IMG/VR virus record: IMGVR_UViG_3300025098_000012
Span: 62,001-126,000 of that record
DNA: 64,000 nt
Direction: 5' to 3' (one strand)
Shown here: piece after piece, positions 1-64,000 of the stretch
Layout of the letters: each line of letters opens with the position of its first letter
Position numbering within the stretch: the first letter of the stretch is position 1
The notes under the pieces: model-generated
Database searches by the model: none
What the model saw: only the letters and a program-made list of their open reading frames with translations
Told to the model about the DNA's origin: nothing
Translations under genes and position numbers: made by a program

Positions 1-2175
1 ATGAGGTGTACTTTAGAAATGCTTCATGGTAGTGGTGCAGACACGAGGGCATTAACAGGGGTTGAGCTACTGATGCCCTGTATGGGTAATCGGCACTTCA
101 TGGGAGGTATACCAGAGATTGGGGATAGGTGTGTTGTTGGTTGGTTTGCAAATGACACAAGAGCAGGTACATCGGGTAAGACTCCTGCGATCTTAGCGTG
201 GTGGCCTTCAACACCTTGGATCAAACATGATTGGCACATGACTCAAGGTTTCGACCCCGATGAGAATATAATGGAGGACAATGTAAAGAGACAGATTGTC
301 CAAAACTTCCATCAGCGTGTCCGACATAAGATGAGGCACTTCTCTCCTGGTAATATAGGTGCTAGTTCATCTCAAGGATCTGATATGGTTCTTGATGAGA
401 GCGTCTTATTGAGCAATCGGAGAGCGAATGAGATCATCATAAGAGATCAAGACCAAGCGATTGTAATGAGGTCTTTACAGCAGTTCCATGCGATGTCGGG
501 AGCTAGAGTCTATGCAGGTATGGTTCAAAGAGATGCTAGAACTCTACCTAGAGAGATGTTCTCTGATGGGATTAAGTGGGATGCCAACATACAGATAGAC
601 TCTGAGGGTAATCCTTATAACCCATTCAGTGGGGGAGAGGGTTTTCAAAATCCTTTAGAGCAAGGGGAGCTACAGCCTCATCCAGTTTTTCAAAGAGATG
701 ACTTTGAGGGAGTCGGTGTAAACATTGAGGGAGAGCGTACCAACTACAAGGGGAGCTTCCCTACTCATTTAGACCCTTATGTTTTCTTATATAACGCAGG
801 GTTTGTGGATGATGATTATGAAGAACTGAACGAAGAGAGCGACATCATTTATGGAGGTAAGTCGATACTAAGAGTGGGTAAAGAGTTTGGTAAAAATGCG
901 TTTGATAATGGTCAAGCCTTTACCGAGTATCGCATTGAGATGAACCATCTAACTGATGGCATCCTTCCTGTGACCGAACAAACAGATGGGTTTGACTCGG
1001 ACAGGGCGAGCAATAAACCTAACGAGAACAGGACACCTCCATTCATCGAATGGGTGTTAGGGACACCTGTAGGTAATGATGCGTTTTCATCTAAAGGCAA
1101 AGAAGAATATGGACTACCTGTCGTCCCTAGTTTAACAACTCTTGGGGTGGCGAACGAAGCAACCCCTTTTGCCGACCATGCCGCTACTCTTTTGAGGATT
1201 ACACCTGTTGTTCCTAACATAGACGAATCTTTTGTGTCATTCACGAAGGGTGGGAAGCTCAAGGCTAAGATTTCTAGTCCATCAGAAGATGCTCTTGAAG
1301 CTACAGTCGAAGGAGGAGCGTTCTTAAATGTAAATAACGAGCTGTCTGTACAGAGTGATAAGTCAACTTTCTCTAGTCTAACAAAGACGAACATTAACTC
1401 TTTAGGGTCTGTTGAGATCAATGGTTCGGGTAGTGTAGAGGGAGAGCCATTAGAGGGTTCAGATAACTCGGTGTCCGTCATCATCAAAGGCACTAAGCGT
1501 ATTAGCATACAGTCGGACACAGCAATAGCGTTCAAAGCTCCTGTCGTTGACTTCTCTCAAGTAGGTCAGTTGAGGTTAGCCTCTTCCGACCAAATGGAGT
1601 TCAATACAGGGGCAGGGTTATCACAGACAGCCGATACCATTAAGCAATCCTCAATGGGTCAGTTTGAGCAAGTATGTGGAGGACCAGCAGGGTTTAATCC
1701 CCTTGCAGGACCAGCTCGTAAAGTCACAGTAACCGAGTCTCCAGTGACAGGAGGTGCAGGTTTACCCTCTGACTCATACACCAATGCGTTTGGTGGTAAG
1801 TCAGAAATCTTTATTGGACCAGCTACGAACACTAGGACACTCGCTGTTGGCACAGAGACTAAAACTATTGTAGCAGGTTCTGATCAAACAATTGTGGGTA
1901 CGACTGTTAATATGACCGATCCCACAGGTACTAAGTTTCTTGCTCCTGCTGGAGCTGTTATAGCCACAGCAGGTACAGTCATTGCGATGACTGCGAATGT
2001 GGTTGCATTAAGAGGCAATGCTAATGTGTCTATCAGTGGTGCTTCTGTTGTGATTGGCTCACCTGGTGCGTCTGTAGGTCCTATCGTGTGTGGTTCGGAC
2101 ATACACCCGATCTTAGGTATACCTTTCTTGAGTTTCTGTCCACCTAGAGGTCAGAACTTAGCGATTACTCCTTGA
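1..2175 (+). CDS. Baseplate hub/spike-like virion protein (gp5/VgrG-like), possibly 5'-truncated
   Basis: PEIGDRCVVGW resembles the gp5/VgrG OB-fold motif; C-terminal S/T/G/V-rich beta-repeat region. Confidence 0.55.
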   Translation: MRCTLEMLHGSGADTRALTGVELLMPCMGNRHFMGGIPEIGDRCVVGWFANDTRAGTSGKTPAILAWWPSTPWIKHDWHMTQGFDPDENIMEDNVKRQIVQNFHQRVRHKMRHFSPGNIGASSSQGSDMVLDESVLLSNRRANEIIIRDQDQAIVMRSLQQFHAMSGARVYAGMVQRDARTLPREMFSDGIKWDANIQIDSEGNPYNPFSGGEGFQNPLEQGELQPHPVFQRDDFEGVGVNIEGERTNYKGSFPTHLDPYVFLYNAGFVDDDYEELNEESDIIYGGKSILRVGKEFGKNAFDNGQAFTEYRIEMNHLTDGILPVTEQTDGFDSDRASNKPNENRTPPFIEWVLGTPVGNDAFSSKGKEEYGLPVVPSLTTLGVANEATPFADHAATLLRITPVVPNIDESFVSFTKGGKLKAKISSPSEDALEATVEGGAFLNVNNELSVQSDKSTFSSLTKTNINSLGSVEINGSGSVEGEPLEGSDNSVSVIIKGTKRISIQSDTAIAFKAPVVDFSQVGQLRLASSDQMEFNTGAGLSQTADTIKQSSMGQFEQVCGGPAGFNPLAGPARKVTVTESPVTGGAGLPSDSYTNAFGGKSEIFIGPATNTRTLAVGTETKTIVAGSDQTIVGTTVNMTDPTGTKFLAPAGAVIATAGTVIAMTANVVALRGNANVSISGASVVIGSPGASVGPIVCGSDIHPILGIPFLSFCPPRGQNLAITP

Positions 2176-2633
2176 GGCCAGTAATAATCCATACCTGCTT
2201 CATCAAATGGGAAATAGTCTTTATAATGGTCGTAGTCTTTCTCTAATAGCTTAGACCGATGAGACATATGGACTAACTCGTTCCCCCACCATACAGGTGC
2301 TTTCTTGGACGCATTAGGGTGTTGATCTCTCCACAGCTCAAAGCGTTCAAGCAGGGTGTCTTTATATCCACGCTCAATCCATTCTTTACAGATTGCTTCC
2401 GAGTAAAGACACAAGAACCATTCATGTCCTTTCCACATAAGGATAGCAGGGTGGTTAGTCCAACCTCGCTTACGCTTCACTCCACGCTTATCTACCATGT
2501 AAAGGTCATTACGCTCTATATGACCAAGCGTGTTGAGTATCTGATAGGACTCGACTCTTTGCTTACCAAGTCGTTGTCGGTCTAAAGACCAAGAGATAAT
2601 CTCAAGGTCATCACTAGGTACGAATGTTTGCAT
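2151..2633 (-). CDS. Pyrimidine-dimer DNA glycosylase-like protein (DenV-related, MSMEG_6728 family)
   Basis: Family motifs MQTF.P, LD..RLGKQRVE..QIL, GW..HPA..MW.G, EW..RGY, H.SHRS.LL.KD, Y.WP. Confidence 0.85.
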   Translation of the reverse strand: MQTFVPSDDLEIISWSLDRQRLGKQRVESYQILNTLGHIERNDLYMVDKRGVKRKRGWTNHPAILMWKGHEWFLCLYSEAICKEWIERGYKDTLLERFELWRDQHPNASKKAPVWWGNELVHMSHRSKLLEKDYDHYKDYFPFDEAGMDYYWPQGVIAKF

Positions 2634-2719
2634 GATGGTTCTCCTACAAGAGTATATAATCTAAGGGTTACGCTTCCTAGATTATCTATTGTCGCACCTT
2701 ATATGAAGGAGGTGTGCCG

Positions 2720-2932
2720 ATGAGAACACTAGAAGAAGCCATAGTTATCGTTAAGAGTCTGTTTTCTGCTCCGTTGGGTAGTTTCCCTAAAGGTGGAGTA
2801 GAAAGCTCTTTAAGGGTGCGTTTAAGCACCTCTCCGACAACAATCACTTTGATCTCAGAAAATGAATTGTCTGTTTCACTTAGTCTTAAATCGGACAAGC
2901 CCCAAGTCGATGTTCATTTCTCTAGTATCTGA
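2720..2932 (+). CDS. Hypothetical protein
   Basis: Strong SD AAGGAGGT before ATG 2720; short. Confidence 0.4.
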   Translation: MRTLEEAIVIVKSLFSAPLGSFPKGGVESSLRVRLSTSPTTITLISENELSVSLSLKSDKPQVDVHFSSI

Positions 2933-2950
2933 CATGGTACTCCTTCTCCC

Positions 2951-3421
2951 TTAAAGTAGGGTGCTTGGAGTTGATAGTGATTGATGGAGGGGGAACTTGA
3001 GCGTTTTGACCTTATCCTCGCCTTGATCCTCTAGTTTATCAAAGCCTTGTCGGACACGAGCTGTTAGCCCGACACAAGACCCATTTGCTTCATAGTCGGG
3101 GGCTACAGGCTGAGTCTCTGAAAAGGCACTTGCTAGTGTTTTCCAAGTCGGTTCTACTCCATTGAGTAGACGCTTGATGTTCTCGATTGCTCGACCCTTC
3201 TCAACCGTATACGATGCACGACCACTCGTGTTCACTCGGACAAAGAGGTTTGCGAGAGGGAGTCGTATAACATACTCCCACACATTCCATCTGTCTGAAG
3301 AGTCGGAGCGTCCATAGGCGAACTCGACCTCACCGATGACCTGTCCATCTCGGACGATCACATCTGTCTTATTGTAGTGGCTCTTATCGCCACGCTTGTA
3401 TCCTACTAGTTTTATATTCAT
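2951..3421 (-). CDS. Hypothetical protein (cassette gene)
   Basis: SD AAAGGAGA and motif copy at 3480-3496. Confidence 0.75.
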   Translation of the reverse strand: MNIKLVGYKRGDKSHYNKTDVIVRDGQVIGEVEFAYGRSDSSDRWNVWEYVIRLPLANLFVRVNTSGRASYTVEKGRAIENIKRLLNGVEPTWKTLASAFSETQPVAPDYEANGSCVGLTARVRQGFDKLEDQGEDKVKTLKFPLHQSLSTPSTLL

Positions 3422-3479
3422 GGTATCTCCTTTGAGAGTGAGAAAGGATGGAGGCTGACTTAGCCTCGCTACACCATGA

Positions 3480-3496
3480 TATAGATAAGGGGTTAC
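3480..3496 (-). promoter_or_regulatory. Outlying copy of the GTAACCCCTTATCTATA motif (degenerate copy at 2655-2671)
   Basis: TATAGATAAGGGGTTAC on +, followed on - by hairpin GAGGCT..AGCCTC and an SD. Confidence 0.85.
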
Positions 3497-3499
3497 ACC

Positions 3500-3886
3500 T
3501 TACACATCATCTGGAAATAGATTGTCTAAGCTCTCTTCAACAAAGGGTGAGGGATCATCGTCTTGAGCGTTCTGATTGCCTTGATGTGCGAGCAGTCTCA
3601 CCTCAATGGACTTGCCGAACAGTTGCTTGCGTGAAAGCGACTTAACGATGTCCTTATCCCATTCGACCACGCTGTACAGATCAGTGTCTTGGAAGTCGAA
3701 CATATCGGTGTGGACAAGAGCGAGTTTGAGAGCATCAGATGGGTTCTCTGCAAAGTCGGTACGGATGATCTTATACTCATCATCTTCATCTGACCTTGAG
3801 GACAGACAGATACCGAACGCATACTGATTGCGAGGCATAGACTTGAGGAAAAAGGATGAGCCACGCTTAGGCTTAAAGTTATTCAT
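3500..3886 (-). CDS. Hypothetical protein
   Basis: SD AGGAGA; TCATATAA at 3925-3932. Confidence 0.7.
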   Translation of the reverse strand: MNNFKPKRGSSFFLKSMPRNQYAFGICLSSRSDEDDEYKIIRTDFAENPSDALKLALVHTDMFDFQDTDLYSVVEWDKDIVKSLSRKQLFGKSIEVRLLAHQGNQNAQDDDPSPFVEESLDNLFPDDV

Positions 3887-4290
3887 ATTGTCATCTCCTG
3901 TAGGAGTGGTTGTTGATAATTAGGTTATATGAAAACGCTCTGTAAATGATGAAAAATTATGTATTCTCTTCTTTCAAAAGATCTGAGTACCTCTGCTCCA
4001 TAAGGGCTGATGCAACCCCCCTTGTAGAGATTTGGTACTTTCGTTGTCCAGTCGGGCGAGCGACTCTCTTAGAGCTTTTCGCATATCTTCTCGCATCATC
4101 TCCAACATTAGAAAACAATGTCTTTGAGTAGTGAACCGACCTCGCACCACTCTTTATATTCTTCAAAAAACTCCTCATCCATAGGCTTGTTGCCCCCGAT
4201 GTTTTTGGAAGATTTGATCCATGAAGAAAAAAACTGTTTGAGTAGTCCGACCCATCACTCCATTCTTCTTCTTGTTTTTGTCCTTACGCA

Positions 4291-4545
4291 TTAGTTTCCA
4301 AAGTTGCTCTTAGGATTGGTGATGTGTTGATACAGGTCTTTCCATTCCTGTTGTCCAATAGACGAGTTCTTGAAGTAGTTCGTCTTGACCATGTTATATG
4401 ATGATTCGGGAAAGGCTCTCGAACTCGCTTTATCTCCTTGCGATTTCTCAAGTTGCTCTTGAAACTCTTTAAATGAGACACCTGCCATAGTGCAGATGAC
4501 CTCTAAAGCTCTCTCTGCTGGTGTTTTATTTCGACCTCTAGCCAT
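4291..4545 (-). CDS. Hypothetical protein
   Basis: SD AAAGGAGA; TCATATAA at 4581-4588. Confidence 0.7.
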   Translation of the reverse strand: MARGRNKTPAERALEVICTMAGVSFKEFQEQLEKSQGDKASSRAFPESSYNMVKTNYFKNSSIGQQEWKDLYQHITNPKSNFGN

Positions 4546-4648
4546 GATAGCTCTCCTTTGTAGTTTATTGGATACTATGCTTATATGATTTAACCCTTGA
4601 ATGGAGAATGACCCATGAAGAGATCAGCAAGCGAATAATACACTGAGA

Positions 4649-4939
4649 TTACCTTAACTTGGATTTTTTAACATAGACTCCATACCTAGCTCGACCAATC
4701 AACCCCATCTGCTTCACCACACCTAGCTCTTGGGAGATCTGATCTCGCAGTCGAACACGAGATTTCTTACTCGTGTTCTTTGAAGTTTTGACCTCCTTAG
4801 TCTTGAGCTTATAATCTGCACCTAATTCTCGGTGTGTGATATAAGAGTTCAAACAACATTCAACAGTTTGTGGTGTGTCTGTATTATTAAAGTGTTCAAT
4901 CAAGAACTCTCTTATATCTTGTCTCCGACTTTTAGGCAT
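4649..4939 (-). CDS. Small basic winged-helix-like protein
   Basis: C-terminal LRDQISQELGVVKQMGLIGRARYGVY resembles a wHTH recognition helix plus wing. Confidence 0.5.
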   Translation of the reverse strand: MPKSRRQDIREFLIEHFNNTDTPQTVECCLNSYITHRELGADYKLKTKEVKTSKNTSKKSRVRLRDQISQELGVVKQMGLIGRARYGVYVKKSKLR

Positions 4940-4943
4940 AGCG

Positions 4944-5285
4944 ATGTTCACACAGATAATAAATGGTCAGCGTAAATGTGAGCTACCCGATCCTCATATA
5001 CACTCGTGGGACTACCTTAAAGGCATATTATCAGATTGTGGGTTTGCTTTAAAGCAAAGTGCTTCATCTAAAGAATACATTATGAAAGGGTGTAAAGGTC
5101 GGATTTTAATCTATGTAAAGTTTACTAATAACACCCAATGCAAAGTTGTATTCGTTAGTAAGAGTGAAAGTCATGAGTCGCTAGAGCTAGAATGGGATCA
5201 TCGGACTAAGTATCGTCAAAACGGTGATCTTGTACTAGCCTCTATCAGACAGGTTTGGTTCTCTCAGCCCAAACTCTCCGAATGA
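4944..5285 (+). CDS. Member of the NG.R / GF / IR.VW paralogue family
   Basis: IINGQRK...LSDCGF...SIRQVW. Confidence 0.6.
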   Translation: MFTQIINGQRKCELPDPHIHSWDYLKGILSDCGFALKQSASSKEYIMKGCKGRILIYVKFTNNTQCKVVFVSKSESHESLELEWDHRTKYRQNGDLVLASIRQVWFSQPKLSE

Positions 5286-5562
5286 TCTCAAAGAAATCTT
5301 TGGACTCTCTAATAGGGTAAGAGCATTGGTTGTCGAAGCCCCAAGTGGCATTGTTCATATTAACTAGGATGAAAATCTCGGTATCTGCCAAATACCAACG
5401 CTCCACCCCTGCGTATTCACCATATTTTCTGAAGCTACTTTCGATTAAACCCACAGAGAAATACATGAGGCAAAGGTTATCTTTACCTCCTTTAAACGCT
5501 TGTAGGGATTTATCAGACCATCCTCTTTTGAAGTCGATTTTATTTGTGGCGAGAGAGATCAT
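5245..5562 (-). CDS. Member of the IR.VW paralogue family
   Basis: KRGW...IESSF...EIIRRVW; start overlaps the upstream stop (ATGA). Confidence 0.6.
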   Translation of the reverse strand: MISLATNKIDFKRGWSDKSLQAFKGGKDNLCLMYFSVGLIESSFRKYGEYAGVERWYLADTEIFILVNMNNATWGFDNQCSYPIRESKDFFEIIRRVWAERTKPV

Positions 5563-6539
5563 AGAGCTGTGTTATCCTCCTCACCTGTATCAACATCATC
5601 AAGCAACGACTTATAATAAGGCTCTGGCCCACGATCTCTAGGCTTACTAAAGTCGGGAACACTTGATGCCACTCTATCTACGGTGTTTGGAGCAGGAGGG
5701 CCTGATACGGTTTCGCTAGAACCTGCGAGCTGTTCTTGATCCATCGCTTCAAAGAAGTTGAGGTCAATGTTGGTTACAATGTGTGAGAGGTGTACCTCAT
5801 CGAGTTGCTTATTCGGATCATAAGGGGCGAGTTTAGCTGTTGTTCCAGAGAGAGCATTAAATAAGATGTCATCCCTCTCGATTAACAACTGTTCTCTTAA
5901 ATCACAGAGCTTAATGATCCTCGCTTCAAGGTTGTTCCTCAAGTGTGCGATTTCTTGTGTTGCCCATTTACGAGCATGGGAGATTACACCACCTATTTCG
6001 TCTGCTCTCGGATAGATACTTTTATTGCCCCCACCGAGCCTCCAACTAGGATACTTTAGTACAGGCAACCAACCCGATGTGTCTATCTGTTCTGACGCTT
6101 CTGTTGTGGAAGTTATAGGGTATAAGACACCACCGTATGGCTGATCATAACTCTTGTAAACATTCTGAACATTGCCTTGTGTGTCTGTTACTACAGATCG
6201 CCCTTCACCTGCTTCAACTTCACGCTCAACCCAATCATAAGAGTCTGGTCTCAAGAACATGGAGATGTCAAAGGGGTTTCCCCCTTGAGCTATATATGCT
6301 TTTAGGAGTTTGCCTATAGCCGAGTTAACATTGACTTGAAGTCCAATTCTTTTTTCAGTGCAAACTTGCTCTTCCCCCTCACCTGTTTTTTCATATGTGA
6401 TGCGTATCTCTCCTATACGATTGATCTCTTTATTGATGTAGTTGATACGATAACCAACATTCTGTCTTTGCAGTAGGACAAAGCGTCTAAACTCTAGCCA
6501 CTGTCCTCTACGAAACATACAGTTCCAACCAAAGCTCAT
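5559..6539 (-). CDS. Probable virion structural protein
   Basis: 326 aa, translationally coupled within the 18828-5245 operon. Confidence 0.6.
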   Translation of the reverse strand: MSFGWNCMFRRGQWLEFRRFVLLQRQNVGYRINYINKEINRIGEIRITYEKTGEGEEQVCTEKRIGLQVNVNSAIGKLLKAYIAQGGNPFDISMFLRPDSYDWVEREVEAGEGRSVVTDTQGNVQNVYKSYDQPYGGVLYPITSTTEASEQIDTSGWLPVLKYPSWRLGGGNKSIYPRADEIGGVISHARKWATQEIAHLRNNLEARIIKLCDLREQLLIERDDILFNALSGTTAKLAPYDPNKQLDEVHLSHIVTNIDLNFFEAMDQEQLAGSSETVSGPPAPNTVDRVASSVPDFSKPRDRGPEPYYKSLLDDVDTGEEDNTAL

Positions 6540-8959
6540 TAGTCTTCTCCCTCTCCACCCATGAGGGCAATAAAGAAATCAATGAGGATAGTGGGTATAC
6601 CTCCTGCTACGACCATTGCTCCTGTACCATAACCTCCCGAACCTATGTCTGGCTTATCTACTGACTGTTGCAAAGCTGAGATAAGACCTGCTGTACCATC
6701 AGCTAAATGAAATGTACCGTATAGACCAGCAGGGAAACGGAAGCTCAGTATTAAATCTATGAGGGCTTTTATCTTTGCTATAATCGCCTGTACTTGAGCG
6801 ATCCTTGTTTTCAACATATGGATGAACTTAAGTATCTGAGATACGATACCTTCAAGACCCTTTAGAAATCCTTCCATGTATTTCTTAACCGTATCTATAA
6901 ATTCGGTCAAAGCACTTAGATCAGCATCTCTAAAGGGTCGTTGGGTTAGCCAGTTTCCTGTCTCTTTAGCGACAGGAGGGCTTAAGGTGACCACTCTTTG
7001 TGCGAGTCTAAATGTTTCTTTAAAGTCCTTGTGCAAAAACAGATGTCCGATAAACACATCCAAGTCTGCAATCACAGGGGATTTAGACTCTGGCCAACCA
7101 TCATGGGTAATCTGATCTTTAAACGCAGTAAGAGTGTCAGTGTCATAATTAGATGCTATGGGGGTTAGCATCTGTCGAGTTATGCCAGCCACCTCAAATT
7201 GAGAGGCAGTTGGGAAAATGCTTACTTCTCCTCCGTAAGCTGTGTCCTTCACCATTTTATCTAGGTCGAGAGGAAACTCGTTAATCTTATCTAGGGTACT
7301 TTTCAAGGAGTTAAGGGTCGCATCAGAAGGCATCTCAGACTTAAACTTGAGCATGATTTTTCTTAACCAGTCGATTGCCCCCTTCGCAAACTCTTGAATA
7401 GTTTGTAGCTCGTCATATAGATCGCTGTTTGCGGTATCACCTAATAGGGAGATTAGGGTTAGCTCTTTACCCACAGGATCATCAAATCCAAGCCTTTTCC
7501 TATTATAATCAATATACGGTTGAGCTAACAAGTGAGCGAGCCAATAGAACTTGACTGCTTTGAGGTACTTTTCTCGTATGTCGGAAGGACTTTTGACCGT
7601 CACGATGGCAGATGGTTTAGAGAGACTACCTTTAGGCATTGTAAGTGTGTATGAGCCTGCACCTACCCTTTGGGGTACAAGAAAATCTCCTCCAACTAAC
7701 TGATCCTGTGTGCTACCTGTCCGTAGTAAGCCAGGTAGCTCTATTGTTGTCTTACTTATGGAGTCGTAGTCGTCCGAGTCGATTGTGAGTGAGTACATCG
7801 TAATGTAATACTCCGACTCTAAGTTCCCGTCTATCTTCAAACTATCTAAGGGGATGTCGAAGGAGAAATCGTTGTCTCCAACTAATCCACCTCCTCCCCC
7901 ACCATAGATGAAGCACCGATAAACATCAGAGATTTTCTTCCCCTCAATAGGATGTTCAATCCTATTGAGATACAGGGTGTCCTCCCCCTTTAGGATGAAA
8001 CACCCTGTATGACCAATTCCATCTTCTAACTTAAGAGGTAAGAAAAAGGTGTCCTCATCGAGCTTAGTGAACTCTGCATCCGTCTGAATGAGAGGCCATA
8101 GACGAGGGTCTGTTATCCCACCAACTAAATCTTGAACCTCTGATTTATCTGGTCCAAAAAGAGAGATCTGTAATGTTTCAGTAGGTGATCTTGGAACTCT
8201 GCGTTTGGTAGCTATTTTATCATTAGTAATGCGAGTCGCTACAGAGAACAAGAAGTAGTCGGGCAATATAAAGGTTTTAGGAAAAACCTTATTCGTTGAT
8301 GGTGGGGCAGGTAAGTTCCACTTAATCCTTACCCCATCTGGTTTATACAAATTTGGTATCTCAATGTCTCCTACAAGGTCGTTATAATACCCGACCTGCA
8401 CATTTATTGGTGCTTCTGCTTTATCGCTGTCTCCTTTAAAAGACAGAAAGAGCTTAAGTAGCTTCTTAATGTAAGCGATGATCGCTCCTAACTTAGAAGC
8501 ATCAGCACCTGCAAAGAAGGTCATTGCAAACACTTTACTTTCGGGGGAAAAGTTAGGGCGAGTAGGGTCTTTGAGGTCTAACAGCTTCTTAATCATTCTG
8601 CTTTCAAATGCAGGGTATCCACCGAGTAGCTTTTCAGCAGGCTTCTTGAACTCTTTTTTATCCCATGTAACATACCAACCGAGATTGCGAAGATCAGAGA
8701 TAAAGGACTCCAACAGAGCGATGATTTCTTCGATGATGGGCTTTAGGGGATTTGTAAAGTCGATCAGTAAAGAAGCTATGAAGTCCAATGCAGAGTTGAC
8801 CAGATCAAAGGTGAGGTTTACCACCTCGAAAATAGCATCGGTTTTCTCTTTGGTTTCGTCTAAGAGCTGATAAAAAGCGTTATCTTTGGCAACACCCACA
8901 TGACCCCATGTATTAAAGCCTGGTGCTTTAGCCCATCCGTTTGGATCGTTCTCAGCCAT
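6539..8959 (-). CDS. Probable virion/baseplate structural protein
   Basis: 806 aa; amphipathic helical termini; in structural operon. Confidence 0.6.
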   Translation of the reverse strand: MAENDPNGWAKAPGFNTWGHVGVAKDNAFYQLLDETKEKTDAIFEVVNLTFDLVNSALDFIASLLIDFTNPLKPIIEEIIALLESFISDLRNLGWYVTWDKKEFKKPAEKLLGGYPAFESRMIKKLLDLKDPTRPNFSPESKVFAMTFFAGADASKLGAIIAYIKKLLKLFLSFKGDSDKAEAPINVQVGYYNDLVGDIEIPNLYKPDGVRIKWNLPAPPSTNKVFPKTFILPDYFLFSVATRITNDKIATKRRVPRSPTETLQISLFGPDKSEVQDLVGGITDPRLWPLIQTDAEFTKLDEDTFFLPLKLEDGIGHTGCFILKGEDTLYLNRIEHPIEGKKISDVYRCFIYGGGGGGLVGDNDFSFDIPLDSLKIDGNLESEYYITMYSLTIDSDDYDSISKTTIELPGLLRTGSTQDQLVGGDFLVPQRVGAGSYTLTMPKGSLSKPSAIVTVKSPSDIREKYLKAVKFYWLAHLLAQPYIDYNRKRLGFDDPVGKELTLISLLGDTANSDLYDELQTIQEFAKGAIDWLRKIMLKFKSEMPSDATLNSLKSTLDKINEFPLDLDKMVKDTAYGGEVSIFPTASQFEVAGITRQMLTPIASNYDTDTLTAFKDQITHDGWPESKSPVIADLDVFIGHLFLHKDFKETFRLAQRVVTLSPPVAKETGNWLTQRPFRDADLSALTEFIDTVKKYMEGFLKGLEGIVSQILKFIHMLKTRIAQVQAIIAKIKALIDLILSFRFPAGLYGTFHLADGTAGLISALQQSVDKPDIGSGGYGTGAMVVAGGIPTILIDFFIALMGGEGED

Positions 8960-9152
8960 TGGGGTCTACCTTTCTCTTTTTCTTTTGTAGTTCCCACTTA
9001 GCGAGTGCTTGTTCGAGGACAGCTAAGTTACCTAAGTCCTCTTGTAGTTTACCCTCATAGTGTGCTTGAAGCGTCCTTAAGTTTTCTAGGAGCTTCCCTA
9101 CCTCAGTGCCATTAAGGTTTGGCTCTTCGGGTGTCTTTTTCCACTTACTCAT
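8952..9152 (-). CDS. Small coiled-coil protein
   Basis: Overlap-coupled to both neighbours. Confidence 0.65.
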   Translation of the reverse strand: MSKWKKTPEEPNLNGTEVGKLLENLRTLQAHYEGKLQEDLGNLAVLEQALAKWELQKKKRKVDPNG

Positions 9153-12100
9153 TTGATGTCCTCCAATGCTGTATCATCGGGGTTGCTAAGATCCACTCTG
9201 CTAAGTTTAGACAGAGTGCCATTTACTTGATCAGTACGAACAGAAATCCATGCGTACCTACTATCCCTAGCGTTCATAGAAGATATATCATTTTCAAGCA
9301 CAGTCGGGATGCCATCTTCGGGTAAACCATAACCCTCATCTGCCATCTTTGGATCTTCAATCAACATCCTACGATCATATACAGATAGGCAAGTCTCGTT
9401 GTTCTCAAAAGGCTTACTCGCTTTATTCCCTAAGATACTTTGTAATAAAAGATCATTCGAGGGGTGGCTATTGTCTGTAATGCCTACATTATCAATCAAT
9501 TCCTCTGCTTCATATTGCGACCAAGTGTAAGGCTGAGTAGGGAGCTGATTAAATGAACGAATGACCTCAACCCATGAGAGCGTCCTTTCCCTAAAGAATA
9601 AGAACGATCCAGCTAACGATTCCCCAAGTGTGGTTCTGCGTCTAAGGATACGATAAGAGAAAGGATGGATTGAGTCATTGGTTGTCGCATAAGAGCTACC
9701 TACAATGTCAGATGTGACACGCAAAGGTTGAGCGTCATCCCCATTAACAGAAGGCAAGAGCTTATAAGTCGAACGAGATGTGCCACTATCTCCTGCATAA
9801 AACTCTACTTCAAGCGTGTTAGCGTCATCAACAGATACGACCTTATAAGCACCTCGATTGTCATCAAGTGAATTAGGTAGACCCTGCGTACCATCTCCAT
9901 TATCACCTTGTGGTGATGCTCCGTACTCTGTCGGATTAGAACCTGCCAAAGCACCTTGAGGGTCGATCACTAAGAAATCTCCCTCTGCAACACCTAGAGC
10001 AATGAAGTTAGCGTTGGTGTCGGTGAGTTTATCTTCTTCAATGACAGAGATGCCAGCAACAGGGTCGGTGGAATAAATCTCTGTAAAACCATGTTCGATA
10101 AATTGATCGAACGCTTGGAGTTCGGGGATAAGAGGAACACGAGTGATGACCTTAAAGACATCGTTATTTGAAACAGCCGAGACAGCACCTCTGATCACTG
10201 AGCATTTAAGCGTTGCCCCGACCTCAAGCACTCGTAAATAAAGTGTCTCTTGGTTAGAATCATTAACGCACTGTACTTGATCACCTACTGATACCACATT
10301 CGCAAAGTCTCCCACCTGTGTATCTGTTCCACCACTAGCATCAAAGACACCTTCACCATCAACTGTGCGAGGTGTAAGCGTGGCTACACTGTTAGCATAG
10401 ACTACGCTATCTACTCGACCTACTCGTTGCTCATAAAGGTATCGGAAACCCTCGAACGCATAGATGAGTTTAGAGAACACATCTGTAAATCGCCTAAGCC
10501 TACGGACAGTGAAGTTCACCTCCTCGTAGAAATCCCAAGCTGGTTGAGGTAGGTTTGTTAGGGTGGACTCAATCGGGGATCGGACTTGGCTTGACCCATC
10601 GGCAAACTCAACTGGAGTATTCCCTGTGTAGTCTCTCAAGAGTCGAGGGAATGTAGGATCAAGATAGATACCTGCATCCAACTTAACTGTTAAGGTGATG
10701 GTGTCGTTAGGGGATAAGAAAGGTTTACCGTAGTTTTGACCCCCACTATCTACGATGTCGGGGTAGAGATTAGCATCGCTGACATCTAGTGTTATGTGTG
10801 TGACTAGGCCATTCTCTCTTACTACCCCACTTTCAGAAAAGGCATTTGTCGTACCAGTACGACCACCACCTACGGTCATCTGTAAGGTTAGGTCTACCCC
10901 AAAGGAAGAATATAAGCCATCTTTCGCCAAACCTGTATTCCCTAAGTTGAAAGGTATCTTAGTCACCCCTCCAATGACTTGGCTATACTCACCTAAAATT
11001 GTATTCAAAGCAGTAGCGTCAGCGATAGCTGTTCCATCAGCATATTCACATGGAAAAACCAAAGTCATATCAGAGTCAGATATGAGGTTGTAATCGACTT
11101 TAATGATAGAGACTCCAAACACAGGGTCTTTAACGAGAGCTGAAGTTGAGTCTAATGTTGGAGTGGGAGTATTAGTGTAGTTATCATTTAATATGATGTA
11201 GATAGAGCCAGTGGTTGTGTCGCTAAAGTATTGTGTGAGGTCAGCAACATCCGTAGTTAAAACACCTGTGGCTGTGTCTAGGCTTACAACTTTAGGGAAC
11301 TGTACTGTAAGGACTTGGCTTGTCCCCAATGTCTCTGTGATTTCTGTGTTTATATCGGGGTCGATAGCATCTAAGACCCGATGCGTACCTGCATTATGTC
11401 CGTTCTCGATGTAAAGAAGATCACCTGCGAGGACTTGGGCTGTTGATCCATGTAATGGGGTCACATTACGAAGTATGCCTTTGACACTATCCCCTACGAT
11501 TACAGGATTAGCAGGGTCTGTGCTGTCAACCTCAATCAATCCAGACCGAGCAGATCCTTTTAAGATCGTGTCGTCTTCATCAACTTCTGAGCCAATGAAG
11601 ATGGACATAGGGTCATTGATTCGAGAGATCCCTTCAAGATGCTTTGGTCTTAATGTAGTGCTGTTAACAGACGAGAAATCAAAAGTTCCGTCATTCACAT
11701 CGGAAGTGATTGTGCCTGTATTAACTCCACCTTCCTCTTTAATAGCAAGCGTTGTTCCCTCAATGATTAGTTTTTGATCTGTATCTGCACCACCAGTCAA
11801 GTCGATGGTTGGGTCTGGATCTATCTCTATGACTGCATGGGGGACTCTATTTGTAGGGAAAACAACATCTATACGATTATTAGAAATGACAGCATTGCTC
11901 TTAACAGAGAGTCGATAGCTACTAGGTCGCATGACCCCATTCTGTTCTTGCGTAAATATATAGCTCGTACTACCTGGAATATAGACAGGGTTATAAAAGT
12001 GATTTACACTATCCCAATAACTATCAAAGAGCCATGACTGCATATCAGTAGGGTCAGCCCAAGTCTCTGTAGCAGGGTCGAATGGGTTAGGTACTGGATC

Positions 12101-15100
12101 TTGAACTACGGTTAGTTCACTAGGCATTGTGGCAGAAACTGAAAGATTGGGTACGGTTGTCACTGCGTTAGTAAGCTCATTTTTTAGTTTTACCGTCCAA
12201 CTCGCACCATCATATTCAAAGATAAATGAATGAGCGTTTTCATAAGGAGCTGTGGAATTTCCACCGAAGTTATGGACATGGAGAGTGATCTCTAAACCTG
12301 TTGATGGATTGTTAAACAGTTCCTGTATCGTGGCATGATAAAAGTAAATCTTTAACTCGGATCTGTCATACAGACCATTTTGTGCGTTTAAGGGCCAATC
12401 TTCTTCAATGAAGATACCATTAGGGAACTGCCTAAAATCTGCCTGTAAGTTTTGTATCGTACATGACACTTCACCAGGTGATGTGTGTGCAGGAGGTAAG
12501 ATTTCTGTCCCATTGATCTCGGCAATCTCAAGAACACCTGTGGAAGCACTTGAGTCGGGCTTCAAGATCAAAAGGTCGCCCTGTCTAGGTGCTTGCTCAC
12601 AAATGCCATTCAATAAAGAGAAATCTTCATTCGTGGTGATGACATCAGAACCAATACTAGCTGTACCTCTAGCCTCATCGGGATAAGCATATTCATCAAC
12701 ACCCGATATGGCATTGGATGTCTGTACCTGTAGTGCATCTAAAGCAGGTGGGATCTGAGGTAATAGATCCCTTTCACTAAACCGACTCTTATAAGGGATG
12801 GACTCATCACCTGTGTCGTCAACAGCTTCGCCATCAAGGGCAGGGTATCTAAAAGGTACTGTCTCTGTGTAAAGGAACTCAACAGATCCCTCTAAAGCTA
12901 ACCCACTCGCAGGAACATTCTGACCTACGATTTCTTTGACAGGCCAGTTGGGTTCACTGATACTAGGGAGGCTTATATCAACAATCTCACCTGTAGATGA
13001 CTTTAGCCCGATGTCAGATCCAACCCTAAAGACTGTAGACGGTGAACTATCATCATCAAGATCACGAGCAAAAGACTCAATAAGAGTATCACCACGCTTC
13101 GGTGGGTTTTCAACCAACGACTCGCCATTGATCTTGAGAGTGAATACACTCCCCTTCAAGACAACATAGCACCCACTAACGATAGCTTCTACCTTAGCGT
13201 TTCTTGGCTCGGATTGTAGAGATAAGGGAGGGAATAAACCTAACTCAAGGAGGGTCGCTTGCTCGGCTGTGTTCAACACATTATGGAACTCTCCACCATT
13301 ACGACTGATCCTAACCTTCGAGTTGGTTTGCAGACCATTAAAGGTTCGGTCTACATTCCCTACAAGGGCATCAGCAACCTCACCCCCTTCACTCACAAAC
13401 TGAGTCGTATCTGGTAATCCTGTTGAGGGATCAATCGGAAACTCATCGAGAGGAACAGCAGATAAGATGAATGTGGGTTTACCTGCTGTCTCAGCAACAG
13501 AGGGATAACCATTCAGTGAGAAATCGTACACCCTAAAGCGAGCAGATCTACGACTCACCACAGGTAGCGATGAAATGTTCTCTATTTGCCCTAGAGCGTT
13601 GTTTTGAGCGTTGGCTATTGTGATACCATTGGTCGAGCTATCTAACGCTCCAGGATTGCGATATGAGTACATTCTCGTACTAGTAGGGAAGAGTCTACTG
13701 AATCTATGTTTATTCCACATAGGAGAATAAACAGGATCGTACTCTACACGCACATAAGGAAAGCCTGCATCAAAGTCAAAGACCGTCTTTTCCTTTTGAC
13801 GAATGAGGACATAATCATCCATCTCGTTCTCAATGAGTGGACGCTGTTGTTCAAGGATTGAAGCCAACACCTTTGCTTCGGGTGGCTCTCCATTGATCTT
13901 AATCGTATCTTCTGGTGTCGGATAATGATTGGAAGGATTAAGGGGAGTTAAAAACTCCATGCTCACATAACGAGGGTAAATCTCCCTCGTGATATGATCT
14001 TCCATACCTGGTGAGATCCAATCACCTGCTGTTAATAAGTTAAACTTAAATGATCCATCGGCATCTCCAACCACTTTCCCTGTGGTTGTAGAGAGGATGT
14101 CATCAATAGGTTGAACATACCCATTGTAAAGATTGATCCTAGAGCGAGCGACCACATCATTCGCTAGTAAGCCATAAACCCCAATCGCCTTACCTTGTGA
14201 TGTAGGTGAGGAGACAACTAACTTCCCTCCCGAACCTGTATCTTGATTGAGACTTTGTTGAAGCTCATTGGCGATTTCTGATGAGTACGCATCCTCATCT
14301 GCAACCCTTACTTGGAAGGTATCTGGTGAGGAAACAACACAACTGACATTCAACCCTAATCCATCGTATTCTTCGGGAGTCTTTGATTGATTAAAGATCG
14401 CTTTGTATGTGGGTTTACTTACTCGACCTCCTAAGAGAGTAAATGGTTTTACTGCACTCAACGCTGTGTGTAGCAAATAATAACTAACTTGAGGTCTTAC
14501 ATCATGACCATTCTTGAGGTCGATTAAACCTGCTTCGGAGTTAAAATTGTAGTCCTCATTAAGAGTTAAAAGCCTACCTCGACCAAGCGTGTGGTTGTAT
14601 TTGATGATCTGAAAACTCTCGGTATCGACAATACCTGTCGTAAGGGTAAGGCTTGTGTCTCCCTCAATCAAGACAGGTCTAAACGAGACATGGAAATCAT
14701 TGGTTGAGATGAAGTCATGCCCCGATGTGAAACCCTCGACTGTGACTTTGGTCATACCAGTTACATCATCAAGACCTACCACTACGACCCGATAAGGTGT
14801 GCCTTGTAAAACCACAATCGACTTAGCCTTAATGAAGTCTCTGTAATCACCCTGTATCAAGATGTCTGGACTCTTAGGCTTGGATGTTACATTCGCATTA
14901 TTTACCGTCCTAAAGGCATACGAGCTAGTCGTTCCCCCATAGGTGAATGAAGGCACATTGAGATAAGCAATCATCTCTGTCTCTATGTTCACCCTTGCAG
15001 GAGGACTTACATCAATACTGCTCGCACTCACAGATACAACATTGAAAATCTGTGTCCCGACATAAATCAAATCCCCTGCACCTAAGATACTCGTAAAGTC

Positions 15101-18100
15101 TCTTTGGACTGACAAAGATGTTGCCCCTTTGTCAATCTTGTACTTAGGAATCACCATCCCACTTGATGTCCGAACTGTGCCATCTCCTCCGTTAGACTTT
15201 AAGGTCGTATAAGACACTTTCACAGATGTGGTACTCGCCACCTCAAAAGAGAAGCGTATTGTGTCTTGGCTGATACTATAAAGACTTGCGTTAATTTGTT
15301 CAGGTCCTACAAACACTGTCGGTGTGGCTAATAACTCTACTTCTTTACCTGTAGGGTTGTAGGTGAACTGAAAACCATCCACCCTTGTCGCTTCTTCTTG
15401 AATGACTACAAAGCCCATCGCTTCAATGACACGAACACCATTAGGATCATCTGTCGGTGTGTAAGATACCTCTACACCAACACCCTCCTCTAAAGGATCT
15501 TCAAAGCTGATTGCACCACTAGTTGCTTCAAATCTTGGGTTCGCTAACAGCTCTAAGAAATCATCAAAGGGATCGGGATCAAATGGGGTCGTGAGCGTTA
15601 AACTCAAATCCATCTCGGCTGTATCTACCAAGCCACTACGAGGCTTCCTTACAAAGACCACCTCACCATCTACCCAACTGCTGTTCGCTACTCCCATAGG
15701 GCTTTCAAAAACAACCCTGTTATCTGTGACTGTAAAACCCTTCTCTACATTCTCACCTTCTTTGGTATGACCGACACCTACTTCGTATTCTATTTCTCCT
15801 ACCTTAATGCGATATGATCCACTCGTGTAATGATCTCCACTCAACTCGTAAGGAGATAATAACACCTCGTCCCTTAACACAGTTAAAGGATATGCGTCAT
15901 CTCCCTTACGGATAAACAAAGTTGAGCTAGGCAACACCTTGTCAAAAGCAAGCGTTCCATACACCTTGTATATCTCTACTGCCTTACGCTCCAACACAGG
16001 TAGATCATCTAAAATCTCTCCCACTACCTTTGTAGGATCTGGTGTCTCCGTTTCCTCTAACCCCTCTCTATACCCTCTGTAAATCTTCCATCTCCCAAGC
16101 TGAATACCCAACGCTGAACTAAGCGTAAGCACACTCCCTGTGATCAACTCAATCTTAAAATAGTTTAATCCGTCATAAAAGAAATCACCCTGTCTCACCA
16201 AACTGAGATCCAACCCCAAGTCTAAATCGACCCCTGTTAATGACCCAACCTTTTGCCCCGATAAGACCTCTGAACCTAAACGATTGATTAAACGAGCTTG
16301 ACCCTCTAACCCATCACTCGGCAAGTCATAGTCAACCCCTTCTGTTAAAGGCTGAGTCGAGATAGTACCGTTCAACTGCTCTTGGGTGATCGTGATAGAT
16401 GTCGTACCTACCCTTAATCCAGATCCCAATGCCAAGCGTGATGTCTCTTGGTTCACCTTAGAACTTACTGTGCGACCTACAATCCAATGAAACCCATTCG
16501 GGTTGCCACCAAATGATGTCTCTATGTCCGTTTCCCCAAGTACCTTATCTCCTATCTTGAAAAACTTGCCGGCTTCATAACCTGTGAAATCAAAGCGTGG
16601 CTCAAACTGTAAAAACTGAAACGCTGTGCTACCACTTATGTCGGCTACCTTCTCCTCATCAAAAGAATAATAACCCTTGACTGATGAACGAGTTAAAACA
16701 AACTCAAGCCCTGTCTCCAAACTCGAACTCGGCACAAGACCAATAGACCTTAATGACTCAAACTCTCCTGTCGTTGATGGATGATCTACAACAGATCCAG
16801 AGTCCACTACCAAATAACCGTCTACTACTGAGACTCCCGAACCTACCACATTCTCCCCTGTAAACGATACCACTCCACCGTCCACCTTAAATGAACCACT
16901 CTTGCCCGATAAACCCAAAATGCTCATGTGCCTTAATCCCCCTCTGCTTAAAGCTACATGACCACCGAAAATCTTCTTCGTCTGATTAGACCAAGCACGA
17001 CTCAATACAACACTCGTTGTGCCTTGTACTAAATAACCACGATGGACTGATAGCCTCTTAGGGAGCTTCTCTACTAACTCCACAGGTAATGTGCGACCTA
17101 ACTCCACTAAACGAACATACATTCGCTCATATCTGTAATCCCACTTCAAACCCACTCCACTAGGTCTAAATGAACTCGCCACTCCACTAGGCTCTAATCC
17201 CGAACCATCTGGTATATCCATCTTCTCTACTAATGTTAAACCATTTACTCCTGCTCCCACACCAATAGGGGCATCACATAAAACCAAACCATCATAAATC
17301 ACAGGTGAGCTAGATAAAATCTTTCCACTGTCTAACGCTACCTTCACCACACCATATTCTGCGTCTACTAAATCACCCTCTGTCGCTACATACACCACAT
17401 CACTGTAGCCATATCCTGCGACTCTCAATAAAGGGTACTCATTTAATCTCGGCTGTGGCGATAAATAGTCCGACACCCCTACAACATTCGACTCAAATCC
17501 TCCAAGAGATCCAGATATATACAACACCTCCTTACCCACATGATCACTGCCATCCTTAAATAAAACCTTGCCCGATGGATTTAAGACCACACCCTCTGCT
17601 CCATTACTAAACGCACCATCTTCTTCTCCCTCCGCTACTACAGGGAAATCATCTCCATTTATCTCAAATACTGTGACTGACGCATCAGCTACATTACCAC
17701 CTCCTATCCTTAACTCTCCCTCCAATCCTGCTATGATGTCATCCTCACCACCTACCACCCCAACTACAATACCAGATCCTCCCCTTAATAATGACCAACC
17801 CCTGTTCTCATAATCAAATCTAACCCTACTCGCATCATTACGAGTCCACCAAAATAATCCACCACATACTCCCGAACCCTCCACACTATCCAAATTATCA
17901 CGAGCTGAATGAACCACCGTACCACCAAAGAAATGATCTAACGCAACACCATTCTCATCAAGCACCGAACTTAACCATACACGACTGTTCGTTAAGTAAT
18001 AATAGACTCCATCAATCGCTGTCTCAAATAACTTCTCAAAACTAACATCCACACTCTCAACACCTATCTCTCCATCTCCACTAGAAATCAAAGCATAAGA

Positions 18101-18262
18101 GTCTACACCTGTATTACCTATCTCATATAGATCACGACCTACACGCTCCCAACGACCATCTACTTGAACAACACTCCCATCCACTACTCGTAAACATAAA
18201 CCAGTAGATGAAGCATTACGCTCTCCACTACGAACATCTAATATAATACTTCGTGAACTCAT
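9149..18262 (-). CDS. Giant (3037 aa) beta-rich virion structural protein (baseplate/tail-associated)
   Basis: Uninterrupted 9.1-kb ORF rich in V/G/S/T/D; recurring GD.L.I...G...V motifs. Confidence 0.7.
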   Translation of the reverse strand: MSSRSIILDVRSGERNASSTGLCLRVVDGSVVQVDGRWERVGRDLYEIGNTGVDSYALISSGDGEIGVESVDVSFEKLFETAIDGVYYYLTNSRVWLSSVLDENGVALDHFFGGTVVHSARDNLDSVEGSGVCGGLFWWTRNDASRVRFDYENRGWSLLRGGSGIVVGVVGGEDDIIAGLEGELRIGGGNVADASVTVFEINGDDFPVVAEGEEDGAFSNGAEGVVLNPSGKVLFKDGSDHVGKEVLYISGSLGGFESNVVGVSDYLSPQPRLNEYPLLRVAGYGYSDVVYVATEGDLVDAEYGVVKVALDSGKILSSSPVIYDGLVLCDAPIGVGAGVNGLTLVEKMDIPDGSGLEPSGVASSFRPSGVGLKWDYRYERMYVRLVELGRTLPVELVEKLPKRLSVHRGYLVQGTTSVVLSRAWSNQTKKIFGGHVALSRGGLRHMSILGLSGKSGSFKVDGGVVSFTGENVVGSGVSVVDGYLVVDSGSVVDHPSTTGEFESLRSIGLVPSSSLETGLEFVLTRSSVKGYYSFDEEKVADISGSTAFQFLQFEPRFDFTGYEAGKFFKIGDKVLGETDIETSFGGNPNGFHWIVGRTVSSKVNQETSRLALGSGLRVGTTSITITQEQLNGTISTQPLTEGVDYDLPSDGLEGQARLINRLGSEVLSGQKVGSLTGVDLDLGLDLSLVRQGDFFYDGLNYFKIELITGSVLTLSSALGIQLGRWKIYRGYREGLEETETPDPTKVVGEILDDLPVLERKAVEIYKVYGTLAFDKVLPSSTLFIRKGDDAYPLTVLRDEVLLSPYELSGDHYTSGSYRIKVGEIEYEVGVGHTKEGENVEKGFTVTDNRVVFESPMGVANSSWVDGEVVFVRKPRSGLVDTAEMDLSLTLTTPFDPDPFDDFLELLANPRFEATSGAISFEDPLEEGVGVEVSYTPTDDPNGVRVIEAMGFVVIQEEATRVDGFQFTYNPTGKEVELLATPTVFVGPEQINASLYSISQDTIRFSFEVASTTSVKVSYTTLKSNGGDGTVRTSSGMVIPKYKIDKGATSLSVQRDFTSILGAGDLIYVGTQIFNVVSVSASSIDVSPPARVNIETEMIAYLNVPSFTYGGTTSSYAFRTVNNANVTSKPKSPDILIQGDYRDFIKAKSIVVLQGTPYRVVVVGLDDVTGMTKVTVEGFTSGHDFISTNDFHVSFRPVLIEGDTSLTLTTGIVDTESFQIIKYNHTLGRGRLLTLNEDYNFNSEAGLIDLKNGHDVRPQVSYYLLHTALSAVKPFTLLGGRVSKPTYKAIFNQSKTPEEYDGLGLNVSCVVSSPDTFQVRVADEDAYSSEIANELQQSLNQDTGSGGKLVVSSPTSQGKAIGVYGLLANDVVARSRINLYNGYVQPIDDILSTTTGKVVGDADGSFKFNLLTAGDWISPGMEDHITREIYPRYVSMEFLTPLNPSNHYPTPEDTIKINGEPPEAKVLASILEQQRPLIENEMDDYVLIRQKEKTVFDFDAGFPYVRVEYDPVYSPMWNKHRFSRLFPTSTRMYSYRNPGALDSSTNGITIANAQNNALGQIENISSLPVVSRRSARFRVYDFSLNGYPSVAETAGKPTFILSAVPLDEFPIDPSTGLPDTTQFVSEGGEVADALVGNVDRTFNGLQTNSKVRISRNGGEFHNVLNTAEQATLLELGLFPPLSLQSEPRNAKVEAIVSGCYVVLKGSVFTLKINGESLVENPPKRGDTLIESFARDLDDDSSPSTVFRVGSDIGLKSSTGEIVDISLPSISEPNWPVKEIVGQNVPASGLALEGSVEFLYTETVPFRYPALDGEAVDDTGDESIPYKSRFSERDLLPQIPPALDALQVQTSNAISGVDEYAYPDEARGTASIGSDVITTNEDFSLLNGICEQAPRQGDLLILKPDSSASTGVLEIAEINGTEILPPAHTSPGEVSCTIQNLQADFRQFPNGIFIEEDWPLNAQNGLYDRSELKIYFYHATIQELFNNPSTGLEITLHVHNFGGNSTAPYENAHSFIFEYDGASWTVKLKNELTNAVTTVPNLSVSATMPSELTVVQDPVPNPFDPATETWADPTDMQSWLFDSYWDSVNHFYNPVYIPGSTSYIFTQEQNGVMRPSSYRLSVKSNAVISNNRIDVVFPTNRVPHAVIEIDPDPTIDLTGGADTDQKLIIEGTTLAIKEEGGVNTGTITSDVNDGTFDFSSVNSTTLRPKHLEGISRINDPMSIFIGSEVDEDDTILKGSARSGLIEVDSTDPANPVIVGDSVKGILRNVTPLHGSTAQVLAGDLLYIENGHNAGTHRVLDAIDPDINTEITETLGTSQVLTVQFPKVVSLDTATGVLTTDVADLTQYFSDTTTGSIYIILNDNYTNTPTPTLDSTSALVKDPVFGVSIIKVDYNLISDSDMTLVFPCEYADGTAIADATALNTILGEYSQVIGGVTKIPFNLGNTGLAKDGLYSSFGVDLTLQMTVGGGRTGTTNAFSESGVVRENGLVTHITLDVSDANLYPDIVDSGGQNYGKPFLSPNDTITLTVKLDAGIYLDPTFPRLLRDYTGNTPVEFADGSSQVRSPIESTLTNLPQPAWDFYEEVNFTVRRLRRFTDVFSKLIYAFEGFRYLYEQRVGRVDSVVYANSVATLTPRTVDGEGVFDASGGTDTQVGDFANVVSVGDQVQCVNDSNQETLYLRVLEVGATLKCSVIRGAVSAVSNNDVFKVITRVPLIPELQAFDQFIEHGFTEIYSTDPVAGISVIEEDKLTDTNANFIALGVAEGDFLVIDPQGALAGSNPTEYGASPQGDNGDGTQGLPNSLDDNRGAYKVVSVDDANTLEVEFYAGDSGTSRSTYKLLPSVNGDDAQPLRVTSDIVGSSYATTNDSIHPFSYRILRRRTTLGESLAGSFLFFRERTLSWVEVIRSFNQLPTQPYTWSQYEAEELIDNVGITDNSHPSNDLLLQSILGNKASKPFENNETCLSVYDRRMLIEDPKMADEGYGLPEDGIPTVLENDISSMNARDSRYAWISVRTDQVNGTLSKLSRVDLSNPDDTALEDIK

Positions 18263-18828
18263 ATAAACTTTCCTACAAATGGAGGTGGAGGTACAGCAGG
18301 TGAGAGTGGGAGAACAGGAACTCCTGCTACTACACCATTCGCTACTGTCGTTAAAAAGTGTGAACTGATACCTTGCCCTAAAGCACTACATATACGAGGT
18401 ACTTCTACTCCTACAATACCAACACTCGTGAAACTACTCATCAATAACTGTGTTAATAAAATAGGGTCGCCCACTATCCCTCCTATAAACGAACCAACAC
18501 CCACTCCTGCTACTGCCCCTGTAAAATTATATGGCTGACTGATACCCAGCATAATCGGGAACCACATGACAGGTGCAAAAACACCTACTAACAGATTACT
18601 CTTAAATGCACTCTCCATTAAAGGTGCATTCGGCAATACCACCATCGTACCTGTACATACACCACTACCCACTGACCCTTGAGCTAAACCTTGTACTGTA
18701 CTCGCTAATAACCACTGATATAAACCAAGCTCTACACCTTGTGCTATCTGAGCCATTTGTGGGGTCTTACTACTAGAGGAAGCCATTATAGCTCCACTCA
18801 CTACTCCAGGTACAGGCATCTGTATCAT
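18259..18828 (-). CDS. Gly-rich hydrophobic virion protein
   Basis: First gene of structural operon; late-type motif at 18929-18943. Confidence 0.6.
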   Translation of the reverse strand: MIQMPVPGVVSGAIMASSSSKTPQMAQIAQGVELGLYQWLLASTVQGLAQGSVGSGVCTGTMVVLPNAPLMESAFKSNLLVGVFAPVMWFPIMLGISQPYNFTGAVAGVGVGSFIGGIVGDPILLTQLLMSSFTSVGIVGVEVPRICSALGQGISSHFLTTVANGVVAGVPVLPLSPAVPPPPFVGKFI

Positions 18829-19008
18829 CCTATCGTTTTTTGCTTCGCAATCACAATGTTGTCAGACCTACAACACACGCAAGATGTGTGTGGGTCTGTG
18901 TATCTTAGTACATTCTACAAGCTAAACGATAAAACAACTATTAAGATTAAACCCAGACTGAAAATGAGATCGAAAAGTTGAAACAGATTTCTAAGGTAGT
19001 TAGTAAAG

Positions 19009-19041
19009 AAAAAGCGTATCAGCTAGTGCCGACACGCTTTT
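19009..19041 (-). terminator. Intrinsic terminator separating the accessory region from the structural operon
   Basis: On -: GCGTGTCGGC-ACTA-GCTGATACGC stem (two G-U pairs) followed by TTTTT. Confidence 0.8.
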
Positions 19042-19073
19042 AGTGGACGGTTGTGTGGATTAAGGACACTAGA

Positions 19074-19667
19074 TTACTCAACTCTAAAGTCGCCACCGAT
19101 CCAAGCCATGTCTAACTGATGGATGAGGTCGTACCTTTTCATTTTGCGGGCGATAACTTTGAGTTTGTGGTAGCGATCATCAAGGGCATACTTTTGTTTT
19201 TGTTTGGTTGAGATGATCTCTTTGATCTCATAGTGATCTTCGGCCTTTATTTCGAGGTGTGCTTTTCGACCACTGAGATCATAGATGTGATGTTTATCCC
19301 ATTTGATAGCACACTCATCTTCGTGGATTGTCTCAGAGGGTATGACGACCTCGACCTTGCCTTGAGGCTTAGTGAGTTGAAAGGCAAAGGTTGAGCAGTA
19401 AGAGCTACAGTCCTTTCCGTCCTCAAACTGATCTTGATGGAACTTAGACTTTGTTTCGATGAGGTTGAACCCTTCGCCTTTGATTTCGATCTTGAGGTCT
19501 TTCTTGATGTGCCACACTCGGAACTTCATCGCACCACAGTTAGCCCAAGCGTCAAAGTAAGCACACGCACCATTTCGCTCATTGGGGTCATCGAAGTAAT
19601 AGTTATCTTCCCAGTCACCCCACTCACAACTATCATGGGTGAAGAGTCTAAAGTCAGCTCTCATCAT
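19074..19667 (-). CDS. Hypothetical protein, tandem paralogue of 19664-20224
   Basis: Shared TKP.G.V, I.W....I.DL.G..A.L and Y...EI.S motifs. Confidence 0.75.
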   Translation of the reverse strand: MMRADFRLFTHDSCEWGDWEDNYYFDDPNERNGACAYFDAWANCGAMKFRVWHIKKDLKIEIKGEGFNLIETKSKFHQDQFEDGKDCSSYCSTFAFQLTKPQGKVEVVIPSETIHEDECAIKWDKHHIYDLSGRKAHLEIKAEDHYEIKEIISTKQKQKYALDDRYHKLKVIARKMKRYDLIHQLDMAWIGGDFRVE

Positions 19668-20224
19668 CTTGAAAGTCCTAACATTCTTTGGTTGAGCATC
19701 TCTCTCATCTCGCCTTTGGACATATCTCGTAGACGAGCGAGTCTTTTGATTTCGATGAGTGTTTCTTCTTCTTGGGGGCTTAGGATCTCTTCAACTCGGT
19801 ACGAGTTATCAGAGCCTAAAAGCCTTGCCACATTCCCATGCAGGTCTGTGATTTTTCTGTCAGCCCATTCGATGCCTACTCGGTCACCTTCAACTGTGAT
19901 GAACACATGGCCTTTAGGCTTTGTGATTAGCCAGTCGATTTCGATTTCGTGTTGCTCACCCATGACCTCATTATCGTCACCATCGTAGGTAGGCATCTCT
20001 TGAGACTTTTGCTCATTCTTGATGATACGGACACCTTCGGTATCTAACTGATACTCTTTCTTGACGAGACTGTAAGTGGACATAGAGAACATCTCTTGGT
20101 TAAAGATGTTAAGGTAAGTCTCTGCACCTGTCTCCCAACTAGTGGGGTCTGCTTTGTGGTCGAAGTGTTCTTCGGAGTTGTCTGTGTTCCACTTGAGGAA
20201 CTGAGGATTTAAGATATTAACCAT
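19664..20224 (-). CDS. Hypothetical protein, tandem paralogue of 19074-19667
   Basis: Same shared motifs; SD AAAGGTGA. Confidence 0.75.
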   Translation of the reverse strand: MVNILNPQFLKWNTDNSEEHFDHKADPTSWETGAETYLNIFNQEMFSMSTYSLVKKEYQLDTEGVRIIKNEQKSQEMPTYDGDDNEVMGEQHEIEIDWLITKPKGHVFITVEGDRVGIEWADRKITDLHGNVARLLGSDNSYRVEEILSPQEEETLIEIKRLARLRDMSKGEMREMLNQRMLGLSR

Positions 20225-20316
20225 TGTGTTCACCTTTCATGGTGTGGTGTTTGTGGGTGTTGATACTTACTTAACGATCTCAACACCCGAAAACGGACAA
20301 AACTTTTAAATTATTT

Positions 20317-20493
20317 TTACCAACCTCGTTTGAGTTTATTTTTCGCTCGGTTAGCTTCACTTTCTTTCTCTTGGAGCAATCTCCATAGAGCTTGTGCCTC
20401 TTGCTCATTCAACTTTTCGAGCATAGGGATCAGTGTGTTCCTGTCGCAACGCTCTCGGTGGAACAACGCTGAGAGATGTCTTTTGATACTCAT
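20317..20493 (-). CDS. 58-aa protein not in the ORF track (MSIKRHLSALFH...KLKRGW)
   Basis: Read directly; ATG lies 1 nt after the upstream stop; SD GGGAG. Confidence 0.65.
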   Translation of the reverse strand: MSIKRHLSALFHRERCDRNTLIPMLEKLNEQEAQALWRLLQEKESEANRAKNKLKRGW

Positions 20494-20494
20494 T

Positions 20495-20707
20495 TTATAC
20501 TCCCATCATGTCTACTGTTTGGTTGAACACCACTTCACTCTCTTTCTTGAGTAGCGAGAGAGCTTCATTGATAGCGAGGTCAGTACACCCACGCATATTC
20601 TTTGCTGTGATGTATGGGCCGTTAACAGCCTCATTCAAGTGCCACAGCATCGCCTTAAGGGGAGTGCCTGTGAGTTTATCAAGTTTGAGATTTAAGTTTG
20701 TTCTCAT
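20495..20707 (-). CDS. Hypothetical protein (cassette gene)
   Basis: SD AAAGGAGA; motif at 20731-20747. Confidence 0.75.
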   Translation of the reverse strand: MRTNLNLKLDKLTGTPLKAMLWHLNEAVNGPYITAKNMRGCTDLAINEALSLLKKESEVVFNQTVDMMGV

Positions 20708-20743
20708 CTTTGTTCTCCTTTACAAGAGTGTATAAATAAGGGG

Positions 20744-20836
20744 TTACAGGTTCTTCATACGATAGTAGCTGACGATGAAGAGTCCGATGAGGCAGATGCT
20801 TACTACACCTGCGATGTCTAGTATTGTTGAGAGCAT
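20744..20836 (-). CDS. 30-aa membrane micropeptide MLSTILDIAGVVSICLIGLFIVSYYRMKNL
   Basis: SD AAAGGAGA; single hydrophobic helix; stop is the TAA inside the motif. Confidence 0.7.
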   Translation of the reverse strand: MLSTILDIAGVVSICLIGLFIVSYYRMKNL

Positions 20837-20848
20837 TGTTATTCTCCT

Positions 20849-20920
20849 TTAGGCTGAACCCTTTTGGTTGTTCTGATAGATAGTGATAATAATCATTAGT
20901 GCGATGAGTTTAAGTGTCAT
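20849..20920 (-). CDS. 23-aa hydrophobic micropeptide MTLKLIALMIIITIYQNNQKGSA
   Basis: Fills the gap between two genes; GGAAGG upstream. Confidence 0.5.
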   Translation of the reverse strand: MTLKLIALMIIITIYQNNQKGSA

Positions 20921-20921
20921 G

Positions 20922-21134
20922 TTAGACCTTCCATACTTGCGAGTGTCCAAAGCGAGTCTCTAATGCCTCTAGGAACGCACTTTGGCTCTTGGGTGAACCC
21001 TCCACATCAACTTTCACATAAGGCTCGTAGGGAGTGCCTTCTCGTGTCTTTAGGGAGACACCACAGGAGACAGTTATTGAGTGGAGCTGAAACTCTTTAG
21101 CGTGGACGGTTCGAGTCATGGCGAGGGTAGTCAT
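20922..21134 (-). CDS. Hypothetical protein
   Basis: In operon; AGAGAG before start. Confidence 0.65.
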   Translation of the reverse strand: MTTLAMTRTVHAKEFQLHSITVSCGVSLKTREGTPYEPYVKVDVEGSPKSQSAFLEALETRFGHSQVWKV

Positions 21135-21145
21135 AAGTTTCTCTC

Positions 21146-21667
21146 TTAGCGAGGGTTGTTGAACGCATCACGATCAACAGTCTCATCGAACTCTGTGATC
21201 TCGTGTCGGATGTAGCGAGGGAGATTAAGGTTCTGCTCGATGCAGTTTCGGATCTCCGTAAAGAGATGCTTGGCCTCTTTGAGTGGGTAGTGTCCATCAA
21301 CGATGACACCTCGAACATACTGACGACCATCTTCAGAGAAGAAGAAAGGGCTTCCATCTCTGCGGGTCAATCGCCCACTGTAGCTCTTAGGTCGGTTGGT
21401 GTTATTTCCTGCGAGGCTTGCGATGGTGCTAGGGATAAGACCCTTAGAACCAAAGATTACCTTATCGACATCGCTTGAGGTGCATTGAACACCTGCCTCA
21501 TTGATGAGGGCAGTTGCTTGCTCAAGACTGTTGTTTGAGGTGAACGCTTGGAGGCGAGTCAGACGCTCTTGCAACACATCCTTATAAGGGATGGTCATGT
21601 CGAGTACGACATTGTAAGCGTTGTCTCCATTGATGCGTCCTAGTTTTACTCTTGGGTGGTTAGTCAT
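21146..21667 (-). CDS. Hypothetical protein, paralogue of 23351-23956
   Basis: KGLI..YVRGVIV..IRNCIEQNLNL versus KGLL..HVRGIII..LKNAISKELDL. Confidence 0.75.
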   Translation of the reverse strand: MTNHPRVKLGRINGDNAYNVVLDMTIPYKDVLQERLTRLQAFTSNNSLEQATALINEAGVQCTSSDVDKVIFGSKGLIPSTIASLAGNNTNRPKSYSGRLTRRDGSPFFFSEDGRQYVRGVIVDGHYPLKEAKHLFTEIRNCIEQNLNLPRYIRHEITEFDETVDRDAFNNPR

Positions 21668-21743
21668 TCTTTTTCTCCATTGAGAGTGGTTGGTTGGTGG
21701 GCTTGGTTGCCCTCATGTAAGGTTATAGATAAGGGGTTACGCT

Positions 21744-22043
21744 TTACGCTTCTAACTCATCAGTTAGTTGAGAGTTAGTTTCATCGAAGAAAAAGTCGAG
21801 TGAGCTTCGATTACTCTCAGCGACTGTGGCTGTCGTATTGATGAGATCATAGAAGCATGGAGCTTCGGGTGCGACCTCCTCCATTACGCTCACCATGTTG
21901 ATGTACATCCCACGCTCTGAGATGTTGATCTCCTCATCATTCTCATGAGCCTCATCCATGAGGTCTTGGAGTTGATTGCGATACGCTTGCATCTGTGATT
22001 CTATCTGACGAGAGAGCTGTAGTAGTTTATCTTGAACTGTCAT
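21744..22043 (-). CDS. Acidic hypothetical protein (cassette gene)
   Basis: Motif plus SD. Confidence 0.75.
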   Translation of the reverse strand: MTVQDKLLQLSRQIESQMQAYRNQLQDLMDEAHENDEEINISERGMYINMVSVMEEVAPEAPCFYDLINTTATVAESNRSSLDFFFDETNSQLTDELEA

Positions 22044-22100
22044 TGTTTCTCCTTTAAGAGTTGGTTGGTTGTCGATTACATAGGGTACATAGATAAGGGG

Positions 22101-22367
22101 TTACGCTTCTTCCTTTAGAGCATTATCGAGGAACGAGTCTAAAGCACTCTCGATCTCTCCTGCATCATTCACTTGGATGAGGTATCCCCATGATCTCATG
22201 TGGTCATTTCGGTTTACATTCATGTGATAGAGCGTGTTAGGTTGCACCTTATCTAGCTCTCTCTCAGTAAGCATCTCTTGAGACATCACATCAGTTAGTC
22301 TCATGTGGTGTGTCTCGCTATCTGCGTTAGCAAATGCGAGGTAGTCAGTTCGGGTAGGTCGGATCAT
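22101..22367 (-). CDS. Hypothetical protein, paralogue of 42393-42671
   Basis: RPTRTDYLAFA versus KPTKTDYLAYA; REL..V...T; GEIE. Confidence 0.75.
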   Translation of the reverse strand: MIRPTRTDYLAFANADSETHHMRLTDVMSQEMLTERELDKVQPNTLYHMNVNRNDHMRSWGYLIQVNDAGEIESALDSFLDNALKEEA

Positions 22368-22369
22368 TA

Positions 22370-22747
22370 TTATCCTTTCTCCATGTTCTTCATGTTGTTA
22401 ACGATGTCAGCGAAGTTGATTACTCCCTTCGTGTTCTCATTGCGTTCTTCAAGCTCCCGATTCAGTTGTATCAGCATAGCTTCTTCGATCTTGCCTATGA
22501 TCTCATCAGCATGATTGACGATCTCACCAAGAGGTGAAATGCTGAACTGAAAGTCTCCCTCTAGCCATTCGGGAAAGTCCATGTCTCCATCTTGCCAGTG
22601 ATCATATTTGTACTCGTAGAAGTACCGACCTGCTGGTACTAGATCATCGCCTTGAAAGACTTGACCTGTAGTGGTTGATGTTACTCGGAAGCCATCTGGG
22701 TTTCCCCCGATAGCCCACTCGATGATAGATTGTATGTCTTGTCTCAT
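22370..22747 (-). CDS. Hypothetical protein (cassette gene)
   Basis: Motif plus SD AAGGAGA. Confidence 0.75.
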   Translation of the reverse strand: MRQDIQSIIEWAIGGNPDGFRVTSTTTGQVFQGDDLVPAGRYFYEYKYDHWQDGDMDFPEWLEGDFQFSISPLGEIVNHADEIIGKIEEAMLIQLNRELEERNENTKGVINFADIVNNMKNMEKG

Positions 22748-22967
22748 ACATCTCCTTATCTAGTTGTCAAAGAAAGTTAGTGGGTGGTCTCTACCACCCT
22801 CGATACTAGTACATAGATAAGGGGTTACGACTCGCCTGTGGCCTAAACAGCAAACCTCTTAAGAGTTGAGGGATTTCGGGGGTTTAGCTACTCGTAACCC
22901 CTTATCTATAGAACAGTATCGGGGCTGAATGACTCACCCCACCAACCACTCCCCAATGGAGAACAAC

Positions 22968-23228
22968 ATGAACGCACTTTCCCCCCTAACATACGCAGAA
23001 GCCTCACATGGTGTAAGTCAGATAGTAAGCAAGCTCGGTTTCCCACTCTTTATGGGTGAGGCAGAGCGTAAGCCTACTGTCAAGGCTGTACGACAGCAAG
23101 TAGGAGCGTACTACAGCTCTCTTGCTAAAGAGAACAAACTCGACTGTCTCCATGCGTATGACGCAGAGAACAAGGCAGATCTGATCGAGAACGCTGTTGC
23201 CGAGCTTCTTGAGCGAGTCGAGGGCTAA
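22968..23228 (+). CDS. Hypothetical protein (cassette gene)
   Basis: Start re-assigned to the ATG after SD GGAGA. Confidence 0.75.
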   Translation: MNALSPLTYAEASHGVSQIVSKLGFPLFMGEAERKPTVKAVRQQVGAYYSSLAKENKLDCLHAYDAENKADLIENAVAELLERVEG

Positions 23229-23350
23229 GGGAGTCGGGGTCGTAACCCCTTATCTATAGACCTAGTGTGAGAGGCTAGGGGAACAATCAACCAGCAATCA
23301 TATAACATTTACATCAACTGCAAATCACATCTCTTGAAAGGAGAACCATC

Positions 23351-23956
23351 ATGCAGAACATCACAGCAACCAACAACACAAGCATCACTTTCACCACAAC
23401 CAAGAGTGGAAAGGCAGACCTCAAGAAAGACGGTGGTACAGTTCGTGGTCGTCATACAGTACAAGTGGATATGCTTGTGGGTACTGACCACAAGACCATC
23501 GCAGGTCTTGACCTCACTAAAGTCTTAACTGCTGACCGAGCAAAGCTCAAGACAGCTCTTGAGACTCGTGGCTTGGTCTTTACTGACCTCGACTTCACCC
23601 TCGCTCTCGATGGGGATCAGCCTCGCAAGAAGGGTCTGCTCACAGCACTTCGACAGTCAGCTACAGGCACTAACGATGATAACAAGCACTTGGAGGCTTA
23701 CTCTGATCACCCTTGTGGGGTGCGTGGGGTGAGCATCCATGATGGGACAGGTGATGTCCATGTGCGTGGTATCATCATCGGAGAGAAGATCATCTCGGCT
23801 GACCCAAACGGTGATGCGAGAAAGACCAAGAGTGGTCTTCATGTCCAACTCAAGAACGCTATCAGCAAAGAGTTGGATCTTACCACTCGCAAGTGGAGAC
23901 AGTACAAGCTCCCTGCTTCTGCGACCGTAAATGGGGTTGACAACCCTACCCTCTAA
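23351..23956 (+). CDS. Hypothetical protein, paralogue of 21146-21667
   Basis: Motif plus SD AAAGGAGA. Confidence 0.8.
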   Translation: MQNITATNNTSITFTTTKSGKADLKKDGGTVRGRHTVQVDMLVGTDHKTIAGLDLTKVLTADRAKLKTALETRGLVFTDLDFTLALDGDQPRKKGLLTALRQSATGTNDDNKHLEAYSDHPCGVRGVSIHDGTGDVHVRGIIIGEKIISADPNGDARKTKSGLHVQLKNAISKELDLTTRKWRQYKLPASATVNGVDNPTL

Positions 23957-24032
23957 TCCTCATCGGGTGCTTCGCTGTAACCCTTTATTTATAAGTTTAC
24001 ATCAGCCAACCATACCACTAAGGAAAGCAATC

Positions 24033-25268
24033 ATGGCAAAACCAAATCTAAGTAAGACTGTAAGAGAAAACATCCCTTTCATCCTCGGTGGGAATGGGGA
24101 GATGAACAAGAAAGAAATTCGAGATGCGTATGTCGCTCTTGAGGGGTGTTCGTCAGAACACGACTTTGGAACAAATAAGGACACTTGGAGCAAGCTCCGA
24201 TCTGCTATACATGGAGCGTGTCCTAAGCTCGTGAAACAAGGTGTACTCTTTCAACCGAGTAAGGGTAAGTTCGATGTTGTACAGGGTACAGCTATCCCCT
24301 CAGCCTTTGTGCCTTTCCTAAATAGTCAGCCTGTGGTCAAGCCTGTTGAGGTCGCTCCTGTGGTCGAAGCCGAGCCTGTAGTCGAGGTTGAGGAAACCGT
24401 TGAGGTCGCTCCTGTAGAGCCTGTGGTCGAGGTTGAGGAAACCGTTGAGGTTGAGGAAACCGTTGAGGTTGCTCCTATGGTCGAGGTGAGTGTGAGCAAC
24501 CCTGCTGTAATCGAAGCCCATATCGACACCGAGACTCAAGAGCTTGTCGAGAATGTTGGTGGTAGCCGAGATTGGCGAAAGCCTCTTGATGAGGTTGAAG
24601 ATGGGTACATCACTTCAAGCGTACAGGTCAGCACAACAACACTTGAGCCTGTTGCAGAGCCTGTTGCAGAGCCTGTTGCTGAGGTTGCCCCTGTAGAGGT
24701 CGAGGTTGCCCCTGTAGAGCCTGTGGAGGTTCAAGAGGTGGTAGAGCCTACCCCTGTGGTAGAGGACGATGTAGAGGACGATGTAGAAGATCCTGTAGAG
24801 GACGATGATGAGACTCAAGATGAAGATCAACAACCGAGCTATGATCTTAGAGATCTTCGCAAGAGTGCTTCCTTCGATCCTTTGAAGATCACCTTAAAGA
24901 ATGGGGCTACAGGTAGCTATGAGGTGTATCGAGACATGGAAGCACGAATGGTGGTTTTGACTCAAAAAGGTCGTGAGGACTATGTGATGATCCCTGTCGA
25001 TGTGGATCAAGACCGACTTGACGCTCTTAATGAGTTAGATGCTCGTTATGCTCCATACGCTATCAAGTCAGTGGCAGACTTTGACTCAGCACAGCACCAC
25101 AAGGACGGATGTAAGCGTATGGTGACAGCTCTCGTATCCTGTACAAAGAACTGCGACCATACGGATGACTTTGGTGGTCTAGCCGAGTCTTGCCCTAAGC
25201 CTCACGACTGTCCACTAAAGAGCATTTGGGGAGAGGTGGCGATCTATGTCGATCCCCAAGACGCATAA
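24033..25268 (+). CDS. N-terminal winged-helix (Mrr_N-like) protein with long acidic E/V/P repeat linker and Cys-rich C-terminus
   Basis: KLRSAIHGACPKLVKQGVLFQPSKGKF; VEVEET/PVAE/DDVE repeats; four C-terminal Cys. Confidence 0.7.
   Translation: MAKPNLSKTVRENIPFILGGNGEMNKKEIRDAYVALEGCSSEHDFGTNKDTWSKLRSAIHGACPKLVKQGVLFQPSKGKFDVVQGTAIPSAFVPFLNSQPVVKPVEVAPVVEAEPVVEVEETVEVAPVEPVVEVEETVEVEETVEVAPMVEVSVSNPAVIEAHIDTETQELVENVGGSRDWRKPLDEVEDGYITSSVQVSTTTLEPVAEPVAEPVAEVAPVEVEVAPVEPVEVQEVVEPTPVVEDDVEDDVEDPVEDDDETQDEDQQPSYDLRDLRKSASFDPLKITLKNGATGSYEVYRDMEARMVVLTQKGREDYVMIPVDVDQDRLDALNELDARYAPYAIKSVADFDSAQHHKDGCKRMVTALVSCTKNCDHTDDFGGLAESCPKPHDCPLKSIWGEVAIYVDPQDA
24330..24810 (+). repeat. In-frame imperfect tandem repeats (GTTGAGGAAACCGTTGAG; GAGCCTGTTGCA; GTAGAGGACGAT)
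   Basis: Seen directly. Confidence 0.85.
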
Positions 25269-25479
25269 TGAAACCCCTCTCAAGCTGTTAAGTGAAAGCC
25301 GACTAGAGCGAGGATTAAGGGAAATAGCCCCGACACTTAAGAGCTTGAGACTAGATCAAAACATACTCAACTTAAAGTTTAGCCAAATGACAATCATTCT
25401 CCCCCTAACATCAACCATGACTTGGGGGCAACTAACAAACTCCCTACAGGAGAAAGGTCTTACCCATGAGCCTAACTAA
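25246..25479 (+). CDS. Hypothetical protein
   Basis: Overlapping operon member. Confidence 0.5.
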   Translation: MSIPKTHNETPLKLLSESRLERGLREIAPTLKSLRLDQNILNLKFSQMTIILPLTSTMTWGQLTNSLQEKGLTHEPN

Positions 25480-25702
25480 AAGAGAACTGCAAGACTCAAT
25501 CATCATCGTAATCGAGCGAGATGGTACACACCACATCAAAATCCCAAACAATGACAGCCTAGAGTTTGATCGAAAGGCTTATAACGCAATGATGAACACC
25601 ATGACCGTCCTAGACGAACCGAGCTTTGTATTGAGGGCTTTCCTTTGGATCGAACGGAGACTTCAATCTCTTAATGTCATGATCTTTGGAGCGAGTGCTT
25701 GA
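25466..25702 (+). CDS. Hypothetical protein
   Basis: Overlapping operon member. Confidence 0.6.
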   Translation: MSLTKRELQDSIIIVIERDGTHHIKIPNNDSLEFDRKAYNAMMNTMTVLDEPSFVLRAFLWIERRLQSLNVMIFGASA

Positions 25703-26055
25703 TTATGAAAAGATACACACGAAAAGTGAATGGGAAGATTGAGTGGGAGTATCACAAACTCTTACCCGATGAAGATGCTGGAGATTTGATTAGAGGTGCT
25801 TGTTTGGAGATGGGGTTTGTTCCTATTGATTCTGGAATCTACGCATTAAAGACAGACGAGGGGTTCTTAAAGGTTATTTGGCAAGGGGAAGAAAGACATG
25901 GCTGGATAGTAGAAATAAACAACTACTCCGAGATGTTTTTCATCCGCCAAAGTTTGTTCGATACCATAAGGTCGGTATGGTCACATGAGCGTAAAAACCC
26001 TTTAGCTTCACCTCCTATTTTTTCTTCAAAAGAGATCGAAGAAATACTAGGTTAA
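25699..26055 (+). CDS. Member of the IR.VW paralogue family
   Basis: KVNGKIEW...LEMGF...DTIRSVW. Confidence 0.7.
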   Translation: MIMKRYTRKVNGKIEWEYHKLLPDEDAGDLIRGACLEMGFVPIDSGIYALKTDEGFLKVIWQGEERHGWIVEINNYSEMFFIRQSLFDTIRSVWSHERKNPLASPPIFSSKEIEEILG

Positions 26056-26061
26056 GATTTT

Positions 26062-26508
26062 TTAAAGTTTATCATCGAGCCAAGAGAGATCCAGCGTCCA
26101 ATTATGTTTGGATCTCTCATTCCATTGCTCAAAGACTTGAACGATGTAGTCCTCAGTCTCTTGAGGTGTGAGGCTATTGACGGAGGCAAGTTTGTGTAGT
26201 ACCTGCGATTGAACTTGGGGCGACTCTACTGAGAGGGTTCGCCCGATGTGTTTGACCTTGTGGCAGGTAGGGCAGAGAGAAATCAGACCTTTGAGAGTTT
26301 GGGTCTTGGTCTGATCGTCATAATCCCATATCTCGTGGCACTCAACAGGCCACTTAGACCCTTTGCCTCCACAGACTTCGCATTTGTACCCTGCTTGCTT
26401 GTAAGAGGCTTTGCGTAACTTATCCCATTGGGGTTTAGAGAGGTTAGCTTCAGAGCGTAGGTTATTGCCCCATGATGATTGTGGTACGAGTTCAATCGAG
26501 AGCTTCAT
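26062..26508 (-). CDS. HNH endonuclease
   Basis: CEVCG...ECHE.W.YD...LCPTCHKVKH. Confidence 0.85.
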   Translation of the reverse strand: MKLSIELVPQSSWGNNLRSEANLSKPQWDKLRKASYKQAGYKCEVCGGKGSKWPVECHEIWDYDDQTKTQTLKGLISLCPTCHKVKHIGRTLSVESPQVQSQVLHKLASVNSLTPQETEDYIVQVFEQWNERSKHNWTLDLSWLDDKL

Positions 26509-27254
26509 TTTTCACACCTTGCGTATTGAGTTGATCTTAGTTGAACCCCTGCTTTTTTAAGTCTCCGAGCAATCGTGGCATAACTGACCTTATATTTTTC
26601 AGCCAACTGTACGGTGGATAAACCCGACTCATATTCTTTAATCATTTGATCAAGAGGTAATTTAAACTTCTCCCTACCAGATTCTCTTAGTCGAACCCCT
26701 GCTTTTTTAAGTTTCCTGTTAATCGTGGTGAAGCTGACCTTATATTTTTCAGCTAACTGTACGGTGGATAAACCCGACTCATATTCTTTGATCATTTGAT
26801 CAAGGGGTAAGTTTAACTTCTCCCTACCTGCATCCCTCAAAGAATACCCTGCTTTCTTAAATCTCCTATGTAAAGCGGATGGGTACACACCATACTTTTC
26901 AGATAAGTCATATAAATTCAGTCCCGACTCATATTCTTTAATTATTTGATCAAGGGGTAGATTTAATCTTTTCCCACAAGGTCTTATTCCCACTCCTGCA
27001 CCTCTGAGTAGACGAGTAACTGTAGTAGCTGACACCTTGTATTTATTAGCTACTTGATAAGTAGTTAAACCAGAATGATAATCTGCAATCACATCTTGTA
27101 TTGGCAGGAGAATTCTTTTGCCTCTTAACTGAACTCCAGCTTTCTTTAATCTGTCAAGAATCGTAGTTGTGCTAACTCCATATCTTGAGGCTAGATCTTT
27201 GGTAGACATACCAGTGTTGTATTCGGTGATGATTTCATCTACAGGTAGCTTCAT
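26505..27254 (-). CDS. Protein with five tandem ~50-aa HTH repeats
   Basis: Repeats of LP.D..I.EY.SG.S...LA.KY.VS..TI...LKKAGV.LR. Confidence 0.85.
   Translation of the reverse strand: MKLPVDEIITEYNTGMSTKDLASRYGVSTTTILDRLKKAGVQLRGKRILLPIQDVIADYHSGLTTYQVANKYKVSATTVTRLLRGAGVGIRPCGKRLNLPLDQIIKEYESGLNLYDLSEKYGVYPSALHRRFKKAGYSLRDAGREKLNLPLDQMIKEYESGLSTVQLAEKYKVSFTTINRKLKKAGVRLRESGREKFKLPLDQMIKEYESGLSTVQLAEKYKVSYATIARRLKKAGVQLRSTQYARCEK
26543..26827 (-). repeat. Near-identical 150-bp-period duplication encoding the last two HTH repeats
   Basis: 26543-26677 versus 26693-26827. Confidence 0.85.
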
Positions 27255-27643
27255 TTTTTCTTCTCCCTTAATGCGAGCAATGTTTTTGTGAGTTCACCAG
27301 CCTCATCTTCTCTCCCTTGATTTCTATCTGGATGGCAGAACATGAGTAATCGTTTAACAAGAACTTGATCTAACCTGGGCTTGTTTTGAGCTTGATAGCG
27401 TAAGCTAGAAATCTCCATCTTAAGCTGATGAACTTGAGCGTGGAGGGTCTTGATCTGATTATCTAAGTGTTGGGTGTCTGGTGTTTCTTGTAAGAGCTGA
27501 TGGATGACTTTTTGTAGCCCGTCATATCGGTCGTCAGACTTGATCCTCTTATATCCTTGGGATTCTCTCCAGCAAGTCCAACAGAGGGCATAGTGGCTAT
27601 CTTCCATAGGCCAGTTGCATTCACTACATATTTGAACATCCAT
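27251..27643 (-). CDS. Zn-finger / coiled-coil / J-domain-like (HPD) protein
   Basis: CSEC..LCWTC; KRLLMFCHPDRNQG. Confidence 0.7.
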   Translation of the reverse strand: MDVQICSECNWPMEDSHYALCWTCWRESQGYKRIKSDDRYDGLQKVIHQLLQETPDTQHLDNQIKTLHAQVHQLKMEISSLRYQAQNKPRLDQVLVKRLLMFCHPDRNQGREDEAGELTKTLLALREKKK

Positions 27644-27702
27644 TTTTAATACTTTCTTTATGTCTCTCTTAATACAGATCATTTATATGAAAGGCATAAA
27701 CA

Positions 27703-28440
27703 ATGTATGACAAGATCGCTTATCTAAGATTAAGAATTGCTCGCCTTGAGCGACTTGCTGACTTAAGACCAGGTCTTGGTACAAAAGACCCCTGCTACAT
27801 TATTCAGAGAGCAGTTAACAATAGGGCTGACATCCCCAAAACTAGGTATGTCAAAGATGTGTTGGAGGATCTTGACCTCGTCACATACGGAGCTTCTGGT
27901 CGTAGTGGGTTAGAAGACATTCCTAGTAGAGATAGGGATGATTGGTATGGTCTGACTTACCCTCGCAGATTGAAGGAGAGAGTAGAGGGCGAGGAGATTA
28001 CATACGGAAAAGGTGGGAAAAAAAAGCTACCTGTCAACATTCCACATCTCACTTATTCTCAACACGCTCAGTTTAGAATGGATCTGAGAGGAGTGACTGT
28101 GGAACAAGTAGAAGCTGTTGTGAAGCACTGGCATACACAGCAGAAAAGAGTAGTAGAAGGTATGCGAGATTATGACCGACTAAAAGAAATCTCCATGAAA
28201 AATAAAGATGAGCATGATTTAATCAGAGATAACTTGAACTGGTTGAAGAACACACTGCAACCCGATGAGATCGAAAAGATGAAGAACGATATGAGAAGGC
28301 TTAATCGAGAGATGGAGATCAACCATAAATATATGGGTGTCTTCGTAGGGTTTGTTCCTCAGAAAGATGGGAGTATAGACATCAAGACCGTCTTTGATCT
28401 TAAGAAATCAGATCAGCCCTACAGAGGTTATAACTGCTAA
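27703..28440 (+). CDS. RIARLE-leader protein with DUF4258-like (toxin RNase-like) motif
   Basis: N-terminal LRIARLERLA; YSQHAQFRMDLRGVTVEQV. Confidence 0.6.
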   Translation: MYDKIAYLRLRIARLERLADLRPGLGTKDPCYIIQRAVNNRADIPKTRYVKDVLEDLDLVTYGASGRSGLEDIPSRDRDDWYGLTYPRRLKERVEGEEITYGKGGKKKLPVNIPHLTYSQHAQFRMDLRGVTVEQVEAVVKHWHTQQKRVVEGMRDYDRLKEISMKNKDEHDLIRDNLNWLKNTLQPDEIEKMKNDMRRLNREMEINHKYMGVFVGFVPQKDGSIDIKTVFDLKKSDQPYRGYNC

Positions 28441-28445
28441 GACAT

Positions 28446-28781
28446 CTACTCTGAGAGCTTCATCTTTTGGAAGAACTTTCGGGACTCCTCTAAGAAGTAC
28501 GAGATAAACTCAAGGTTGGTGATGTTTCTTTTGTACCTTGAACTATCTGACTTATATTTGTACTCAAAAAAGATGACATTATCCTCTGAAAAGAGTTGGG
28601 TGCTGAACTTATCATCTTTTGTATGTGTCCACACCTCTTTTCGATCAGTGGCTTGGAAGCCACATTCTACTACGAGTATTTTGAAGATGGATTCCCTATT
28701 AAGTTCTTCTGTCTGCGAAGTTGTGAGGTCTGGATTAGCAATCCTCACTCCGTTTTGTTTAACTGTCAGCATCGGGTTCAT
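28446..28781 (-). CDS. Member of the NG.R / GF paralogue family
   Basis: MLTVKQNGVRIANP nearly identical to the N-terminus of 46840; VECGF. Confidence 0.7.
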   Translation of the reverse strand: MNPMLTVKQNGVRIANPDLTTSQTEELNRESIFKILVVECGFQATDRKEVWTHTKDDKFSTQLFSEDNVIFFEYKYKSDSSRYKRNITNLEFISYFLEESRKFFQKMKLSE

Positions 28782-29475
28782 CTTTCATATAGATGGCAAC
28801 CCGATCAATAGCACAGCTAAAGACCCTCGCTGTAGACTCGTTGAACTCACCTGTTAACAGAAGATCGAGGACTTGACCTTTCCATACTAGAGGGTTGTTG
28901 CTTGTTAAGTTTACGATATATCTCAAAGCCGTTTGGATTTTCCCCCTTGAGTTTTCATGTTCGGGGTTGATTGAAAGAAGGGCATCCATCAATCGAACTA
29001 CATACTTTGAACTGATAGGGTTAGCTACCTTCTCTCTTATATCTTTCTCATCAAGGATTTGCTTGAGTATGTTAGGAGTATGGGTTGTGCAGTTGAGCTT
29101 ACGACCCGATTGATAGTAAGCGTTGACTGCCTCTATCTTGTCCTCGTCTGAGATCTTATCGACCTTACGCTTATAGGTTTTGCGTGTAGTAGGGTTCTCT
29201 AAGCGTACCTTCAAGGTTTGACCCGACACACCGTACTTTCGAGCAAGATCTTCGATCAGACCATTAGCGTCTGCTTCTTTGATCTCTTCAATAGGGATCG
29301 GGAGCAAGAGGTGCTGATAGCTTGTTCCTTTGATCTTAGGTGTTCCTTGTCGTAAAGTCTTTACAACCACGACTGGATGTTCGTTGTACTGCTGACCGAT
29401 CTCTTCTGGCGTCTTCCCCTCTTGCATGAGGTTATGCCACTCCACTCTCATCTCTGACTTGGCTTTCATGTTCAT
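28759..29475 (-). CDS. Multi-HTH DNA-binding protein
   Basis: EGKTPEEIGQQYNE; IEDLARKYGVSGQTLKVRL. Confidence 0.65.
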   Translation of the reverse strand: MNMKAKSEMRVEWHNLMQEGKTPEEIGQQYNEHPVVVVKTLRQGTPKIKGTSYQHLLLPIPIEEIKEADANGLIEDLARKYGVSGQTLKVRLENPTTRKTYKRKVDKISDEDKIEAVNAYYQSGRKLNCTTHTPNILKQILDEKDIREKVANPISSKYVVRLMDALLSINPEHENSRGKIQTALRYIVNLTSNNPLVWKGQVLDLLLTGEFNESTARVFSCAIDRVAIYMKDEPDADS

Positions 29476-29612
29476 CTCCACTTGTTCACGAGGTTGTTGA
29501 AAGCTGTAGAGTCTTTGCCCTCAGCCATGACCTTGTAGAAGGTGGTTCGCACCTTGTTATTGATAGCTCGAAGCTGTGCCTCTTTAGATACTTTGTTCTT
29601 GATCTTCTTCAA
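29472..29612 (-). CDS. 46-aa basic protein not in the ORF track (MKKIKNKVSKEAQLRA...NKWR)
   Basis: TTG start after SD AAAGGAGA; TGA overlaps the next ATG. Confidence 0.65.
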   Translation of the reverse strand: MKKIKNKVSKEAQLRAINNKVRTTFYKVMAEGKDSTAFNNLVNKWR

Positions 29613-29664
29613 ACTCGGTTCTCCTTTCGGGAGGGGCTGTTTATATGATCTTATAGGTAAGGGG

Positions 29665-30081
29665 TTACGACCTCTTGAACTTGACTTGGTAGGTCTGCAT
29701 TGTTTCGAGGTTGGGTACAGCGTAGAACGCTTCCTTTACTTCTTCGGGTGCATCCCGAAACTCAGACCATCTGATCGTGTATGAGTGAGCGATGTACTGA
29801 TCGAAAAGATCCTCCCCGATAGCGTCCTCGATGTCGTTGATGTCTACCGACTCTAGCTTAGGTGTCGGGGGTTGCTTCTCCACCCTAGTCGTGTATTTGC
29901 CCGATGCAGACTCGATGATGAGATCTTGTTCGTCTGCCATTTCGATCAGTTCAGACTTGAAGCTCTTAAGAGACTTACCGAGTCTGTTCTGTGCTTCCCA
30001 CAGCCGAGAGGCCGCTTCGGTTCGCTCGTTGATGTCGAGGTTGGTGTCGTTCATTTGGTTCATGAGTGCGTTGAAGTTCAT
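29665..30081 (-). CDS. Hypothetical protein
   Basis: Start re-assigned after GGAGA; stop inside the motif. Confidence 0.75.
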   Translation of the reverse strand: MNFNALMNQMNDTNLDINERTEAASRLWEAQNRLGKSLKSFKSELIEMADEQDLIIESASGKYTTRVEKQPPTPKLESVDINDIEDAIGEDLFDQYIAHSYTIRWSEFRDAPEEVKEAFYAVPNLETMQTYQVKFKRS

Positions 30082-30112
30082 TTTATTCTCCGTTTGTGAA
30101 GTGATCGTTTGA

Positions 30113-30760
30113 TTATCTGTTGAGGTTAAGTTCAGTGAGGATATGAGTAGAAGTTTCACCACTCATATCCCATTGGACGGCAACTTGGTGGAAACCTTGA
30201 CCGTCTAGGTTCGGGTTCTTTTGTGCATCCGAGACAAGGAAGCCTTTCATGTGTGGGTCTGACTTGAGAACTACCTCATTACCTCTCGTGAAGTGAGGAG
30301 CTAGTGATTCACAGACCCTATAAGTTTCATTTAAGATGTGCCTTTCTCCTGGCTTTGGCAACCGAACCTTAGTTGCAGAGTCTCGAACCATACAGGACTT
30401 ATGGGTGATTACATCATAGACGAACAACGCCTTGCCCGACCCTTGCATTGGCTCTTTAGCGTGGATTATAAACCCTTCGATGCCTCGCTTGTCTTTACTC
30501 CCCTTAGTGACTTTGACAGGTGTTCCAATCTCAAGGTTGGAATACATCGTTTCCATCTCAACCTTGAGTCCTTTTTCAAAGGCTCGAACTTGAGACTTAA
30601 CCAAGTCTCCATTCACTAGCTGTTGGATTAAGTCGGTGTCATGCCCCTCGTAAGGGTGATCCGTTGAGTGAGTCTCGACAGGTAGGGGTTCACCCTTTAG
30701 TGCGAGGTGGACGCTCTTAGCGTACTCTAAGACATCTTCAAAAGTATTTTTTATCATCAT
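30113..30760 (-). CDS. Hypothetical protein with KOW/SH3-like segment
   Basis: IGTPVKVTKGS..RGIEGFI; SD AAGGAGA. Confidence 0.7.
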   Translation of the reverse strand: MMIKNTFEDVLEYAKSVHLALKGEPLPVETHSTDHPYEGHDTDLIQQLVNGDLVKSQVRAFEKGLKVEMETMYSNLEIGTPVKVTKGSKDKRGIEGFIIHAKEPMQGSGKALFVYDVITHKSCMVRDSATKVRLPKPGERHILNETYRVCESLAPHFTRGNEVVLKSDPHMKGFLVSDAQKNPNLDGQGFHQVAVQWDMSGETSTHILTELNLNR

Positions 30761-30784
30761 TCATTCTCCTTTTACGAAGTGGTT

Positions 30785-31540
30785 TTATAGATTGTTCATC
30801 GCTTTGTAGGCATCACCTACAACCTTTTTCACCATCCCCCAACTTGGGATATGGTAGGCGACCTCACCTTTAAGGATAGGCTCACCCGATACGATACAAG
30901 AGGTTTCAGCGAGAGCTTCTATTTCGGTTGCTTCGTGAAGTTTGGCTGACTTAGGTACTTTGACCTTGCTCAAGTCGTACCCTGCTTTAGAAGCTGTTTC
31001 TAATGCTTCATTCCTCGCTTCTCGTGCTTCCCTCTTGGCTTGTTGAGATTCCCCTTTTTTCTCACAGCATTGGCTCAAGAGAGGACAGCCCTGGCACACA
31101 GGGTCAGATTGAACGACCTTGCCGAAGCAAGGTGTTGTAGCGACAAGTCGTATGAGCGTTTCCTCACAGGTGAGGTCATACAGACTAGGGGTGAGGTCAT
31201 TTACCTCTGCATCAAAGAGGTCATCACCAAAGAGGTCAACTTCGGACTCCATCATCATCATCTCCATCGTGGTAGGTGCTTCACTAACCACACTACCATT
31301 CCATCTCCACTCCCAACCTTGTGTGGTCATCTCACCTGTAGCCTTGAGCGTCTTGACTGCTTGGCTACAGAGATTATCGAACTTGGGCTGACCCGATGGG
31401 TAGTAGCCAAAGTCAGCATGGGTCATACCAACATGGGATAGGACAGCCTGTCGAGCTTCCTGCAACCGACTTGGCAAGATGCTTGGGAAGATCTGACGCA
31501 TAGCGTTTAGTATTAAGTTTTTTTGTTCCTGTGTTGTCAT
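30785..31540 (-). CDS. Mrr_N-like winged-helix plus Cys-cluster protein
   Basis: PSGQPKFDNLCSQAVKTLKATG..W; PCFG...CQGCPLLSQC. Confidence 0.65.
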   Translation of the reverse strand: MTTQEQKNLILNAMRQIFPSILPSRLQEARQAVLSHVGMTHADFGYYPSGQPKFDNLCSQAVKTLKATGEMTTQGWEWRWNGSVVSEAPTTMEMMMMESEVDLFGDDLFDAEVNDLTPSLYDLTCEETLIRLVATTPCFGKVVQSDPVCQGCPLLSQCCEKKGESQQAKREAREARNEALETASKAGYDLSKVKVPKSAKLHEATEIEALAETSCIVSGEPILKGEVAYHIPSWGMVKKVVGDAYKAMNNL

Positions 31541-31629
31541 AGTTTATCTCCTTTAGGAGTGGGTAGGTGAGCGATCTCGCCTTTCAAGAGTTAATAGATA
31601 AGGGGTTACGGAGTGCGATCCCCCCGACT

Positions 31630-32769
31630 TTACATATCAATCGGGCAAACATCAGAGGAAGCTCGGCTTTGAGCGTCTACCACATCAGATCGGAGGTAGG
31701 GGTCTATTGCTCCCTCAAGAGCATCTTGGTTATGCTTCTCATTGAGATGCCCCTTGATGATTGCAAAGGATCGCTTGAGAGCTTTTTTAAAGTCGGTGAT
31801 ACCCAAGTCCTCCATGACGGTGAGGCAAGCATGACCCCATTGTTTACCTTGACGCAAAGTTATTTCCATGCCCATGTCTTGCTCTTCTGCAACCTTACGG
31901 ATAGCTCGGTTGCAGTCCACCAAGAGCTTGATTTGGTCTTGGTCGAACATGGGAAACTCAGCCTGTACCACCATCCTCTCGAACTTGGGAGTTGGAGGAG
32001 GAGCGTAGATACCAACACAGCGAGACAGGAGACTAGAGTCTTTCATCTGAGTGATGTTGCCCCTACCTCCATCTCCATCAGCCCCACTATTGCTCGTAAA
32101 GTAGAAGCGAGTGTTAGGCAAGATAGTGAACATCTCACCTGTGATCGGGTTGGTCAACTTTTCTTTACCCAACTCAAGAGCTTGGCGAAGGATCTCAAGT
32201 TGGTCGGGTGTGGCTCGATCATAGTCAGAGAACAGGATCATGGCAGGTACTGTGATGGTCAGCATACCATCATCATTCACAACAGTGTATCCCACTTTCT
32301 CCATGCCCTTGACTGCATCAGAGAGCTGTTGCTCAGTAGCCCCTGTAAAGTCTCGCTTACACGACACTCCACGACAAGCCTTGAGCAGATCACCCTCGAC
32401 CTCTTTAGTCATCGTGCCACCTTTACCATCACCCACAAGAGTGGTTCGATAGATCCAGTCAACAGGGTTAGTTCCTTGCTTGAACGCAAAGCGAGCGAGA
32501 GGAAGATTGAAAGCGTGGCAAAACGCTTCAATCAAGATGTCTTTGCCTGTGCCTGCTGGCCCCGACACGATCAGATGGTTTATCTTACTGAAGAGAGATG
32601 CGTCCTGCATCCACCCCTCCCCACAGTCCTCGACATAGTTGTCGGGACGCTTGGCAGGGTCAAAGCCTGCGTTGATGATCTCCATAGCTGTTAGGGGCGA
32701 CATGGTGCGTTTCACACCACAAAAGAAGTTGTAGGCTAAAGTATATAGTTCGGGTCGCTGTCGAGACAT
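31630..32769 (-). CDS. MoxR/CobS-type AAA+ ATPase
   Basis: Walker A GPAGTGKD; atypical Walker B ILFSDYD; FYFTSN; LLSR; ITLRQ. Confidence 0.85.
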   Translation of the reverse strand: MSRQRPELYTLAYNFFCGVKRTMSPLTAMEIINAGFDPAKRPDNYVEDCGEGWMQDASLFSKINHLIVSGPAGTGKDILIEAFCHAFNLPLARFAFKQGTNPVDWIYRTTLVGDGKGGTMTKEVEGDLLKACRGVSCKRDFTGATEQQLSDAVKGMEKVGYTVVNDDGMLTITVPAMILFSDYDRATPDQLEILRQALELGKEKLTNPITGEMFTILPNTRFYFTSNSGADGDGGRGNITQMKDSSLLSRCVGIYAPPPTPKFERMVVQAEFPMFDQDQIKLLVDCNRAIRKVAEEQDMGMEITLRQGKQWGHACLTVMEDLGITDFKKALKRSFAIIKGHLNEKHNQDALEGAIDPYLRSDVVDAQSRASSDVCPIDM

Positions 32770-32822
32770 AGGGTTCTCCTTGTCGAAGTGGTTGCGTTGA
32801 TGTAGTTCTCATAAATAAGGGG

Positions 32823-32864
32823 TTACGGTTCAGAGCCTCGCTCCATGACCTTATACAATCTCAT
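32823..32864 (-). CDS. 13-aa mini-ORF MRLYKVMERGSEP between two motif copies
   Basis: GAGGGAG before the ATG; stop is the TAA of the next motif. Confidence 0.4.
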   Translation of the reverse strand: MRLYKVMERGSEP

Positions 32865-33055
32865 GAGGAAATGCTCCCTCACACTAGGATATAAATAAGG
32901 GGTTACACTATATACACATACGAATGATAGGATCTCCAACAAGAAGCGTAAGTACTTGATTACCTAGCAAAAAGCCTAAAGTGTAACCCCTTATCTATAG
33001 AGTAGTGTAGGGCGATCAAGCCTACCAACCAATCACTCCCACTAAGGAGAACAAA

Positions 33056-33223
33056 ATGAAATACCAAGTAATGCTCAACAACAAAGTCCTCTCAACACAT
33101 AAAAATCATGACCTCGCTGAGAAGGCTCTCAAGCGTTGGGAGAAGAAACACAAAGCTCAAGGCAAAGGTCGGGTCATCGGAGAGTTTTTGGTCGGTGGTA
33201 TCTACCACATCGAAGCTGTGTAA
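33056..33223 (+). CDS. 55-aa basic protein not in the ORF track (MKYQVMLNNK...YHIEAV)
   Basis: Full leader, SD AAGGAGA; stop inside the next motif. Confidence 0.8.
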   Translation: MKYQVMLNNKVLSTHKNHDLAEKALKRWEKKHKAQGKGRVIGEFLVGGIYHIEAV

Positions 33224-33313
33224 CCCCTTATCTAAGACCCTGTGTCGAGGACTGATTTTCCTCGCTTTCATATAAATACAAGACTACCCACTCACTCACC
33301 AAAGGAGATCCTT

Positions 33314-34459
33314 ATGGTACTTCCATCAAATCATGACCCCTCACAATACGCCAAGCGTGATCCCTTGAGCTTCGCCAAAGGTGCTTTTGAAGCACTTACC
33401 CTCATGTTCAAAGACATCAAGGTAGTGCGTCAAGGTGGAACTTTCGCAATCGCTAGTGCGTTCCCTTGGCTCGTTTTTGGTCGAGCCATCCAAGACACTA
33501 GATCGTCTGACTACTCTTCTAAAGACCAATGGCTCAAGGCGATCTACAGGGACGCTCAGTACAAGTTTCAGTCTAGCCCCGATAGTGCTACTCTGTTCCT
33601 CCCTGCTCCGTCAGCCGCAGGTGTGACAACAATCAACGCTAGTGCAGGTGTTGGTGGTGGTGTGCATGAAGCAGGTCATGCGATCTGCGACTGTGCAAAT
33701 GGACGCTTCCCTACCTATGAGCAGTTTCGCTCAAGGGTCGGTCGCCACCTCGATATGACCATCCCATACCATGAGTCTAACCTCCCTAAATGGGTCAATG
33801 TGACTGCTGATATGCGTTTAGAGCCAGGAATGGCTCTAGCCTATCCAGAGGTCGAGCATCGCTTCCATGCAATCCAAACTTGGTGTCATGGACTCGAAGC
33901 TGAGGTTCGAGGTCAAAAAGTACCTAGCGACTTTCTCATGGCTCTTAGAGATGCAGGTAAGGGTTGGGTATCAGATGAGTCAAAGGCTGTCTATGCAGAG
34001 TATCAGCAAGACGCTCGTGATCTCGTGGAATACCTCAAGCCTATATGGTCTGAGCTAAAGCCTCGAAACACCGATTGGGCTGACTCGGCTCATCTCCCTG
34101 TCTATGCCGCTGTGGAGGTCATCAACGCTCTACACAAGCTCTTAAAAGAACCACCACCCGAAGGTAAGGGTAAGGGTAAAGGTAAAGGCAAAGGTAAAGG
34201 CAAAGGTGATCCTCAAGGCAAGGGTGATCCTCAAGATCCAAGTGATCCTCAAGATCCAAGTGATCCTCAAGATCCTCAACAGTCAGCAGGAAAGTCTCCT
34301 ATGAGCCTTGATGACATCAAGCGTCTACTAGATGGAGAAGGGGAAGCCCTTGACCCTAACAGTGCAATGAAGCAAGAGGTCAATAAGAACAAGCAACTCC
34401 TCGACCATGAGTTGTATATCCCCAACGGAGCAAAGCCAATCTATCGGAAGTTCATCTGA
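33314..34459 (+). CDS. CobT-N-like / HExxH metallopeptidase-like partner of the AAA+ ATPase
   Basis: VHEAGH; NVTADMRLE; low-complexity GK and DPQDPS linker. Confidence 0.7.
   Translation: MVLPSNHDPSQYAKRDPLSFAKGAFEALTLMFKDIKVVRQGGTFAIASAFPWLVFGRAIQDTRSSDYSSKDQWLKAIYRDAQYKFQSSPDSATLFLPAPSAAGVTTINASAGVGGGVHEAGHAICDCANGRFPTYEQFRSRVGRHLDMTIPYHESNLPKWVNVTADMRLEPGMALAYPEVEHRFHAIQTWCHGLEAEVRGQKVPSDFLMALRDAGKGWVSDESKAVYAEYQQDARDLVEYLKPIWSELKPRNTDWADSAHLPVYAAVEVINALHKLLKEPPPEGKGKGKGKGKGKGKGDPQGKGDPQDPSDPQDPSDPQDPQQSAGKSPMSLDDIKRLLDGEGEALDPNSAMKQEVNKNKQLLDHELYIPNGAKPIYRKFI
34160..34280 (+). repeat. In-frame microrepeats (GGTAAA/GGCAAA; GATCCTCAAGATCCAAGT)
   Basis: Seen directly. Confidence 0.85.
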
Positions 34460-34513
34460 TAGGTTGGGTACTCCGTAACCCCTTATTTGTCTACTCTTGA
34501 AAGGAGACTTATC

Positions 34514-35326
34514 ATGCCAAATAAATATGACTCTCAAGTGTTGTCCTCGCTCAATCGAGGTACAAATAAAGTAAGGCGAGCCTTAGAGGTTGCCAATCAG
34601 AAGGTCGGGCAGAACTTCATCGGTGCTAGACTCAATACTCGAAGCTCTGCCTTAGTCAATACTCTTACAAGCGTCCGTCAAGGTCAAATCAATCGGGATC
34701 GGTACATCAAGATGTATCAGAAGCCCCAAGTACGAGCGGCCTTCTCGTTCGCTATAGATGGTAGCGACTCAATGAACTACAACGCAGGTACACCATCGGG
34801 AACTTATTGGAAAGAGTGTATCTCACTCATACATGGGCTTCACACAGCGTGTCAAGGCATCGGTGTTGACTCGTCATCAGCGTTGGTCATGTACACCTAT
34901 GGCGACCGAGATGTACCTATGGCTTCATCGAACTACAAGCCTGTAGCGAACATCATCAAAGGTCTAGGTGATAAATGGCAAAAAGATAATCCCGATAAAC
35001 TCCGTAAGAAGCGTTGCAATGGTGGTACTTCAATCATCTGCTATGCTGAGACAGCACTCGACATGGTAGCTCAATCTAATGCTACTCATAAGATCGCCTT
35101 TTTCCTTACTGATGGTGAGGACTATGAGAAGGCTTACCTAGAGAGCATGAGACAGCAAGCTCAAGCTCAAGGAATAAAGTTGGTCGGCATCGGCTTGGGT
35201 GTCAGTGGTGAACGACTCCCTAATGGCATCAGTGGTGCGAATGCTCTTGAGATCGCTCCTCGAATGATGGATCACCTAGAGAAAATCATCAAGTCCTCTA
35301 CAGGTGTAGAGGCTAACGACAAATAA
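34514..35326 (+). CDS. vWA-domain protein (CobT-C-like)
   Basis: MIDAS DGSDS; GGTS; FFLTDGE; LVGIGLG. Confidence 0.85.
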   Translation: MPNKYDSQVLSSLNRGTNKVRRALEVANQKVGQNFIGARLNTRSSALVNTLTSVRQGQINRDRYIKMYQKPQVRAAFSFAIDGSDSMNYNAGTPSGTYWKECISLIHGLHTACQGIGVDSSSALVMYTYGDRDVPMASSNYKPVANIIKGLGDKWQKDNPDKLRKKRCNGGTSIICYAETALDMVAQSNATHKIAFFLTDGEDYEKAYLESMRQQAQAQGIKLVGIGLGVSGERLPNGISGANALEIAPRMMDHLEKIIKSSTGVEANDK

Positions 35327-35410
35327 TCTTATAAGACAAACCACACCCCCCCACAAAAACAAACTCCCCTAGCACTTCCCCCCCATACTCACCACAGGAG
35401 AACAAAGCCA

Positions 35411-35755
35411 ATGGCTAACATCCGTACCCTCATCAAGTCAGCCCTCCAATCTGACCTTTCTGGTGTGCGTGTCAAAGAACTCGCCCTCAGCATCGGTGCA
35501 ACTTACTCTGCCACTTACCAAGCTCTCCAATCCATGATGTCTGAGGGGCAAGTCGATAAGGTTGCTCGTGGTGTCTTCGCCCTTTCAGAGATCCCGAAGT
35601 TCACTACAGCCGAGTGCATCTCCCTTCTTCAGTCTTTGGAGAACCAAGAGATCGCTGTTGAGATCGCTCGTGAGGAACTTGATCGGGCAGAGGCACAGCT
35701 TCGAGCTGTGAAGCGTACCATCAAGTCTACCATGATGTCTGCGTTCGAGGACTAA
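35411..35755 (+). CDS. Winged-helix plus coiled-coil protein
   Basis: VKELALSIGATYSATYQALQSMMSEGQVDKVARGVF. Confidence 0.75.
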   Translation: MANIRTLIKSALQSDLSGVRVKELALSIGATYSATYQALQSMMSEGQVDKVARGVFALSEIPKFTTAECISLLQSLENQEIAVEIAREELDRAEAQLRAVKRTIKSTMMSAFED

Positions 35756-35812
35756 GTAACCCGAAATCTATCTGACCCCATCACCGAACCCACTCCCACA
35801 GGAGAACCAAAC

Positions 35813-36046
35813 ATGGAAACACTGAACCTAACCCGAACCACACCTCTTGGCGACCACCTCAATCGTAATAAGGAAGAGGGCTTGCCCTTCAAAGTCTATG
35901 CCTATAAGGACTTGGTGTCTGTCGAAACAACACTACCTTTTGATAGGAATAGGACGGTCATCGACATCTACAACGCTGACGGTACGAAGATCACAAGGGA
36001 ATCAACCATGAAGCACATCCTACACACTCTTATTCGGGAAGGCTAA
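35813..36046 (+). CDS. Hypothetical protein
   Basis: SD AGGAGA; degenerate motif upstream. Confidence 0.7.
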   Translation: METLNLTRTTPLGDHLNRNKEEGLPFKVYAYKDLVSVETTLPFDRNRTVIDIYNADGTKITRESTMKHILHTLIREG

Positions 36047-36138
36047 TCCACCCCTCCCCCACAGGAGAACAAACTACCAAGATGAAATTGAAGCTAAGGC
36101 TCAACAGTAATCGACCTCTGCCCTTAGAGGCAGTCGAT

Positions 36139-36197
36139 AGGAACAGACGATTGGTGTTGTTCTGATGTGATGGAGGGTTCGACTCCCTCATGTTCCT
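36139..36197 (+). ncRNA. tRNA-like element (acceptor stem plus T arm, no proper anticodon arm)
   Basis: AGGAACA...TGTTCCT pairing; GAGGG-TTCGACT-CCCTC T arm. Confidence 0.45.
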
Positions 36198-36294
36198 TTA
36201 TAGATTTCTAACTTGTGGCCCGAAGCTGTAACCCCTTATTTATAACTTAGTATCGGGGCAATGAAGCCCACTCACTCTGACAAGGAGAACCAAC

Positions 36295-36819
36295 ATGAAC
36301 AGCGTAAACATCACAGCCGACAACTTTCTCTCAGCACTCCTCGCCCCTTTCGGTGGCAAGGACACCCACAGCGAGTCGGGAGAGCCTCTCCCAAGCTCAA
36401 CTTCAAAGGCATGGACTTTCACGCTCCATAACACAGAGCGTGACACTCACCTCACCTTCAAGTCTCGCCGCCCGAAGGGGTGGACGGTCGATAGCCCCGT
36501 CTTGATCGACCTCATGGTCGGTACGGACAACAGCTCTGACTTCGGATTCATCGGGAGCGTTAGCTCTCGTGGGTTCTACAAGGCATCACCTAAGAGCAAG
36601 GTGGACGCTGACCGTAAGGCTGTCGCTGATCGTACCCTCGTGTGGCTTCTAACCAAGCTCAACAATGGACAGGAGCTTCCCGAAGCTCTTGAGATGAAGG
36701 GTGCTTCTAAGTGCTGTCGCTGTGCAAGGAAGCTCACCAACCCCGACTCGGTAAATGATGGGATGGGTCCTATCTGTCGCAAGAAGGCTAACGACAGCAA
36801 GGTTAGTCGAGGGGCTTAA
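36295..36819 (+). CDS. DUF6011-like Zn-ribbon protein
   Basis: CCRCARKLTNPDSVNDGMGPIC. Confidence 0.8.
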   Translation: MNSVNITADNFLSALLAPFGGKDTHSESGEPLPSSTSKAWTFTLHNTERDTHLTFKSRRPKGWTVDSPVLIDLMVGTDNSSDFGFIGSVSSRGFYKASPKSKVDADRKAVADRTLVWLLTKLNNGQELPEALEMKGASKCCRCARKLTNPDSVNDGMGPICRKKANDSKVSRGA

Positions 36820-36991
36820 GGTCTAGGGTGGGTCGGAGCTGAAAAGCTCTTAGAAGAGCATTTAAGAGCTTAATGGAAAAAGGAATAACGACTATGTTTT
36901 CGGGGGTTTGGAGTTCGTAACCCCTTATTTATAGAGTAGTGTAAGGGGAACAATCCCCACCAACCAATCACTCCAACAAGGAGAACAAGAC

Positions 36992-37294
36992 ATGATCGAC
37001 TTAACCAACTACCCAATGCTCAACAAGCGTCAGAACACCCCCTTCTTCGCAGACCTCACCAATGAGGATCGTGTGATGAATGTCAACGGAAGCCCCATGA
37101 GCTTGGGTGTGTGGAACATGATCGTGAGCTACCGAGATCTCAAGCTCTGGTGTCGGCTCGGCATGAAGCCCCATCGTGGGTGGAAGGTGAGCCACGCTAA
37201 GGCTTACTTCGGCATCAAGGGCAACAAGGACAAGCTCTTGAGCGAGTTTGAAGCACTCAAAGCTGAGGTCGATGAGATCCTCGGACGAGGCTAA
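36992..37294 (+). CDS. Hypothetical protein (cassette gene)
   Basis: Full leader plus SD. Confidence 0.8.
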   Translation: MIDLTNYPMLNKRQNTPFFADLTNEDRVMNVNGSPMSLGVWNMIVSYRDLKLWCRLGMKPHRGWKVSHAKAYFGIKGNKDKLLSEFEALKAEVDEILGRG

Positions 37295-37375
37295 CAATCG
37301 GGAGGCGTAACCCCTTATCTATACCATAGTGTAAGAGGGATTGACCCTCACCAACTACTCAAGGAGAAAAAAAGA

Positions 37376-37696
37376 ATGGCTACCTACATCAACAAAGAGA
37401 TCGCAGGCTTCGCTTCTACCCTCATCATCGACATCGCAGAGACTATGGAGGGCCTCTGTCTTTGGGCTAAGATCAAGGGAGGGAAGATCAATGAGGATCG
37501 CACCTCTTATGAGGAGATCACTGTCGAGGACATGGAGGAGGGCATCACCAAGACCCTCACGATCCGAGACATCGAGCTTGCAACGAACAAGCTCTCCCTT
37601 CGTGAGATCAAGGCTCTCCGAGCAGGTGACTTTGATTGGCTCATGGCTGACAAGGTGCTTCAGCTCGCATTTCACCGCAAGGTGATCTACGGATAA
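37376..37696 (+). CDS. Hypothetical protein (cassette gene)
   Basis: Full leader plus SD; C-terminal AD.VLQ.A....VIYG. Confidence 0.8.
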   Translation: MATYINKEIAGFASTLIIDIAETMEGLCLWAKIKGGKINEDRTSYEEITVEDMEEGITKTLTIRDIELATNKLSLREIKALRAGDFDWLMADKVLQLAFHRKVIYG

Positions 37697-37889
37697 GAGA
37701 GGTCGGACTGAGGTAATGTAAGAGGGGAGCAATCCTTGAGCGTAAGGTTAAGAGGGGCAACTTAATCCAGAAGCTAGACATCTAGGGGTGGCGAGGTCTG
37801 AGCGTTATAGTGGGATAAGTCGTAACCCCTTATCTATAAGATTGTAAGAGGAACGATCCTCTTAGACTACACTCCAGAAAGGGAGAACA

Positions 37890-38486
37890 ATGCCAAAGGC
37901 ACACAACATCTTCTTAGCGTCCGTCCTCGTGATCATGGGGTTCGGCATCAACGCAGGTAAAAACGCTTTTGAGGGCAGGGCTGTTTACCACAGTTCTTGT
38001 TCGATCAGTTCTAATCCTGTGCAGTATCAGCATCATACAGGCACGATAAGCGTGAGGAGATGGTGGTATGTGGACACGACCACAGGAGCTAAGATCAAGG
38101 CAACTAAGGCACAACATGAGGCTTGTGAGAGCGTGAAAGTTCTCATGTCGAGTGAGGCTGAAGTTGCTGAATCTGAGAGGCTTGAAGATGTCGCCAATAA
38201 CTGGATCATCTTCTCGTTCGCTTGGTTTGGTCTTGGGTTCTTGGTTGAGTTCGCCACCACCTACCTTGCTAAGAGGCGAGAGCGTCTTGAGTGGGAGAGA
38301 GCTGACCGAGAGCGAGAGCTTGAGTGGAAGCGAGACTGTGAGATGTGGGAAGCGAAGCGAGAAGATGAGAAAGCCGAGAGGCAGAGGTCTAAGACAGCGA
38401 ATGAAGAACGAGCAAGACGAAAGGCTGAGAGGGGAGCAATCCTTGAGGCTAGAAGGCTTGCGAACTTAGAGCGTAAGAAAGGATAA
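37890..38486 (+). CDS. Membrane protein with charged C-terminal coil
   Basis: Two hydrophobic segments; E/R-rich tail. Confidence 0.75.
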   Translation: MPKAHNIFLASVLVIMGFGINAGKNAFEGRAVYHSSCSISSNPVQYQHHTGTISVRRWWYVDTTTGAKIKATKAQHEACESVKVLMSSEAEVAESERLEDVANNWIIFSFAWFGLGFLVEFATTYLAKRRERLEWERADRERELEWKRDCEMWEAKREDEKAERQRSKTANEERARRKAERGAILEARRLANLERKKG

Positions 38487-38490
38487 CGAG

Positions 38491-39054
38491 ATGACTTTAA
38501 GAGAGCAGATACAACAGAGAGCAGAGATGATAGGTCAGCTAGGTGGTCGAGGCGACCTTATGACGCAAGAGCAGTATGTACTCGATAAGGGTACTCAGAT
38601 GGCTTCTACTGAGCCTTTAACAGATGAGCAGTACGCTTACCTCAGAATGATCACAGGAGCGATTGAGTGCCTTCCTAAGCAGTGTTTCTACAATGCTCAG
38701 ATGATGACACTTACGGACAGCTATCATGAGACACAGAGGGTCAAGTACCACGAGGGCTATGTGTGGACGGGGATCATGCCGATCCTTCATGGTTGGATCA
38801 CTCTTGACGGTAAGATAGTGGATGTAACACTCAGCACCGATCCACAGTCAACGCAACGCTTCTTTGATGGAGAGCCACCACGAGAGGACTTGATGGACAG
38901 GGTGTTAGGAGTGATCCCCGATGAGTGGGAGTATATCGGTGTGCCGATGGAGGGTGAGTATGTGGTGAGCTTCATGCTAGAGAAAATGGAGTCTCGATCC
39001 CTCATCGACAACTGGCAAGACGGATGGCCTCTGTTGAGACAGAGTGATGGTTAG
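38491..39054 (+). CDS. Transglutaminase/papain-like fold protein
   Basis: QCFYNA...EGY...HGW...IVDVT (putative C-H-D triad). Confidence 0.6.
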   Translation: MTLREQIQQRAEMIGQLGGRGDLMTQEQYVLDKGTQMASTEPLTDEQYAYLRMITGAIECLPKQCFYNAQMMTLTDSYHETQRVKYHEGYVWTGIMPILHGWITLDGKIVDVTLSTDPQSTQRFFDGEPPREDLMDRVLGVIPDEWEYIGVPMEGEYVVSFMLEKMESRSLIDNWQDGWPLLRQSDG

Positions 39055-39470
39055 CCTTTAAGTTGAGAGAGTACCTCTAGCTCTAGGATGCGAGGGTCAT
39101 CACTTGCTTCGATGGTGAGTGTGTCATCCCCCCGACTAGTCGTGATCTCCCCTTTGCGATTGATGTAAGTCTCAGTAGGTCGAGTGATCTTTGCCTTGAA
39201 GAGTTCGACACCCATCTCTTCTTTAAAGGACTTTACAAGAGCCTTGATGATGTCGGTGTCCTCCACACCTGCTGAGGAGATGCGATACTCAACAGTCTTA
39301 GTGATGAGAGGAGCGATGCCATGATCTCGGTCATCGCCCCAATATGATTTGTGGTATCCGATGGTCATGCCCTTGAGTTCCGTAGCGACAGCCACGAGGT
39401 TGTCGAAGGACGAGTTATAGTCGGTGCAAGAGTGGTTTGCGATTTTGACAGCTCGGTTGATTGCTTCCAT
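39051..39470 (-). CDS. Hypothetical protein, paralogue of 39645-40046
   Basis: GYHKSYWGDD..APL..LF...ITRPT..RKG..TT.RG..TL.I. Confidence 0.8.
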   Translation of the reverse strand: MEAINRAVKIANHSCTDYNSSFDNLVAVATELKGMTIGYHKSYWGDDRDHGIAPLITKTVEYRISSAGVEDTDIIKALVKSFKEEMGVELFKAKITRPTETYINRKGEITTSRGDDTLTIEASDDPRILELEVLSQLKG

Positions 39471-39559
39471 GTGTTCTCCTTTAGAACTTGTTGGTGATGC
39501 TCCTCTTTAAGTAAGGGGTTACATTAGCCCGTCCTTAGCTCCATAAAGAGGAGGAGGGT

Positions 39560-39584
39560 TAAATAGGAAGTGAGTTCCTATTTA
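39560..39584. repeat. 25-bp palindromic site TAAATAGGAA-GTGAG-TTCCTATTTA, copy 1
   Basis: 10-bp inverted arms, 5-bp asymmetric core; identical to 40142-40166. Confidence 0.95.
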
Positions 39585-39644
39585 GGGTTGTAACCCCCTA
39601 TTTATGAGGGTGCATCAACCACTCACTCCCAATGGAGACAAAAC

Positions 39645-40046
39645 ATGATCGACATCATCCTTAACAACGCACTCAAGAGCTTCGAGACTTACGATGAAAC
39701 CTTCAAGCGAGTGATCCCAACAGCCCATGCCGAGATCGAGAATATGAGCTATGGTTATCACAAGTCTTTCTTCGGAGATGACACCGATGTGAACGCTCCC
39801 CTCGTTCAGCGTACAGGAACATATAACCTCGTCTGCGACCCGAAGGATCACGAGGCTATCGTAGAAACTATCGCAGAGGAGTTCGCTAAGGTGGAGTCCT
39901 GTGTCAAGCTCTTCGGCATCGAGATCAGCCGACCAACTAGAACCAAGTGGGTCGCTCGTAAAGGGAAGGCCACCACTCGCAAGGGAACTACCACCCTCAA
40001 CATCACTTGGAGCGAGGACAGTCGCATCACGACTTGGAAGCTCTGA
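39645..40046 (+). CDS. Hypothetical protein, paralogue of 39051-39470
   Basis: GYHKSFFGDD..APL..LF...ISRPT..RKG..TT.KG..TL.I. Confidence 0.8.
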   Translation: MIDIILNNALKSFETYDETFKRVIPTAHAEIENMSYGYHKSFFGDDTDVNAPLVQRTGTYNLVCDPKDHEAIVETIAEEFAKVESCVKLFGIEISRPTRTKWVARKGKATTRKGTTTLNITWSEDSRITTWKL

Positions 40047-40141
40047 GATAGCTCTTAGAGAGTAGTTCGAGTCGTAGCCTTTGCCCTCACCCACCTTGAG
40101 AGGCTTAAGGCTCTTAGAGAGCAATCCGAAGCGTCTAGTTC

Positions 40142-40166
40142 TAAATAGGAAGTGAGTTCCTATTTA
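40142..40166. repeat. 25-bp palindromic site, copy 2 (direct repeat)
   Basis: Identical to 39560-39584; contains the TAG stop of 40160-40438. Confidence 0.95.
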
Positions 40167-40438
40167 ACCATGACAAGGTTATACGCAAACTTGAGCCAAT
40201 CCTCAGCGTAGTTGCCTCCTTGCCACATAAGGAGTTGCACCGAGTTTTCAAACTCTCGCCATTCAGCAAGGGTCTTATTGTTAGTGTTCATCCAGCGAGA
40301 TCTCAAGTCTCGGTAATGACCTCGTGCAAGATCTTCCCACATAGGAAGCCAACTTGACCGATCCGTCCTAGAATTACGAAGCAACTGTATAAGGTCTATG
40401 GTCGTCATTTCTCTAGTCATTTTCATGTCCTTGTTCAT
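40160..40438 (-). CDS. Hypothetical Trp-rich protein
   Basis: TCATATAA upstream. Confidence 0.6.
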   Translation of the reverse strand: MNKDMKMTREMTTIDLIQLLRNSRTDRSSWLPMWEDLARGHYRDLRSRWMNTNNKTLAEWREFENSVQLLMWQGGNYAEDWLKFAYNLVMVK

Positions 40439-40606
40439 ATAACTTGAGTACCTATTTATTATATGATTTGGAGACTGAAAATGACTTCTCTGATGAGAAG
40501 TTATCGAGGGTTTGACTCGTTCTTAAAATGGCAAATATGGGTAGGGTTTCTAGCTAGTCTATGTTAGTGATACAGCAAGCGAACTGGATCAAACACTACC
40601 GACACC

Positions 40607-41080
40607 TCATCGAACCTTAGCCAGCTCCCTATCGCAGATCTCATTCGACCTCTTCTCGAAGATGGGGCAGTTGTCCATCATGTAGCTATATGCGTCTTGC
40701 TGAAGGTCAATCCCCTTAACCGATCTAGTGTCCTTGAGGCAGGTGATGAGATAAAGCAGACGACCACTAGGAGGGTTGGGGAAAGCCCACTCCATCACTT
40801 GATCCTCCGTCATCTTAGACACGACCTCATTAAGCCAAGACTTATCTGAGTCGGTGAGAGCGAAGTCCTGTGGCTTACGGTTGAAAGCCCACCACAGCCT
40901 CATCTCCATGTGGTTGCTGATGACTCCATGCTTCTTGTAGTATGCCCTAGCGATCTTCACATCATTCTCGACAACATGGTCGATGTCCGATTGGCTGAGG
41001 GTCGGGAGGCGAGGGTTATCATTCTCTCGCTCATGGGTCTGACGGATGTGCTTGCGATACTGACTTAAGAGATTTTCCAT
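40607..41080 (-). CDS. Hypothetical protein
   Basis: SD AAAGGA; 5' hairpin leader. Confidence 0.75.
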   Translation of the reverse strand: MENLLSQYRKHIRQTHERENDNPRLPTLSQSDIDHVVENDVKIARAYYKKHGVISNHMEMRLWWAFNRKPQDFALTDSDKSWLNEVVSKMTEDQVMEWAFPNPPSGRLLYLITCLKDTRSVKGIDLQQDAYSYMMDNCPIFEKRSNEICDRELAKVR

Positions 41081-41195
41081 TGTTCGTCCTTTGCGGAGTT
41101 GGTTCGGAAGGTGAGGGTCTGATTGTCTGCCCTCTATCTAGTCAACACAGGGGCTGTCCTTTTCTTTTCAGCACATCACTTTTTGATTAAACTTT

Positions 41196-41804
41196 TTACC
41201 CACGAGGGAGCATACCCTCCCTTGAGTCAAAGTTATACTCCTCGATGATCTTGTTGATCCTCTCAAGCTGAGTAGCTACCCACTCTTGATTGCCCCCACC
41301 TTTAGTGTCGTAGTGGTGGTCGAGGAGGTGGAGATTTTGGTCAATGCTGAACAGCTCCGAACTGAGCCTCCAGTTCGCATCATCGTAGTCCTTGACGACC
41401 TGTGGTGGCAAGATCTCAACCTCCCACGCTTGATCTCTGAGGAGGTCATTAAGCTCATCCTCTCGCTCGTCCTCATCTAAGGTGGGGTCGAGCGATGCCT
41501 TAGCCGCCTCCTCATCAAACCACTCCCGATTGATGTCCCAAGGGTACACACCTTCCATGACGCAGTGGTCGCAAAGCTCCTCGTCATGGTCGTACTCGTC
41601 ATATCCGACACAGTATGATGCCATGTATCGTCCTGCCCCATTACACTCAGTGCAGACCTTAGCCTCAGCGTAGCGAGATGCTTGGAGTTTAGCCTTAGCC
41701 TCCTCTAGCTTCGCCTTGAGGGTGGGGAGGGCCTTGATCTCGCTCTCGATTTGAGCGATGAGGACTCGCTCGGAAGTTTTGATGTCTTGTAGTGATGGCA
41801 TCAT
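41196..41804 (-). CDS. Coiled-coil plus DnaJ-type Zn-finger protein
   Basis: CTECNGAG...CDHC; start re-assigned after GGAGA. Confidence 0.75.
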   Translation of the reverse strand: MMPSLQDIKTSERVLIAQIESEIKALPTLKAKLEEAKAKLQASRYAEAKVCTECNGAGRYMASYCVGYDEYDHDEELCDHCVMEGVYPWDINREWFDEEAAKASLDPTLDEDEREDELNDLLRDQAWEVEILPPQVVKDYDDANWRLSSELFSIDQNLHLLDHHYDTKGGGNQEWVATQLERINKIIEEYNFDSREGMLPRG

Positions 41805-41884
41805 ATTGATGTCTCCATTAGGAGTGAGTGAGGTGCGTGATGATTCTGCACCTCTTACATAAGGATATAGATAAGGGGTTACGC

Positions 41885-42067
41885 TCACGCTTGCTTGAGG
41901 AGCGTCTTAGCCTCCTCTGCCTTGTCAGCGTCAACCTTGATATGGACGATCTGATTTGCAGGCACAGGGTGGAAGCTAGGGTTCAAGTGGGTTATGACAG
42001 CCATGATGTCATAGAGCTGATACATGGTTGAGGTGTCGGGTAAGGACGCTACGGTGGTTCGGGTCAT
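41885..42067 (-). CDS. Hypothetical protein
   Basis: SD AGGAGG. Confidence 0.7.
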   Translation of the reverse strand: MTRTTVASLPDTSTMYQLYDIMAVITHLNPSFHPVPANQIVHIKVDADKAEEAKTLLKQA

Positions 42068-42076
42068 GTGTGCCTC

Positions 42077-42355
42077 CTAGTGGTGGTAAGGGTTCATGGG
42101 AGTGCCAGGCTCAAAGCCTGTGATCAGCCACTCTCGGATTTGGACTGACCAATCCTTGAGTGCATCTTGAGCGACAGCTCCCTCAGCCCATGCAGTGAGC
42201 ATGGCGATGGCTTGAGGAGCAGGGGTGTCCACCGTTAGTGTGGTGGACACATGAACGAACATGGAGGGTGATCGAGTGAGGGTGGTCTTACCCTCAACCT
42301 CGTTGACCTCAACTGAGATCGAACCCATTGGTCTTTGATGTGTGATGGTTGTCAT
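42077..42355 (-). CDS. Hypothetical protein
   Basis: SD AAGGAGA; C-terminal REWLITG. Confidence 0.75.
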   Translation of the reverse strand: MTTITHQRPMGSISVEVNEVEGKTTLTRSPSMFVHVSTTLTVDTPAPQAIAMLTAWAEGAVAQDALKDWSVQIREWLITGFEPGTPMNPYHH

Positions 42356-42392
42356 GTTGGTTCTCCTTAGTGGTTGATACAAGGTTATCTGT

Positions 42393-42671
42393 TTAAGGGG
42401 TTACGAAGTGCTTGCTACTGCACTCGATCTCCCCTGTCTCACCGTTGATGCTGATCCCGATGTCCTCCTCTTTATCACCGTTGCGATCTAGGATGTTGAG
42501 TTGGAGGGGGGTGTCTACAGGCACATTGCGAAGCTCTCGTCCTTCCCATCCGTCTGTGGCGAAGTCGAGGATGTTCCCATTCTCATCGTACTCGCAAGCA
42601 CAGATCTCAACTTGATGGTTTCGAGAGTAGCCTGCATAGGCGAGGTAGTCTGTTTTAGTAGGTTTACGCAT
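42393..42671 (-). CDS. Hypothetical protein, paralogue of 22101-22367
   Basis: Shared motifs; last codons V-T-P-stop are encoded by the motif. Confidence 0.75.
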   Translation of the reverse strand: MRKPTKTDYLAYAGYSRNHQVEICACEYDENGNILDFATDGWEGRELRNVPVDTPLQLNILDRNGDKEEDIGISINGETGEIECSSKHFVTP

Positions 42672-42805
42672 AAGCATAAGTCCTTTCATAGTTGTCAAAG
42701 AGTTAGTAGGGCAACCACTGTCGCCCTCGATACTGTTCAATAAATAAGGGGTTACGCCAACCTGTAACCCCTTATTTATTACAAAGCATCAACCAAGGAG
42801 AACCT

Positions 42806-42955
42806 ATGTATGAACTATATGATCGCTTTGAGAAGGAGGTCGTCAAGACCTTTGCCTCTCTAGGAGAAGCAGGGTTTTACCTCGCCCAAGAGGTAGAGCA
42901 AGAGTATCGAAAAGAGCGTGGGGTGAGTCTACCTCGCTTCACTATCAACTACTAA
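42806..42955 (+). CDS. 49-aa protein not in the ORF track (MYELYDRFEK...RFTINY)
   Basis: Motif plus SD AAGGAGA. Confidence 0.75.
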   Translation: MYELYDRFEKEVVKTFASLGEAGFYLAQEVEQEYRKERGVSLPRFTINY

Positions 42956-42968
42956 GAAAGGACTGCAC

Positions 42969-43610
42969 ATGACCTTGACCCAAAAAATAAACGGGGTTCG
43001 CAAGATGATCCCGACACCACATCACAAGACTGCGTACAAGACCAAAGGGTCTATGCAGTCCTGGTATGACCGACACACCAAACTTTTCACTGAGCTTGCT
43101 GAGGAGATAGGCTTTGAGGTCAGTAAAGAGACAGGCACTCTATCCTCTTTTACGGGCACTATCTTGAACATCAAGAAGAGTGGGTTTGGGGACTTTAAGC
43201 TCACCTTGAGATGGGCTAAGGATGGTTTATCTACGGTGCGTCTATGTGGCAACAGCACTGACCATACAGTCTACCCTTATCAGACATGGCGAGGGTACGA
43301 GAAGCCTCAGTCTCATAATGATGCTCACTTGGGTAACTGGTTCCTCAAGTTGATACGATTGGATTGGGTCGCTGGTAACAGACCGAACATCCATCAGATC
43401 AAGGTCGATGATGAGATAGTGTTTAGTGGCACACCAGGTGGTGGTGGTCAACGCACACGAGCTAAGGTTGTAGGGTATGGTGGAGCATGGGGTCGTAGCT
43501 ACTTCAAGGTGTCGCTATTAGAGGAGCGAGGGGTGAAGAAGATCAAACCTGTGGGAACGGTCATGGAGGTACACTATAACTGCATCATCCACCACGAGGG
43601 CAAAGCGTAA
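42969..43610 (+). CDS. Hypothetical protein with C-terminal SH3-like segment
   Basis: IKVDDEIVF..RAKVV; stop inside the motif. Confidence 0.75.
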   Translation: MTLTQKINGVRKMIPTPHHKTAYKTKGSMQSWYDRHTKLFTELAEEIGFEVSKETGTLSSFTGTILNIKKSGFGDFKLTLRWAKDGLSTVRLCGNSTDHTVYPYQTWRGYEKPQSHNDAHLGNWFLKLIRLDWVAGNRPNIHQIKVDDEIVFSGTPGGGGQRTRAKVVGYGGAWGRSYFKVSLLEERGVKKIKPVGTVMEVHYNCIIHHEGKA

Positions 43611-43653
43611 CCCCTTAAGCATATAATAGCATACAGCACTTGAAAGGACTGAC

Positions 43654-44025
43654 ATGACCATCGAACAACAGCGACTCCAATATGCAACAATCCGAAACAG
43701 CCTACCCCAACCTTTTCGTGGGGAGTGGAGAAACATCGAGCAAGCCTTTACTGACCTTGATGTACCTCCTACCCCTAGCGAGTGGGTATCCGAGCTGTCC
43801 AAATACAGCTCTGAGGTATCTCAATATAAGTCGGCTCTTGATGCTTGGGTCAATCTCCGAATGGAAGATGAAGCAGGTTGGGGTGAGGATCACGATCCTA
43901 ATCAAATCAATGGGTGGCGAGATGACCTCAGCATTGTCAGCAAGACGAGCCTCTTGCGAAGGCAGTTTAACGAGGACTTAAACACCATGATAAGCTACGA
44001 TGAGTGGCGAGAAAGTAGAGACTAG
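43654..44025 (+). CDS. Hypothetical protein
   Basis: Motif plus SD AAAGGA. Confidence 0.75.
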   Translation: MTIEQQRLQYATIRNSLPQPFRGEWRNIEQAFTDLDVPPTPSEWVSELSKYSSEVSQYKSALDAWVNLRMEDEAGWGEDHDPNQINGWRDDLSIVSKTSLLRRQFNEDLNTMISYDEWRESRD

Positions 44026-44029
44026 TAAT

Positions 44030-44347
44030 ATGACGACATACGCTAATAACTGTGGACACCTACAAGACCTTATCTCCGAAGCTCACAGTGAGAGATTAAG
44101 TGAGAGCGATGCGAAGATATGGGCTAAGTCATTCATAGAGGAACTTGAGAACTATGAGGAGGTCAAGGACATGGCACACCACTATGGCATCTCCTCAGTC
44201 GAGGTAGCCCACCACCAAACGATCAAAGCACATCTCTTAAAGAAGATGGTCGAGGAGATGCTCGACTTTGACAGTGCCGATGATGAGGATGAATACTATG
44301 CCCTAGATGATGACGACTATGGCGATGGTATGGAGGGCGAGCTATGA
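44030..44347 (+). CDS. Acidic hypothetical protein
   Basis: D/E-rich tail; operon member. Confidence 0.65.
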   Translation: MTTYANNCGHLQDLISEAHSERLSESDAKIWAKSFIEELENYEEVKDMAHHYGISSVEVAHHQTIKAHLLKKMVEEMLDFDSADDEDEYYALDDDDYGDGMEGEL

Positions 44348-44934
44348 AGGCACTCATAGGGCTGACGATCAAGAAGGCTAAGGAGGTAGCCAAGCAAGAG
44401 CTAGGGGTCAAGAGAATGGGCGATGCTCGCTTTCAGATGATCCTCGATCAAGGGGTCAAGAGTGGCGACTTCATCCTTGACGGTGATATGATTAAAGACC
44501 CAAGCGAAGATGATCCCTTAGACCTGTTCGGTGAAGTGGTTGTCGAAGATGACCCCTTAGACCCCGATCCAGTTATTTCTACTAAGACCACGCATCCCGA
44601 AGTGGCTCTCCTTGACCCCAAGCTGTCTAGCTCTGACCTGCCAAGAGCAGGTGATCTCTACCACTACAGATCATACTCTGGTGAGGTCGTGCAGGGTGAA
44701 GTAAAGTCAACCATCTGCTTTGCCGAATGTCAAAACCCCGATGGTACATGGCAAACGGTAGCCTTCCAAGACCTCTATCTCAAAAAGCGTGGTGTGCCTA
44801 AAGAGACAATGCTCAACCACCTTAACGCTTACTACCAAAATAATAACCACTTAAGATCTGAGCGTGATCGGCTTTTAAAAGAAATCAGCGAGCTAGAAGG
44901 GAAGATTAACCAGGCGAAGGGAGATACGCAGTAG
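44344..44934 (+). CDS. Hypothetical protein
   Basis: ATGA coupling; C-terminal coiled coil. Confidence 0.75.
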   Translation: MKALIGLTIKKAKEVAKQELGVKRMGDARFQMILDQGVKSGDFILDGDMIKDPSEDDPLDLFGEVVVEDDPLDPDPVISTKTTHPEVALLDPKLSSSDLPRAGDLYHYRSYSGEVVQGEVKSTICFAECQNPDGTWQTVAFQDLYLKKRGVPKETMLNHLNAYYQNNNHLRSERDRLLKEISELEGKINQAKGDTQ

Positions 44935-44998
44935 TAACCTCTTATCTATAACCTAGTAAGGGAATGAACCTCTCCAACCACTCCCTAATGGAGACAAC

Positions 44999-45403
44999 AT
45001 GGACATCGCCACCAAGACCATCAAGACCCTTGAGGATCGCCTCGATCACCTCAAGGCACAGCTCAAAGCTGAACACCCTAACCACTGTCAGCACTGTGGA
45101 GGACAAGGTGGACACGAGCATCACGATAGCGGAAGTCGATGGGAGCCGCCTCACTCTGAGTGGGAAGAGTGTCCTCAATGCTTCGGGCAGGGTTTGCATC
45201 CTCTCGACATCACCAAGTCGATGAGTGAGGAAGAGGCTGAGGATTGGGTTGAAGTGAGTGCCGAAGATATGCACCATCTCCTCAAGGAGATCCTAGACAC
45301 CGAGCTGAACCTGTCCGCCTCCGAAGAATACCTCACCTACCTTGAGATAGAAGAAGCTATCGCAGAGGCTCACGATGAGTGGGATCGTCAAAGACAAGGT
45401 TAA
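44999..45403 (+). CDS. DnaJ-type Zn-finger protein
   Basis: CQHCGGQG...CPQCFGQG. Confidence 0.8.
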   Translation: MDIATKTIKTLEDRLDHLKAQLKAEHPNHCQHCGGQGGHEHHDSGSRWEPPHSEWEECPQCFGQGLHPLDITKSMSEEEAEDWVEVSAEDMHHLLKEILDTELNLSASEEYLTYLEIEEAIAEAHDEWDRQRQG

Positions 45404-45568
45404 TCAACATCCTGTCAGAACCCCATCAAAAACTCTTGGGGGGATCTCGGAGTCCCTAAAAACCCATATTGAAAACGCATACAAAATGACACCCTTAATT
45501 TGAAACCCCCTTTCGTAACCCCTTATTACATTATACAAACACAACCAAATACGAGAGGTATGAATACA

Positions 45569-45937
45569 ATGGACACTACACTGACCAAAACACATGAACT
45601 AGACGCAGAGCTAGTGGCACATAAGCTATCAGAGCTTCGTGGTGGCTCTTACCACGATGCAAGACCTGTGGAGATCGAGATCACGAATGGGGCATACATC
45701 AGTTTCAAGATGTGGACAGGCGAGGACGAGCCAGAGGAAGATGAGGATGATGATCGAGAGTGGAACTTGGAGTGTTCTACAGATGACCTTCTCTCAAACC
45801 TCAAGAGAGCTTGTCGAGAGGCAGGAGTGGACATCGAGATGGAGTACCAATACTGCGATGTTCATAACGACTATCGCAAGGGCATCTATGTCGATGCCTG
45901 TATCGACCTTACGAACACAGGAGCAGACAATGGCTAA
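45569..45937 (+). CDS. Acidic hypothetical protein
   Basis: Motif at 45515; SD GAGAGG. Confidence 0.7.
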   Translation: MDTTLTKTHELDAELVAHKLSELRGGSYHDARPVEIEITNGAYISFKMWTGEDEPEEDEDDDREWNLECSTDDLLSNLKRACREAGVDIEMEYQYCDVHNDYRKGIYVDACIDLTNTGADNG

Positions 45938-46164
45938 GTCTCTCCAGAGGGGGGGGTCTTATATATGAGCGTTTTTGAAAAAGCGATGTTGGATAAGTGA
46001 TCTCATATATTATTTGAGTTTGGATTTTTTGGGTTGATTTTCTAACCCCCTTTTTGAAGCGAAAGAGGAATATGCGAGCAATGACGGACTGGTGGAACTG
46101 TTGTGTGCATCATGGGTAGATTTGTAACCCCTTATTTATAGACTCTTGAAAGGAGAACCATATT

Positions 46165-46767
46165 ATGAAATGGACAAAGATGGAGGCGATTGAGTCTCGC
46201 CAACAAGAAACGCTAGTGAAGAGAATGGGAGAGGTTCAACAAGACCCTCCGTATCCTTTGAGGGATATAACCTATGTGTACAAGAATGAGACTAGTTGTT
46301 CGTATGGTACACATTCTGGTCGCATAGAGCGTTGGTACTTTAAAGGGGATCGGTTACAGGATCGCCACTCGATGTATCGTTTATGGATTTACAAAGATGG
46401 AGGGGAGGTGTCTTTCTTTGATAGCTTTTACAAGCTCACCTACTGTAAGGATTGGGTTGAGCATGACTTAAGAGAGGGAGACTTATTAAGGTTCTCCCAT
46501 TTCAACGAGGGGTTTTCGCCTCATGGTACGGTGTACCGAGTGCAGTTGGACAAGTACCCTCACCTCACCTATGACGATGTTCTCAACTGGGTCTTAGCGA
46601 AAGAGAAGGCTTTGATGGGATATAGGGGTCAATACATGGAAGTGTATGGTGGTGATAACCCTAGAGTTGAGTTTTTCCATCATGTTTTAAAGAGGGTAGC
46701 TAAGGTCAAGCATATGGATTTAGTGGACGAAGTAAACGAGTGGGGATCAAATCTTATAAAGGCATAG
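46165..46767 (+). CDS. Hypothetical protein
   Basis: Motif plus SD AAAGGAGA. Confidence 0.75.
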   Translation: MKWTKMEAIESRQQETLVKRMGEVQQDPPYPLRDITYVYKNETSCSYGTHSGRIERWYFKGDRLQDRHSMYRLWIYKDGGEVSFFDSFYKLTYCKDWVEHDLREGDLLRFSHFNEGFSPHGTVYRVQLDKYPHLTYDDVLNWVLAKEKALMGYRGQYMEVYGGDNPRVEFFHHVLKRVAKVKHMDLVDEVNEWGSNLIKA

Positions 46768-46839
46768 TGTCATTTATTTTAGAATAGCATACGAAGTAGT
46801 AACCCCTTATTTATTAACTCTTGAAAGGAGAACATTAGT

Positions 46840-47175
46840 ATGATGACACTAACAGTTAAAGACAATGGAGTTCGTGTAGCAAACCCCTCTTATAGAGGTC
46901 AGAGAGTCCACGCTAATGAGATCAAGCAGTATCATTCAACTTTACTTAAAGAGTTGGGATTTAAAAAGCAAAGCTCAAGATGGATACACAAATCAACAAT
47001 GCCCTTTAAGGCATCCTCGTTATGTGTGGTTTGGAGAGATTCTCCTCATACCTTGAGCGTACAGCGAGGAAACTTTTTAAAGCACATTGAAGTACATGAG
47101 AATGCCGACTTACATGACTTTGTGTCTAATGTTTTGCAGTCGATAAGGGATGTTTGGACAGAGGGTGCGAAGTAA
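46840..47175 (+). CDS. Member of the IR.VW paralogue family
   Basis: LTVKDNGVRVANP...KELGF...SIRDVW. Confidence 0.75.
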   Translation: MMTLTVKDNGVRVANPSYRGQRVHANEIKQYHSTLLKELGFKKQSSRWIHKSTMPFKASSLCVVWRDSPHTLSVQRGNFLKHIEVHENADLHDFVSNVLQSIRDVWTEGAK

Positions 47176-48020
47176 TGAATATGAAGCAAAGATTAGTCGA
47201 GATGATGTCAGAGATCGAAGCGATCCAAAGACAGCTTGGTTGGGTAGTAGATACAGAGGTACATAAAGAGCAGTTAAGGCATCCTATCACCGAGTATCAT
47301 GTAAATCACTATGCGTATCAGTTAGCTCGACTTAAGGACAACCTTAACACGCATGGACCAGCGAGAAGGTGTTATACTTGTAACGACAGTGGTTGGGTTG
47401 AAAATAAAGTTGCTTTTGGGTTTGTGTTTAGTGTTGTTAATAATCCATGTTCGGATTGCGATAAAGGTCGTGAGATAAAGAAGGTTCGTGATGAGAAGAA
47501 CCGTAAGGCTAAAGAGGAAGATGATGCAAGGCAGGAACAGATAAGGCTTGCAAAGGCTCAAGAGCTTGATTGGAGGATTCGACTCATTAAGGTTTGTGTG
47601 GATGATGTGATTGAACCTTGCATTCATCTTTTAGGAAGTGAAGCGATCAATATGCTCTACAAGGAGTATGAATACCTTTTTAAAAGGTGTGGTAATGCAG
47701 AGAACTGGTATCAATCAGAGCAGTACCATCTACATGGTAAAGGAGACTTTTCGATCCCTAAACTGTGGGAGAAAGAGGCTCGTCTAAATTGGGTCAGAGA
47801 GACGATACCGTTCGGACTTAAAGCCCACGAAGACTACTATGTTATAGAAAGTAATCTTCTTTTAAAGGTTGCTCATACTAAGAGGGATTTAGAGCATCGC
47901 ATTTATCAGACTTTGCCTGCTTACGCTAACTCTGATGTTCTTGTTGAGGGTTTATATAAGCAACTCCAAGAGCTTGTGGCTCAAGTGTTGAGCGAACAAA
48001 AAAATACGGAAACGAATTAG
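47175..48020 (+). CDS. Zn-finger / coiled-coil protein
   Basis: CYTCNDSG...PCSDC. Confidence 0.7.
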   Translation: MNMKQRLVEMMSEIEAIQRQLGWVVDTEVHKEQLRHPITEYHVNHYAYQLARLKDNLNTHGPARRCYTCNDSGWVENKVAFGFVFSVVNNPCSDCDKGREIKKVRDEKNRKAKEEDDARQEQIRLAKAQELDWRIRLIKVCVDDVIEPCIHLLGSEAINMLYKEYEYLFKRCGNAENWYQSEQYHLHGKGDFSIPKLWEKEARLNWVRETIPFGLKAHEDYYVIESNLLLKVAHTKRDLEHRIYQTLPAYANSDVLVEGLYKQLQELVAQVLSEQKNTETN

Positions 48021-48048
48021 TTATAAGTCTCTTGAAAGGAGAACGGAT

Positions 48049-48402
48049 ATGAATAAGTATTTGAAGAAGCATGATGATGGACAAGTGGACTGGTCAAAGG
48101 TGGGCTTTGAGATGTTGAATGAATTTCAAGATCTCATGATGGGAGGGCTTGATCTTTCTTGTCGCAGACTTTTGCATGAGGTGCTTGTGGCTCGTGGTTT
48201 TGAGATCAACGACATTTACTCTGAGTATTTTATATCAGACGGTGAGGGTCGTATTGTGTTTGTGTTAATGGACGATGAGTTTTTAAAGGTTGTTCGAGAT
48301 GAGGTTATTTACAACTTACCTATGCACTATGCGAGTGGGTCAGATGAGTTATGTGATTTGTGGGAAATGATCCGAAAGGCATGGAACGCAGATGCTAGTT
48401 AG
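48049..48402 (+). CDS. Member of the IR.VW paralogue family
   Basis: KHDDGQVDW...VARGF...EMIRKAW. Confidence 0.7.
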   Translation: MNKYLKKHDDGQVDWSKVGFEMLNEFQDLMMGGLDLSCRRLLHEVLVARGFEINDIYSEYFISDGEGRIVFVLMDDEFLKVVRDEVIYNLPMHYASGSDELCDLWEMIRKAWNADAS

Positions 48403-48417
48403 ACGACTTACAATCGC

Positions 48418-48672
48418 ATGAATGAGGGTAAAAGAATGATTGAGTATGATAGCGAGGGTGCTGTACCTAAGACACTATCTGGATTTTTCAGCCTCTCAGA
48501 GTTAGAGGGGAAGAACCGTATAGAGATTTCCTACAGTTATCCGAGTGGATCTTTAGTGATACATGAATTTGGTGATGTCGGATCATATCGTCTGACTTTA
48601 TTATCAGCCGAGATAGACGGTAGAGATGATCTCAAGATAACAGCGACTTACAGGGTGGAGGGTAATGACTGA
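48418..48672 (+). CDS. Hypothetical protein
   Basis: Operon member. Confidence 0.6.
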   Translation: MNEGKRMIEYDSEGAVPKTLSGFFSLSELEGKNRIEISYSYPSGSLVIHEFGDVGSYRLTLLSAEIDGRDDLKITATYRVEGND

Positions 48673-48964
48673 TCAACACACGAAGATAGCGAATGGCAAG
48701 CGTATTTGGACGAACAGTTCATTGCTCACATTGGAGCGTAAGGATCATGTCGAGATTTTTGATTTGCTTGTCTACAGTTTTTTGGAGATAGGCTTCACCC
48801 AACATTCGTATGCTCACTACACGCTAGACACCTTAGAAATATGTCTTTACAACGACAGCGTGGGTGTTTTTAAGGTCGGAGAAGATGAGGGTAGGAAGGT
48901 TCTCTACAGATCTGAGGGGATGAGAACTTTTTGGGGTGTGGTTCGGGATGTTTGGGGTTCATAG
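48665..48964 (+). CDS. Member of the IR.VW paralogue family
   Basis: KIANGKRIW...LEIGF...VVRDVW. Confidence 0.7.
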   Translation: MTDQHTKIANGKRIWTNSSLLTLERKDHVEIFDLLVYSFLEIGFTQHSYAHYTLDTLEICLYNDSVGVFKVGEDEGRKVLYRSEGMRTFWGVVRDVWGS

Positions 48965-49016
48965 TCGGAGAAATAATATAACAAGCGTTCAAATTGTGAA
49001 CAGAAAGGAATACTCA

Positions 49017-49310
49017 TTGAGATTTTTATTATGCCTACTGCTCCTGTCTGGTTGTGGCGAAGATAAGATGGAAGTTTATAACACTAGGTGTCCTCAAGTA
49101 GAGCTTGGAGAACATATTGGGTACTTGAGTATCGAGGGAGTAGACAAAAACTCGTTCGCTTACTGGGCTTGTGTAAAGGGAGACTGCACACAAGAAAAGT
49201 GGAGGGATTATCCTGTTGAGGTTCGTCCGATGGGGGATGATGTTTTGAGGGTGTGTTGTGGAGGCTCGGAACATCGAGTAGACCGAGTAAGTGTGGTAGT
49301 TATTAAATGA
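49017..49310 (+). CDS. Small Cys-rich lipoprotein
   Basis: TTG start after AAAGGA; MRFLLCLLLLSGC lipobox. Confidence 0.7.
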   Translation: MRFLLCLLLLSGCGEDKMEVYNTRCPQVELGEHIGYLSIEGVDKNSFAYWACVKGDCTQEKWRDYPVEVRPMGDDVLRVCCGGSEHRVDRVSVVVIK

Positions 49311-49350
49311 CATGAGGCTTATAGACTAGAGGAGTTAAAAGCTATGCCTT

Positions 49351-49707
49351 ATGTCTATAACAGAAAAGAAGAATGACAGACGAGTTTGGTCAGAAGGCTT
49401 TGTTTTAGCCTATGATGGATTGACTATAGAAGATCGCTATCAGAGTCTGATCTTAGGTTTAAGTGAAGCAGGCTTCGTCAAACAGGACTATACCTCTTAC
49501 TCTCCATTGAGTAAGGTGACTGATCTACAGCTAGACGGTATCATTGTTCGTCTTTATCTAGTAGAGCTGAACAATGATACAGTGATTTGTTATCGTGTGG
49601 GCTTAGAGGGTAGGATGGATAGTGATGACACCGACACTATATTTAGGCTTGGCTTAGACACGATATGGGTGGACATTCGTAGGGTTTGGGTAGGCTCAAA
49701 GTTATAG
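49351..49707 (+). CDS. Member of the IR.VW paralogue family
   Basis: KKNDRRVW...LSEAGF...DIRRVW. Confidence 0.7.
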   Translation: MSITEKKNDRRVWSEGFVLAYDGLTIEDRYQSLILGLSEAGFVKQDYTSYSPLSKVTDLQLDGIIVRLYLVELNNDTVICYRVGLEGRMDSDDTDTIFRLGLDTIWVDIRRVWVGSKL

Positions 49708-49777
49708 TTTTTCTATATGTGGATTATATGGTGAATAGCATAGGTGCAAAAAATAATTTTTCTAGGAGTATGTCGCC

Positions 49778-50083
49778 ATGTCCGAGTCTATGAAAAACGC
49801 TCTTGAGTGGGGTTTTAAGATACTGTCTGTTTTCTTGATCCCTGTAATCATTTACCTCTTTAACATGAGTACGAGTTTGAAACTGATGGAACTGAAATCG
49901 GAGTCTCAGACACGCACTATTGAAAAGTTAGAGGGCAAGATTGAGCGTATTGAAGAGGATTTAAATCAAGTTCAACTTAATAGCCAAGAGCTTCGTCAAA
50001 TGAGAACGGATTTAAATCAACAGAACGCTATGATGCGAGAGGTTTATCAGTGGGTTCTTCGCCAACCAGGTAGAAACCCATGA
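49778..50083 (+). CDS. Single-TM coiled-coil protein (possible lysis-associated)
   Basis: N-terminal TM then heptads; late-type motif upstream. Confidence 0.65.
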   Translation: MSESMKNALEWGFKILSVFLIPVIIYLFNMSTSLKLMELKSESQTRTIEKLEGKIERIEEDLNQVQLNSQELRQMRTDLNQQNAMMREVYQWVLRQPGRNP

Positions 50084-50439
50084 AAAATTTAGCTTTAGTT
50101 ATCGTCATCCTAAGTTTCTTTTTGATGAGTGGGGTGGGGATGGAGAGCAGGGGGTCAACAGAAAATGTTGACAATGTGCTTGAAACGGATAATGAGGTGG
50201 TACAAGTAGATAGTGTAGCAGTTGAGCAAGCCGAGATTATCTCTGAAATGAGATGTCAAGTGAGTGAGCTACACTATATGACTTGCCGAATACACCGTAT
50301 GCTTAAAAGCACAGGAGACAATGATGTCAGAAGAGAATGTAAACCAAGAGACTACCGAGAATGCCAACCAACCTCAAGAAGTGGGGAAGCTCACAGAGGA
50401 GGAAATGGCAACCATCTCACAATTGAGGCAGAACGCTAA
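50080..50439 (+). CDS. Secreted/membrane-anchored protein
   Basis: Signal-like N-terminus; ATGA coupling. Confidence 0.6.
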   Translation: MKNLALVIVILSFFLMSGVGMESRGSTENVDNVLETDNEVVQVDSVAVEQAEIISEMRCQVSELHYMTCRIHRMLKSTGDNDVRRECKPRDYRECQPTSRSGEAHRGGNGNHLTIEAER

Positions 50440-50656
50440 TCAGCTCCTCAATCAGCTTGGTCAGTTAGAGCTTCGTAAAACTCGTCTTGCGTTTCAGATT
50501 GAGCGTAATGAAGCACAGGCACAGCAGGTAGTAGCTTCTGCTCGTGAGCGTCTTAACATTCCAGAGACAGCCCCTTGGCAGATTCAAGAAGATGGGACAG
50601 TAGTGGCGATCCTTAACGAAGAAGCAGACATTACTGCTGACGAGGGTAGCGACTGA
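50321..50656 (+). CDS. Acidic coiled-coil protein
   Basis: SD AGGAGA; overlaps the previous ORF by about 120 nt. Confidence 0.7.
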   Translation: MMSEENVNQETTENANQPQEVGKLTEEEMATISQLRQNANQLLNQLGQLELRKTRLAFQIERNEAQAQQVVASARERLNIPETAPWQIQEDGTVVAILNEEADITADEGSD

Positions 50657-50706
50657 TCAGTTAGCTATCTCGTAGCACCCTTTTATGGGTAGCAGTAAGA
50701 TCAACG

Positions 50707-50745
50707 AAAAGAGCCTATCTTCCTTATGGGGGGATAGGCTCTTTT
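50707..50745. terminator. Bidirectional intrinsic terminator
   Basis: AAAAGAGCCTATC...GATAGGCTCTTTT between convergent genes. Confidence 0.85.
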
Positions 50746-51394
50746 AAGTCTCTGACCACCTAAAGAAGCGATCATCTTCTTTGTGGGTGATCCCTTTACG
50801 CTTCACTTTACCTGCCTTCTTGCCACGCACATAACGCTCAAAAGAGGTAAAGTGTTTACGCTCTAAGTCCGAGAGATCATCAACGGTGATTTCTTCTTCA
50901 ACTAAGAGCCAAAAGCGACTTGCCGCTTTAGCTACCCAGAAGGCATCTGCTTGGTGATTATTCCACCTCTTAGCACCTTGACCATCGGTAGCTTGTTTAG
51001 CGGCATCCACCATATCTCCTTTACCCATTTTCCAACCTTTGGGTCTATTGAGGAAAGCGGCAGCATGGGCTTTTACTTGATTGGGAGAAAGGTAAACCGT
51101 ATCGCATTTCTCAAGCATGAGTGCTTCATTACTGTAGAGGAACAGACCATACATTCCCTCTGAGAAAAGGTCATTAAAGATTGGTGATTCTATACCAACT
51201 CTTAAAGTCTCTTCTGGATGATCTGCTCTGACTTGCTGTACGATTTCTCTTAGACCTTCTCGTAGGGTGATGTAGCGTTCAACGAACATGGTTTTGGCAT
51301 CTGTTTTCATTGTACCCTTATCCAAAAAGTGTCCATCATCACGAATGAGAGTCCATCCAAAGTTTCTGAGAGAGGGGTCAAGTCCTAAAATCAT
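50744..51394 (-). CDS. ruvC: RuvC-like Holliday junction resolvase
   Basis: ILGLDPS..NFG; GIESP; VKA; ADAFWVA. Confidence 0.8.
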   Translation of the reverse strand: MILGLDPSLRNFGWTLIRDDGHFLDKGTMKTDAKTMFVERYITLREGLREIVQQVRADHPEETLRVGIESPIFNDLFSEGMYGLFLYSNEALMLEKCDTVYLSPNQVKAHAAAFLNRPKGWKMGKGDMVDAAKQATDGQGAKRWNNHQADAFWVAKAASRFWLLVEEEITVDDLSDLERKHFTSFERYVRGKKAGKVKRKGITHKEDDRFFRWSET

Positions 51395-51459
51395 TTGTAG
51401 ATCCTTTATTAAAGTCTTTATATATCTTTATATGATACCTCTTTTTAAGGAGAAAACAC

Positions 51460-52455
51460 ATGAGACATGATAACAGTTATCGTAGAGCAAAACGCTCTTA
51501 TCGTGAGGCTTCAATGAGCCGACAGGCAACAATGGAGCGTATTGCAGGGCTTGAGATGAAAGTAGCGGCGATGGAATACCAAGCAGGAATGAAAGACTCA
51601 CTTAAGGGTTTATTCCTCAAGTATGTCGCAGAGCCTCTTGATAAGTATCGCAGGCATCTTAACCTCTTTAAGATGCCTGTTGACGATCTCATGGACGATG
51701 TGATTGAGGCGATTGCACCAGAGTATGCTGAAAAACTCATGGAGGCTGAGGTAGACGCTGACTTTGAAGAGTTTGAAGCAGGTGCTAAACTCCGACAAGA
51801 AGAGAGAGCACATGGTCAATCAAAGTTCCCCCCTCGTGGTAAGTCTCCCGAATTCTATGAGGGATATGGTTGGGGCGACAAAAATGATGGACCAGTTCCA
51901 AGAGAGGTAAAGAAGCGTATCATTCAAGAAGCCGCTCAAGAACACAGCAAGAAGGTTACCGAGAGAGCTTTGAAAAAAGTTCTTAATGTAATCAACCCTG
52001 TTGAGATTATCAAACACGCTTACCACATCGTCAAGAAGCATGGCTGGGATCCTCATGCTGAGGAGATTTGGTATAAGAAATGGCCTAAGCGTCTGTTTAA
52101 GGTTGTTCTAATGGCTATCGGCATGGCTTTTGTAGAAGCGATTGAACACTATGTCTTGCCTGCAACAATGGTTAAGATCACAGGCAATCCTGCTTGGTGG
52201 GGTCTTGCTTCTGTACCACTCCTTGAGATCATCTTACCTATCGTTCTTGCTTACTTCAAGGGAGCTAAAGGCGATGCTGTTGAGGAGCCTGGACACCTTG
52301 ATTGGTACGAAGAGAACTATGGAGAAATCGAGGAAGTTCTTGACGATAATGTCTTTGAAGATGATGATGATGATAGCCGAGTAGCGAGCTATCGTCCTCG
52401 TGGTCGCAGAGCGAGCTATCGTGATCTAGCCCTCAAGTTTAACTACAACCTTTAA
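51460..52455 (+). CDS. Probable virion-packaged protein with hydrophobic segments
   Basis: ERIAGLE N-terminal motif; RVAS/RRAS repeats; two hydrophobic stretches. Confidence 0.65.
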   Translation: MRHDNSYRRAKRSYREASMSRQATMERIAGLEMKVAAMEYQAGMKDSLKGLFLKYVAEPLDKYRRHLNLFKMPVDDLMDDVIEAIAPEYAEKLMEAEVDADFEEFEAGAKLRQEERAHGQSKFPPRGKSPEFYEGYGWGDKNDGPVPREVKKRIIQEAAQEHSKKVTERALKKVLNVINPVEIIKHAYHIVKKHGWDPHAEEIWYKKWPKRLFKVVLMAIGMAFVEAIEHYVLPATMVKITGNPAWWGLASVPLLEIILPIVLAYFKGAKGDAVEEPGHLDWYEENYGEIEEVLDDNVFEDDDDDSRVASYRPRGRRASYRDLALKFNYNL

Positions 52456-52466
52456 GGAGAACCCCT

Positions 52467-52790
52467 ATGAGAAGGTCAGCACAACAGACCATCCGTAATC
52501 TTGAGCAACGCATTGCTCATCTTGAAAACCGATCTGCAAGCAGTTCCGATTTAAGCTCTTTGGTCGAAGCAATAGAGGCTCTTGACTCAAACATTCACAA
52601 ACTTGAGAGATCGTTTGATGATTGGTCTACCGATGCAAGTGGTTCTGGAAGAAGCCTACCACCTTCTTTTCGAGCAGGTGATATAGAGAAGGTTTATGGC
52701 ACTCTCGATGATCTGATTGAGATGAAGGATAGACTTTCTGAGGCACATCGTCTACTGCTCAAAATAAAAAGACATGACGAACTAGGGTAA
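52467..52790 (+). CDS. MRRSA..LEQRIA.LE leader protein
   Basis: N-terminus matches 62799-63200. Confidence 0.75.
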   Translation: MRRSAQQTIRNLEQRIAHLENRSASSSDLSSLVEAIEALDSNIHKLERSFDDWSTDASGSGRSLPPSFRAGDIEKVYGTLDDLIEMKDRLSEAHRLLLKIKRHDELG

Positions 52791-53228
52791 GACGCAGAGT
52801 CCTCGACTCACATTGTGGATGACAGGGAAGCATTTCCCACCTGCCACAATGACCGTACCCAACATAGATGGGTCTTTGGGGTGAACCACATTATCAGTGG
52901 TAATCACCTCATCTATGCCTAGATCATTCAGCCTATGTTCTGCATCGGTGAATGAGCCTTGTTTTATGCCCCATTGCTCTTTTTCACTACGAGTTAAGGC
53001 AAACCCTAGCATAGCCTCTATAACTTCGTTTACAGAGGCTTCTATACCCCATGTGAGTACCGACTCTCTATTAGAAGGTTGTTCTACCCATTTGAGTAGT
53101 TCATCTCCTTTAGGAGCACCTACAAGTAAAGGCATACATTTAGGGGGGACCTCAACCTCTAAGAACAATGGTGTCTTGCCCTTCACTTTTAATTCTAAGA
53201 TTTCAATCATCATCGTCCTCGTTTTCAT
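52782..53228 (-). CDS. Hypothetical protein
   Basis: Operon member. Confidence 0.6.
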   Translation of the reverse strand: MKTRTMMIEILELKVKGKTPLFLEVEVPPKCMPLLVGAPKGDELLKWVEQPSNRESVLTWGIEASVNEVIEAMLGFALTRSEKEQWGIKQGSFTDAEHRLNDLGIDEVITTDNVVHPKDPSMLGTVIVAGGKCFPVIHNVSRGLCVLP

Positions 53229-53604
53229 CTGTACTATCTGCGAGTACCCATAACAGAGCGGCTACATCGGGGTACTTACCCGCTATCTTACCCATGTCGC
53301 CCTCATTGATGAGAGCATCAAACTCAAACTCGAACTCTTCTTTGATTTCTTGCTCGTTTTTATCGGGCTTAAAAAACGGACAGGTGTTTGGCACAGAGGG
53401 GTCGCATATAACACCGTCCCACTCTTTAGGCTTATCTGCATCTTGTAAGCATACATAAAAAAGGGGATCGTTAGCGTTCCCCTTCACTTGTCCAGAATGA
53501 GAACAGTTGCAAGGCTTCTTCGACCCACCATTACGAATGGCTTTCTGAAGCAGTCGATGTTTAACTTGCTTGAGTTTATGTCTTACAGCACCTTGTTTCT
53601 TCAT
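53203..53604 (-). CDS. Cys-rich hypothetical protein
   Basis: PCNC..C..C..CPFF. Confidence 0.7.
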   Translation of the reverse strand: MKKQGAVRHKLKQVKHRLLQKAIRNGGSKKPCNCSHSGQVKGNANDPLFYVCLQDADKPKEWDGVICDPSVPNTCPFFKPDKNEQEIKEEFEFEFDALINEGDMGKIAGKYPDVAALLWVLADSTDENEDDDD

Positions 53605-54221
53605 TACTTTATTCTCTTTAAGGTTGCACCGTTCTTACTAGGTGTGATCTTATAGCCTATATCACAGTTATCTGCGATGGTCGGATCATGTGTAATACAC
53701 AATATATCCATATCTAACCGTTGGCAGAGGACTTTTAGAAAATCGACTAAGATTTCGACCCGATTTTCGTCTACAGCAGGGAATGTTTCATCAAGAATGA
53801 GGACAGGTCTTAGGTTTCTCTTGAGGATAAGGGAAATCCTCAGCAAGAGGCTTTGTATTGTGGTGACAGCTCCACCGAAAGCATCTAACCCATCACCCTC
53901 AATCTCAAGCCCATCTTGACCCTTAAAGGTGGTTTTGAGATTGACTGCTACCTTACCCCTTACCTTTGTTATTTCGGCTGTTAGCCCGACCTCTTGGTCG
54001 GGGAATATAGCCTTCAACCCTTCTTCTAAGAGGGAGATATAGGTAGATACCCCTCGCTCCACCTCATCTTGAGCGAGAGTATCAAGGATAACTCCAGCTT
54101 CCGTCTTTTTGTCCTTATCAAGCTCAAGGAAAGCGATCTCGGTTTCGAGATCGTCTATGCGTTTTTCACACGACTCCTTGAGCGTTTTTAATCGGTAAAA
54201 TCGGGAAGCGAGATCATTCAT
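53604..54221 (-). CDS. Rad50/SbcC/SMC-type ATPase, C-terminal half only
   Basis: Coiled coil; signature FGGA; Walker B ILDETF; ITHD; no Walker A. Confidence 0.8.
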   Translation of the reverse strand: MNDLASRFYRLKTLKESCEKRIDDLETEIAFLELDKDKKTEAGVILDTLAQDEVERGVSTYISLLEEGLKAIFPDQEVGLTAEITKVRGKVAVNLKTTFKGQDGLEIEGDGLDAFGGAVTTIQSLLLRISLILKRNLRPVLILDETFPAVDENRVEILVDFLKVLCQRLDMDILCITHDPTIADNCDIGYKITPSKNGATLKRIK

Positions 54222-54225
54222 TACA

Positions 54226-55431
54226 TTAAAGCATCCAACCTATAATAGAAACGGTCTGTACTCCAGAGTCTTGATCGGACTTGAAAAGCATATAACCCTT
54301 CTTGCCCTCACGAGTACATCCAAATACGATGTTATCATTATAGATTTCTACAGCTTTTTTGATCGAAAGATAGTTGAAATCGAAAGTGGCAATGTCATTG
54401 CCTTCACCAGCTTCTTTCAAACGAGTCGCATACATCAAGTTAGAGAGGTCAGTGATCTCTTCGAGTGGCTTCTCTGCATCCTCGAATGGAGGTACTTCGA
54501 GGTTATATGAGAGCGTCTTACTGTTAGACGAGTTCATCTCAAGACTAGGGGGTAATAAAGCCTCATCTTCGGGGTCTTTGAATGTGATTTTATAGTTGGT
54601 CTTATCGGCAAACGCTGACAAGAATGTAAGCCCATTCATAAAGTTATCCTTAGACAACCTCCAAACCCTACGAGGTGTCCAGTTAAACGCATCAGCATAT
54701 TGTTGTGTGATGGGAGGGTAGGTGTACGGTAGATCCATTACAGCGAATAACGCACCGTCCTCTGCCTTGAAGAATGTTGCTTGACCACCACTAAGGACTT
54801 CAACCACATTCCCTTCATATGATTTGAGGAACTTCATCAGTGGTGCGATGTCTTTATAATGGATCTTTACATCCATCCCTTGAAGGTCATCGTGCCGAGA
54901 CATATTAAGCATATACCCATCACAGGCAATCGCTTTGCCACCCTCGATCAAGATCATTGCTAGTTCTGGTCTACGACTGTCATCTTGTGATACATATTGC
55001 CTATTGGTATTAAGCGTATCATAAAGGATAGTAGCAGAAATCTCTCCGACCTTAGTTGCTTGTCCGAACTTCTCGACCCAAGGAGGGAAGGCTTCGGGAT
55101 CTAATGAGACAGTGGTGGCTTCACCCTCACTACCCTTTAAGGATACTTCTTTTTCCTCATCGTTGTACTCAATCTCAACGACACCTGTCATAACATTAGT
55201 CGCTGTGATCAAACGCTTACCCTCGATAGAAAAAGACCCTTTATCTTGAACAGTAGCACCGATGACAGGGATCTTTGAAAACTGACGAGGAGGAGAACAA
55301 GCCATGACACTCACACCTGCTTCTTCGGCTGTGAAGATAAAGTGTGATGTGATGTCTTGGTTTGTACCCAAAGTGTTTTGAGCGATTGATAGGGTTTCTT
55401 TTAAATCCTGTGCTGAGACTGTAATCTTCAT
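54226..55431 (-). CDS. dnaN: DNA polymerase III beta sliding-clamp-like protein
   Basis: MKITV...L...L; SQDDSRRPEL..I....ACDGYML resembles DnaN. Confidence 0.75.
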   Translation of the reverse strand: MKITVSAQDLKETLSIAQNTLGTNQDITSHFIFTAEEAGVSVMACSPPRQFSKIPVIGATVQDKGSFSIEGKRLITATNVMTGVVEIEYNDEEKEVSLKGSEGEATTVSLDPEAFPPWVEKFGQATKVGEISATILYDTLNTNRQYVSQDDSRRPELAMILIEGGKAIACDGYMLNMSRHDDLQGMDVKIHYKDIAPLMKFLKSYEGNVVEVLSGGQATFFKAEDGALFAVMDLPYTYPPITQQYADAFNWTPRRVWRLSKDNFMNGLTFLSAFADKTNYKITFKDPEDEALLPPSLEMNSSNSKTLSYNLEVPPFEDAEKPLEEITDLSNLMYATRLKEAGEGNDIATFDFNYLSIKKAVEIYNDNIVFGCTREGKKGYMLFKSDQDSGVQTVSIIGWML

Positions 55432-55691
55432 AGACTGTCTACTCTACTTTCGATTCTAGTGATGACTTGCTCTGCATCCAACAGAGCTTCGTTAAGTTTA
55501 GTGATTGCCTCTTGCCTTTCAGCTTTAAGGCGATTGATTTCATCTTCAAGTGTGTCGGGGTTAATACCCCTTTCAACCAACCTTTTGTCAAGTTCCAAGA
55601 GACTTGATCTAGCGGCTTCTAGCTTACCGAGCAGACGCTCCCTTCGTCTTTCAATGTCGATTTTTTTATTCACGAGTTGTTCAAGATCCAT
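55428..55691 (-). CDS. Coiled-coil protein
   Basis: Heptad pattern; first gene of the clamp operon. Confidence 0.7.
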   Translation of the reverse strand: MDLEQLVNKKIDIERRRERLLGKLEAARSSLLELDKRLVERGINPDTLEDEINRLKAERQEAITKLNEALLDAEQVITRIESRVDSL

Positions 55692-55734
55692 TTGAACTTT
55701 CCTTTCGTAATGTGGTTATCAACCATTATATGAT

Positions 55735-56709
55735 TTACTTCATATTGAGGTTGATAATCCCCCCTCCTTGTTCAGTGGGGTCGGGAGACTTTGTTTTTCC
55801 TAGACCACGCTTGGCCGCGTTTCGCTTCTTTTGAGCTTGACGCTCTTCACAAATGTTCTCGAACTTACACCAAGTACAATGCTTCGGGATTGGGTTAGGT
55901 TCAAAGACTCCCCTATGAATAGCACGATTGGTTTCAATCGCTTCTTTACCCAACCTACGAATGTCGTCATCCGTAATAGACACTTCTACAAATCCAGTCC
56001 AATCAGCGTCTTTGTCAGCAAAGTGCTTTTCGGGTGGGTTTGATCGAGGATACCTAAAATAAAAGAACCCAAGTCTATCTGGTACTTTCCCATACTGTAA
56101 TCTAAAACAAAGAGCATACCACCGAAGCTGATCTTCGTCTTCATACTTCATTGGAGTAGATGCGTTCTTACCATCAAGGATATGAACCTTGCCCTCCGAG
56201 TCTCGATATACAAGGTCGGCAATACCACATACATTAAAGTATTTGTTCATAGATGGGGTCATACGCAACTCAGACTTGGCGTAAGGACCGAGAAATCTAT
56301 GCTCTTTCAAAATCTCAAGGAAGTTCTGAGCACCTCTTTGGCAGATGTCCATTGCTTCTTCTCTAGTCATATATGACCAAATCACATAGTGTCTCTTCTC
56401 TGCTTTGGCGAACGCTTGGTCTACAACTTCCTTGATCTTTGTCTGTATCGTCTTAGGGTCACGATACAGTTCATGGTCGTATATTTCCTCTACCACAGTT
56501 GATAGGACTGTACCCATAAGTTGATGATGCTCCGAGTCTTTTGACTCATCTGGTAAAGGTTTTCTTTTCCCCTTACCTGCTCCAAGATCATGGTCGGGAT
56601 GTCCTTTATGCCATAGATACTGCTGAGGACACGCTCTCATCATTTTCAAGTGAGACCAGTATATGTTTCTCATGGGATCTTCCAATGCTTCGGTGTTAGG
56701 TTCACCCAT
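55735..56709 (-). CDS. PD-(D/E)XK nuclease (RecB/AddB/Cas4-like) with Fe-S cysteines
   Basis: ACP; GIADLV..ILDGK; QLRWY; CTWCKFENIC. Confidence 0.85.
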   Translation of the reverse strand: MGEPNTEALEDPMRNIYWSHLKMMRACPQQYLWHKGHPDHDLGAGKGKRKPLPDESKDSEHHQLMGTVLSTVVEEIYDHELYRDPKTIQTKIKEVVDQAFAKAEKRHYVIWSYMTREEAMDICQRGAQNFLEILKEHRFLGPYAKSELRMTPSMNKYFNVCGIADLVYRDSEGKVHILDGKNASTPMKYEDEDQLRWYALCFRLQYGKVPDRLGFFYFRYPRSNPPEKHFADKDADWTGFVEVSITDDDIRRLGKEAIETNRAIHRGVFEPNPIPKHCTWCKFENICEERQAQKKRNAAKRGLGKTKSPDPTEQGGGIINLNMK

Positions 56710-56811
56710 ATTGTACCTCCTATCTAGTTAAAATTGACGACCTCCTCCTTATATGTTTGTAATCCTTTTATGACCCCACTAAACATATATACTCATACAT
56801 ATGGAGGTCTT

Positions 56812-57696
56812 ATGTTAGACAGAGTAGTACAACGACACATGGTTAGGCTTGCTTGCCAGGTAGCTTATGAGCAAACACCTAACTTGAAGAAAGCACACGC
56901 TTCGGATTTATCTCTCGAATCTATCCAAGTTATAGCCAAGCACTTAACTGCAAATAGCCGACAAGACTTTACGCAGAGGAAGGCTTTCTTCTCTATAGTC
57001 AAAAAGGTTAAGCAACTCATCGACCTCTTTAAGAAATCACCTCAAGCGTGGGATAAGTTCAAGGCTATGTTAGGTATTACTTCTAGTGGAGTGGCGATGA
57101 TTAAAGAAATCGACACAAAGCTCGGTAATCTTCTTGAAGAGGGGAAGAAGAAGCTCGCTCAGTTATCTAAAAGAGTATGGAGTGAAATACCCATACTTAA
57201 ATTGATAGGTGAGGTTCTTGAAGAAAAGAACAGATGGGAAGTAGCATTAGAGAAAGCAAAAAAGTTTGTACCCGAAAAGGTCTTAAATGCGTTTAAAGCG
57301 ATTGAAACTCGTGCTTCATCAATAGGTGAGTACTTAGATGACCTATTAAGCAAGTCTAAGACCCTAAAAGCATTATCTGCACCAATCAAAATCTATCTAT
57401 TCTTTCAGATATGGGATTGGTTTGCTGACTTTGACTTTAGGGTCGTGGTGGCAGGAATTCTCGGCACTATTGAGTTCAAGGACTTGATCGCTCTTTTACC
57501 TTCTGAGGGCATTGAGGTCATCCTTGAACTTGTACTACCCCCACCTGCCAATGGAGCGTTAGCAAAGCTCATTATTGGGGTAGGTGCTACCTCTACCTTT
57601 GCCTTGATTATGGTGCTAGAGATCGAATACTTGAAGGGTGTTTACAAAGTAAACAACACCAAAGACCTCTTAGTAAAGCTAGAGGCTAATGGCTAA
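56812..57696 (+). CDS. Helical protein with hydrophobic C-terminus, probable virion component
   Basis: SD GGAGG; RVVQRH..RLA N-terminus. Confidence 0.65.
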   Translation: MLDRVVQRHMVRLACQVAYEQTPNLKKAHASDLSLESIQVIAKHLTANSRQDFTQRKAFFSIVKKVKQLIDLFKKSPQAWDKFKAMLGITSSGVAMIKEIDTKLGNLLEEGKKKLAQLSKRVWSEIPILKLIGEVLEEKNRWEVALEKAKKFVPEKVLNAFKAIETRASSIGEYLDDLLSKSKTLKALSAPIKIYLFFQIWDWFADFDFRVVVAGILGTIEFKDLIALLPSEGIEVILELVLPPPANGALAKLIIGVGATSTFALIMVLEIEYLKGVYKVNNTKDLLVKLEANG

Positions 57697-57698
57697 TC

Positions 57699-58925
57699 TT
57701 ACTTAAAGAGATCATCAAGCTCGTCCATAGCCGCTTGACCATCATCACTAAGTTTGCTTGATGCTTCGGCATTGATTTCGGGTTCATCTTCCTTCTTCTT
57801 GGAAGTGAGATAAACACGCACTTGACCAAACATCACATCAAGCCAATTTTCGGGTAAGAGCTTTCGGAAGCCATCAAGACCTTGACCTTTATGTTCTGTG
57901 CCTGTGTTTGGATTAGCCCAAGAGTACCAAGCACCACCCTTCTTCACGACACCGACAGAAATAGCAAGATCAAGCACAGTACGCTCATTATCTACACCAA
58001 TCCCATTCATAAGGTAGAACTGAGACTCATGCTTGTAAGCGTCTGACACCTTACACTTATCGAGTGTAGCACGAACGATGTTGCCCTTAACGGTATCAAT
58101 CATCTTGTTCTGTAGACCATCCCACTCTTTACCTCGATCTTTACCGATCACACGAAGCATGATCTTGAGGCTTGAGTAGTAAGTCCACGCTTGACCACCT
58201 TGTGGTTTACGAGTCGGTCCGCCACCAAAACCACCCATACCACCAATCGCTTCACGCAACTGAGAAATCCCGATGACCCCTGTATTCGAGTCTGCAATCA
58301 CACGCTTAAATAAAGGTAGGAATTGCGACCATTGACGAGCGAGAAGTCCGACAGCCGCTTGATCACCTGCTTCCTTTTGGAACATCTTTTCGGGAACACC
58401 TGCACCCACAGAGTCAACCACGATCAGATCGACTCCTGCTGAGGCGAACTTGACCATGAGCTTGAAGCCTTGTTCAAGGGTTTCGGGTTGTAGGAGCATG
58501 AACTTGCTTTTATCAGTGACAGGTACACCGAGCATTTGAGCGTAGCGAGGCTCAACTTCATTTTCCCAGTCAATGTAGACGCAAGTACCACCCTCCTCGC
58601 TACAGACCGAAGCGGCTGTCTGTAAAGCGATAGTGGTTTTACCTGCACCTGCAAGTCCATAGATGTTGGTGATGCGTCCACGAGGTATGCCTGGACAGGG
58701 GCGAACACCTTGAGCGTTCTCTTTACCTCCGATGAGATAGTCGAGAGAAACAGAACCTGTGCTGATATGAGCCATAGACTTTGAGAGAGAATCGAGATCA
58801 AGCTCCACAAGAGCCGAGTCTTTCTGACCCTTTTCAGCTTCGTTGAGGACACCTGCGAGATCGACACCTTTTAAGGCCGACTTCACCTTTGAAGATTTTG
58901 ACTTTGATGTTTTGGCTTTAGCCAT
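57699..58925 (-). CDS. recA: RecA/UvsX recombinase
   Basis: ISTGS..LD; GIPRGRIT.IYG..GAGKTT; YID.E; IVVDSV; ISQLR; KGGAWYS. Confidence 0.95.
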   Translation of the reverse strand: MAKAKTSKSKSSKVKSALKGVDLAGVLNEAEKGQKDSALVELDLDSLSKSMAHISTGSVSLDYLIGGKENAQGVRPCPGIPRGRITNIYGLAGAGKTTIALQTAASVCSEEGGTCVYIDWENEVEPRYAQMLGVPVTDKSKFMLLQPETLEQGFKLMVKFASAGVDLIVVDSVGAGVPEKMFQKEAGDQAAVGLLARQWSQFLPLFKRVIADSNTGVIGISQLREAIGGMGGFGGGPTRKPQGGQAWTYYSSLKIMLRVIGKDRGKEWDGLQNKMIDTVKGNIVRATLDKCKVSDAYKHESQFYLMNGIGVDNERTVLDLAISVGVVKKGGAWYSWANPNTGTEHKGQGLDGFRKLLPENWLDVMFGQVRVYLTSKKKEDEPEINAEASSKLSDDGQAAMDELDDLFK

Positions 58926-59038
58926 AAACGCACTCCTTAATGATGAGGTTAATAGAACGACTTCAAGACCCTTATATGATCTTCTCATTTATAGTCTATT
59001 TATAATTTTTATTTCTATGTGAGAGGAGATCCAAAAAC

Positions 59039-59371
59039 ATGATTTACAACACTTTAGCACACATTGGAGATACGATCCCTTGTCAAATTGCTTGGCTCGG
59101 ATCTGATCGTAAACCTCAAGAGGTTCAGAATGTAGAGGCGACCCTCTTTCACTATGTAGAGGATGTACGCACAGTATTGAGTGGTCCGAACGCAATGGTA
59201 GCTACAGATCAAGCTCATCGCTTCGTGTATCGCTTTACCATACCAGATAATGTTTTAGGACAAACTATATTTGTAGAATTTAAAGCAGAACTAGTGGCTG
59301 ATAACACACTCATTTATGGCGAACAAACCGTTTCAGTCTCTTCAAGAGACACTTTCATTGAGGTGGTGTAG
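59039..59371 (+). CDS. Ig-like virion protein
   Basis: Beta-strand pattern; late-type motif upstream. Confidence 0.6.
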   Translation: MIYNTLAHIGDTIPCQIAWLGSDRKPQEVQNVEATLFHYVEDVRTVLSGPNAMVATDQAHRFVYRFTIPDNVLGQTIFVEFKAELVADNTLIYGEQTVSVSSRDTFIEVV

Positions 59372-59373
59372 TC

Positions 59374-59694
59374 ATGGCAGTTATTTTTGAACAGCGTACA
59401 CAGTTGGGGCCGAATGATTTGAGAGTAGAAATCTATGACAGTCAAGGAGATGGGTTTGACCCATACTTGATTACCTATGGTTTTTACGGAGAGGATCATA
59501 CTAGAGGGGAGTGGGAAGTTGGTTTGGGAGGTCGCTCACCTGTGAGAGAGGAAGCAGGCAAATACTATGTAGGTGAAATGTTATCGGCAGGGTTTATACC
59601 AGGATCTTACTTTGTTCGTTGGGTTATAAAGCGAACTGAGACATCCCCTCTTGAAGTAATCAAAAAACAAGAGTTCGCCTTGATTGGATACTGA
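59374..59694 (+). CDS. Ig-like virion protein
   Basis: GKYY...PGSYFVRW. Confidence 0.6.
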   Translation: MAVIFEQRTQLGPNDLRVEIYDSQGDGFDPYLITYGFYGEDHTRGEWEVGLGGRSPVREEAGKYYVGEMLSAGFIPGSYFVRWVIKRTETSPLEVIKKQEFALIGY

Positions 59695-59696
59695 AT

Positions 59697-59912
59697 ATGA
59701 AAACTATTTTACTGCTTGCCATATCATTAGCTTTTTACACTTGCGATCAGTCTGAACCTTTCGTTGAAGATAATCGCACAGAATGTGAAAAGGCTTTAGA
59801 CTATATACAAGAATGTGTTGGATATAGACCTTACCTTAGAACCTGCTCGGTTGAAGATGCTGAAAAGATCCTCTCTACACCTTGTGAAAACATTAAGGAC
59901 TTGTGGAGATGA
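59697..59912 (+). CDS. Small Cys-rich lipoprotein-like protein
   Basis: MKTILLLAISLAFYTC; four further Cys. Confidence 0.65.
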   Translation: MKTILLLAISLAFYTCDQSEPFVEDNRTECEKALDYIQECVGYRPYLRTCSVEDAEKILSTPCENIKDLWR

Positions 59913-59915
59913 GAT

Positions 59916-60794
59916 ATGGCTATAAAATATGATGTAACCATGAAAGAACGATACTTAGCTGTCGTCCTTCTTGACATAATAGGCAGTACAGCATTTGTTC
60001 AGAGGAACGGAGCTGTGGTTGCCGCGAAATGGTTTCAAGTACATGACCGTCTTGCTCGGTCACTTGTGTATAAGCACAGTGGAAGAGAGATTGATCGGTC
60101 TGATGGATTTCTTTTGTCTTTTGATCGAATCATTGATGCTGTTAACTTTGGGTTAGCGTATCAACGAACAGTACCTAAAAAAACCAACCTACAAACCCGT
60201 ATAGGCATCCATTGGGGAAGGGTCATCGAAGTAAAGCAAGATGATGTGTTCGTTGGTGCAGGAGCTAAGAGAGTTGAACTTGAAGGTCTAGCTAAGAACA
60301 TCGCCGCTCGAACGATGAGTCTTTGCCAAGCAGGGCAGGTACTTCTTACTAAAGAGGCCATGTCAGCAACAAGAAATCGTACATCACACAATCTACCCAA
60401 AGATGCGAGGTATGTCTGTGTTGGGATGTACAAGTTCAAAGGTGTAAGTAAGCCACAAGAGATATACGCTGTAGGTGAAACGATACAATCATTACAGCCA
60501 CCTAAAGGGTCGGACAAAGTTAAACGACTCGGAGGTCCTAAGTACATCCGTAAGAGAGCTAGGGATCGAAAGTTTCTCGATTGGGTTTCCTATATCTTTT
60601 GGAGGTTAGGGTTTTTAGCAACACTCTTTTGGATTTGGGTCATTTTTCAGATCTCATTAGTACCCATGACAAGAACTTGGATAGGTCTGCCTTACCATAT
60701 GCCTCGATACGATGCTTTCATTGAGTATGTTGTGGACTCCTACAACTCTTTAACGAATCAAAAAAGAAGCCCTAAAGAACGGAGGCGAAGATGA
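59916..60794 (+). CDS. Class III nucleotide (adenylate/guanylate-type) cyclase with C-terminal TM
   Basis: VLLDIIGST; SDGFL; RIGIHWG; NIAAR; FKGV; TM helix near C-terminus. Confidence 0.85.
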   Translation: MAIKYDVTMKERYLAVVLLDIIGSTAFVQRNGAVVAAKWFQVHDRLARSLVYKHSGREIDRSDGFLLSFDRIIDAVNFGLAYQRTVPKKTNLQTRIGIHWGRVIEVKQDDVFVGAGAKRVELEGLAKNIAARTMSLCQAGQVLLTKEAMSATRNRTSHNLPKDARYVCVGMYKFKGVSKPQEIYAVGETIQSLQPPKGSDKVKRLGGPKYIRKRARDRKFLDWVSYIFWRLGFLATLFWIWVIFQISLVPMTRTWIGLPYHMPRYDAFIEYVVDSYNSLTNQKRSPKERRRR

Positions 60795-61309
60795 ACCAAA
60801 CAAATAAACAATTTACACAGTCCGAGAAAGCAAAAAGAGGGTGGTGGGCTTCAGTAGTCTTTATGTTCCTTATCTGTGTTCTGATCTACTTTCTCTCTAC
60901 CCATGAGATCGTAGAGAAGAATAGAGATATATTGATCGGGATCATAGGTATGCTTACTGGTAGTATCTCGTCCATGTTAGCTATAGCGAGTGGAAGAGAT
61001 CCTTCTGAAGTAGAAGAACTCAAAGACAAGCTCGCTTCAGCCAATGGGGATAGGGAAGCGTTAATCGCTCGTCTTAGAGATGCACAGATACAGATGCAAC
61101 TACTTAGAGAACAAATCTTTGAGCTTCAATCTGCTGTGATAGATAAGTTGTCCGTATTTCAAGGGCAGACAGTTATTAAGACTAAGACTGAGGAACAGGT
61201 AAAACTCAAAGGTGTTGTCAGTCAATGGATCGACCCGAAGAAGAAATCAGACGATGAAGAAGATGATGAAAAAGTAGAGATCACTTTCGAGGATGGGGAT
61301 GATACTTAA
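60791..61309 (+). CDS. Two-TM plus coiled-coil membrane protein (holin-like)
   Basis: TM-NRDIL-TM; ATGA-coupled to the cyclase. Confidence 0.65.
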   Translation: MNQTNKQFTQSEKAKRGWWASVVFMFLICVLIYFLSTHEIVEKNRDILIGIIGMLTGSISSMLAIASGRDPSEVEELKDKLASANGDREALIARLRDAQIQMQLLREQIFELQSAVIDKLSVFQGQTVIKTKTEEQVKLKGVVSQWIDPKKKSDDEEDDEKVEITFEDGDDT

Positions 61310-61360
61310 TAAGTCCTTTATGATCTCCCTATAGGTAAAGCATTTATATGGGAGGTCATT

Positions 61361-62737
61361 ATGGCACAGCATGGTTGGTACGACAGTAGAAGTCCTTATC
61401 CAGTCCCACCAAGAAATACAAGTGCTGTCTCCCCTTTCGCTAGGGGTGAGATAGATGTCCATTGGGATAACCCCTCTATCTTACATGGTAATGAGGGTTG
61501 GATTATTCGAGGTGTGAACATCTACAGATCGGGCAACTCTGATCGCGGTCCTTATCGTAGGGTGAACATCACTCCTATTGGGGGAACGATCTATAGAGAT
61601 CGGATCGACACATGGGCTGTCAACGATGAAGTCATCACAGCAGATAAGTGGATTTCCAAAGGTGATCAAGGTGAAGATCCTTATCGCTTCCAAGTAGAGT
61701 ATCCCATAGCTCGTCAAAATAGTATCAATGATCCTGCTGACTCTCCGAGAGATGTAGTGGTAATGATTAACGGTGTAATCGTACCTACATCGAGAGTGCT
61801 TGGTGAGTTTGGTGAAGTAACTTTATTCTATGCAGGCAGAGCCATACCCGATGCGATCACTTTAACAGAAGATAGTTTACCTCCTCCTATAGATGACAAT
61901 ACAGTGGTCACGATCAGTTATATTGCTTATGATCCAGAGAGTCGTTTAAGGATTGGCACTGATAAGCGAGATTTCTATCGGGTAGTCACAGTAGCAGAAG
62001 ATCCTAGAACTGGCACATTACATGAAACTCCTTTAGAGCATTGTAAACCATTTTCGGATCGTGAGCTTGAGCGTGTAGATTATATGTGGAGAGAAGGTAT
62101 TCGCAGAAACAACTGGATACTTGAACAGGGAGGTGAGCGAGTTAAGTTATTTACTCGCAGGATAGCAGGTATTCCTTGTTATTGTACCTCCTTCGACAAA
62201 GAGACTCTTAAATATGCGAAGCAACCCGACAGTCTTTGTACTATCTGTTTCGGTACAGGCATTAAGGGTGGGTATGATGGCCCTTACGACATCATAGTCG
62301 GCCCTAATGACAGTGAGCGTAGGATTTCTCAAGAGGATCGAGGTAGACGCAAGGAACATTCATATGAAGTATGGATCGGTCCAAGTCCTATCGTGAGTCA
62401 AAAAGACTTTATCGTTAAACCTAATAATGAACGGTACTCCTGTGGTGCAGTTAATATGCCATCCAATAGGGGTAATGTTTTACAACAGCATTTCAATATA
62501 GCGTATCTTGATAGTGGCGACATACGATATAGATTCCCTATTGAGGGTGTTCCTGTATCATGGCCAGAGACTCGTTATGGGTATTGGCCTCAGAGAGATA
62601 CCTACACAGCTCGTGGTGATGCTGTTTATCCTGTTACACCCGACAGTGCTTATCCTATGGATTCAGACAAGGCTACTGTATCTAATGCGTTGGAGAAGCG
62701 AGGTCGTACTGCAACTTGGGAGAATCAGAACTATTAA
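61361..62737 (+). CDS. Probable head-completion/neck virion protein
   Basis: FN3-like VHW...NIYRS; CYC...CTICFGTG..GGY. Confidence 0.6.
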   Translation: MAQHGWYDSRSPYPVPPRNTSAVSPFARGEIDVHWDNPSILHGNEGWIIRGVNIYRSGNSDRGPYRRVNITPIGGTIYRDRIDTWAVNDEVITADKWISKGDQGEDPYRFQVEYPIARQNSINDPADSPRDVVVMINGVIVPTSRVLGEFGEVTLFYAGRAIPDAITLTEDSLPPPIDDNTVVTISYIAYDPESRLRIGTDKRDFYRVVTVAEDPRTGTLHETPLEHCKPFSDRELERVDYMWREGIRRNNWILEQGGERVKLFTRRIAGIPCYCTSFDKETLKYAKQPDSLCTICFGTGIKGGYDGPYDIIVGPNDSERRISQEDRGRRKEHSYEVWIGPSPIVSQKDFIVKPNNERYSCGAVNMPSNRGNVLQQHFNIAYLDSGDIRYRFPIEGVPVSWPETRYGYWPQRDTYTARGDAVYPVTPDSAYPMDSDKATVSNALEKRGRTATWENQNY

Positions 62738-62798
62738 TAGTTTATTTATCCCTATCAATAAGTGGTCATTCTAACCTTAACCAAATGGAGAACTCCCT

Positions 62799-63200
62799 AT
62801 GAGAAGATCAGCATCAGAAATTATCAGTGAACTTGAGCAACGCATCGCTCGTCTTGAAGGTCGTAAGTCTTCTTTGAACCTCGATGGTGTGCTTGATGGT
62901 ACATCCTCTATGTCTAAGGTTGAGTTAAGTGATCTTGCTGTCAATAAGATGAGAGACAGCATGGATAACTATCAAGAGAGAAAGATCCAATCTATGCTCG
63001 AAGAAGCTCAAACTCAAGGGCAGGCTGATTTGAAAACTGCTATGGAATGGAGTGCTAGGAAAGTTTCGGGTCAAGTAGCGTCTAAAAAAGGATTGAAAGA
63101 CTTTACGCACATGAGGGGTTGGCCTGTAGAGTTAGGTAGGGAAGCTCGTTATTGGATGTACTTTGCTTTGATCGCTAAAGGCATCATCAAACAACCCTAA
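62799..63200 (+). CDS. MRRSA..LEQRIARLE leader protein
   Basis: Late-type motif plus SD GGAGA. Confidence 0.75.
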   Translation: MRRSASEIISELEQRIARLEGRKSSLNLDGVLDGTSSMSKVELSDLAVNKMRDSMDNYQERKIQSMLEEAQTQGQADLKTAMEWSARKVSGQVASKKGLKDFTHMRGWPVELGREARYWMYFALIAKGIIKQP

Positions 63201-63206
63201 AATCTT

Positions 63207-64000
63207 TCATTTCTTCCCAAAGCGACCATTGATTGAGTCTCTTAGGTTATAGCGTGGTGATTTAGGTGCAATCCTTTTAGCATCTGAACCACCTCGCCCT
63301 GTGTATCGACCACCTGTAGCAAAGGTCTTTCCCCCTGCCATTGGGTGTCGGTATTGCCGACTGCCTTTAGAACTAGCAAAGTATCGACCTTTGCCGATGT
63401 TATTAGATGCAAGCCATGCCATGCGTACAAGTGCGTCTGACATATCGTCATGTTTGCCTTTAGTCTGTGGGGCTTCGACTGTGATGAGATGCTTACCATG
63501 CACCGTTTGCTGTAGCTCTAAGAGTTCTTGGATATACGGTTCATGTCCTTCTGTCTCATAGTTAGGTCGATTGTAAAGTTTGATCTTCTGATCCCACATC
63601 ATGTCCTTAAAGTTTTGATACATCTGTGAGGAGAGCTGTTTGGTCATATTATGAGAGGTAAGATTTTTCAATCCTCGCTTCTCAAGTGCTTGTTGAAATG
63701 GAATACCAGCCCATTGGTCAAACATACCCTCTGTGATGTAGAACTTCTTTGTGTAATCTAACACCCAGTCAGCGACATCATCGAACTCTAATCGTTCTTT
63801 GTCTTGGTAGATACCTTCACCTGCTTTAATTTGAGCTACTAGATCTACCACGATTTCTTCACCATCGAGATGTCCAATAGCTATGGCAGTTCCGTCACCT
63901 ACAAGACCCAAGTCGATCCCCATAAAGTGTGGCATTCTAGCAGGGGCTGATCTCTGAGGTTTTAACTGTGTGTCAACACAAGATAAGAGATCTTGTTCAT
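63207..64000 (-). CDS. terL: Terminase large subunit, C-terminal nuclease domain (partial; frame open to window edge)
   Basis: GIDLG..GD; FDQW; ELLEL; HDDMSDA; no stop between 63935 and 64000. Confidence 0.85.
   Translation of the reverse strand, partial: EQDLLSCVDTQLKPQRSAPARMPHFMGIDLGLVGDGTAIAIGHLDGEEIVVDLVAQIKAGEGIYQDKERLEFDDVADWVLDYTKKFYITEGMFDQWAGIPFQQALEKRGLKNLTSHNMTKQLSSQMYQNFKDMMWDQKIKLYNRPNYETEGHEPYIQELLELQQTVHGKHLITVEAPQTKGKHDDMSDALVRMAWLASNNIGKGRYFASSKGSRQYRHPMAGGKTFATGGRYTGRGGSDAKRIAPKSPRYNLRDSINGRFGKK

What the first reader, a model, noticed from the sequence alone, without database searches (positions are those of the whole stretch)
22101..42755. Same leader, different first gene: a possible footprint of cassette insertion
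Seen: leaders at about 22760-22828 and 42689-42755 share TAGTTGTCAAAGA..GTTAGT.GGG..CCCTCGATACT plus the motif. At 42.7 kb the leader drives the PT.TDYLA protein directly. At 22.8 kb an unrelated gene (22370-22747) sits between the leader and that protein's paralogue (22101-22367).
Basis: partly seen in the sequence, partly recalled or inferred. Interest (0 to 1): 0.65.

Follow-up and report, generated by a model that had tools for sequence, protein, structure and literature searches.

The report
Shuffled promoter-leader gene modules, huge phage
Two small genes of a huge uncultured marine phage share a special upstream control segment because they are old duplicates, and sister phages show that genes at these two spots are repeatedly lost, flipped or reshuffled at a repeated promoter-like signal, much as already described for T4-type phages.

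Summary
The window lies in a 226.7-kb record of an uncultured marine phage whose complete relatives are 360-375 kb. A 16-nt motif (GTAACCCCTTATYTAT) precedes dozens of small ORFan genes, always co-oriented, usually followed by a hairpin. The leaders at 22.8 and 42.7 kb are each other's best match by a wide margin. They are the only two members in this record of a discrete leader class: hairpin with an AGNG loop plus a TCTTTGAMA box. The 88-aa and 94-aa proteins are real paralogues; the 125-aa gene between leader and paralogue is unrelated.

The insertion reading is partly supported. In relatives the 22.8-kb locus exists in four states: both genes, either gene alone, or only a leader stub. The genes are therefore separable cassettes. 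The two-gene state is the widespread one, and the variants look like deletions from it, so an insertion would be old and its direction is unproven. The leader class also precedes three other gene families, so it is not tied to the paralogues.

The 42.7-kb module is inverted in this phage relative to four relatives, with crossovers inside inverted motif copies. Homology breakpoints cluster at motifs. This is a variant of PeSL-type modular shuffling known from T4-type phages.

The parts
22813..22828 (-). 16-nt promoter-like motif of the 22.8-kb unit
   Evidence: Exact motif copy. One of 47 copies in the record, all co-oriented with the next gene.
22782..22799 (-). Leader hairpin: 7-bp stem, AGAG loop
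   Evidence: Folded (MFE -12.9). Covariation shown. The stem sequence is conserved in six P0002 leaders.
22761..22781 (-). Spacer plus TCTTTGACAACTA box
   Evidence: The box is kept in all P0002 leaders, including the one whose protein is only 52% identical.
22370..22747 (-). P0002, 125-aa ORFan, first gene behind the leader
   Evidence: No Pfam or PHROG family. Unrelated to the paralogue family. Homologues always sit at this locus.
22101..22367 (-). P0001, 88-aa member of the PT.TDYLA family. Its ribosome-binding site lies in the last codons of P0002.
22089..22104 (-). Next motif copy. Its first bases form the stop of P0001. It is also the left end of the 668-bp segment missing in relative G001.
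22894..22909 (+). Divergent motif copy driving the 86-aa gene at 22968-23228, which has an ordinary leader
42740..42755 (-). Motif of the 42.7-kb unit. It stands back to back with the copy at 42764-42779, with an 8-nt spacer.
42709..42726 (-). Leader hairpin: 7-bp stem, AGTG loop
   Evidence: (MFE -14.3).
42689..42708 (-). Spacer plus TCTTTGACAACTA box
42393..42677 (-). P0003, 94-aa PT.TDYLA protein directly behind the leader. Its last codons and stop lie in a variant motif copy (42389-42404).
   Evidence: AlphaFold model with pLDDT 90.6.
42764..42779 (+). Motif driving the 49-aa gene at 42806-42955. One crossover point of the inversion.
42077..42355 (-). 92-aa gene now downstream of P0003. 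In relatives it is on the other arm of the junction.

Best explanation
The window comes from a huge uncultured marine phage. In it, small early-type ORFan genes are organised as modules: a 16-nt promoter-like motif, a 5' leader that usually has a hairpin at a fixed distance, a ribosome-binding site and the gene.

The leaders at 22.8 and 42.7 kb belong to a discrete, selectively conserved subclass. Its features are a hairpin with an AGNG loop, a CTAAC spacer and a UCUUUGAMA box just upstream of the ribosome-binding site.

The two units most likely descend from one duplicated module of promoter, leader and PT.TDYLA gene. At 22.8 kb an unrelated gene, P0002, now lies between the leader and the paralogue and is translationally coupled to it. 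That arrangement is old: it is shared by all sampled lineages that keep the locus intact.

Since then the locus has lost P0002, P0001 or both in different lineages. The 42.7-kb module was flipped in this phage by recombination between inverted motif copies.

Shown: the anatomy, the paralogy, the discrete leader class, the four locus states, the inversion and the clustering of breakpoints at motifs. Inferred: that the motif is a promoter, that the hairpin and box act in the RNA, that the duplication carried leader and gene together, and that P0002 arrived by insertion.
For: Motif:
- 29 copies in the window against 0.5 expected; 47 in the record and 70 in the complete relative G001.
- All copies point towards the next start codon.

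Hairpin:
- It starts 12-13 nt after the motif; 59 of 103 copies fold at -6 kcal/mol or lower.
- The stems covary.

Discrete leader class:
- A covariance model without the motif finds only the two sites in the window. In the whole of G001 it finds three sites plus a decayed stub, and no ordinary leader.
- For P0002 units, leader DNA is better conserved than coding DNA: 76-89% against 68-79%.

Paralogy; the two clades each have 100/100 support.

Locus states:
- Both genes present.
- Paralogue alone, in L142.
- P0002 alone, in L147-149.
- Stub only, in G001.

Inversion:
- P0003 lies on the right-hand arm in G001, KOPF15, ZHAN22 and a JGI contig, and on the left arm only here.
- The motif types flanking it are exchanged as a crossover inside the motifs predicts.

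Breakpoints: 17 of 154 homology breakpoints between this record and G001 lie within 25 nt of a motif, against 2.0 expected and a maximum of 7 in 1000 trials.
Against: - No transcript data exist, so neither promoter function nor the RNA role of the hairpin and box is shown.
- No sigma-70-type consensus sits at the motif. No phage RNA polymerase or sigma factor was detected, so what reads the motif is unknown.
- The leader class also precedes three other gene families, and leaders are exchanged between modules. The link between leader and paralogue could therefore be secondary.
- No relative shows an unambiguous pre-insertion state. L142 lacks the box and keeps a stretch identical to the 3' end of P0002 in a TARA contig, which fits a deletion as well.
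- The tree inside the P0001 clade is unresolved.
- HSP ends may stop at motifs partly because motifs are the best-conserved intergenic bases.
Confidence: 0.6

Rival explanations
1. Shared regulation or leader exchange, not shared descent of the units. The box-class leader is a portable regulatory element that spreads between modules by recombination or gene conversion. Its presence before both paralogue-containing units reflects co-regulation or chance exchange, so it is not a footprint of an insertion.
For: The class precedes five gene families in all: P0002, P0003, a 70-aa gene, an 84-aa gene and an 87/93-aa gene. The 84-aa gene of a TARA contig is a paralogue of the window's 86-aa gene, yet it carries a hairpin of the P0003 type, while its neighbour keeps the ordinary leader. 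For 9 of 33 first-gene pairs matched between this record and G001 (some of the matches spurious), the best-matching leader is not the partner's own. Two adjacent G001 modules have near-identical leaders.
Against: Each leader subtype has stayed with its own gene across lineages: six P0002 leaders cluster together and four P0003 leaders cluster together. In this record the only two class members coincide with the only two family members, about 0.001 by chance on my estimate. In G001 the 70-aa gene shares its first codons with P0003, which points to duplication of leader plus gene start rather than of the leader alone.
Confidence: 0.25
2. Reverse polarity. The ancestral unit was leader, P0002, PT.TDYLA gene. 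The 42.7-kb copy arose by duplication followed by loss of the P0002-like gene, so the footprint is of a deletion at 42.7 kb and not of an insertion at 22.8 kb.
For: Deletion of P0002 alone plausibly happened in L142. Deletions dominate the observed changes at this locus.
Against: None of the P0003-type genes in five lineages has a P0002-like neighbour or remnant. The same is true of a distant family member that sits behind an ordinary sigma-70-like promoter. P0002 homologues were found only at the 22.8-kb locus.
Confidence: 0.12
3. Chance resemblance between two copies of a common repeat.
For: All leaders share the motif and often a hairpin, so some similarity is expected.
Against: The two leaders are reciprocal best matches with nearly twice the score of any other partner. 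The 13-mer is unique to them. The covariance model finds no ordinary leader. The class is conserved in relatives.
Confidence: 0.02

Closest known systems
PeSLs (promoter-early stem-loops) of T4-type phages (Arbiol et al. 2010, PMC2839356; Comeau et al. 2014, PMC4122927)
   Same: Both are repeated intergenic cassettes of a promoter plus a G-tract/C-tract stem-loop. Both are concentrated in hyperplastic regions, sit in front of ORFans and end in a ribosome-binding site and start codon. In both, insertions, deletions and replacements between sister genomes fall at the cassettes (compared).
   Different: The motif here is a 16-nt phage-family-specific word, not a sigma-70 -35/-10 pair. The stem-loop sits at one fixed place downstream of the motif and has no U-tract, so it looks like a 5' leader hairpin rather than a terminator. 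Only 18 of 117 copies have an upstream G-run that could make the motif itself part of a terminator-like hairpin. The phage is 360-375 kb, uncultured and marine, with no detectable Gp23-type capsid gene. An inversion between inverted copies is seen here. Mini-circles could not be tested.
Morons of lambdoid and other phages (own knowledge)
   Same: Both are single genes with their own promoter, added between existing genes.
   Different: Morons are heterogeneous and usually carry their own terminator. Here all modules share one motif, and the exchange points lie in that motif.
Integron gene cassettes (own knowledge)
   Same: Both are arrays of small genes bounded by repeated sites and varying in content between relatives.
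   Different: No integrase or attC-like site is needed or seen here. Each module has its own promoter-like motif. Exchange is most simply explained by general homologous recombination; the phage encodes a UvsX/RecA-like recombinase at 57699-58988.
Translational operators of phage early mRNAs, such as T4 RegA or gene 32 targets (own knowledge)
   Same: Both are a short conserved unpaired sequence just upstream of the ribosome-binding site, shared by a small set of genes.
   Different: No binding protein is known here and no sequence likeness to those operators was tested. This is only an analogy for how the box might act.

Membership tests
PeSL-type regulatory cassettes | Repeated intergenic motif holding a sigma-70-like early promoter | tested here: not met
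   The consensus scan finds no sigma-70-type site at the motif copies in 21500-23500. The motif consensus is (T/C)GTAACCCCTTAT(C/T)TATA. Promoter function is inferred only from orientation and position.
PeSL-type regulatory cassettes | Stem-loop with G-rich and C-rich arms, joined to the promoter | tested here: met
   59 of 103 copies fold at -6 kcal/mol or lower, starting 12-13 nt after the motif. Compensatory changes occur in 4 of 7 pairs.
PeSL-type regulatory cassettes | Stem-loop acts as a terminator or attenuator | not testable with these tools
   No U-tract follows the leader hairpin. A terminator-like hairpin that includes the motif is possible in 18 of 117 copies. Function needs experiments.
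PeSL-type regulatory cassettes | Enriched in variable regions, in front of ORFans | tested here: met
   27 of the 47 copies in the record lie in window 20.7-46.8 kb. The proteins tested have no Pfam or PHROG family.
PeSL-type regulatory cassettes | Indels and replacements between sister genomes fall at the cassettes | tested here: met
   17 of 154 breakpoints lie within 25 nt of a motif against 2.0 expected. Examples are a deletion ending at the motif at 22104, an inversion between inverted copies and a module order swap at 36.2-37.3 kb.
PeSL-type regulatory cassettes | Host phage belongs to the T4-type myoviruses | tested here: inconclusive
   A UvsX-like recombinase and a clamp-like protein are present. 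No Gp23 match was found, but the controls for that search did not ring either. The nearest record is an uncultured 485-kb phage at 51% identity.
PeSL-type regulatory cassettes | Excised mini-circles | not testable with these tools
   This needs PCR or read-level data from a phage stock.
PT.TDYLA protein family (unnamed) | About 90 aa with an N-terminal P-T-x-x-D-Y-x-A-x-A and a C-terminal G-x-I-E block | tested here: met
   P0001 and P0003 align over their full length. 12 representatives among 1.84 billion proteins reach E 0.001 or better. The 87/93-aa neighbours match only weakly (E 0.0056 and 3.8e-4) and are not counted as members.
Known RNA families (Rfam 15) | Match to a curated covariance model | tested here: not met
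   No match up to E 1 in 20000-47000.

The most novel reading that the evidence does not exclude
The box-class leader is a new cis-regulatory RNA element: a 5' hairpin with an AGNG loop plus a UCUUUGAMA box next to the ribosome-binding site. A phage protein would read it, possibly one of the proteins encoded behind it. It would travel as a portable control cassette that places newly captured genes under one common post-transcriptional switch.
Probability: 0.2. Interest if true: 0.7.

Novelty: new variant of a known kind. Interest (0 to 1): 0.5.

Why it matters
Huge phages carry hundreds of small genes of unknown function, and how these are gained, lost and wired into the expression programme is poorly known. 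Here one 16-nt word marks the modules, and sister genomes from metagenomes catch deletion, inversion, order swap and duplication at that word. This extends the PeSL idea beyond cultured T4-type phages to a very different, uncultured group.

The result also gives a practical handle. The motif delimits expression units and predicts where genomes of this group will differ. The small, sharply conserved leader class is a defined candidate for a regulatory RNA element that can be tested with simple reporters.

Tried and rejected
- Near-identical DNA in the phage collection: no match.
- RNA sequencing runs holding the locus: none was listed.
- Rfam: no match. A sigma-70 promoter scan found nothing at the motifs.
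- Phage RNA polymerase (T7-like, or the beta-subunit domain) and sigma-70 region 2: no match in the record or in the complete relative. For the T7-like family and for Gp23 the control genomes did not ring either, so those two blanks carry little weight.
- Pfam and PHROGs gave no family for P0001, P0002, P0003 and their neighbours.
- The P0003 model is confident (pLDDT 90.6), but Foldseek found nothing at E 0.001 or better in the PDB or BFVD.
- The profile search also hit fibronectin-type-III-rich giant proteins. I treat these as weak and unexplained.
- I considered the 87/93-aa neighbours of P0003 as a third paralogue group. They share an N-terminal P-[ST]-K-A-D..A.A pattern, but the statistics are too weak.
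- I considered that the box pairs with the ribosome-binding site to mask it. This appears in only 3 of 8 minimum-energy folds and not in the consensus fold, so it stays a possibility only.
- I considered that the end of P0002 (ATGAAAGGA in some lineages) is the old ribosome-binding segment of the leader. The ATG part occurs only in one subclade with a variable 9-nt repeat, and only AAAGGATAA is general. The argument is therefore weak.
- The tree of P0001-type proteins could not order the locus states.
Full report
**What the window is.** The window is bases 62001-126000 of a 226,698-bp IMG/VR virus record, estimated 73% complete. A sister record, G001, is 375,691 bp and rated complete. A third relative is a 360,751-bp ENA contig, KOPF15. 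Further relatives come from TARA and other marine metagenomes.

The phage encodes a UvsX/RecA-like recombinase and a clamp-like protein. Its nearest deposited phage record is an uncultured 485-kb phage at 51% protein identity. No near-identical DNA exists in the phage collection.

**The repeated motif.** The word GTAACCCCTTATYTAT occurs 29 times in the window with up to 3 mismatches, against 0.5 expected. It occurs 47 times in the record and 70 times in G001.

Every copy points towards the next start codon, 25-95 nt away. At divergent junctions two copies stand back to back. The extended consensus adds a pyrimidine before the motif, an A after it, and a weak T.GT.T about 20-25 nt from the motif start.

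In 59 of 103 copies a hairpin of -6 kcal/mol or stronger starts 12-13 nt after the motif, with a G-rich 5' arm and a C-rich 3' arm of freely varying sequence. A CA-rich spacer and a strong ribosome-binding site follow it. The other copies have short leaders without a hairpin.

A more distant relative, ZHAN22, uses a changed word (GTGACCCC...) in the same places. No sigma-70 consensus, Rfam family, phage RNA polymerase or sigma factor was found. I read the motif as a promoter-like signal from position and orientation only.

**The observation.** They are reciprocal best matches among 41 leaders (score 42, next best 22 and 25). The 13-mer TCTTTGACAACTA occurs only at these two places in the record.

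A covariance model built from 14 such leaders of several genomes, with the motif left out, finds only these two sites in the window. In the whole of G001 it finds three intact sites and one decayed stub, and no ordinary leader up to E 1. The class is therefore discrete.

Its hairpin loop is always A-G-N-G, and 4 of 7 stem pairs show compensatory double changes. For P0002 units compared across lineages, leader DNA is 76-89% identical while the coding DNA is 68-79% identical. The leader is therefore under its own constraint.

**The proteins.**
- P0001 (88 aa) and P0003 (94 aa) are paralogues: BLASTP E 9e-7 over the full length and hhalign E 2.6e-5 over 76 columns.
- An HMM of both groups finds no third member in the record. 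The two groups form clades with 100/100 support.
- A profile search of 1.84 billion representatives finds 12 proteins at E 0.001 or better. Among them are two longer proteins that carry the domain at their N-terminus.
- The AlphaFold model is confident (pLDDT 90.6) but has no structural neighbour.
- P0002 (125 aa) is unrelated and has no family.

**The 22.8-kb locus in relatives.** Four states exist.

- **State A: leader, P0002, P0001.** This is found here and in an identical second assembly, in KOPF15, in TARA contigs and in LARK/HEVR contigs. It is also found in L146, in L150/L151 and in a Logan contig. In these, P0002 identity falls to about 60% and P0001-type identity to about 40%.
- **State B: same motif and hairpin, then a P0001-type gene directly.** This is contig L142. 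It has no P0002 and no box.
- **State C: stub only.** In G001 and its near-twin G003, only the motif, a decayed hairpin and a decayed box remain. The next motif follows 13 nt after the aligned part of the stub. Window bases 22104-22772 have no counterpart.
- **State D: leader and a P0002 homologue, then the next conserved gene.** This is L147-149. No P0001-type gene is present.

The flanking 99-aa gene of L142 is 91-92% identical to those of TARA and G001 but 78% identical to this record's. The four main lineages are otherwise about equally distant. States B and C thus sit next to state-A lineages and are most simply deletions.

L142 also keeps 24 nt identical to the junction between the P0002 stop and the P0001 start in TARA. 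This fits a deletion with one end just after the hairpin. Because the P0001-type gene of L142 is itself very divergent (49-58%), import from a distant lineage cannot be excluded.

**The 42.7-kb locus in relatives.** In G001, KOPF15, ZHAN22 and a JGI contig, the P0003 gene lies on the right-hand arm of a divergent junction, upstream of the 49-aa gene. Only here is it on the left arm, upstream of the 92-aa gene.

In the relatives a variant motif follows the P0003 stop and drives the 49-aa gene. Here the same variant still follows P0003 but drives the 92-aa gene, while the 49-aa gene has a standard motif. An inversion with crossovers inside two inverted motif copies predicts exactly this pattern.

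G001 has two more modules at this junction, a 70-aa and an 87-aa gene, both with box-class leaders. The 70-aa gene shares its first codons with P0003. The 87-aa gene and its leader recur in ZHAN22.

**Leaders and genes do not always travel together.**
- A TARA contig has an extra 84-aa paralogue of the window's 86-aa gene. It carries a box-class leader with a P0003-type hairpin, while the orthologue beside it keeps the ordinary leader.
- For 24 of 33 first-gene pairs matched between this record and G001 (some of the matches spurious), the best-matching leader is the partner's own. For the other 9 it is not.
- Two adjacent modules at 36.2-37.3 kb are in the opposite order in G001.
- Homology breakpoints between the two genomes fall within 25 nt of a motif 17 times out of 154, against 2.0 expected. 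In the motif-rich region the count is 10 of 31 against 2.0. Part of this may arise because motifs are the best-conserved intergenic bases.

**Reading.** The only two box-class leaders of the record stand before the only two family members. My estimate of the chance is about 0.001. The simplest account is a duplicated module of promoter, leader and gene, with P0002 now lying between leader and paralogue in one copy.

Two facts favour arrival of P0002 over its loss at 42.7 kb. P0003-type genes never have a P0002 neighbour, and a distant family member stands alone behind an ordinary promoter. Neither fact proves it.

The event predates all sampled lineages. What is directly documented is later loss and inversion. 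The mechanism that fits all the changes is general recombination between the many copies of the motif and leader, as proposed for PeSLs in T4-type phages. One change does not fit neatly: the internal ends of the deletions in G001 and L142 lie inside the leader and not in a motif.

**Function of the leader (inferred).** The hairpin would lie near the 5' end of the mRNA, where such structures commonly protect transcripts. This is general knowledge and was not tested here. The box lies next to the ribosome-binding site and is conserved beyond neutral expectation, so a role as a binding site for a regulator, or in masking the ribosome-binding site, is plausible. The masking fold is seen in only 3 of 8 predictions.

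**Limits.** No transcript data exist. Many contigs are short. Trees of 90-aa proteins are weak. Several blanks rest on family searches whose controls did not ring.

Noticed in passing
window 36228-37323: Two adjacent motif-led modules, a 174-aa and a 100-aa gene, are in the opposite order in relative G001 (349991-351026). Their leaders differ between the orthologues. In G001 the two leaders are nearly identical to each other, which suggests leader homogenisation.
   Followed up: partly
record G000 185696-225487 (outside the window): A block of about 40 kb is inverted relative to G001 (108838-71813). Its ends were not examined.
   Followed up: no
window 23236-23257, and 18 of 117 motif copies in G000 and G001: A G-run (GGGGT or GGGGC) lies within 30 nt upstream of the motif (mostly 6-16 nt) and can pair with its ACCCC, giving a terminator-like hairpin followed by the T-rich half of the motif. 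Its frequency is about four times that in random 30-nt windows.
   Followed up: partly
window 42389-42404; G001 336094, 357595, 265158, 215438: A variant motif (GTAACCCCTTAA..ATAAC) is followed by hairpin-free leaders. It may be a second promoter class.
   Followed up: no
locus L138 3219-3416 (ZHAN22 contig): A more distant relative uses a changed motif word (GTGACCCC.TATATAT) at the same positions while keeping the box-class leaders. The motif evolves with the phage lineage.
   Followed up: no
window 22370-22400 and the same place in L128, L131, L144: The 3' end of P0002 holds one to three copies of a 9-nt unit, read as N-M-K, and the number varies between lineages. The last codons (K-G-stop) double as the ribosome-binding site of P0001 and are kept even where P0001 is absent.
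   Followed up: partly
window 9149-18262, minus strand: A 3037-aa ORF has no Pfam match at E 0.001.
   Followed up: no
window 32811-32906, minus strand: Two motif copies stand in tandem 80 nt apart upstream of one 379-aa gene. The first has a hairpin and the second does not. The same arrangement is found in G001.
   Followed up: no
proteins P0029 (167 aa) and P0032 (260 aa): The PT.TDYLA domain also occurs as the N-terminal part of longer proteins from other metagenomes. The profile also touches fibronectin-type-III regions of giant proteins, which is unexplained.
   Followed up: partly

What the first reader, a model, noticed from the sequence alone, without database searches (positions are those of the whole stretch)
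27703..63200. Shared N-terminal 'MRRSA..LEQRIARLE' leader on unrelated proteins
Seen: 62799 (MRRSASEIISELEQRIARLE), 52467 (MRRSAQQTIRNLEQRIAHLE), 27703 (LRIARLERLA), 51460 (ERIAGLE) and more weakly 56812. Their bodies are unrelated, all lie downstream of late-type motifs, and R/K-x-A motifs recur. Known: T4 internal proteins use a cleaved capsid-targeting sequence. Inference: a portable packaging tag for injected cargo.
Basis: partly seen in the sequence, partly recalled or inferred. Interest (0 to 1): 0.65.

Follow-up and report, generated by a model that had tools for sequence, protein, structure and literature searches.

The report
Shared N-terminal leader on phage proteins
A marine huge phage puts the same 24-residue helical leader on dozens of otherwise unrelated, fast-turning-over small proteins made alongside its virion genes, which most likely addresses them to the assembling capsid, though that is not shown.

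Summary
Two window genes (62799, 52467) start with M-R-R-S-A-S-E-[IV]-I-R-N-L-E-x-R-[IV]-A-R-L-E-[RK]-Q-[AS]-[SAG]. The 226.7-kb phage contig holds 12 such genes. A complete 375.7-kb relative holds 31. A profile search finds 1,111 protein clusters (50% identity), nearly all with the leader at residue 1.

- **Selection acts on the peptide.** Invariant Arg15 uses all six Arg codons, and synonymous sites are near saturation.
- **Bodies are unrelated.** They lack Pfam domains (one WGR). Eight of 12 are missing from a relative whose capsid protein is 100% identical.
- **Expression signal.** Most copies carry a promoter-like motif that also precedes the capsid, portal, baseplate and tail operons, but no identified replication gene.
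- **A second leader.** A sister phage (capsid protein 89% identical) lacks this leader and has a different one on its own gene set.
- **Weaker sites.** 27703 and 51460 are only degenerate look-alikes. 56812 is not a member.

Best reading: a T4-CTS-like prohead-targeting, probably cleavable leader (confidence about 0.4). Packaging, cleavage and injection are inferred, not shown. The one complex prediction gave no verdict.

The parts
62734..62752 (+). Promoter-like motif (TTAATAGTTTATTTATC) of the family gene at 62799
   Evidence: PWM score 28.1. There are 46 such sites in the genome against 1-3 in shuffles. The same motif heads the capsid-protein, portal, baseplate and tail operons.
62753..62798 (+). 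Conserved 5' untranslated stretch with a GGAG ribosome-binding site (..ATAAGTG.TC...TAACCTTAACC.AATGGAGAA..)
   Evidence: Aligned in 38 family genes from several phage contigs (A4). RNAalifold predicts no conserved base pairs.
62799..62870 (+). Leader, 24 codons (MRRSASEIISELEQRIARLEGRKS)
   Evidence: Translation; profile hit at 44.8 bits; logo from 73 members.
62799..63200 (+). Family gene, 133 aa: leader, then a polar linker, then a helical body of unknown function
   Evidence: Its relatives are 4 clusters at 77-92% identity, and the four retrieved all carry the leader, one with four residues deleted. The AF2 model has low confidence (pLDDT 44): helix 5-25, gap 26-39. A complete close relative has only a 32%-identical body.
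52467..52538 (+). Leader, 24 codons (MRRSAQQTIRNLEQRIAHLENRSA)
   Evidence: Translation; profile hit at 51.3 bits.
52467..52790 (+). Family gene, 107 aa. It has no promoter-like motif of its own and starts 11 nt after the stop of the 51460 gene
   Evidence: The same gene pair and junction occur in an IMG/VR relative (L060). The close relative G001 has no body homologue.
51394..51412 (+). Promoter-like motif heading the 51460-52467 gene pair
   Evidence: PWM score 17.8, 47 nt upstream of the start.
51460..52455 (+). 331-aa protein with a degenerate leader-like segment (residues 15-32: R-E-A-S, 8 residues, R-I-A-G-L-E; nt 51502-51555). It has hydrophobic segments and a C-terminal ..RVASYRPRGRRASY.. 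that shares the hexamer ASYRPR with the scaffold-like protein
   Evidence: (0.5 bits). A possible remote relative, not a demonstrated member.
27646..27664 (+). Promoter-like motif upstream of the 27703 gene
   Evidence: PWM score 19.1, 38 nt upstream.
27703..28440 (+). 245-aa protein whose N-terminus (residues 5-16, nt 27715-27750) keeps the heptad core I..L...RIARLE but lacks MRRSAS. There is a weak sub-threshold DUF4258 match in the body
   Evidence: Linked to the family only by a short-query BLAST.

Best explanation
The leader is a portable address label, the huge-phage counterpart of the T4 capsid-targeting sequence.

Proposed mechanism:
- A roughly 16-residue amphipathic helix (hydrophobic positions A5, I9, L12, I16, L19, with conserved Arg/Glu/Ala on the other faces) sits on a flexible Ser/Arg/Ala/Thr-rich linker.
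- It is placed in front of many small, unrelated, rapidly exchanged accessory proteins.
- These genes carry the same promoter-like motif as the capsid, portal, baseplate and tail operons.
- The helix docks the proteins on a conserved partner in the assembling prohead. The most likely partner is the acidic scaffold-like core protein encoded between the prohead protease and the major capsid protein. The proteins are thereby enclosed.
- The leader is then probably trimmed by the prohead protease at the junction (candidate sites [RK]-x-A|[SAG], or after the invariant L-E).
- The bodies leave with the DNA at infection.

Shown: the family, its size, selection on the peptide, the helix-linker-body layout, the shared promoter-like motif, the rapid turnover of bodies, and the replacement of the leader by a different one in a sister lineage.

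Inferred: the partner, encapsidation, cleavage and injection.
For: 1. **A discrete family.** 12 copies in this contig, 31 in a complete 375,691-bp relative, at least 12 divergent copies in a complete 312,136-bp relative, 162 in IMG/VR, and 1,111 clusters at E<=1e-3 among 1.84 billion representatives, nearly all at residue 1.
2. **Selection on the peptide.** R15 is invariant yet uses six codons and A5 uses four. pS is 0.56 against pN 0.17. Copies without the conserved promoter/UTR keep the leader.
3. **Layout.** The AF2 model of one subfamily has a helix at 5-20, pLDDT below 50 at 21-26, and an alpha/beta body at pLDDT about 80.
4. **Shared promoter-like motif.** It also heads the MCP operon, the portal operon, the baseplate wedge gene and a tail protein gene. 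It does not precede the polymerase, helicase, UvsX or clamp genes.
5. **Head module.** The order is protease (phrog_18299), a 522-aa acidic scaffold-like protein, a 197-aa protein, then a 292-aa MCP. This is the machinery a CTS-type system needs.
6. **Junction motif.** [RK]-x-A-[SG] is 11-fold enriched at the leader/linker junction. R-x-A-S is 2.3-fold enriched in non-family proteins. It is conserved at four places in the scaffold-like protein across 11 phages, three of them also in the distant W01, and at residue 25 of the protease in both phages.
7. **A sister phage with a different leader.** LR745208.1 has an MCP 89% identical and none of these leaders. It has its own leader (TLRSKLIRLAHENPALRPQLLPLLKEA-[AG]) on 9 unrelated ORFs, and 46 distinct proteins with it occur in IMG/VR. 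That leader also ends in [KR]-x-A-small. The central part of its scaffold-like protein is unrelated to the one here.
8. **Turnover.** 8 of 12 bodies are absent from G001 (MCP 100% identical, 79% of the genome aligned at 86% identity), against 15% of other genes (Fisher p=1.4e-4). T4 internal proteins are described in the same terms: diverse proteins with only a conserved CTS (PMC3012670, PMC7411985).
Against: - There are no virion proteomics and no cultured relative: INPHARED has no match to the leader.
- The complex prediction of the leader with the scaffold-like protein scored 0.00, which is no verdict.
- Sequence similarity between the leader and the scaffold helices (RVARLA, ARLARK) is only marginal, 27 of 500 shuffles.
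- The leader has no T4-type [LI]-x-E site. An SPN3US-type A-x-E site occurs only at residues 5-7, not at the junction. Proteases of this lineage that have been studied cut after Glu, so the [RK]-x-A|S idea has no precedent in phages.
- The leader is much longer and more conserved than the T4 CTS.
- Thirty-one cargo species in one phage would be unprecedented.
- The bodies are not basic (median pI 5.4).
- One orthologue has lost R-S-A-S.
Confidence: 0.4

Rival explanations
1. The leader is a short leucine-zipper-like oligomerisation or docking helix unrelated to the capsid interior. It would make the small proteins dimerise or trimerise with themselves or each other, or dock on a common cytoplasmic hub such as a phage or host complex.
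For: - The heptad pattern is A5, I9, L12, I16, L19, with R15(g)-E20(e') charge pairs.
- The hexamer RIARLE is also the start of the c-Jun zipper.
- AF2 models it as a free helix on a flexible linker.
- Some database proteins carry a second, internal half-copy, R-[IV]-A-R-L-E-[RK]-Q-[AS]-S.
Against: - About 2.5 heptads is short for a stable zipper.
- The b, c, e and g positions (R10, N11, E13, R15, A17, R18) are as conserved as the hydrophobic seam. That points to one specific partner rather than generic self-association.
- It does not explain the promoter-like motif shared with virion genes, the junction motif shared with head proteins, or the wholesale replacement of the leader in a sister lineage.
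Confidence: 0.2
2. The leader is the conserved N-terminal anchor of exchangeable parts on the outside of the virion (head or tail decorations, adhesins). This would resemble the shared anchor domains of multiple receptor-binding proteins in some phages.
For: - The promoter-like motif is shared with virion genes.
- The bodies are extremely variable between close relatives.
- Some copies lie next to the portal, MCP-cluster and terminase genes.
Against: - The bodies are small (median about 118 aa after the leader).
- There are no Ig-like, beta-helix or fibre signatures. 66 of 69 and 139 of 144 have no Pfam match at all, and the only clear domain is WGR, a nucleic-acid-binding module.
- A 2.5-heptad helix is a weak structural anchor.
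Confidence: 0.1
3. The conservation belongs to a mobile DNA cassette (promoter, 5' UTR and start region) that spreads by recombination. The peptide would be a passenger without a function of its own, or the coding start would serve translation initiation.
For: - The promoter-like motif, a 45-nt UTR and the leader are conserved as one block in most copies (A4).
- Codons 2-3 are AGA in about 88% of copies. L12 and L19 are CTT in 24 of 24 here and in 58 of 62 and 53 of 62 elsewhere, although CTT is only 26% of Leu codons.
- Two promoter/UTR remnants without a leader gene exist.
Against: - Synonymous sites are near saturation while 13 residues stay invariant.
- Copies that lack the cassette keep the leader: 52467 and others.
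- The divergent variants in G002 keep the heptad core while changing the first seven residues.
- No conserved RNA structure is predicted.
Confidence: 0.05
4. The leader is a regulatory handle: R-x-x-S phosphorylation sites, a degron or a chaperone tag that controls the stability or timing of a set of accessory proteins.
For: - There are two or three R-x-A-S motifs per leader, and the motif is enriched genome-wide.
- The phage encodes a GroEL-like protein.
Against: - No kinase or dedicated protease other than the prohead protease was identified.
- The helix between the motifs is the most conserved part.
- One orthologue lacks R-S-A-S.
Confidence: 0.05

Closest known systems
T4 capsid-targeting sequence (CTS) of internal proteins IPI-III and Alt
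   Same: - A short N-terminal peptide is shared by otherwise unrelated, highly diverse small proteins.
- The phage has a prohead protease and a separate scaffolding core.
- The genes vary strongly between close relatives (PMC3012670, PMC7411985).
   Different: - There is no sequence similarity.
- The leader is 24 residues with 13 invariant positions, against about 10-20 loosely conserved residues in T4.
- There is no [LI]-x-E site at its end.
- There are 12-31 genes per genome against about 4 in T4.
- Packaging and cleavage are not shown here.
N-terminal propeptides of giant-phage head and ejection proteins (SPN3US, phiKZ), cut at A/S/G-x-E
   Same: - These are huge phages, and the protease has tblastn matches (under 60% identity) in Erwinia and Pseudomonas phage records, which I take to be giant phages of that group.
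- Their propeptides are proposed to target proteins into the prohead (PMC7411985).
   Different: - Those propeptides are 110-130 residues long and specific to each protein, not a shared cassette.
- An A-x-E motif occurs here only at residues 5-7.
Encapsulin cargo-loading peptides and microcompartment encapsulation peptides
   Same: A short amphipathic helix on a flexible linker addresses diverse cargo to the inside of a protein shell. Encapsulin shells have the HK97 fold.
   Different: This is a real phage with terminase, portal, tail and baseplate genes. There is no sequence similarity. This comparison rests on my own knowledge and was not tested here.
bZIP leucine zipper (c-Jun)
   Same: The hexamer RIARLE and the heptad spacing are shared.
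   Different: There are only about 2.5 heptads, no basic DNA-binding region, and the context is a phage.

Membership tests
T4-type capsid-targeting sequence system | A short N-terminal peptide shared by otherwise unrelated proteins of one phage | tested here: met
   12 copies at 45-54 bits against noise at 5 bits. The bodies are unrelated.
T4-type capsid-targeting sequence system | The phage encodes a prohead protease and a scaffolding core | tested here: met
   The protease matches phrog_18299 at 1.8e-15. The acidic 522-aa protein lies between the protease and the MCP. Its scaffold role is inferred from position and composition.
T4-type capsid-targeting sequence system | The leader ends at the protease's consensus site ([LI]-x-E in T4; A/S/G-x-E in SPN3US and phiKZ) | tested here: not met
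   There is no [LI]-x-E in the leader, and A-S-E occurs only at residues 5-7. A different junction motif, [RK]-x-A-[SAG], is present, but its cleavage is hypothetical.
T4-type capsid-targeting sequence system | The proteins are present in proheads or virions, and the leader is removed on maturation | not testable with these tools
   There is no cultured relative and no RNA or protein data.
T4-type capsid-targeting sequence system | The leader binds the prohead core | tested here: inconclusive
   Complex prediction of the leader (residues 1-45) with the scaffold-like protein: ipSAE 0.00, no verdict.
T4-type capsid-targeting sequence system | Sequence homology to the T4 CTS or internal proteins | tested here: not met
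   No Pfam or PHROG match for the window's family proteins P0001 and P0002 above noise. Pfam matched only a few of 69 and 144 further members, WGR being the only clear domain.
Leucine zipper / coiled coil | Heptad a/d hydrophobic pattern in a helix | tested here: met
   A5, I9, L12, I16 and L19 are invariant or nearly so. AF2 gives a helix at 5-20.
Leucine zipper / coiled coil | At least 3-4 heptads for a stable zipper | tested here: not met
   The conserved helix spans about 16-20 residues.
Tat / Sec signal peptide | A hydrophobic h-region after the basic n-region | tested here: not met
   The R-R is followed by a charged amphipathic helix with no hydrophobic stretch. Only 1 of 76 bodies has a TM-like segment.
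Structured RNA element in the mRNA start | Conserved base pairs with covariation | tested here: not met
   RNAalifold on 38 aligned cassettes predicts 0 pairs.

The most novel reading that the evidence does not exclude
Huge marine phages run an exchangeable address-label system. Each lineage would have its own N-terminal leader, matched to the variable centre of its scaffold protein. Through it, dozens of hypervariable effector proteins would be loaded into the capsid, released from the label by the prohead protease at [RK]-x-A|[SAG] (a specificity resembling herpesvirus assemblin, which, from my own knowledge, cuts at A|S), and injected with the DNA. If so, the injected proteome of an uncultured phage could be read directly from its sequence.
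Probability: 0.25. Interest if true: 0.85.

Novelty: new variant of a known kind. Interest (0 to 1): 0.62.

Why it matters
If the leader is a packaging label, it marks 12-31 genes per genome and more than 1,000 protein clusters as candidate injected proteins of uncultured huge phages. That class usually has to be found by virion proteomics, and it includes anti-defence factors in T4.

It would also give a ready-made tag for loading foreign proteins into very large capsids. The natural pair of different leaders on near-identical capsids would allow the receptor to be mapped.

Even without the mechanism, the leader is a simple sequence handle on the most rapidly exchanged gene set of this phage clade.

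Tried and rejected
- **Complex prediction.** Leader 1-45 (alignment A2) with the scaffold-like protein (alignment A5): ipSAE 0.00, no verdict, not evidence either way.
- **Leader mimics a scaffold helix.** Profile-against-scaffold scores with shuffles gave 27 of 500 for this phage. The other three leader/scaffold pairings gave no hit or 34-45 of 500, so the result is not significant.
- **RNA structure across promoter, UTR and leader.** No base pairs predicted.
- **Cultured relatives.** Megablast of 14 kb and tblastn of the 30-aa leader against INPHARED gave no match.
- **Body function.**
  - Pfam, first census (69 members): WGR in 2 and one weak HAAS hit.
  - Pfam, second census (144 members): WGR in 1 and four weak hits.
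  - Foldseek (PDB and BFVD) of the one confident model found nothing at E<=1e-3.
  - The model of the window protein at 62799 has low confidence (pLDDT 44) and was not searched.
- **PDB sequence searches** of the protease, the 1035-aa and the 1081-aa proteins found nothing useful.
- **Charge of the bodies.** They are not basic and do not differ from other small ORFs.
- **Tat/Sec signal.** Rejected, because there is no hydrophobic region.
- **Expression data.** Only marine DNA metagenomes hold the sequence and no RNA runs do.
- **Literature.** No paper was found that describes this leader.


Full report
**Setting.** The window is bases 62,001-126,000 of a single 226,698-bp contig, 43% G+C.
- It is a phage. 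The following genes were identified: major capsid protein (292 aa, phrog_2522, 2e-51), portal, large terminase, prohead protease, baseplate wedge, DNA polymerase, helicases, UvsX, sliding clamp and others.
- It comes from marine metagenomes.
- It is probably a fragment. The same proteins occur on contigs of up to 347,814 bp, and close relatives are complete at 375,691 bp (G001) and 312,136 bp (G002, with terminal repeats).

**The observation.**
- The ORFs at 62799 and 52467 share 14 of their first 20 residues.
- A regular-expression scan and then a profile of the first 22 residues were run against all six frames of the contig. They find exactly 12 copies at 45-54 bits. The next score is 5 bits. 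Ten of the twelve lie outside the window.
- From 73 non-redundant members the leader reads M-R-R-S-A-S-E-[IV]-I-R-N-L-E-x-R-[IV]-A-R-L-E-[RK]-Q-[AS]-[SAG].
- It is followed by about 10-15 residues rich in Ser, Arg, Ala and Thr, and then by bodies that cannot be aligned.
- The bodies are unrelated by BLASTP, except for one paralogous pair.
  - 27703 keeps I..L...RIARLE but not the first seven residues.
  - 51460 keeps R-x-A-S, 8 residues, R-I-A-x-L-E, but not the heptad Ile/Leu, and scores 0.5 bits.
  - 56812 has nothing.

**Size of the family.**
- G001 has 31 copies.
- G002 has at least 12 divergent copies, for example M-N-K-V-S-A-Q-Q-I-R-S-L-E-M-R-I-A-R-L-E-K-E-A-G. These keep the second two-thirds of the leader and vary the first seven residues.
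- IMG/VR holds 162 matches.
- A 30-column profile finds 1,111 clusters (50% identity) at E<=1e-3 among 1.84 billion representatives. Among the 150 best hits nearly all start at residue 1, and lengths run from 43 to 396 aa.
- A few proteins carry a second, internal half-copy (x-R-[IV]-A-R-L-E-[RK]-Q-[AS]-S). They look like fusions of two family genes.
- The same body domain occurs directly after the leader in one protein and 130-230 residues downstream in another. The bodies are therefore modular as well.

**Peptide or DNA?**
- Most copies share a block of DNA. It consists of a 19-nt promoter-like motif, a 45-nt untranslated stretch with GGAG, and the leader.
- Within the leader the selection is on the amino acids.
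  - Invariant R15 uses all six Arg codons, A5 uses four codons, and S6 uses both TCA and AGT.
  - Pairwise synonymous difference is 0.56, which is near saturation. Non-synonymous difference is 0.17, concentrated in four variable positions.
- Copies without the promoter/UTR block, including 52467, keep the leader.
- No conserved RNA structure is predicted.
- One point remains unexplained. L12 and L19 are nearly always CTT, and codons 2-3 are nearly always AGA. This is far beyond the genome's codon usage.

**Shape.** An AlphaFold2 model of the best-sampled subfamily (11 sequences) has pLDDT 75. It gives a helix at residues 5-20, a stretch below pLDDT 50 at 21-26, and an alpha/beta body at pLDDT about 80.
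- The hydrophobic positions A5, I9, L12, I16 and L19 form a heptad seam.
- The other faces (R10, N11, E13, R15, A17, R18) are equally conserved. That argues for one specific partner.
- The model of the window protein at 62799 is of low confidence.

**Expression class.**
- The motif TTAATAGTTTATTTATA has 46 sites in the genome, against 1-3 in shuffled sequence. Nearly all lie 10-60 nt upstream of an ORF on the same strand.
- Besides nine of the twelve family genes, it precedes the operon of the 197-aa protein and the major capsid protein, the operon with the portal, the baseplate wedge gene and a tail-protein-like gene.
- It precedes none of the identified replication or recombination genes.
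- In the window it sits before 62799, before the 51460-52467 pair and before 27703.

**Head module and a recurrent short motif.**
- On the minus strand of the contig the gene order is: a 1081-aa coiled-coil protein, the protease (479 aa), a 522-aa very acidic protein with an EF-hand and Glu-rich repeats, a 197-aa protein, and the 292-aa capsid protein.
- By position and composition the 522-aa protein is the scaffold.
- The leader helix is flanked by R-S-A-S (residues 3-6) and R-Q-A-S (residues 21-24), often with a third site such as N-R-T-A-S.
- [RK]-x-A-[SG] is 11-fold commoner at this junction than in the bodies.
- R-x-A-S occurs 34 times in non-family proteins, against 14.9 +/- 3.7 expected.
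- The scaffold-like protein has four such sites conserved in 11 phages, and three of them persist in a 40%-identical relative. The protease has one at residue 25 in both phages.
- I take this motif as a candidate protease site. That is an inference. Studied proteases of this lineage cut after Glu, and the leader's invariant L-E pairs are an alternative.

**A natural comparison.**
- LR745208.1 (485 kb, 55% G+C) has a capsid protein 89% identical and a protease 43% identical to those here. Its scaffold-like protein is alignable only at the two ends.
- It has no copy of the leader.
- It has its own, unrelated N-terminal leader, (M)-T-L-R-S-K-L-I-R-L-A-H-E-N-P-A-L-R-P-Q-L-L-P-L-L-K-E-A-[AG], on nine ORFs with different bodies. 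One of them lies beside its head genes.
- This second leader marks 46 distinct proteins in IMG/VR contigs of up to 485 kb. It is N-terminal in most, and it ends in [RK]-x-A-small in 30 of 46.
- So the principle, one leader on many bodies, is shared, while the label itself is specific to the lineage. The label changes together with the scaffold's centre and not with the capsid protein.

**Turnover.**
- G001 has an identical capsid protein, and 79% of this contig aligns to it at 86% identity.
- Eight of the 12 family bodies have no homologue there, one has a 32% match, and three are conserved.
- Among other genes 15% are unmatched (Fisher p=1.4e-4).
- Pfam recognises almost nothing in the bodies. 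WGR is found in 2 of 69 and 1 of 144.
- Foldseek finds nothing for the confident model.

- The matching features are a short conserved N-terminal helix on a flexible linker, many unrelated and rapidly exchanged small bodies, the promoter-like motif shared with virion genes, a protease-scaffold head module, and a junction motif shared with head proteins.
- I therefore rank a prohead-targeting, probably cleavable leader first, at about 0.4.
- It is not a member of the T4 CTS family in the strict sense. There is no sequence similarity, and the T4 and SPN3US cleavage consensus is not at the junction.
- The binding partner, encapsidation, cleavage and injection are untested. The one complex prediction I could run gave no verdict, and the similarity of the leader to scaffold helices is marginal.
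- The rivals are: a generic zipper-like docking helix unrelated to the capsid; an anchor for external virion appendages; a hitch-hiking peptide on a mobile promoter cassette; and a regulatory tag.

**Novelty.** No Pfam or PHROG family and no paper in the library describes this leader. I file it as a new variant of a known kind (portable capsid-targeting leaders), with function unproven.

Noticed in passing
Outside the window. Contig 19900-22314 (L001/L002), 32470-32949 (L002), 186306-186881 (L008), 201897-202451 (L009), 173994-177239 (L007), 221218-225034 (L010): A second recurrent short motif, [QKSN]-R-V-A-[STH]-[RK]-[YH]-[ML]-[KE] (as in MKPYQRVASRYMKAK), has 10 hits in six frames. It is N-terminal on six small, mostly unrelated ORFs. 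It is internal or C-terminal in the 620-aa and 653-aa proteins, and near the C-terminus of the 1081-aa protein next to the protease. It may be another address motif.
   Followed up: partly
LR745208.1 (loci L095-L119), e.g. L114:18480-18575 (-): The sister phage has a different shared N-terminal leader (TLRSKLIRLAHENPALRPQLLPLLKEA) on 9 ORFs. 46 distinct proteins in IMG/VR carry it.
   Followed up: yes
window 52467-52538 and 62799-62870, and all other copies: Codons for L12 and L19 are CTT in 24 of 24 copies here (CTT is 26% of Leu codons genome-wide). Codons 2-3 are AGA in 23 of 24. This gives a direct repeat CTTGAR 21 nt apart. It is unexplained and could be a DNA- or RNA-level signal on top of the peptide.
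   Followed up: partly
contig 214552-216306 (-), L010:7552-9306: One family member (leader plus WGR domain) has its leader at residue 314 of a 584-aa open frame that starts just after a perfect promoter-like motif. It is either a natural fusion or an internal start. G001 has the same arrangement in a 578-aa frame.
   Followed up: no
contig about 187941 (-) and about 205737 (-) (L008, L009): The promoter-like motif and the start of the conserved 5' UTR occur without a leader gene behind them. These are possible remnants of family cassettes.
   Followed up: no
contig 188865-190064 (+), L008:6865-8064: A 399-aa protein matches phrog_1211 (annotated 2-aminooxy adenylosuccinate synthetase, 1e-86). 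I take this to be PurZ-like. The phage might use 2-aminoadenine in its DNA, or this may be an ordinary PurA.
   Followed up: no
window 63207-64000 (-), continuing to contig 128329 (L005:207-3329): The large terminase is 1040 aa, with an extra N-terminal region matching phrog_9666 and an endonuclease-like family. It may contain an inserted element.
   Followed up: no
window 50744-51394 (-), 53604-55431 (-), 55735-56709 (-), 57699-58988 (-): A replication and recombination block on the opposite strand lies between the family genes: a RuvC-like resolvase, an ATPase, a sliding clamp, an exonuclease and a UvsX-like recombinase.
   Followed up: partly
window 9149-18262 (-): An open reading frame of 3,037 aa. 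It was not searched against any library here, so its function is unknown.
   Followed up: no
contig 170944-172512 (-), L007:7944-9512: The scaffold-like protein carries a canonical EF-hand (PF13202, 1.7e-9), which is unusual for a scaffold. It also has two copies of a ..ARxARxxxxLADNAVQVGT.Y motif and shares the hexamer ASYRPR with the C-terminus of the window protein at 51460.
   Followed up: partly

What the first reader, a model, noticed from the sequence alone, without database searches (positions are those of the whole stretch)
32983..37375. Conserved leader architecture with a covarying 5' hairpin
Seen: the leader is motif, N3, TAGTRT, hairpin, ACCAACC(AAT)CACTC, AGGAGA, ATG. Leaders at 32983 and 36917 are near-identical except for the hairpin (TAGG..CCTA versus GGGGA..TCCCC). 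Others use GAGGG..CCCTC (37307), AAGAGGA..TCCTCTT (37822) and GAGGTGC..GCACCTC (41866). Pairing is conserved while sequence is not. A short class lacks the hairpin (motif then ACTCTTGAAAGGAGA at 34475, 46124, 46799). Inference: a structured mRNA 5' end for stability plus a C/A-rich ribosome standby site.
Basis: partly seen in the sequence, partly recalled or inferred. Interest (0 to 1): 0.65.

Follow-up and report, generated by a model that had tools for sequence, protein, structure and literature searches.

The report
Phage promoter-leader cassettes with 5' hairpin
An uncultured marine giant phage places the same promoter-plus-leader cassette in front of about 45 small genes, and a third of the copies carry a position-fixed, sequence-variable RNA hairpin at or near the predicted mRNA 5' end; this is a new example of a known phage design, comparable to the T7 gene 10 leader.

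Summary
The window lies in a 226.7-kb marine huge-phage contig. GTAACCCCTTATYTATA occurs 32 times in the window (4 expected) and 45 times in the genome. It is always intergenic and points at a gene. A scan of related viral contigs gave 187 distinct copies. The layout is: 17-nt core, N3, weak TARTRT box, an optional GC-rich hairpin starting 28-31 nt from the first base of the core, a G-free C/A-rich linker, a CTCY element, AAGGAGA, ATG.

Hairpins occur in about a third of copies, and 39 different stems sit at the same place. They exceed shuffles and arm-swapped chimeras. Orthologous and paralogous leaders show compensatory changes, although part of the variety comes from swapping of whole hairpin modules.

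No RNA data exist. Sequence logic puts the transcription start at or before position 28: the shortest leaders place the Shine-Dalgarno sequence there, and position 28 is 85-89% purine. The hairpin is therefore transcribed and probably 5'-terminal.

CTCY pairs weakly with the Shine-Dalgarno GGAG. This makes the standby-site idea more coherent but does not prove it.

No phage RNA polymerase or sigma region 2 was found, so what reads the promoter is unknown. Verdict: a new member of a known kind, of moderate interest.

The parts
32983..33058 (+). Full cassette. Core 32983-32999. TAGTGT box 33003-33008. Hairpin 33007-33025 (GTAGG/CCTAC; if the RNA starts at 33010 the stem is GGGC/GCCU). G-free linker ACCAACCAATCACTCC. 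SD 33044-33050. ATG 33056.
   Evidence: (MFE -10.7, z -2.8)
33220..33316 (+). Cassette with a long leader. Core 33220-33236; its TAA is the stop codon of the upstream gene. Hairpin CGAGGA/TCCTCG 33246-33264. SD 33302-33308. ATG 33314.
   Evidence: the ortholog in L074 has GAGGG/TCCTC
34475..34516 (+). Short-class cassette: core followed by TACTCTTGA, then AAGGAGA at 34501-34507 and ATG at 34514. No hairpin and no linker.
36228..36297 (+). Cassette. Core 36228-36244. Box TAGTAT. Hairpin GGGC-AATGAA-GCCC 36256-36269. SD 36282. ATG 36295.
   Evidence: orthologs carry TGAGGA/TCCTCA or GGGGA/TCCTC at the same place
36917..36994 (+). Cassette. Core 36917-36933. Hairpin GGGGA-ACAA-TCCCC 36945-36958. 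SD 36978. ATG 36992.
   Evidence: (MFE -13.2, z -3.4)
37307..37378 (+). Cassette. Core 37307-37323. Hairpin GAGGG-ATTGA-CCCTC 37335-37349. SD 37361. ATG 37376.
37822..37892 (+). Cassette. Core 37822-37838. Hairpin TAAGAGGA-ACGA-TCCTCTTA 37845-37864. SD AGGGAGA 37880. ATG 37890.
   Evidence: the ortholog in L051 has GGGTTGA/TCAGCCC and the one in L045 has none
41802..41882 (-). Cassette on the minus strand. Core 41866-41882. Hairpin GAGGTGC-11 nt-GCACCTC 41830-41854. ATG 41804.
   Evidence: (MFE -17.3, z -4.3); the ortholog in L034 has GGGGTGC/GCACCCC, a compensatory A-U to G-C change
42675..42755 (-). Cassette. Core 42739-42755. Hairpin AGGGCGAC-AGTG-GTTGCCCT 42708-42727. It sits back to back with the + strand cassette at 42764.
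22745..22828 (-). Cassette. Hairpin GGGTGGT-AGAG-ACCACCC 22782-22799. It is a paralog of the 42755 leader with three compensatory pair changes.
22894..22970 (+). Cassette. Hairpin GGGG..CCCC 22921-22940. Divergent partner of the 22828(-) cassette.
21665..21740 (-). Cassette. Hairpin GGGC-AACCAA-GCCC 21699-21712.
3419..3496 (-). Cassette. Hairpin GAGGCT-AAGTC-AGCCTC 3451-3467.
46124..46167 (+). Short-class cassette with AAGGAGA at 46150 and ATG at 46165. Two more short-class cassettes lie at 46799-46842 (+) and 20705-20747 (-).
32767..32906 (-). Two promoters in tandem. The core at 32890-32906 is followed by the hairpin GAGGGA/TCCTC. A second core at 32810-32826 has a hairpin-less CA-rich leader to the ATG at 32769.

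Best explanation
Each element is a phage-specific promoter fused to a modular 5' untranslated leader. It drives mostly small accessory genes of unknown function in an uncultured marine huge phage.

The promoter is the invariant 17-nt core GTAACCCCTTATYTATA plus a box at fixed spacing, T21-a-R-T-R-T26. Transcription most likely starts at position 27-28 of this frame (inferred). T16-A17-nnn-T21 reads as a TAnnnT -10-like hexamer, and position 28 is 7 nt after it and is 85-89% purine.

The RNA then carries up to three modules:
1. An optional GC-rich stem-loop with a 4-8 bp stem and a 3-12 nt loop. It starts 0-3 nt from the inferred 5' end. By analogy with the T7 gene 10 and ompA leaders it would shield the 5' end from 5'-end-dependent decay (inferred).
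2. A G-free C/A-rich single-stranded linker of about 16 nt.
3. CTCY, 4-6 nt upstream of AAGGAGA, which can form a weak helix with GGAG. The ribosome-binding site would then be lightly masked beside an open landing strip (inferred).

The short class fuses the promoter directly to the Shine-Dalgarno sequence. The factor that reads the promoter is unidentified. The phage and its complete relative show no RNA polymerase or sigma region 2, so host core polymerase plus a phage factor is the likeliest route.
For: Motif number, orientation and intergenic position come. The logo of 187 distinct copies shows about 2 bits at positions 1-12 and 14-16, a weak box at 21-26, and purine at position 28.

The Shine-Dalgarno sequence never starts before position 27, and about 10 genuine leaders pile up at 27-28. 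Hairpin-less and short classes keep the same core and box, so the hairpin is an insert downstream of the promoter. Stem starts cluster at positions 28-30.

Hairpin enrichment: 75% versus 34% +/- 4.5% in shuffles, and MFE -8.44 versus -5.71 +/- 0.20. There are 39 distinct stems among 57 hairpins. In the arm-swap test real stems score 15.5 against 10.7, and 0 of 2000 permutations reach the real value.

Orthologous genes carry different stems at the same place, including the compensatory change GAGGTGC/GCACCTC to GGGGTGC/GCACCCC. In an alignable sub-family, 97.4% of cells are paired, 3 of 7 pairs change on both sides, and slid controls give 28-68% paired. RNAfold finds the 5' hairpin in 12 of 12 window leaders.

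The linker is 2.7% G. CTCY is present in 120 of 150 motif leaders against 20 of 114 other genes. The probability that the Shine-Dalgarno sequence is paired is 0.87 against 0.67. The C/A-rich leader is absent from genes without the motif.

No PF00940, PF00562, PF00623 or PF04542 was found in G000 or in the 100%-complete relative G001. Sigma-70-type promoters are not enriched.

A more distant relative, LR745208.1, uses sigma-28-like promoters with the Shine-Dalgarno sequence 6 nt after the -10 box. This shows that mRNAs starting at the Shine-Dalgarno sequence are normal in this phage lineage.
Against: No transcript data exist, so the start site, half-life and translation effects are all untested.

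Two thirds of the sites lack a clear hairpin, so it is not essential. Against natural coding sequence the enrichment is modest. The sense strand does not fold better than the antisense strand, and the G-U versus C-A mismatch count is uninformative, so RNA-level selection is not proven by strand asymmetry.

If the start were at position 18, as in T7-like geometry, the hairpin would sit 10-12 nt from the 5' end. That is too far for classical end protection. In the short class the retained ACTCTTGA would be transcribed only in that case.

The helix masking the Shine-Dalgarno sequence is weak. Because the Shine-Dalgarno sequence is invariant, it cannot be tested by covariation.
Confidence: 0.55

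Rival explanations
1. The box plus hairpin is a transcription-control signal rather than a stabiliser. It could be a promoter-proximal pause, attenuator or nut-like site (boxA-like TAGTRT plus boxB-like hairpin). A phage elongation factor would read it, for example the NusG/KOW-like protein encoded next to the sigma-4-like protein.
For: The box sits at fixed spacing and is followed 1-4 nt later by a hairpin. The phage encodes a NusG/KOW-like 172-aa protein. Canonical terminators are not enriched, so read-through control is conceivable.
Against: Loop sequences and lengths vary freely, from 3 to 12 nt, whereas boxB loops are sequence-specific. The hairpin is absent from most sites. No U-tract follows it. 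Almost every gene in the cluster has its own promoter, so antitermination is little needed.
Confidence: 0.13
2. The cassettes are mainly recombination modules like the PeSLs of T4-type phages. Repeated promoter-plus-stem-loop units would serve as homology patches that shuffle ORFans, and the G-run/C-run stem would be kept for that DNA-level role.
For: The same hairpin module, for example GGGC-AATGAA-GCCC or TGAGGA-ACGA-TCCTCA, sits before unrelated genes, while orthologs carry different modules. Leaders 32983 and 36917 are near-identical. The driven genes are clade-specific ORFans, with no tblastn hit in LR745208.1. PeSL stems are also Gn-loop-Cn (PMC2839356, PMC4122927).
Against: This rival does not exclude an RNA role. 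In PeSLs the stem-loop lies upstream of a sigma-70 promoter and terminates transcription. Here it lies downstream of a non-sigma-70 motif and has no U-tract. Point compensatory changes indicate selection on pairing itself.
Confidence: 0.12
3. The hairpin is part of the promoter and transcription starts downstream of it, as at N4 virion-polymerase hairpin promoters. An unrecognised phage polymerase would read it.
For: Several giant ORFs (3037, 2180 and 1874 aa) have no family or PDB match, so a cryptic polymerase cannot be excluded. An A or C usually follows the 3' arm.
Against: The hairpin is optional, while the core and box keep the same spacing. A start tied to the hairpin would therefore move 15-25 nt between classes. 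Stems and loops are not conserved, unlike in N4. In the short class the Shine-Dalgarno sequence begins at position 27-28, so the start must lie at or before there. No DxDGD-type catalytic motif appears in a plausible context.
Confidence: 0.05
4. The stems are by-products of composition. A G-rich start region followed by a C-rich leader would pair by chance, with no selected structure.
For: Swapped arms still reach a score of 12 or more in 44% of chimeras. Natural coding sequence reaches similar loose scores in 62% of cases.
Against: Real arms match far better than swapped ones: 46% versus 9% reach a score of 16 or more, with z = 8.6. Stem position is fixed. Compensatory changes occur in alignable leaders.
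Confidence: 0.07

Closest known systems
Phage T7 class III promoter plus gene 10 (phi10) leader
   Same: An invariant 17-nt phage promoter ending in TATA. A G-rich 5' stem-loop with a C-rich 3' arm at the start of the mRNA. An unstructured spacer and a strong AAGGAG ribosome-binding site. The unit is repeated before many genes. (The T7 details are from general knowledge, not tested here.)
   Different: No T7-like single-subunit polymerase was found in this phage or in its complete relative. Positions 18-20, which would be +1 to +3 in T7 geometry, are the least conserved. Genes lie on both strands. The hairpin is optional and its sequence is free.
5'-terminal stem-loop mRNA stabilisers (E. coli ompA hp1, B. 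subtilis aprE and ermC leaders)
   Same: A short, stable stem-loop at or near the 5' end whose structure rather than sequence matters.
   Different: Here the distance to the 5' end is only inferred, and no half-life data exist. The host and its RNases are unknown.
PeSL cassettes of T4-type phages (PMC2839356, PMC4122927)
   Same: Repeated promoter plus Gn-loop-Cn stem-loop units flank small ORFans in plastic genome regions. Modules appear to be exchanged between sites.
   Different: PeSLs use sigma-70-like early promoters, and their stem-loop lies upstream and terminates transcription. Here the motif is not sigma-70-like. The stem lies between the promoter and the ribosome-binding site, and no U-tract follows it.
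Ribosome standby sites next to structured ribosome-binding sites (de Smit and van Duin model)
   Same: A single-stranded G-free stretch lies directly upstream of a Shine-Dalgarno sequence that is predicted to be paired.
   Different: The predicted helix is only 4 bp, about -3.4 kcal/mol for the local 24 nt, and may not limit initiation. No functional test exists.
Phage N4 virion-polymerase hairpin promoters and lambda nut boxB
   Same: A short hairpin lies close to a phage promoter.
   Different: In those systems the loop and stem bases are conserved and essential. Here both vary and the hairpin is dispensable.

Membership tests
T7-type promoter/leader (single-subunit polymerase system) | Highly conserved promoter of about 17-23 bp placed directly upstream of genes, in the gene's orientation | tested here: met
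   45 copies in the genome and 187 distinct copies in relatives, with about 2 bits per position over positions 1-12 and 14-16
T7-type promoter/leader (single-subunit polymerase system) | Cognate T7-like RNA polymerase encoded by the phage | tested here: not met
   PF00940 was not found in G000 or in the 100%-complete relative G001. The search had no positive control, so the sensitivity for very divergent enzymes is unknown.
T7-type promoter/leader (single-subunit polymerase system) | Conserved purine start immediately after the promoter core | tested here: not met
   Position 18 is 38% pyrimidine and positions 18-20 carry 0.08-0.17 bits. The purine-rich position is 28.
5'-terminal stem-loop mRNA stabiliser | Stem-loop within a few nucleotides of the mRNA 5' end | not testable with these tools
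   No RNA runs hold the phage. By inference the start is at or before position 28 and stems begin at positions 28-31.
5'-terminal stem-loop mRNA stabiliser | Pairing conserved while sequence varies | tested here: met
   39 distinct stems. Arm-swap z = 8.6. Compensatory changes in orthologs and paralogs. The caveat is module swapping and small alignable sets.
5'-terminal stem-loop mRNA stabiliser | Lengthens mRNA half-life | not testable with these tools
   This needs experiments.
PeSL (promoter-early stem-loop) cassette | Sigma-70-like early promoter with an AT-rich upstream region | tested here: not met
   There is no conserved -35 and nothing is conserved upstream of position 0. Sigma-70-type sites number 13 against 20 expected.
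PeSL (promoter-early stem-loop) cassette | Stem-loop upstream of the promoter acting as a terminator | tested here: not met
   The stem lies downstream of the motif and is followed by ACCAACC-type sequence, not a T-run.
PeSL (promoter-early stem-loop) cassette | Associated with ORFans and modular exchange | tested here: inconclusive
   The driven genes mostly lack Pfam hits and lack homologs in LR745208.1. Hairpin modules are shared between unrelated leaders. Breakpoints were not analysed.
N4-type hairpin promoter | Hairpin obligatory, with conserved loop and stem bases, and the start downstream of it | tested here: not met
   The hairpin is present in 57 of 167 sites. Loops are 3-12 nt of free sequence.
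Ribosome standby site | Shine-Dalgarno sequence sequestered in a helix and flanked by a single-stranded platform | tested here: inconclusive
   The predicted probability that the Shine-Dalgarno sequence is paired is 0.87 against 0.67 for other genes. The linker is 2.7% G. The helix is weak and this is prediction only.
Any curated RNA family (Rfam 15) | Match at the gathering score | tested here: not met
   No matches in the 64-kb window.

The most novel reading that the evidence does not exclude
The 17-bp core is read by a phage protein made of two tandem sigma-region-4-like HTH domains. This 188-aa protein is always encoded after a clamp-loader gene and a NusG-like gene. It would recruit host RNA polymerase without any sigma region 2 or -35 contact. 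That would define a new phage transcription-initiation system in uncultured marine huge phages, with the 5' hairpin as part of its RNA output design.
Probability: 0.12. Interest if true: 0.7.

Novelty: new member of a known kind. Interest (0 to 1): 0.42.

Why it matters
The finding gives a ready-made regulatory map for an uncultured clade of marine huge phages. The map consists of 45 promoters in this genome, and the same core was found in 86 stretches of related viral contigs. It marks which genes are fired individually, mostly small ORFans. It also offers a natural series of leaders with and without a 5' stem-loop for testing how phages tune mRNA stability and translation. Finally, it raises a concrete question: which factor reads a promoter that matches no known sigma consensus, in phages that seem to encode no polymerase of their own?

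Tried and rejected
- **Covariance model or R-scape on all hairpin leaders.** MAFFT cannot register stems that differ in offset, length (4-11 bp) and loop (3-12 nt) (alignments A1 and A6). A model fitted to hand-picked hairpins would be circular. I used alignment-free tests and one alignable sub-family instead.
- **Sense versus antisense folding as proof of an RNA-level element.** This failed. The antisense strand folds better because it is G/U-rich. Counting G-U against C-A internal mismatches was uninformative.
- **A start about 7 nt after the TARTRT box (ECF-like or MotA-like geometry, start at position 33-35).** Rejected, because it would place the Shine-Dalgarno sequence of about 20 short leaders upstream of the start.
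- **T4-late reading of TATAAATA.** Most copies are just the reverse complement of the T-variant of the core. The remaining copies belong to a second class that, in its functional orientation, reads TAGTTTATTTATAC.
- **Search for a polymerase or sigma factor.** Pfam and PHROG scans of 22 large proteins. Genome-wide searches for PF00940, PF00562, PF00623 and PF04542. A DxDGD scan. PDB sequence searches of the three largest unknown ORFs. All negative.
- **More orthologs of the gene at 36295.** The search returned only close relatives with stems already seen.
- **Literature search for the motif string.** No papers.

Full report
**Context.** The window is bases 62001-126000 of a 226,698-bp IMG/VR virus record estimated to be 73% complete. 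The only sequencing runs that hold it are marine DNA metagenomes. Its portal protein is 71% identical to that of the uncultured 485-kb phage LR745208.1. It is distantly related to Tunturiibacter phage Tunturi_5 (37%) and Bacillus phage G (26%). No close phage genome exists in GenBank. The genome encodes a family A DNA polymerase, UvrD-, RecD- and SNF2-type helicases, ribonucleotide reductase, a portal and a baseplate protein. Several giant ORFs have no match.

**Checking the observation.** GTAACCCCTTAT with up to 2 mismatches occurs 32 times in the window, against 4.1 +/- 2.0 in shuffles. With up to 1 mismatch it occurs 45 times in the genome, on both strands. Nearly every copy lies in an intergenic gap and points at the next gene. 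The copies are densest at window 20-47 kb, where almost every small gene has its own. Structural-gene blocks lack the motif.

A scan of IMG/VR for the 17-mer found 86 stretches in related contigs, among them a 375,691-bp genome rated 100% complete. Pooling these gave 187 distinct copies. Their logo (the 45 copies of this genome alone) shows these features, counting from the first G of the core as position 1:
- Y at position 0.
- Near-invariant GTAACCCCTTAT at positions 1-12.
- Y-T-A-T-A at positions 13-17.
- Three unconserved positions, 18-20.
- A weak box T-a-R-T-R-T at positions 21-26.
- A purine at position 28 in 85% of all copies and 89% of this genome's copies.

The site given as 41866 is the low end of a minus-strand copy. 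Leaders 32983 and 36917 are near-identical outside the hairpin.

**Leader classes.** A Shine-Dalgarno sequence and start codon could be assigned to 167 copies. Of these, 57 have a clear stem starting at positions 24-31. Another 28 were scored as short, with the Shine-Dalgarno sequence at or before position 32; a few of these are hairpins misread as Shine-Dalgarno sequences. The remaining 82 have a C/A-rich leader without a clear stem. In the window the split is 12, 6 and 12. Stems are 4-8 bp (one is 10 bp) and loops are 3-12 nt. The 5' arm is G-rich and the 3' arm is C-rich.

**Is the hairpin more than chance?** I ran five tests.
- *Shuffles.* Among 77 leaders with the Shine-Dalgarno sequence at positions 50-75, 75% have a stem score of 12 or more. 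Dinucleotide shuffles give 34% +/- 4.5%. Mean MFE is -8.44 against -5.71 +/- 0.20 kcal/mol.
- *Natural sequence.* Against natural coding sequence of the same length the excess is smaller. With Watson-Crick pairs only, it is 62% against 38%, and 25% for the DNA just upstream of the motif.
- *Arm swap.* The 57 hairpins comprise 39 distinct stems. When 3' arms are swapped between leaders, the mean score drops from 15.5 to 10.7, and 0 of 2000 permutations reach the real value. This test is partly circular because the leaders were chosen for having a stem.
- *Orthologs.* Orthologous genes in related phages carry different stems at the same place. The gene at 36295 has GGGC/GCCC, TGAGGA/TCCTCA or GGGGA/TCCTC. 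The gene downstream of 41882 has GAGGTGC/GCACCTC or GGGGTGC/GCACCCC, which is a clean A-U to G-C compensation. Some orthologs have no hairpin at all.
- *Alignable sub-family.* In six alignable leaders, 97.4% of cells pair and 3 of 7 pairs change on both sides. The covariation score is 0.486 against 0.326 in shuffles, reached by 5 of 500. Sliding the partner columns gives 28-68% paired.

The same hairpin module also recurs before unrelated genes. Part of the diversity therefore comes from module exchange, not point mutation. ViennaRNA predicts the 5' hairpin in all 12 window leaders tested, with z-scores of -1.0 to -4.3.

Two tests did not help. The antisense strand folds better than the sense strand because it is G/U-rich. 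Internal G-U mismatches are not commoner than C-A mismatches. The sequence therefore does not prove that the element acts as RNA.

**Where does transcription start?** No RNA data exist, so this is inference. Four observations bear on it.
- The Shine-Dalgarno sequence never begins before position 27. About ten genuine leaders begin it at 27-28 and about ten more at 29-32. The start must therefore lie at or before position 28.
- The core-to-box spacing is fixed in all classes, and the hairpin is an optional insert after the box. A promoter of fixed geometry then places the hairpin inside the transcript.
- Positions 18-20 are the least conserved and position 18 is 38% pyrimidine. This speaks against T7-like geometry, in which the start would be at 18. 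Position 28 is 85-89% purine.
- T16-A17-nnn-T21 fits TAnnnT, and position 28 is 7 nt after it, the usual distance for a bacterial holoenzyme. All three letters are present in 81 of 187 copies.

A start at 27-28 puts the stem 0-3 nt from the 5' end. This is the geometry known to block 5'-end-dependent decay; that last point is established knowledge and was not tested here.

The relative LR745208.1 lacks the motif. It has 49 sigma-28-like sites (CTAAAR-N10-14-RYRCCGATAR), and in 25 of them the Shine-Dalgarno sequence starts 6 nt after the -10 box. Messages that begin at the Shine-Dalgarno sequence are thus normal in this lineage, which matches the short class here.

**The rest of the leader.** Between the hairpin and the Shine-Dalgarno sequence lies a linker of mean length 16 nt, with A 33%, C 44%, T 20% and G 2.7%. 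Genes without the motif lack this G-free leader.

The 3' end of the linker is CTCY, 4-6 nt before GGAG. It is present in 120 of 150 motif leaders and in 20 of 114 other genes. RNAfold pairs it with GGAG in 10 of the 12 window leaders tested. The ensemble probability that GGAG is paired is 0.87 against 0.67 for other genes. Local MFE is -3.4 against -1.8 kcal/mol.

It gives the standby-site idea something to act on, but it is weak. Because the Shine-Dalgarno sequence is invariant, it cannot be tested by covariation.

**What reads the promoter?** No T7-like polymerase, multisubunit beta or beta-prime domains, or sigma region 2 were found in this genome or in the complete relative. The T7-like search had no positive control. 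Sigma-70-type promoters are not enriched.

A sigma-region-4 search found a 188-aa protein at G000 162213-162778 with two tandem sigma-4-like HTH domains (Pfam 24.8 bits). It is encoded directly after a NusG/KOW-like protein, and in two more distant relatives the gene before that pair is a clamp-loader gene. It is conserved at 47-96% identity in about 50 protein clusters. Its AlphaFold model has pLDDT 82.6. The model resembles -35-binding domains of ECF sigma factors best, but only with weak Foldseek E-values. It is a candidate reader of the 17-bp core and nothing more than that.

**Comparison with known systems.**
- *T7 class III promoter with the gene 10 leader.* This is the closest in design, but the cognate polymerase and the conserved +1 are missing here.
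- *PeSL cassettes of T4-type phages.* These share the repeated promoter-plus-Gn/Cn-stem unit before ORFans. However, their stem lies upstream of a sigma-70 promoter and terminates transcription.
- *N4 hairpin promoters and lambda nut sites.* Both need conserved loops, and these loops are free.
- *Rfam and the literature.* Rfam has no match, and the motif string appears in no paper of the library.

**Verdict.** The feature is a real, class-specific promoter-leader cassette with an optional, structurally conserved stem-loop that is probably 5'-terminal. Its function as a stabiliser and standby platform is plausible but untested. It is a new member of a known kind.

Noticed in passing
window 58992-59004 (and G000 16042, 133478, 153163, 153977, 165125, 167849, 170912, 216321, 219097): A second promoter-like class, TAGTTTATTTATAC in its functional orientation (reverse complement TATAAATAAACTA). 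There are about 10 copies. It shares the TTATTTATA core with the main motif but has a different upstream half. It may mark another temporal class.
   Followed up: partly
G000 153977, 165125, 167849, 219097 (outside the window): A conserved repeat of about 45 nt (tttttctccattggtttaaggttaaagagatcacttatgagaggg) abuts the class-2 motif. It is the shared leader of those genes, read on the other strand.
   Followed up: no
window 36173-36189: GAGGGTTCGACTCCCTC looks like a tRNA T-arm (5-bp stem and a TTCGACT loop). It lies after a tiny ORF. ARAGORN and Rfam call nothing there. It could be a tRNA fragment or a terminator-like hairpin.
   Followed up: partly
G000 162213-163301 (L123:1195-2281, minus strand; outside the window): A 188-aa protein with two tandem sigma-70 region-4-like domains lies next to a 172-aa NusG/KOW-like protein. 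In relatives both lie directly after a clamp-loader gene. The arrangement is conserved across the clade. These are candidate transcription factors of the phage.
   Followed up: partly
LR745208.1 (loci L129-L148): This 485-kb relative lacks the motif. It carries 49 sigma-28/FliA-like promoters (CTAAAR-N10-14-GCCGATAG) before small genes, with the Shine-Dalgarno sequence 6 nt after the -10 box. No sigma region 2 is encoded in the phage, so it may use the host flagellar sigma factor.
   Followed up: partly
window 22812-22910, 32890-32999, 39506-39606, 42739-42780: Back-to-back divergent promoter pairs. At 42739-42780 the two cores are only 8 nt apart. There is also a tandem pair on the minus strand at 32906 and 32826.
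   Followed up: no
window 33220-33223, 43607-43610: The TAA inside GTAACC serves as the stop codon of the upstream gene, so the promoter overlaps the end of the preceding gene.
   Followed up: no
window 31633-35323: Three motif-driven genes encode an AAA_5 (MoxR-like) ATPase (minus strand), a 381-aa protein with a low-complexity KG/DPQ repeat at about 34165-34280, and a VWA-domain protein. A MoxR-VWA pair is an unusual phage accessory module.
   Followed up: partly
window 9152-18262 (minus strand): A 3037-aa ORF with no Pfam, PHROG or PDB sequence match. It has a strongly negative GC skew (-0.43 at 16-18 kb).
   Followed up: partly
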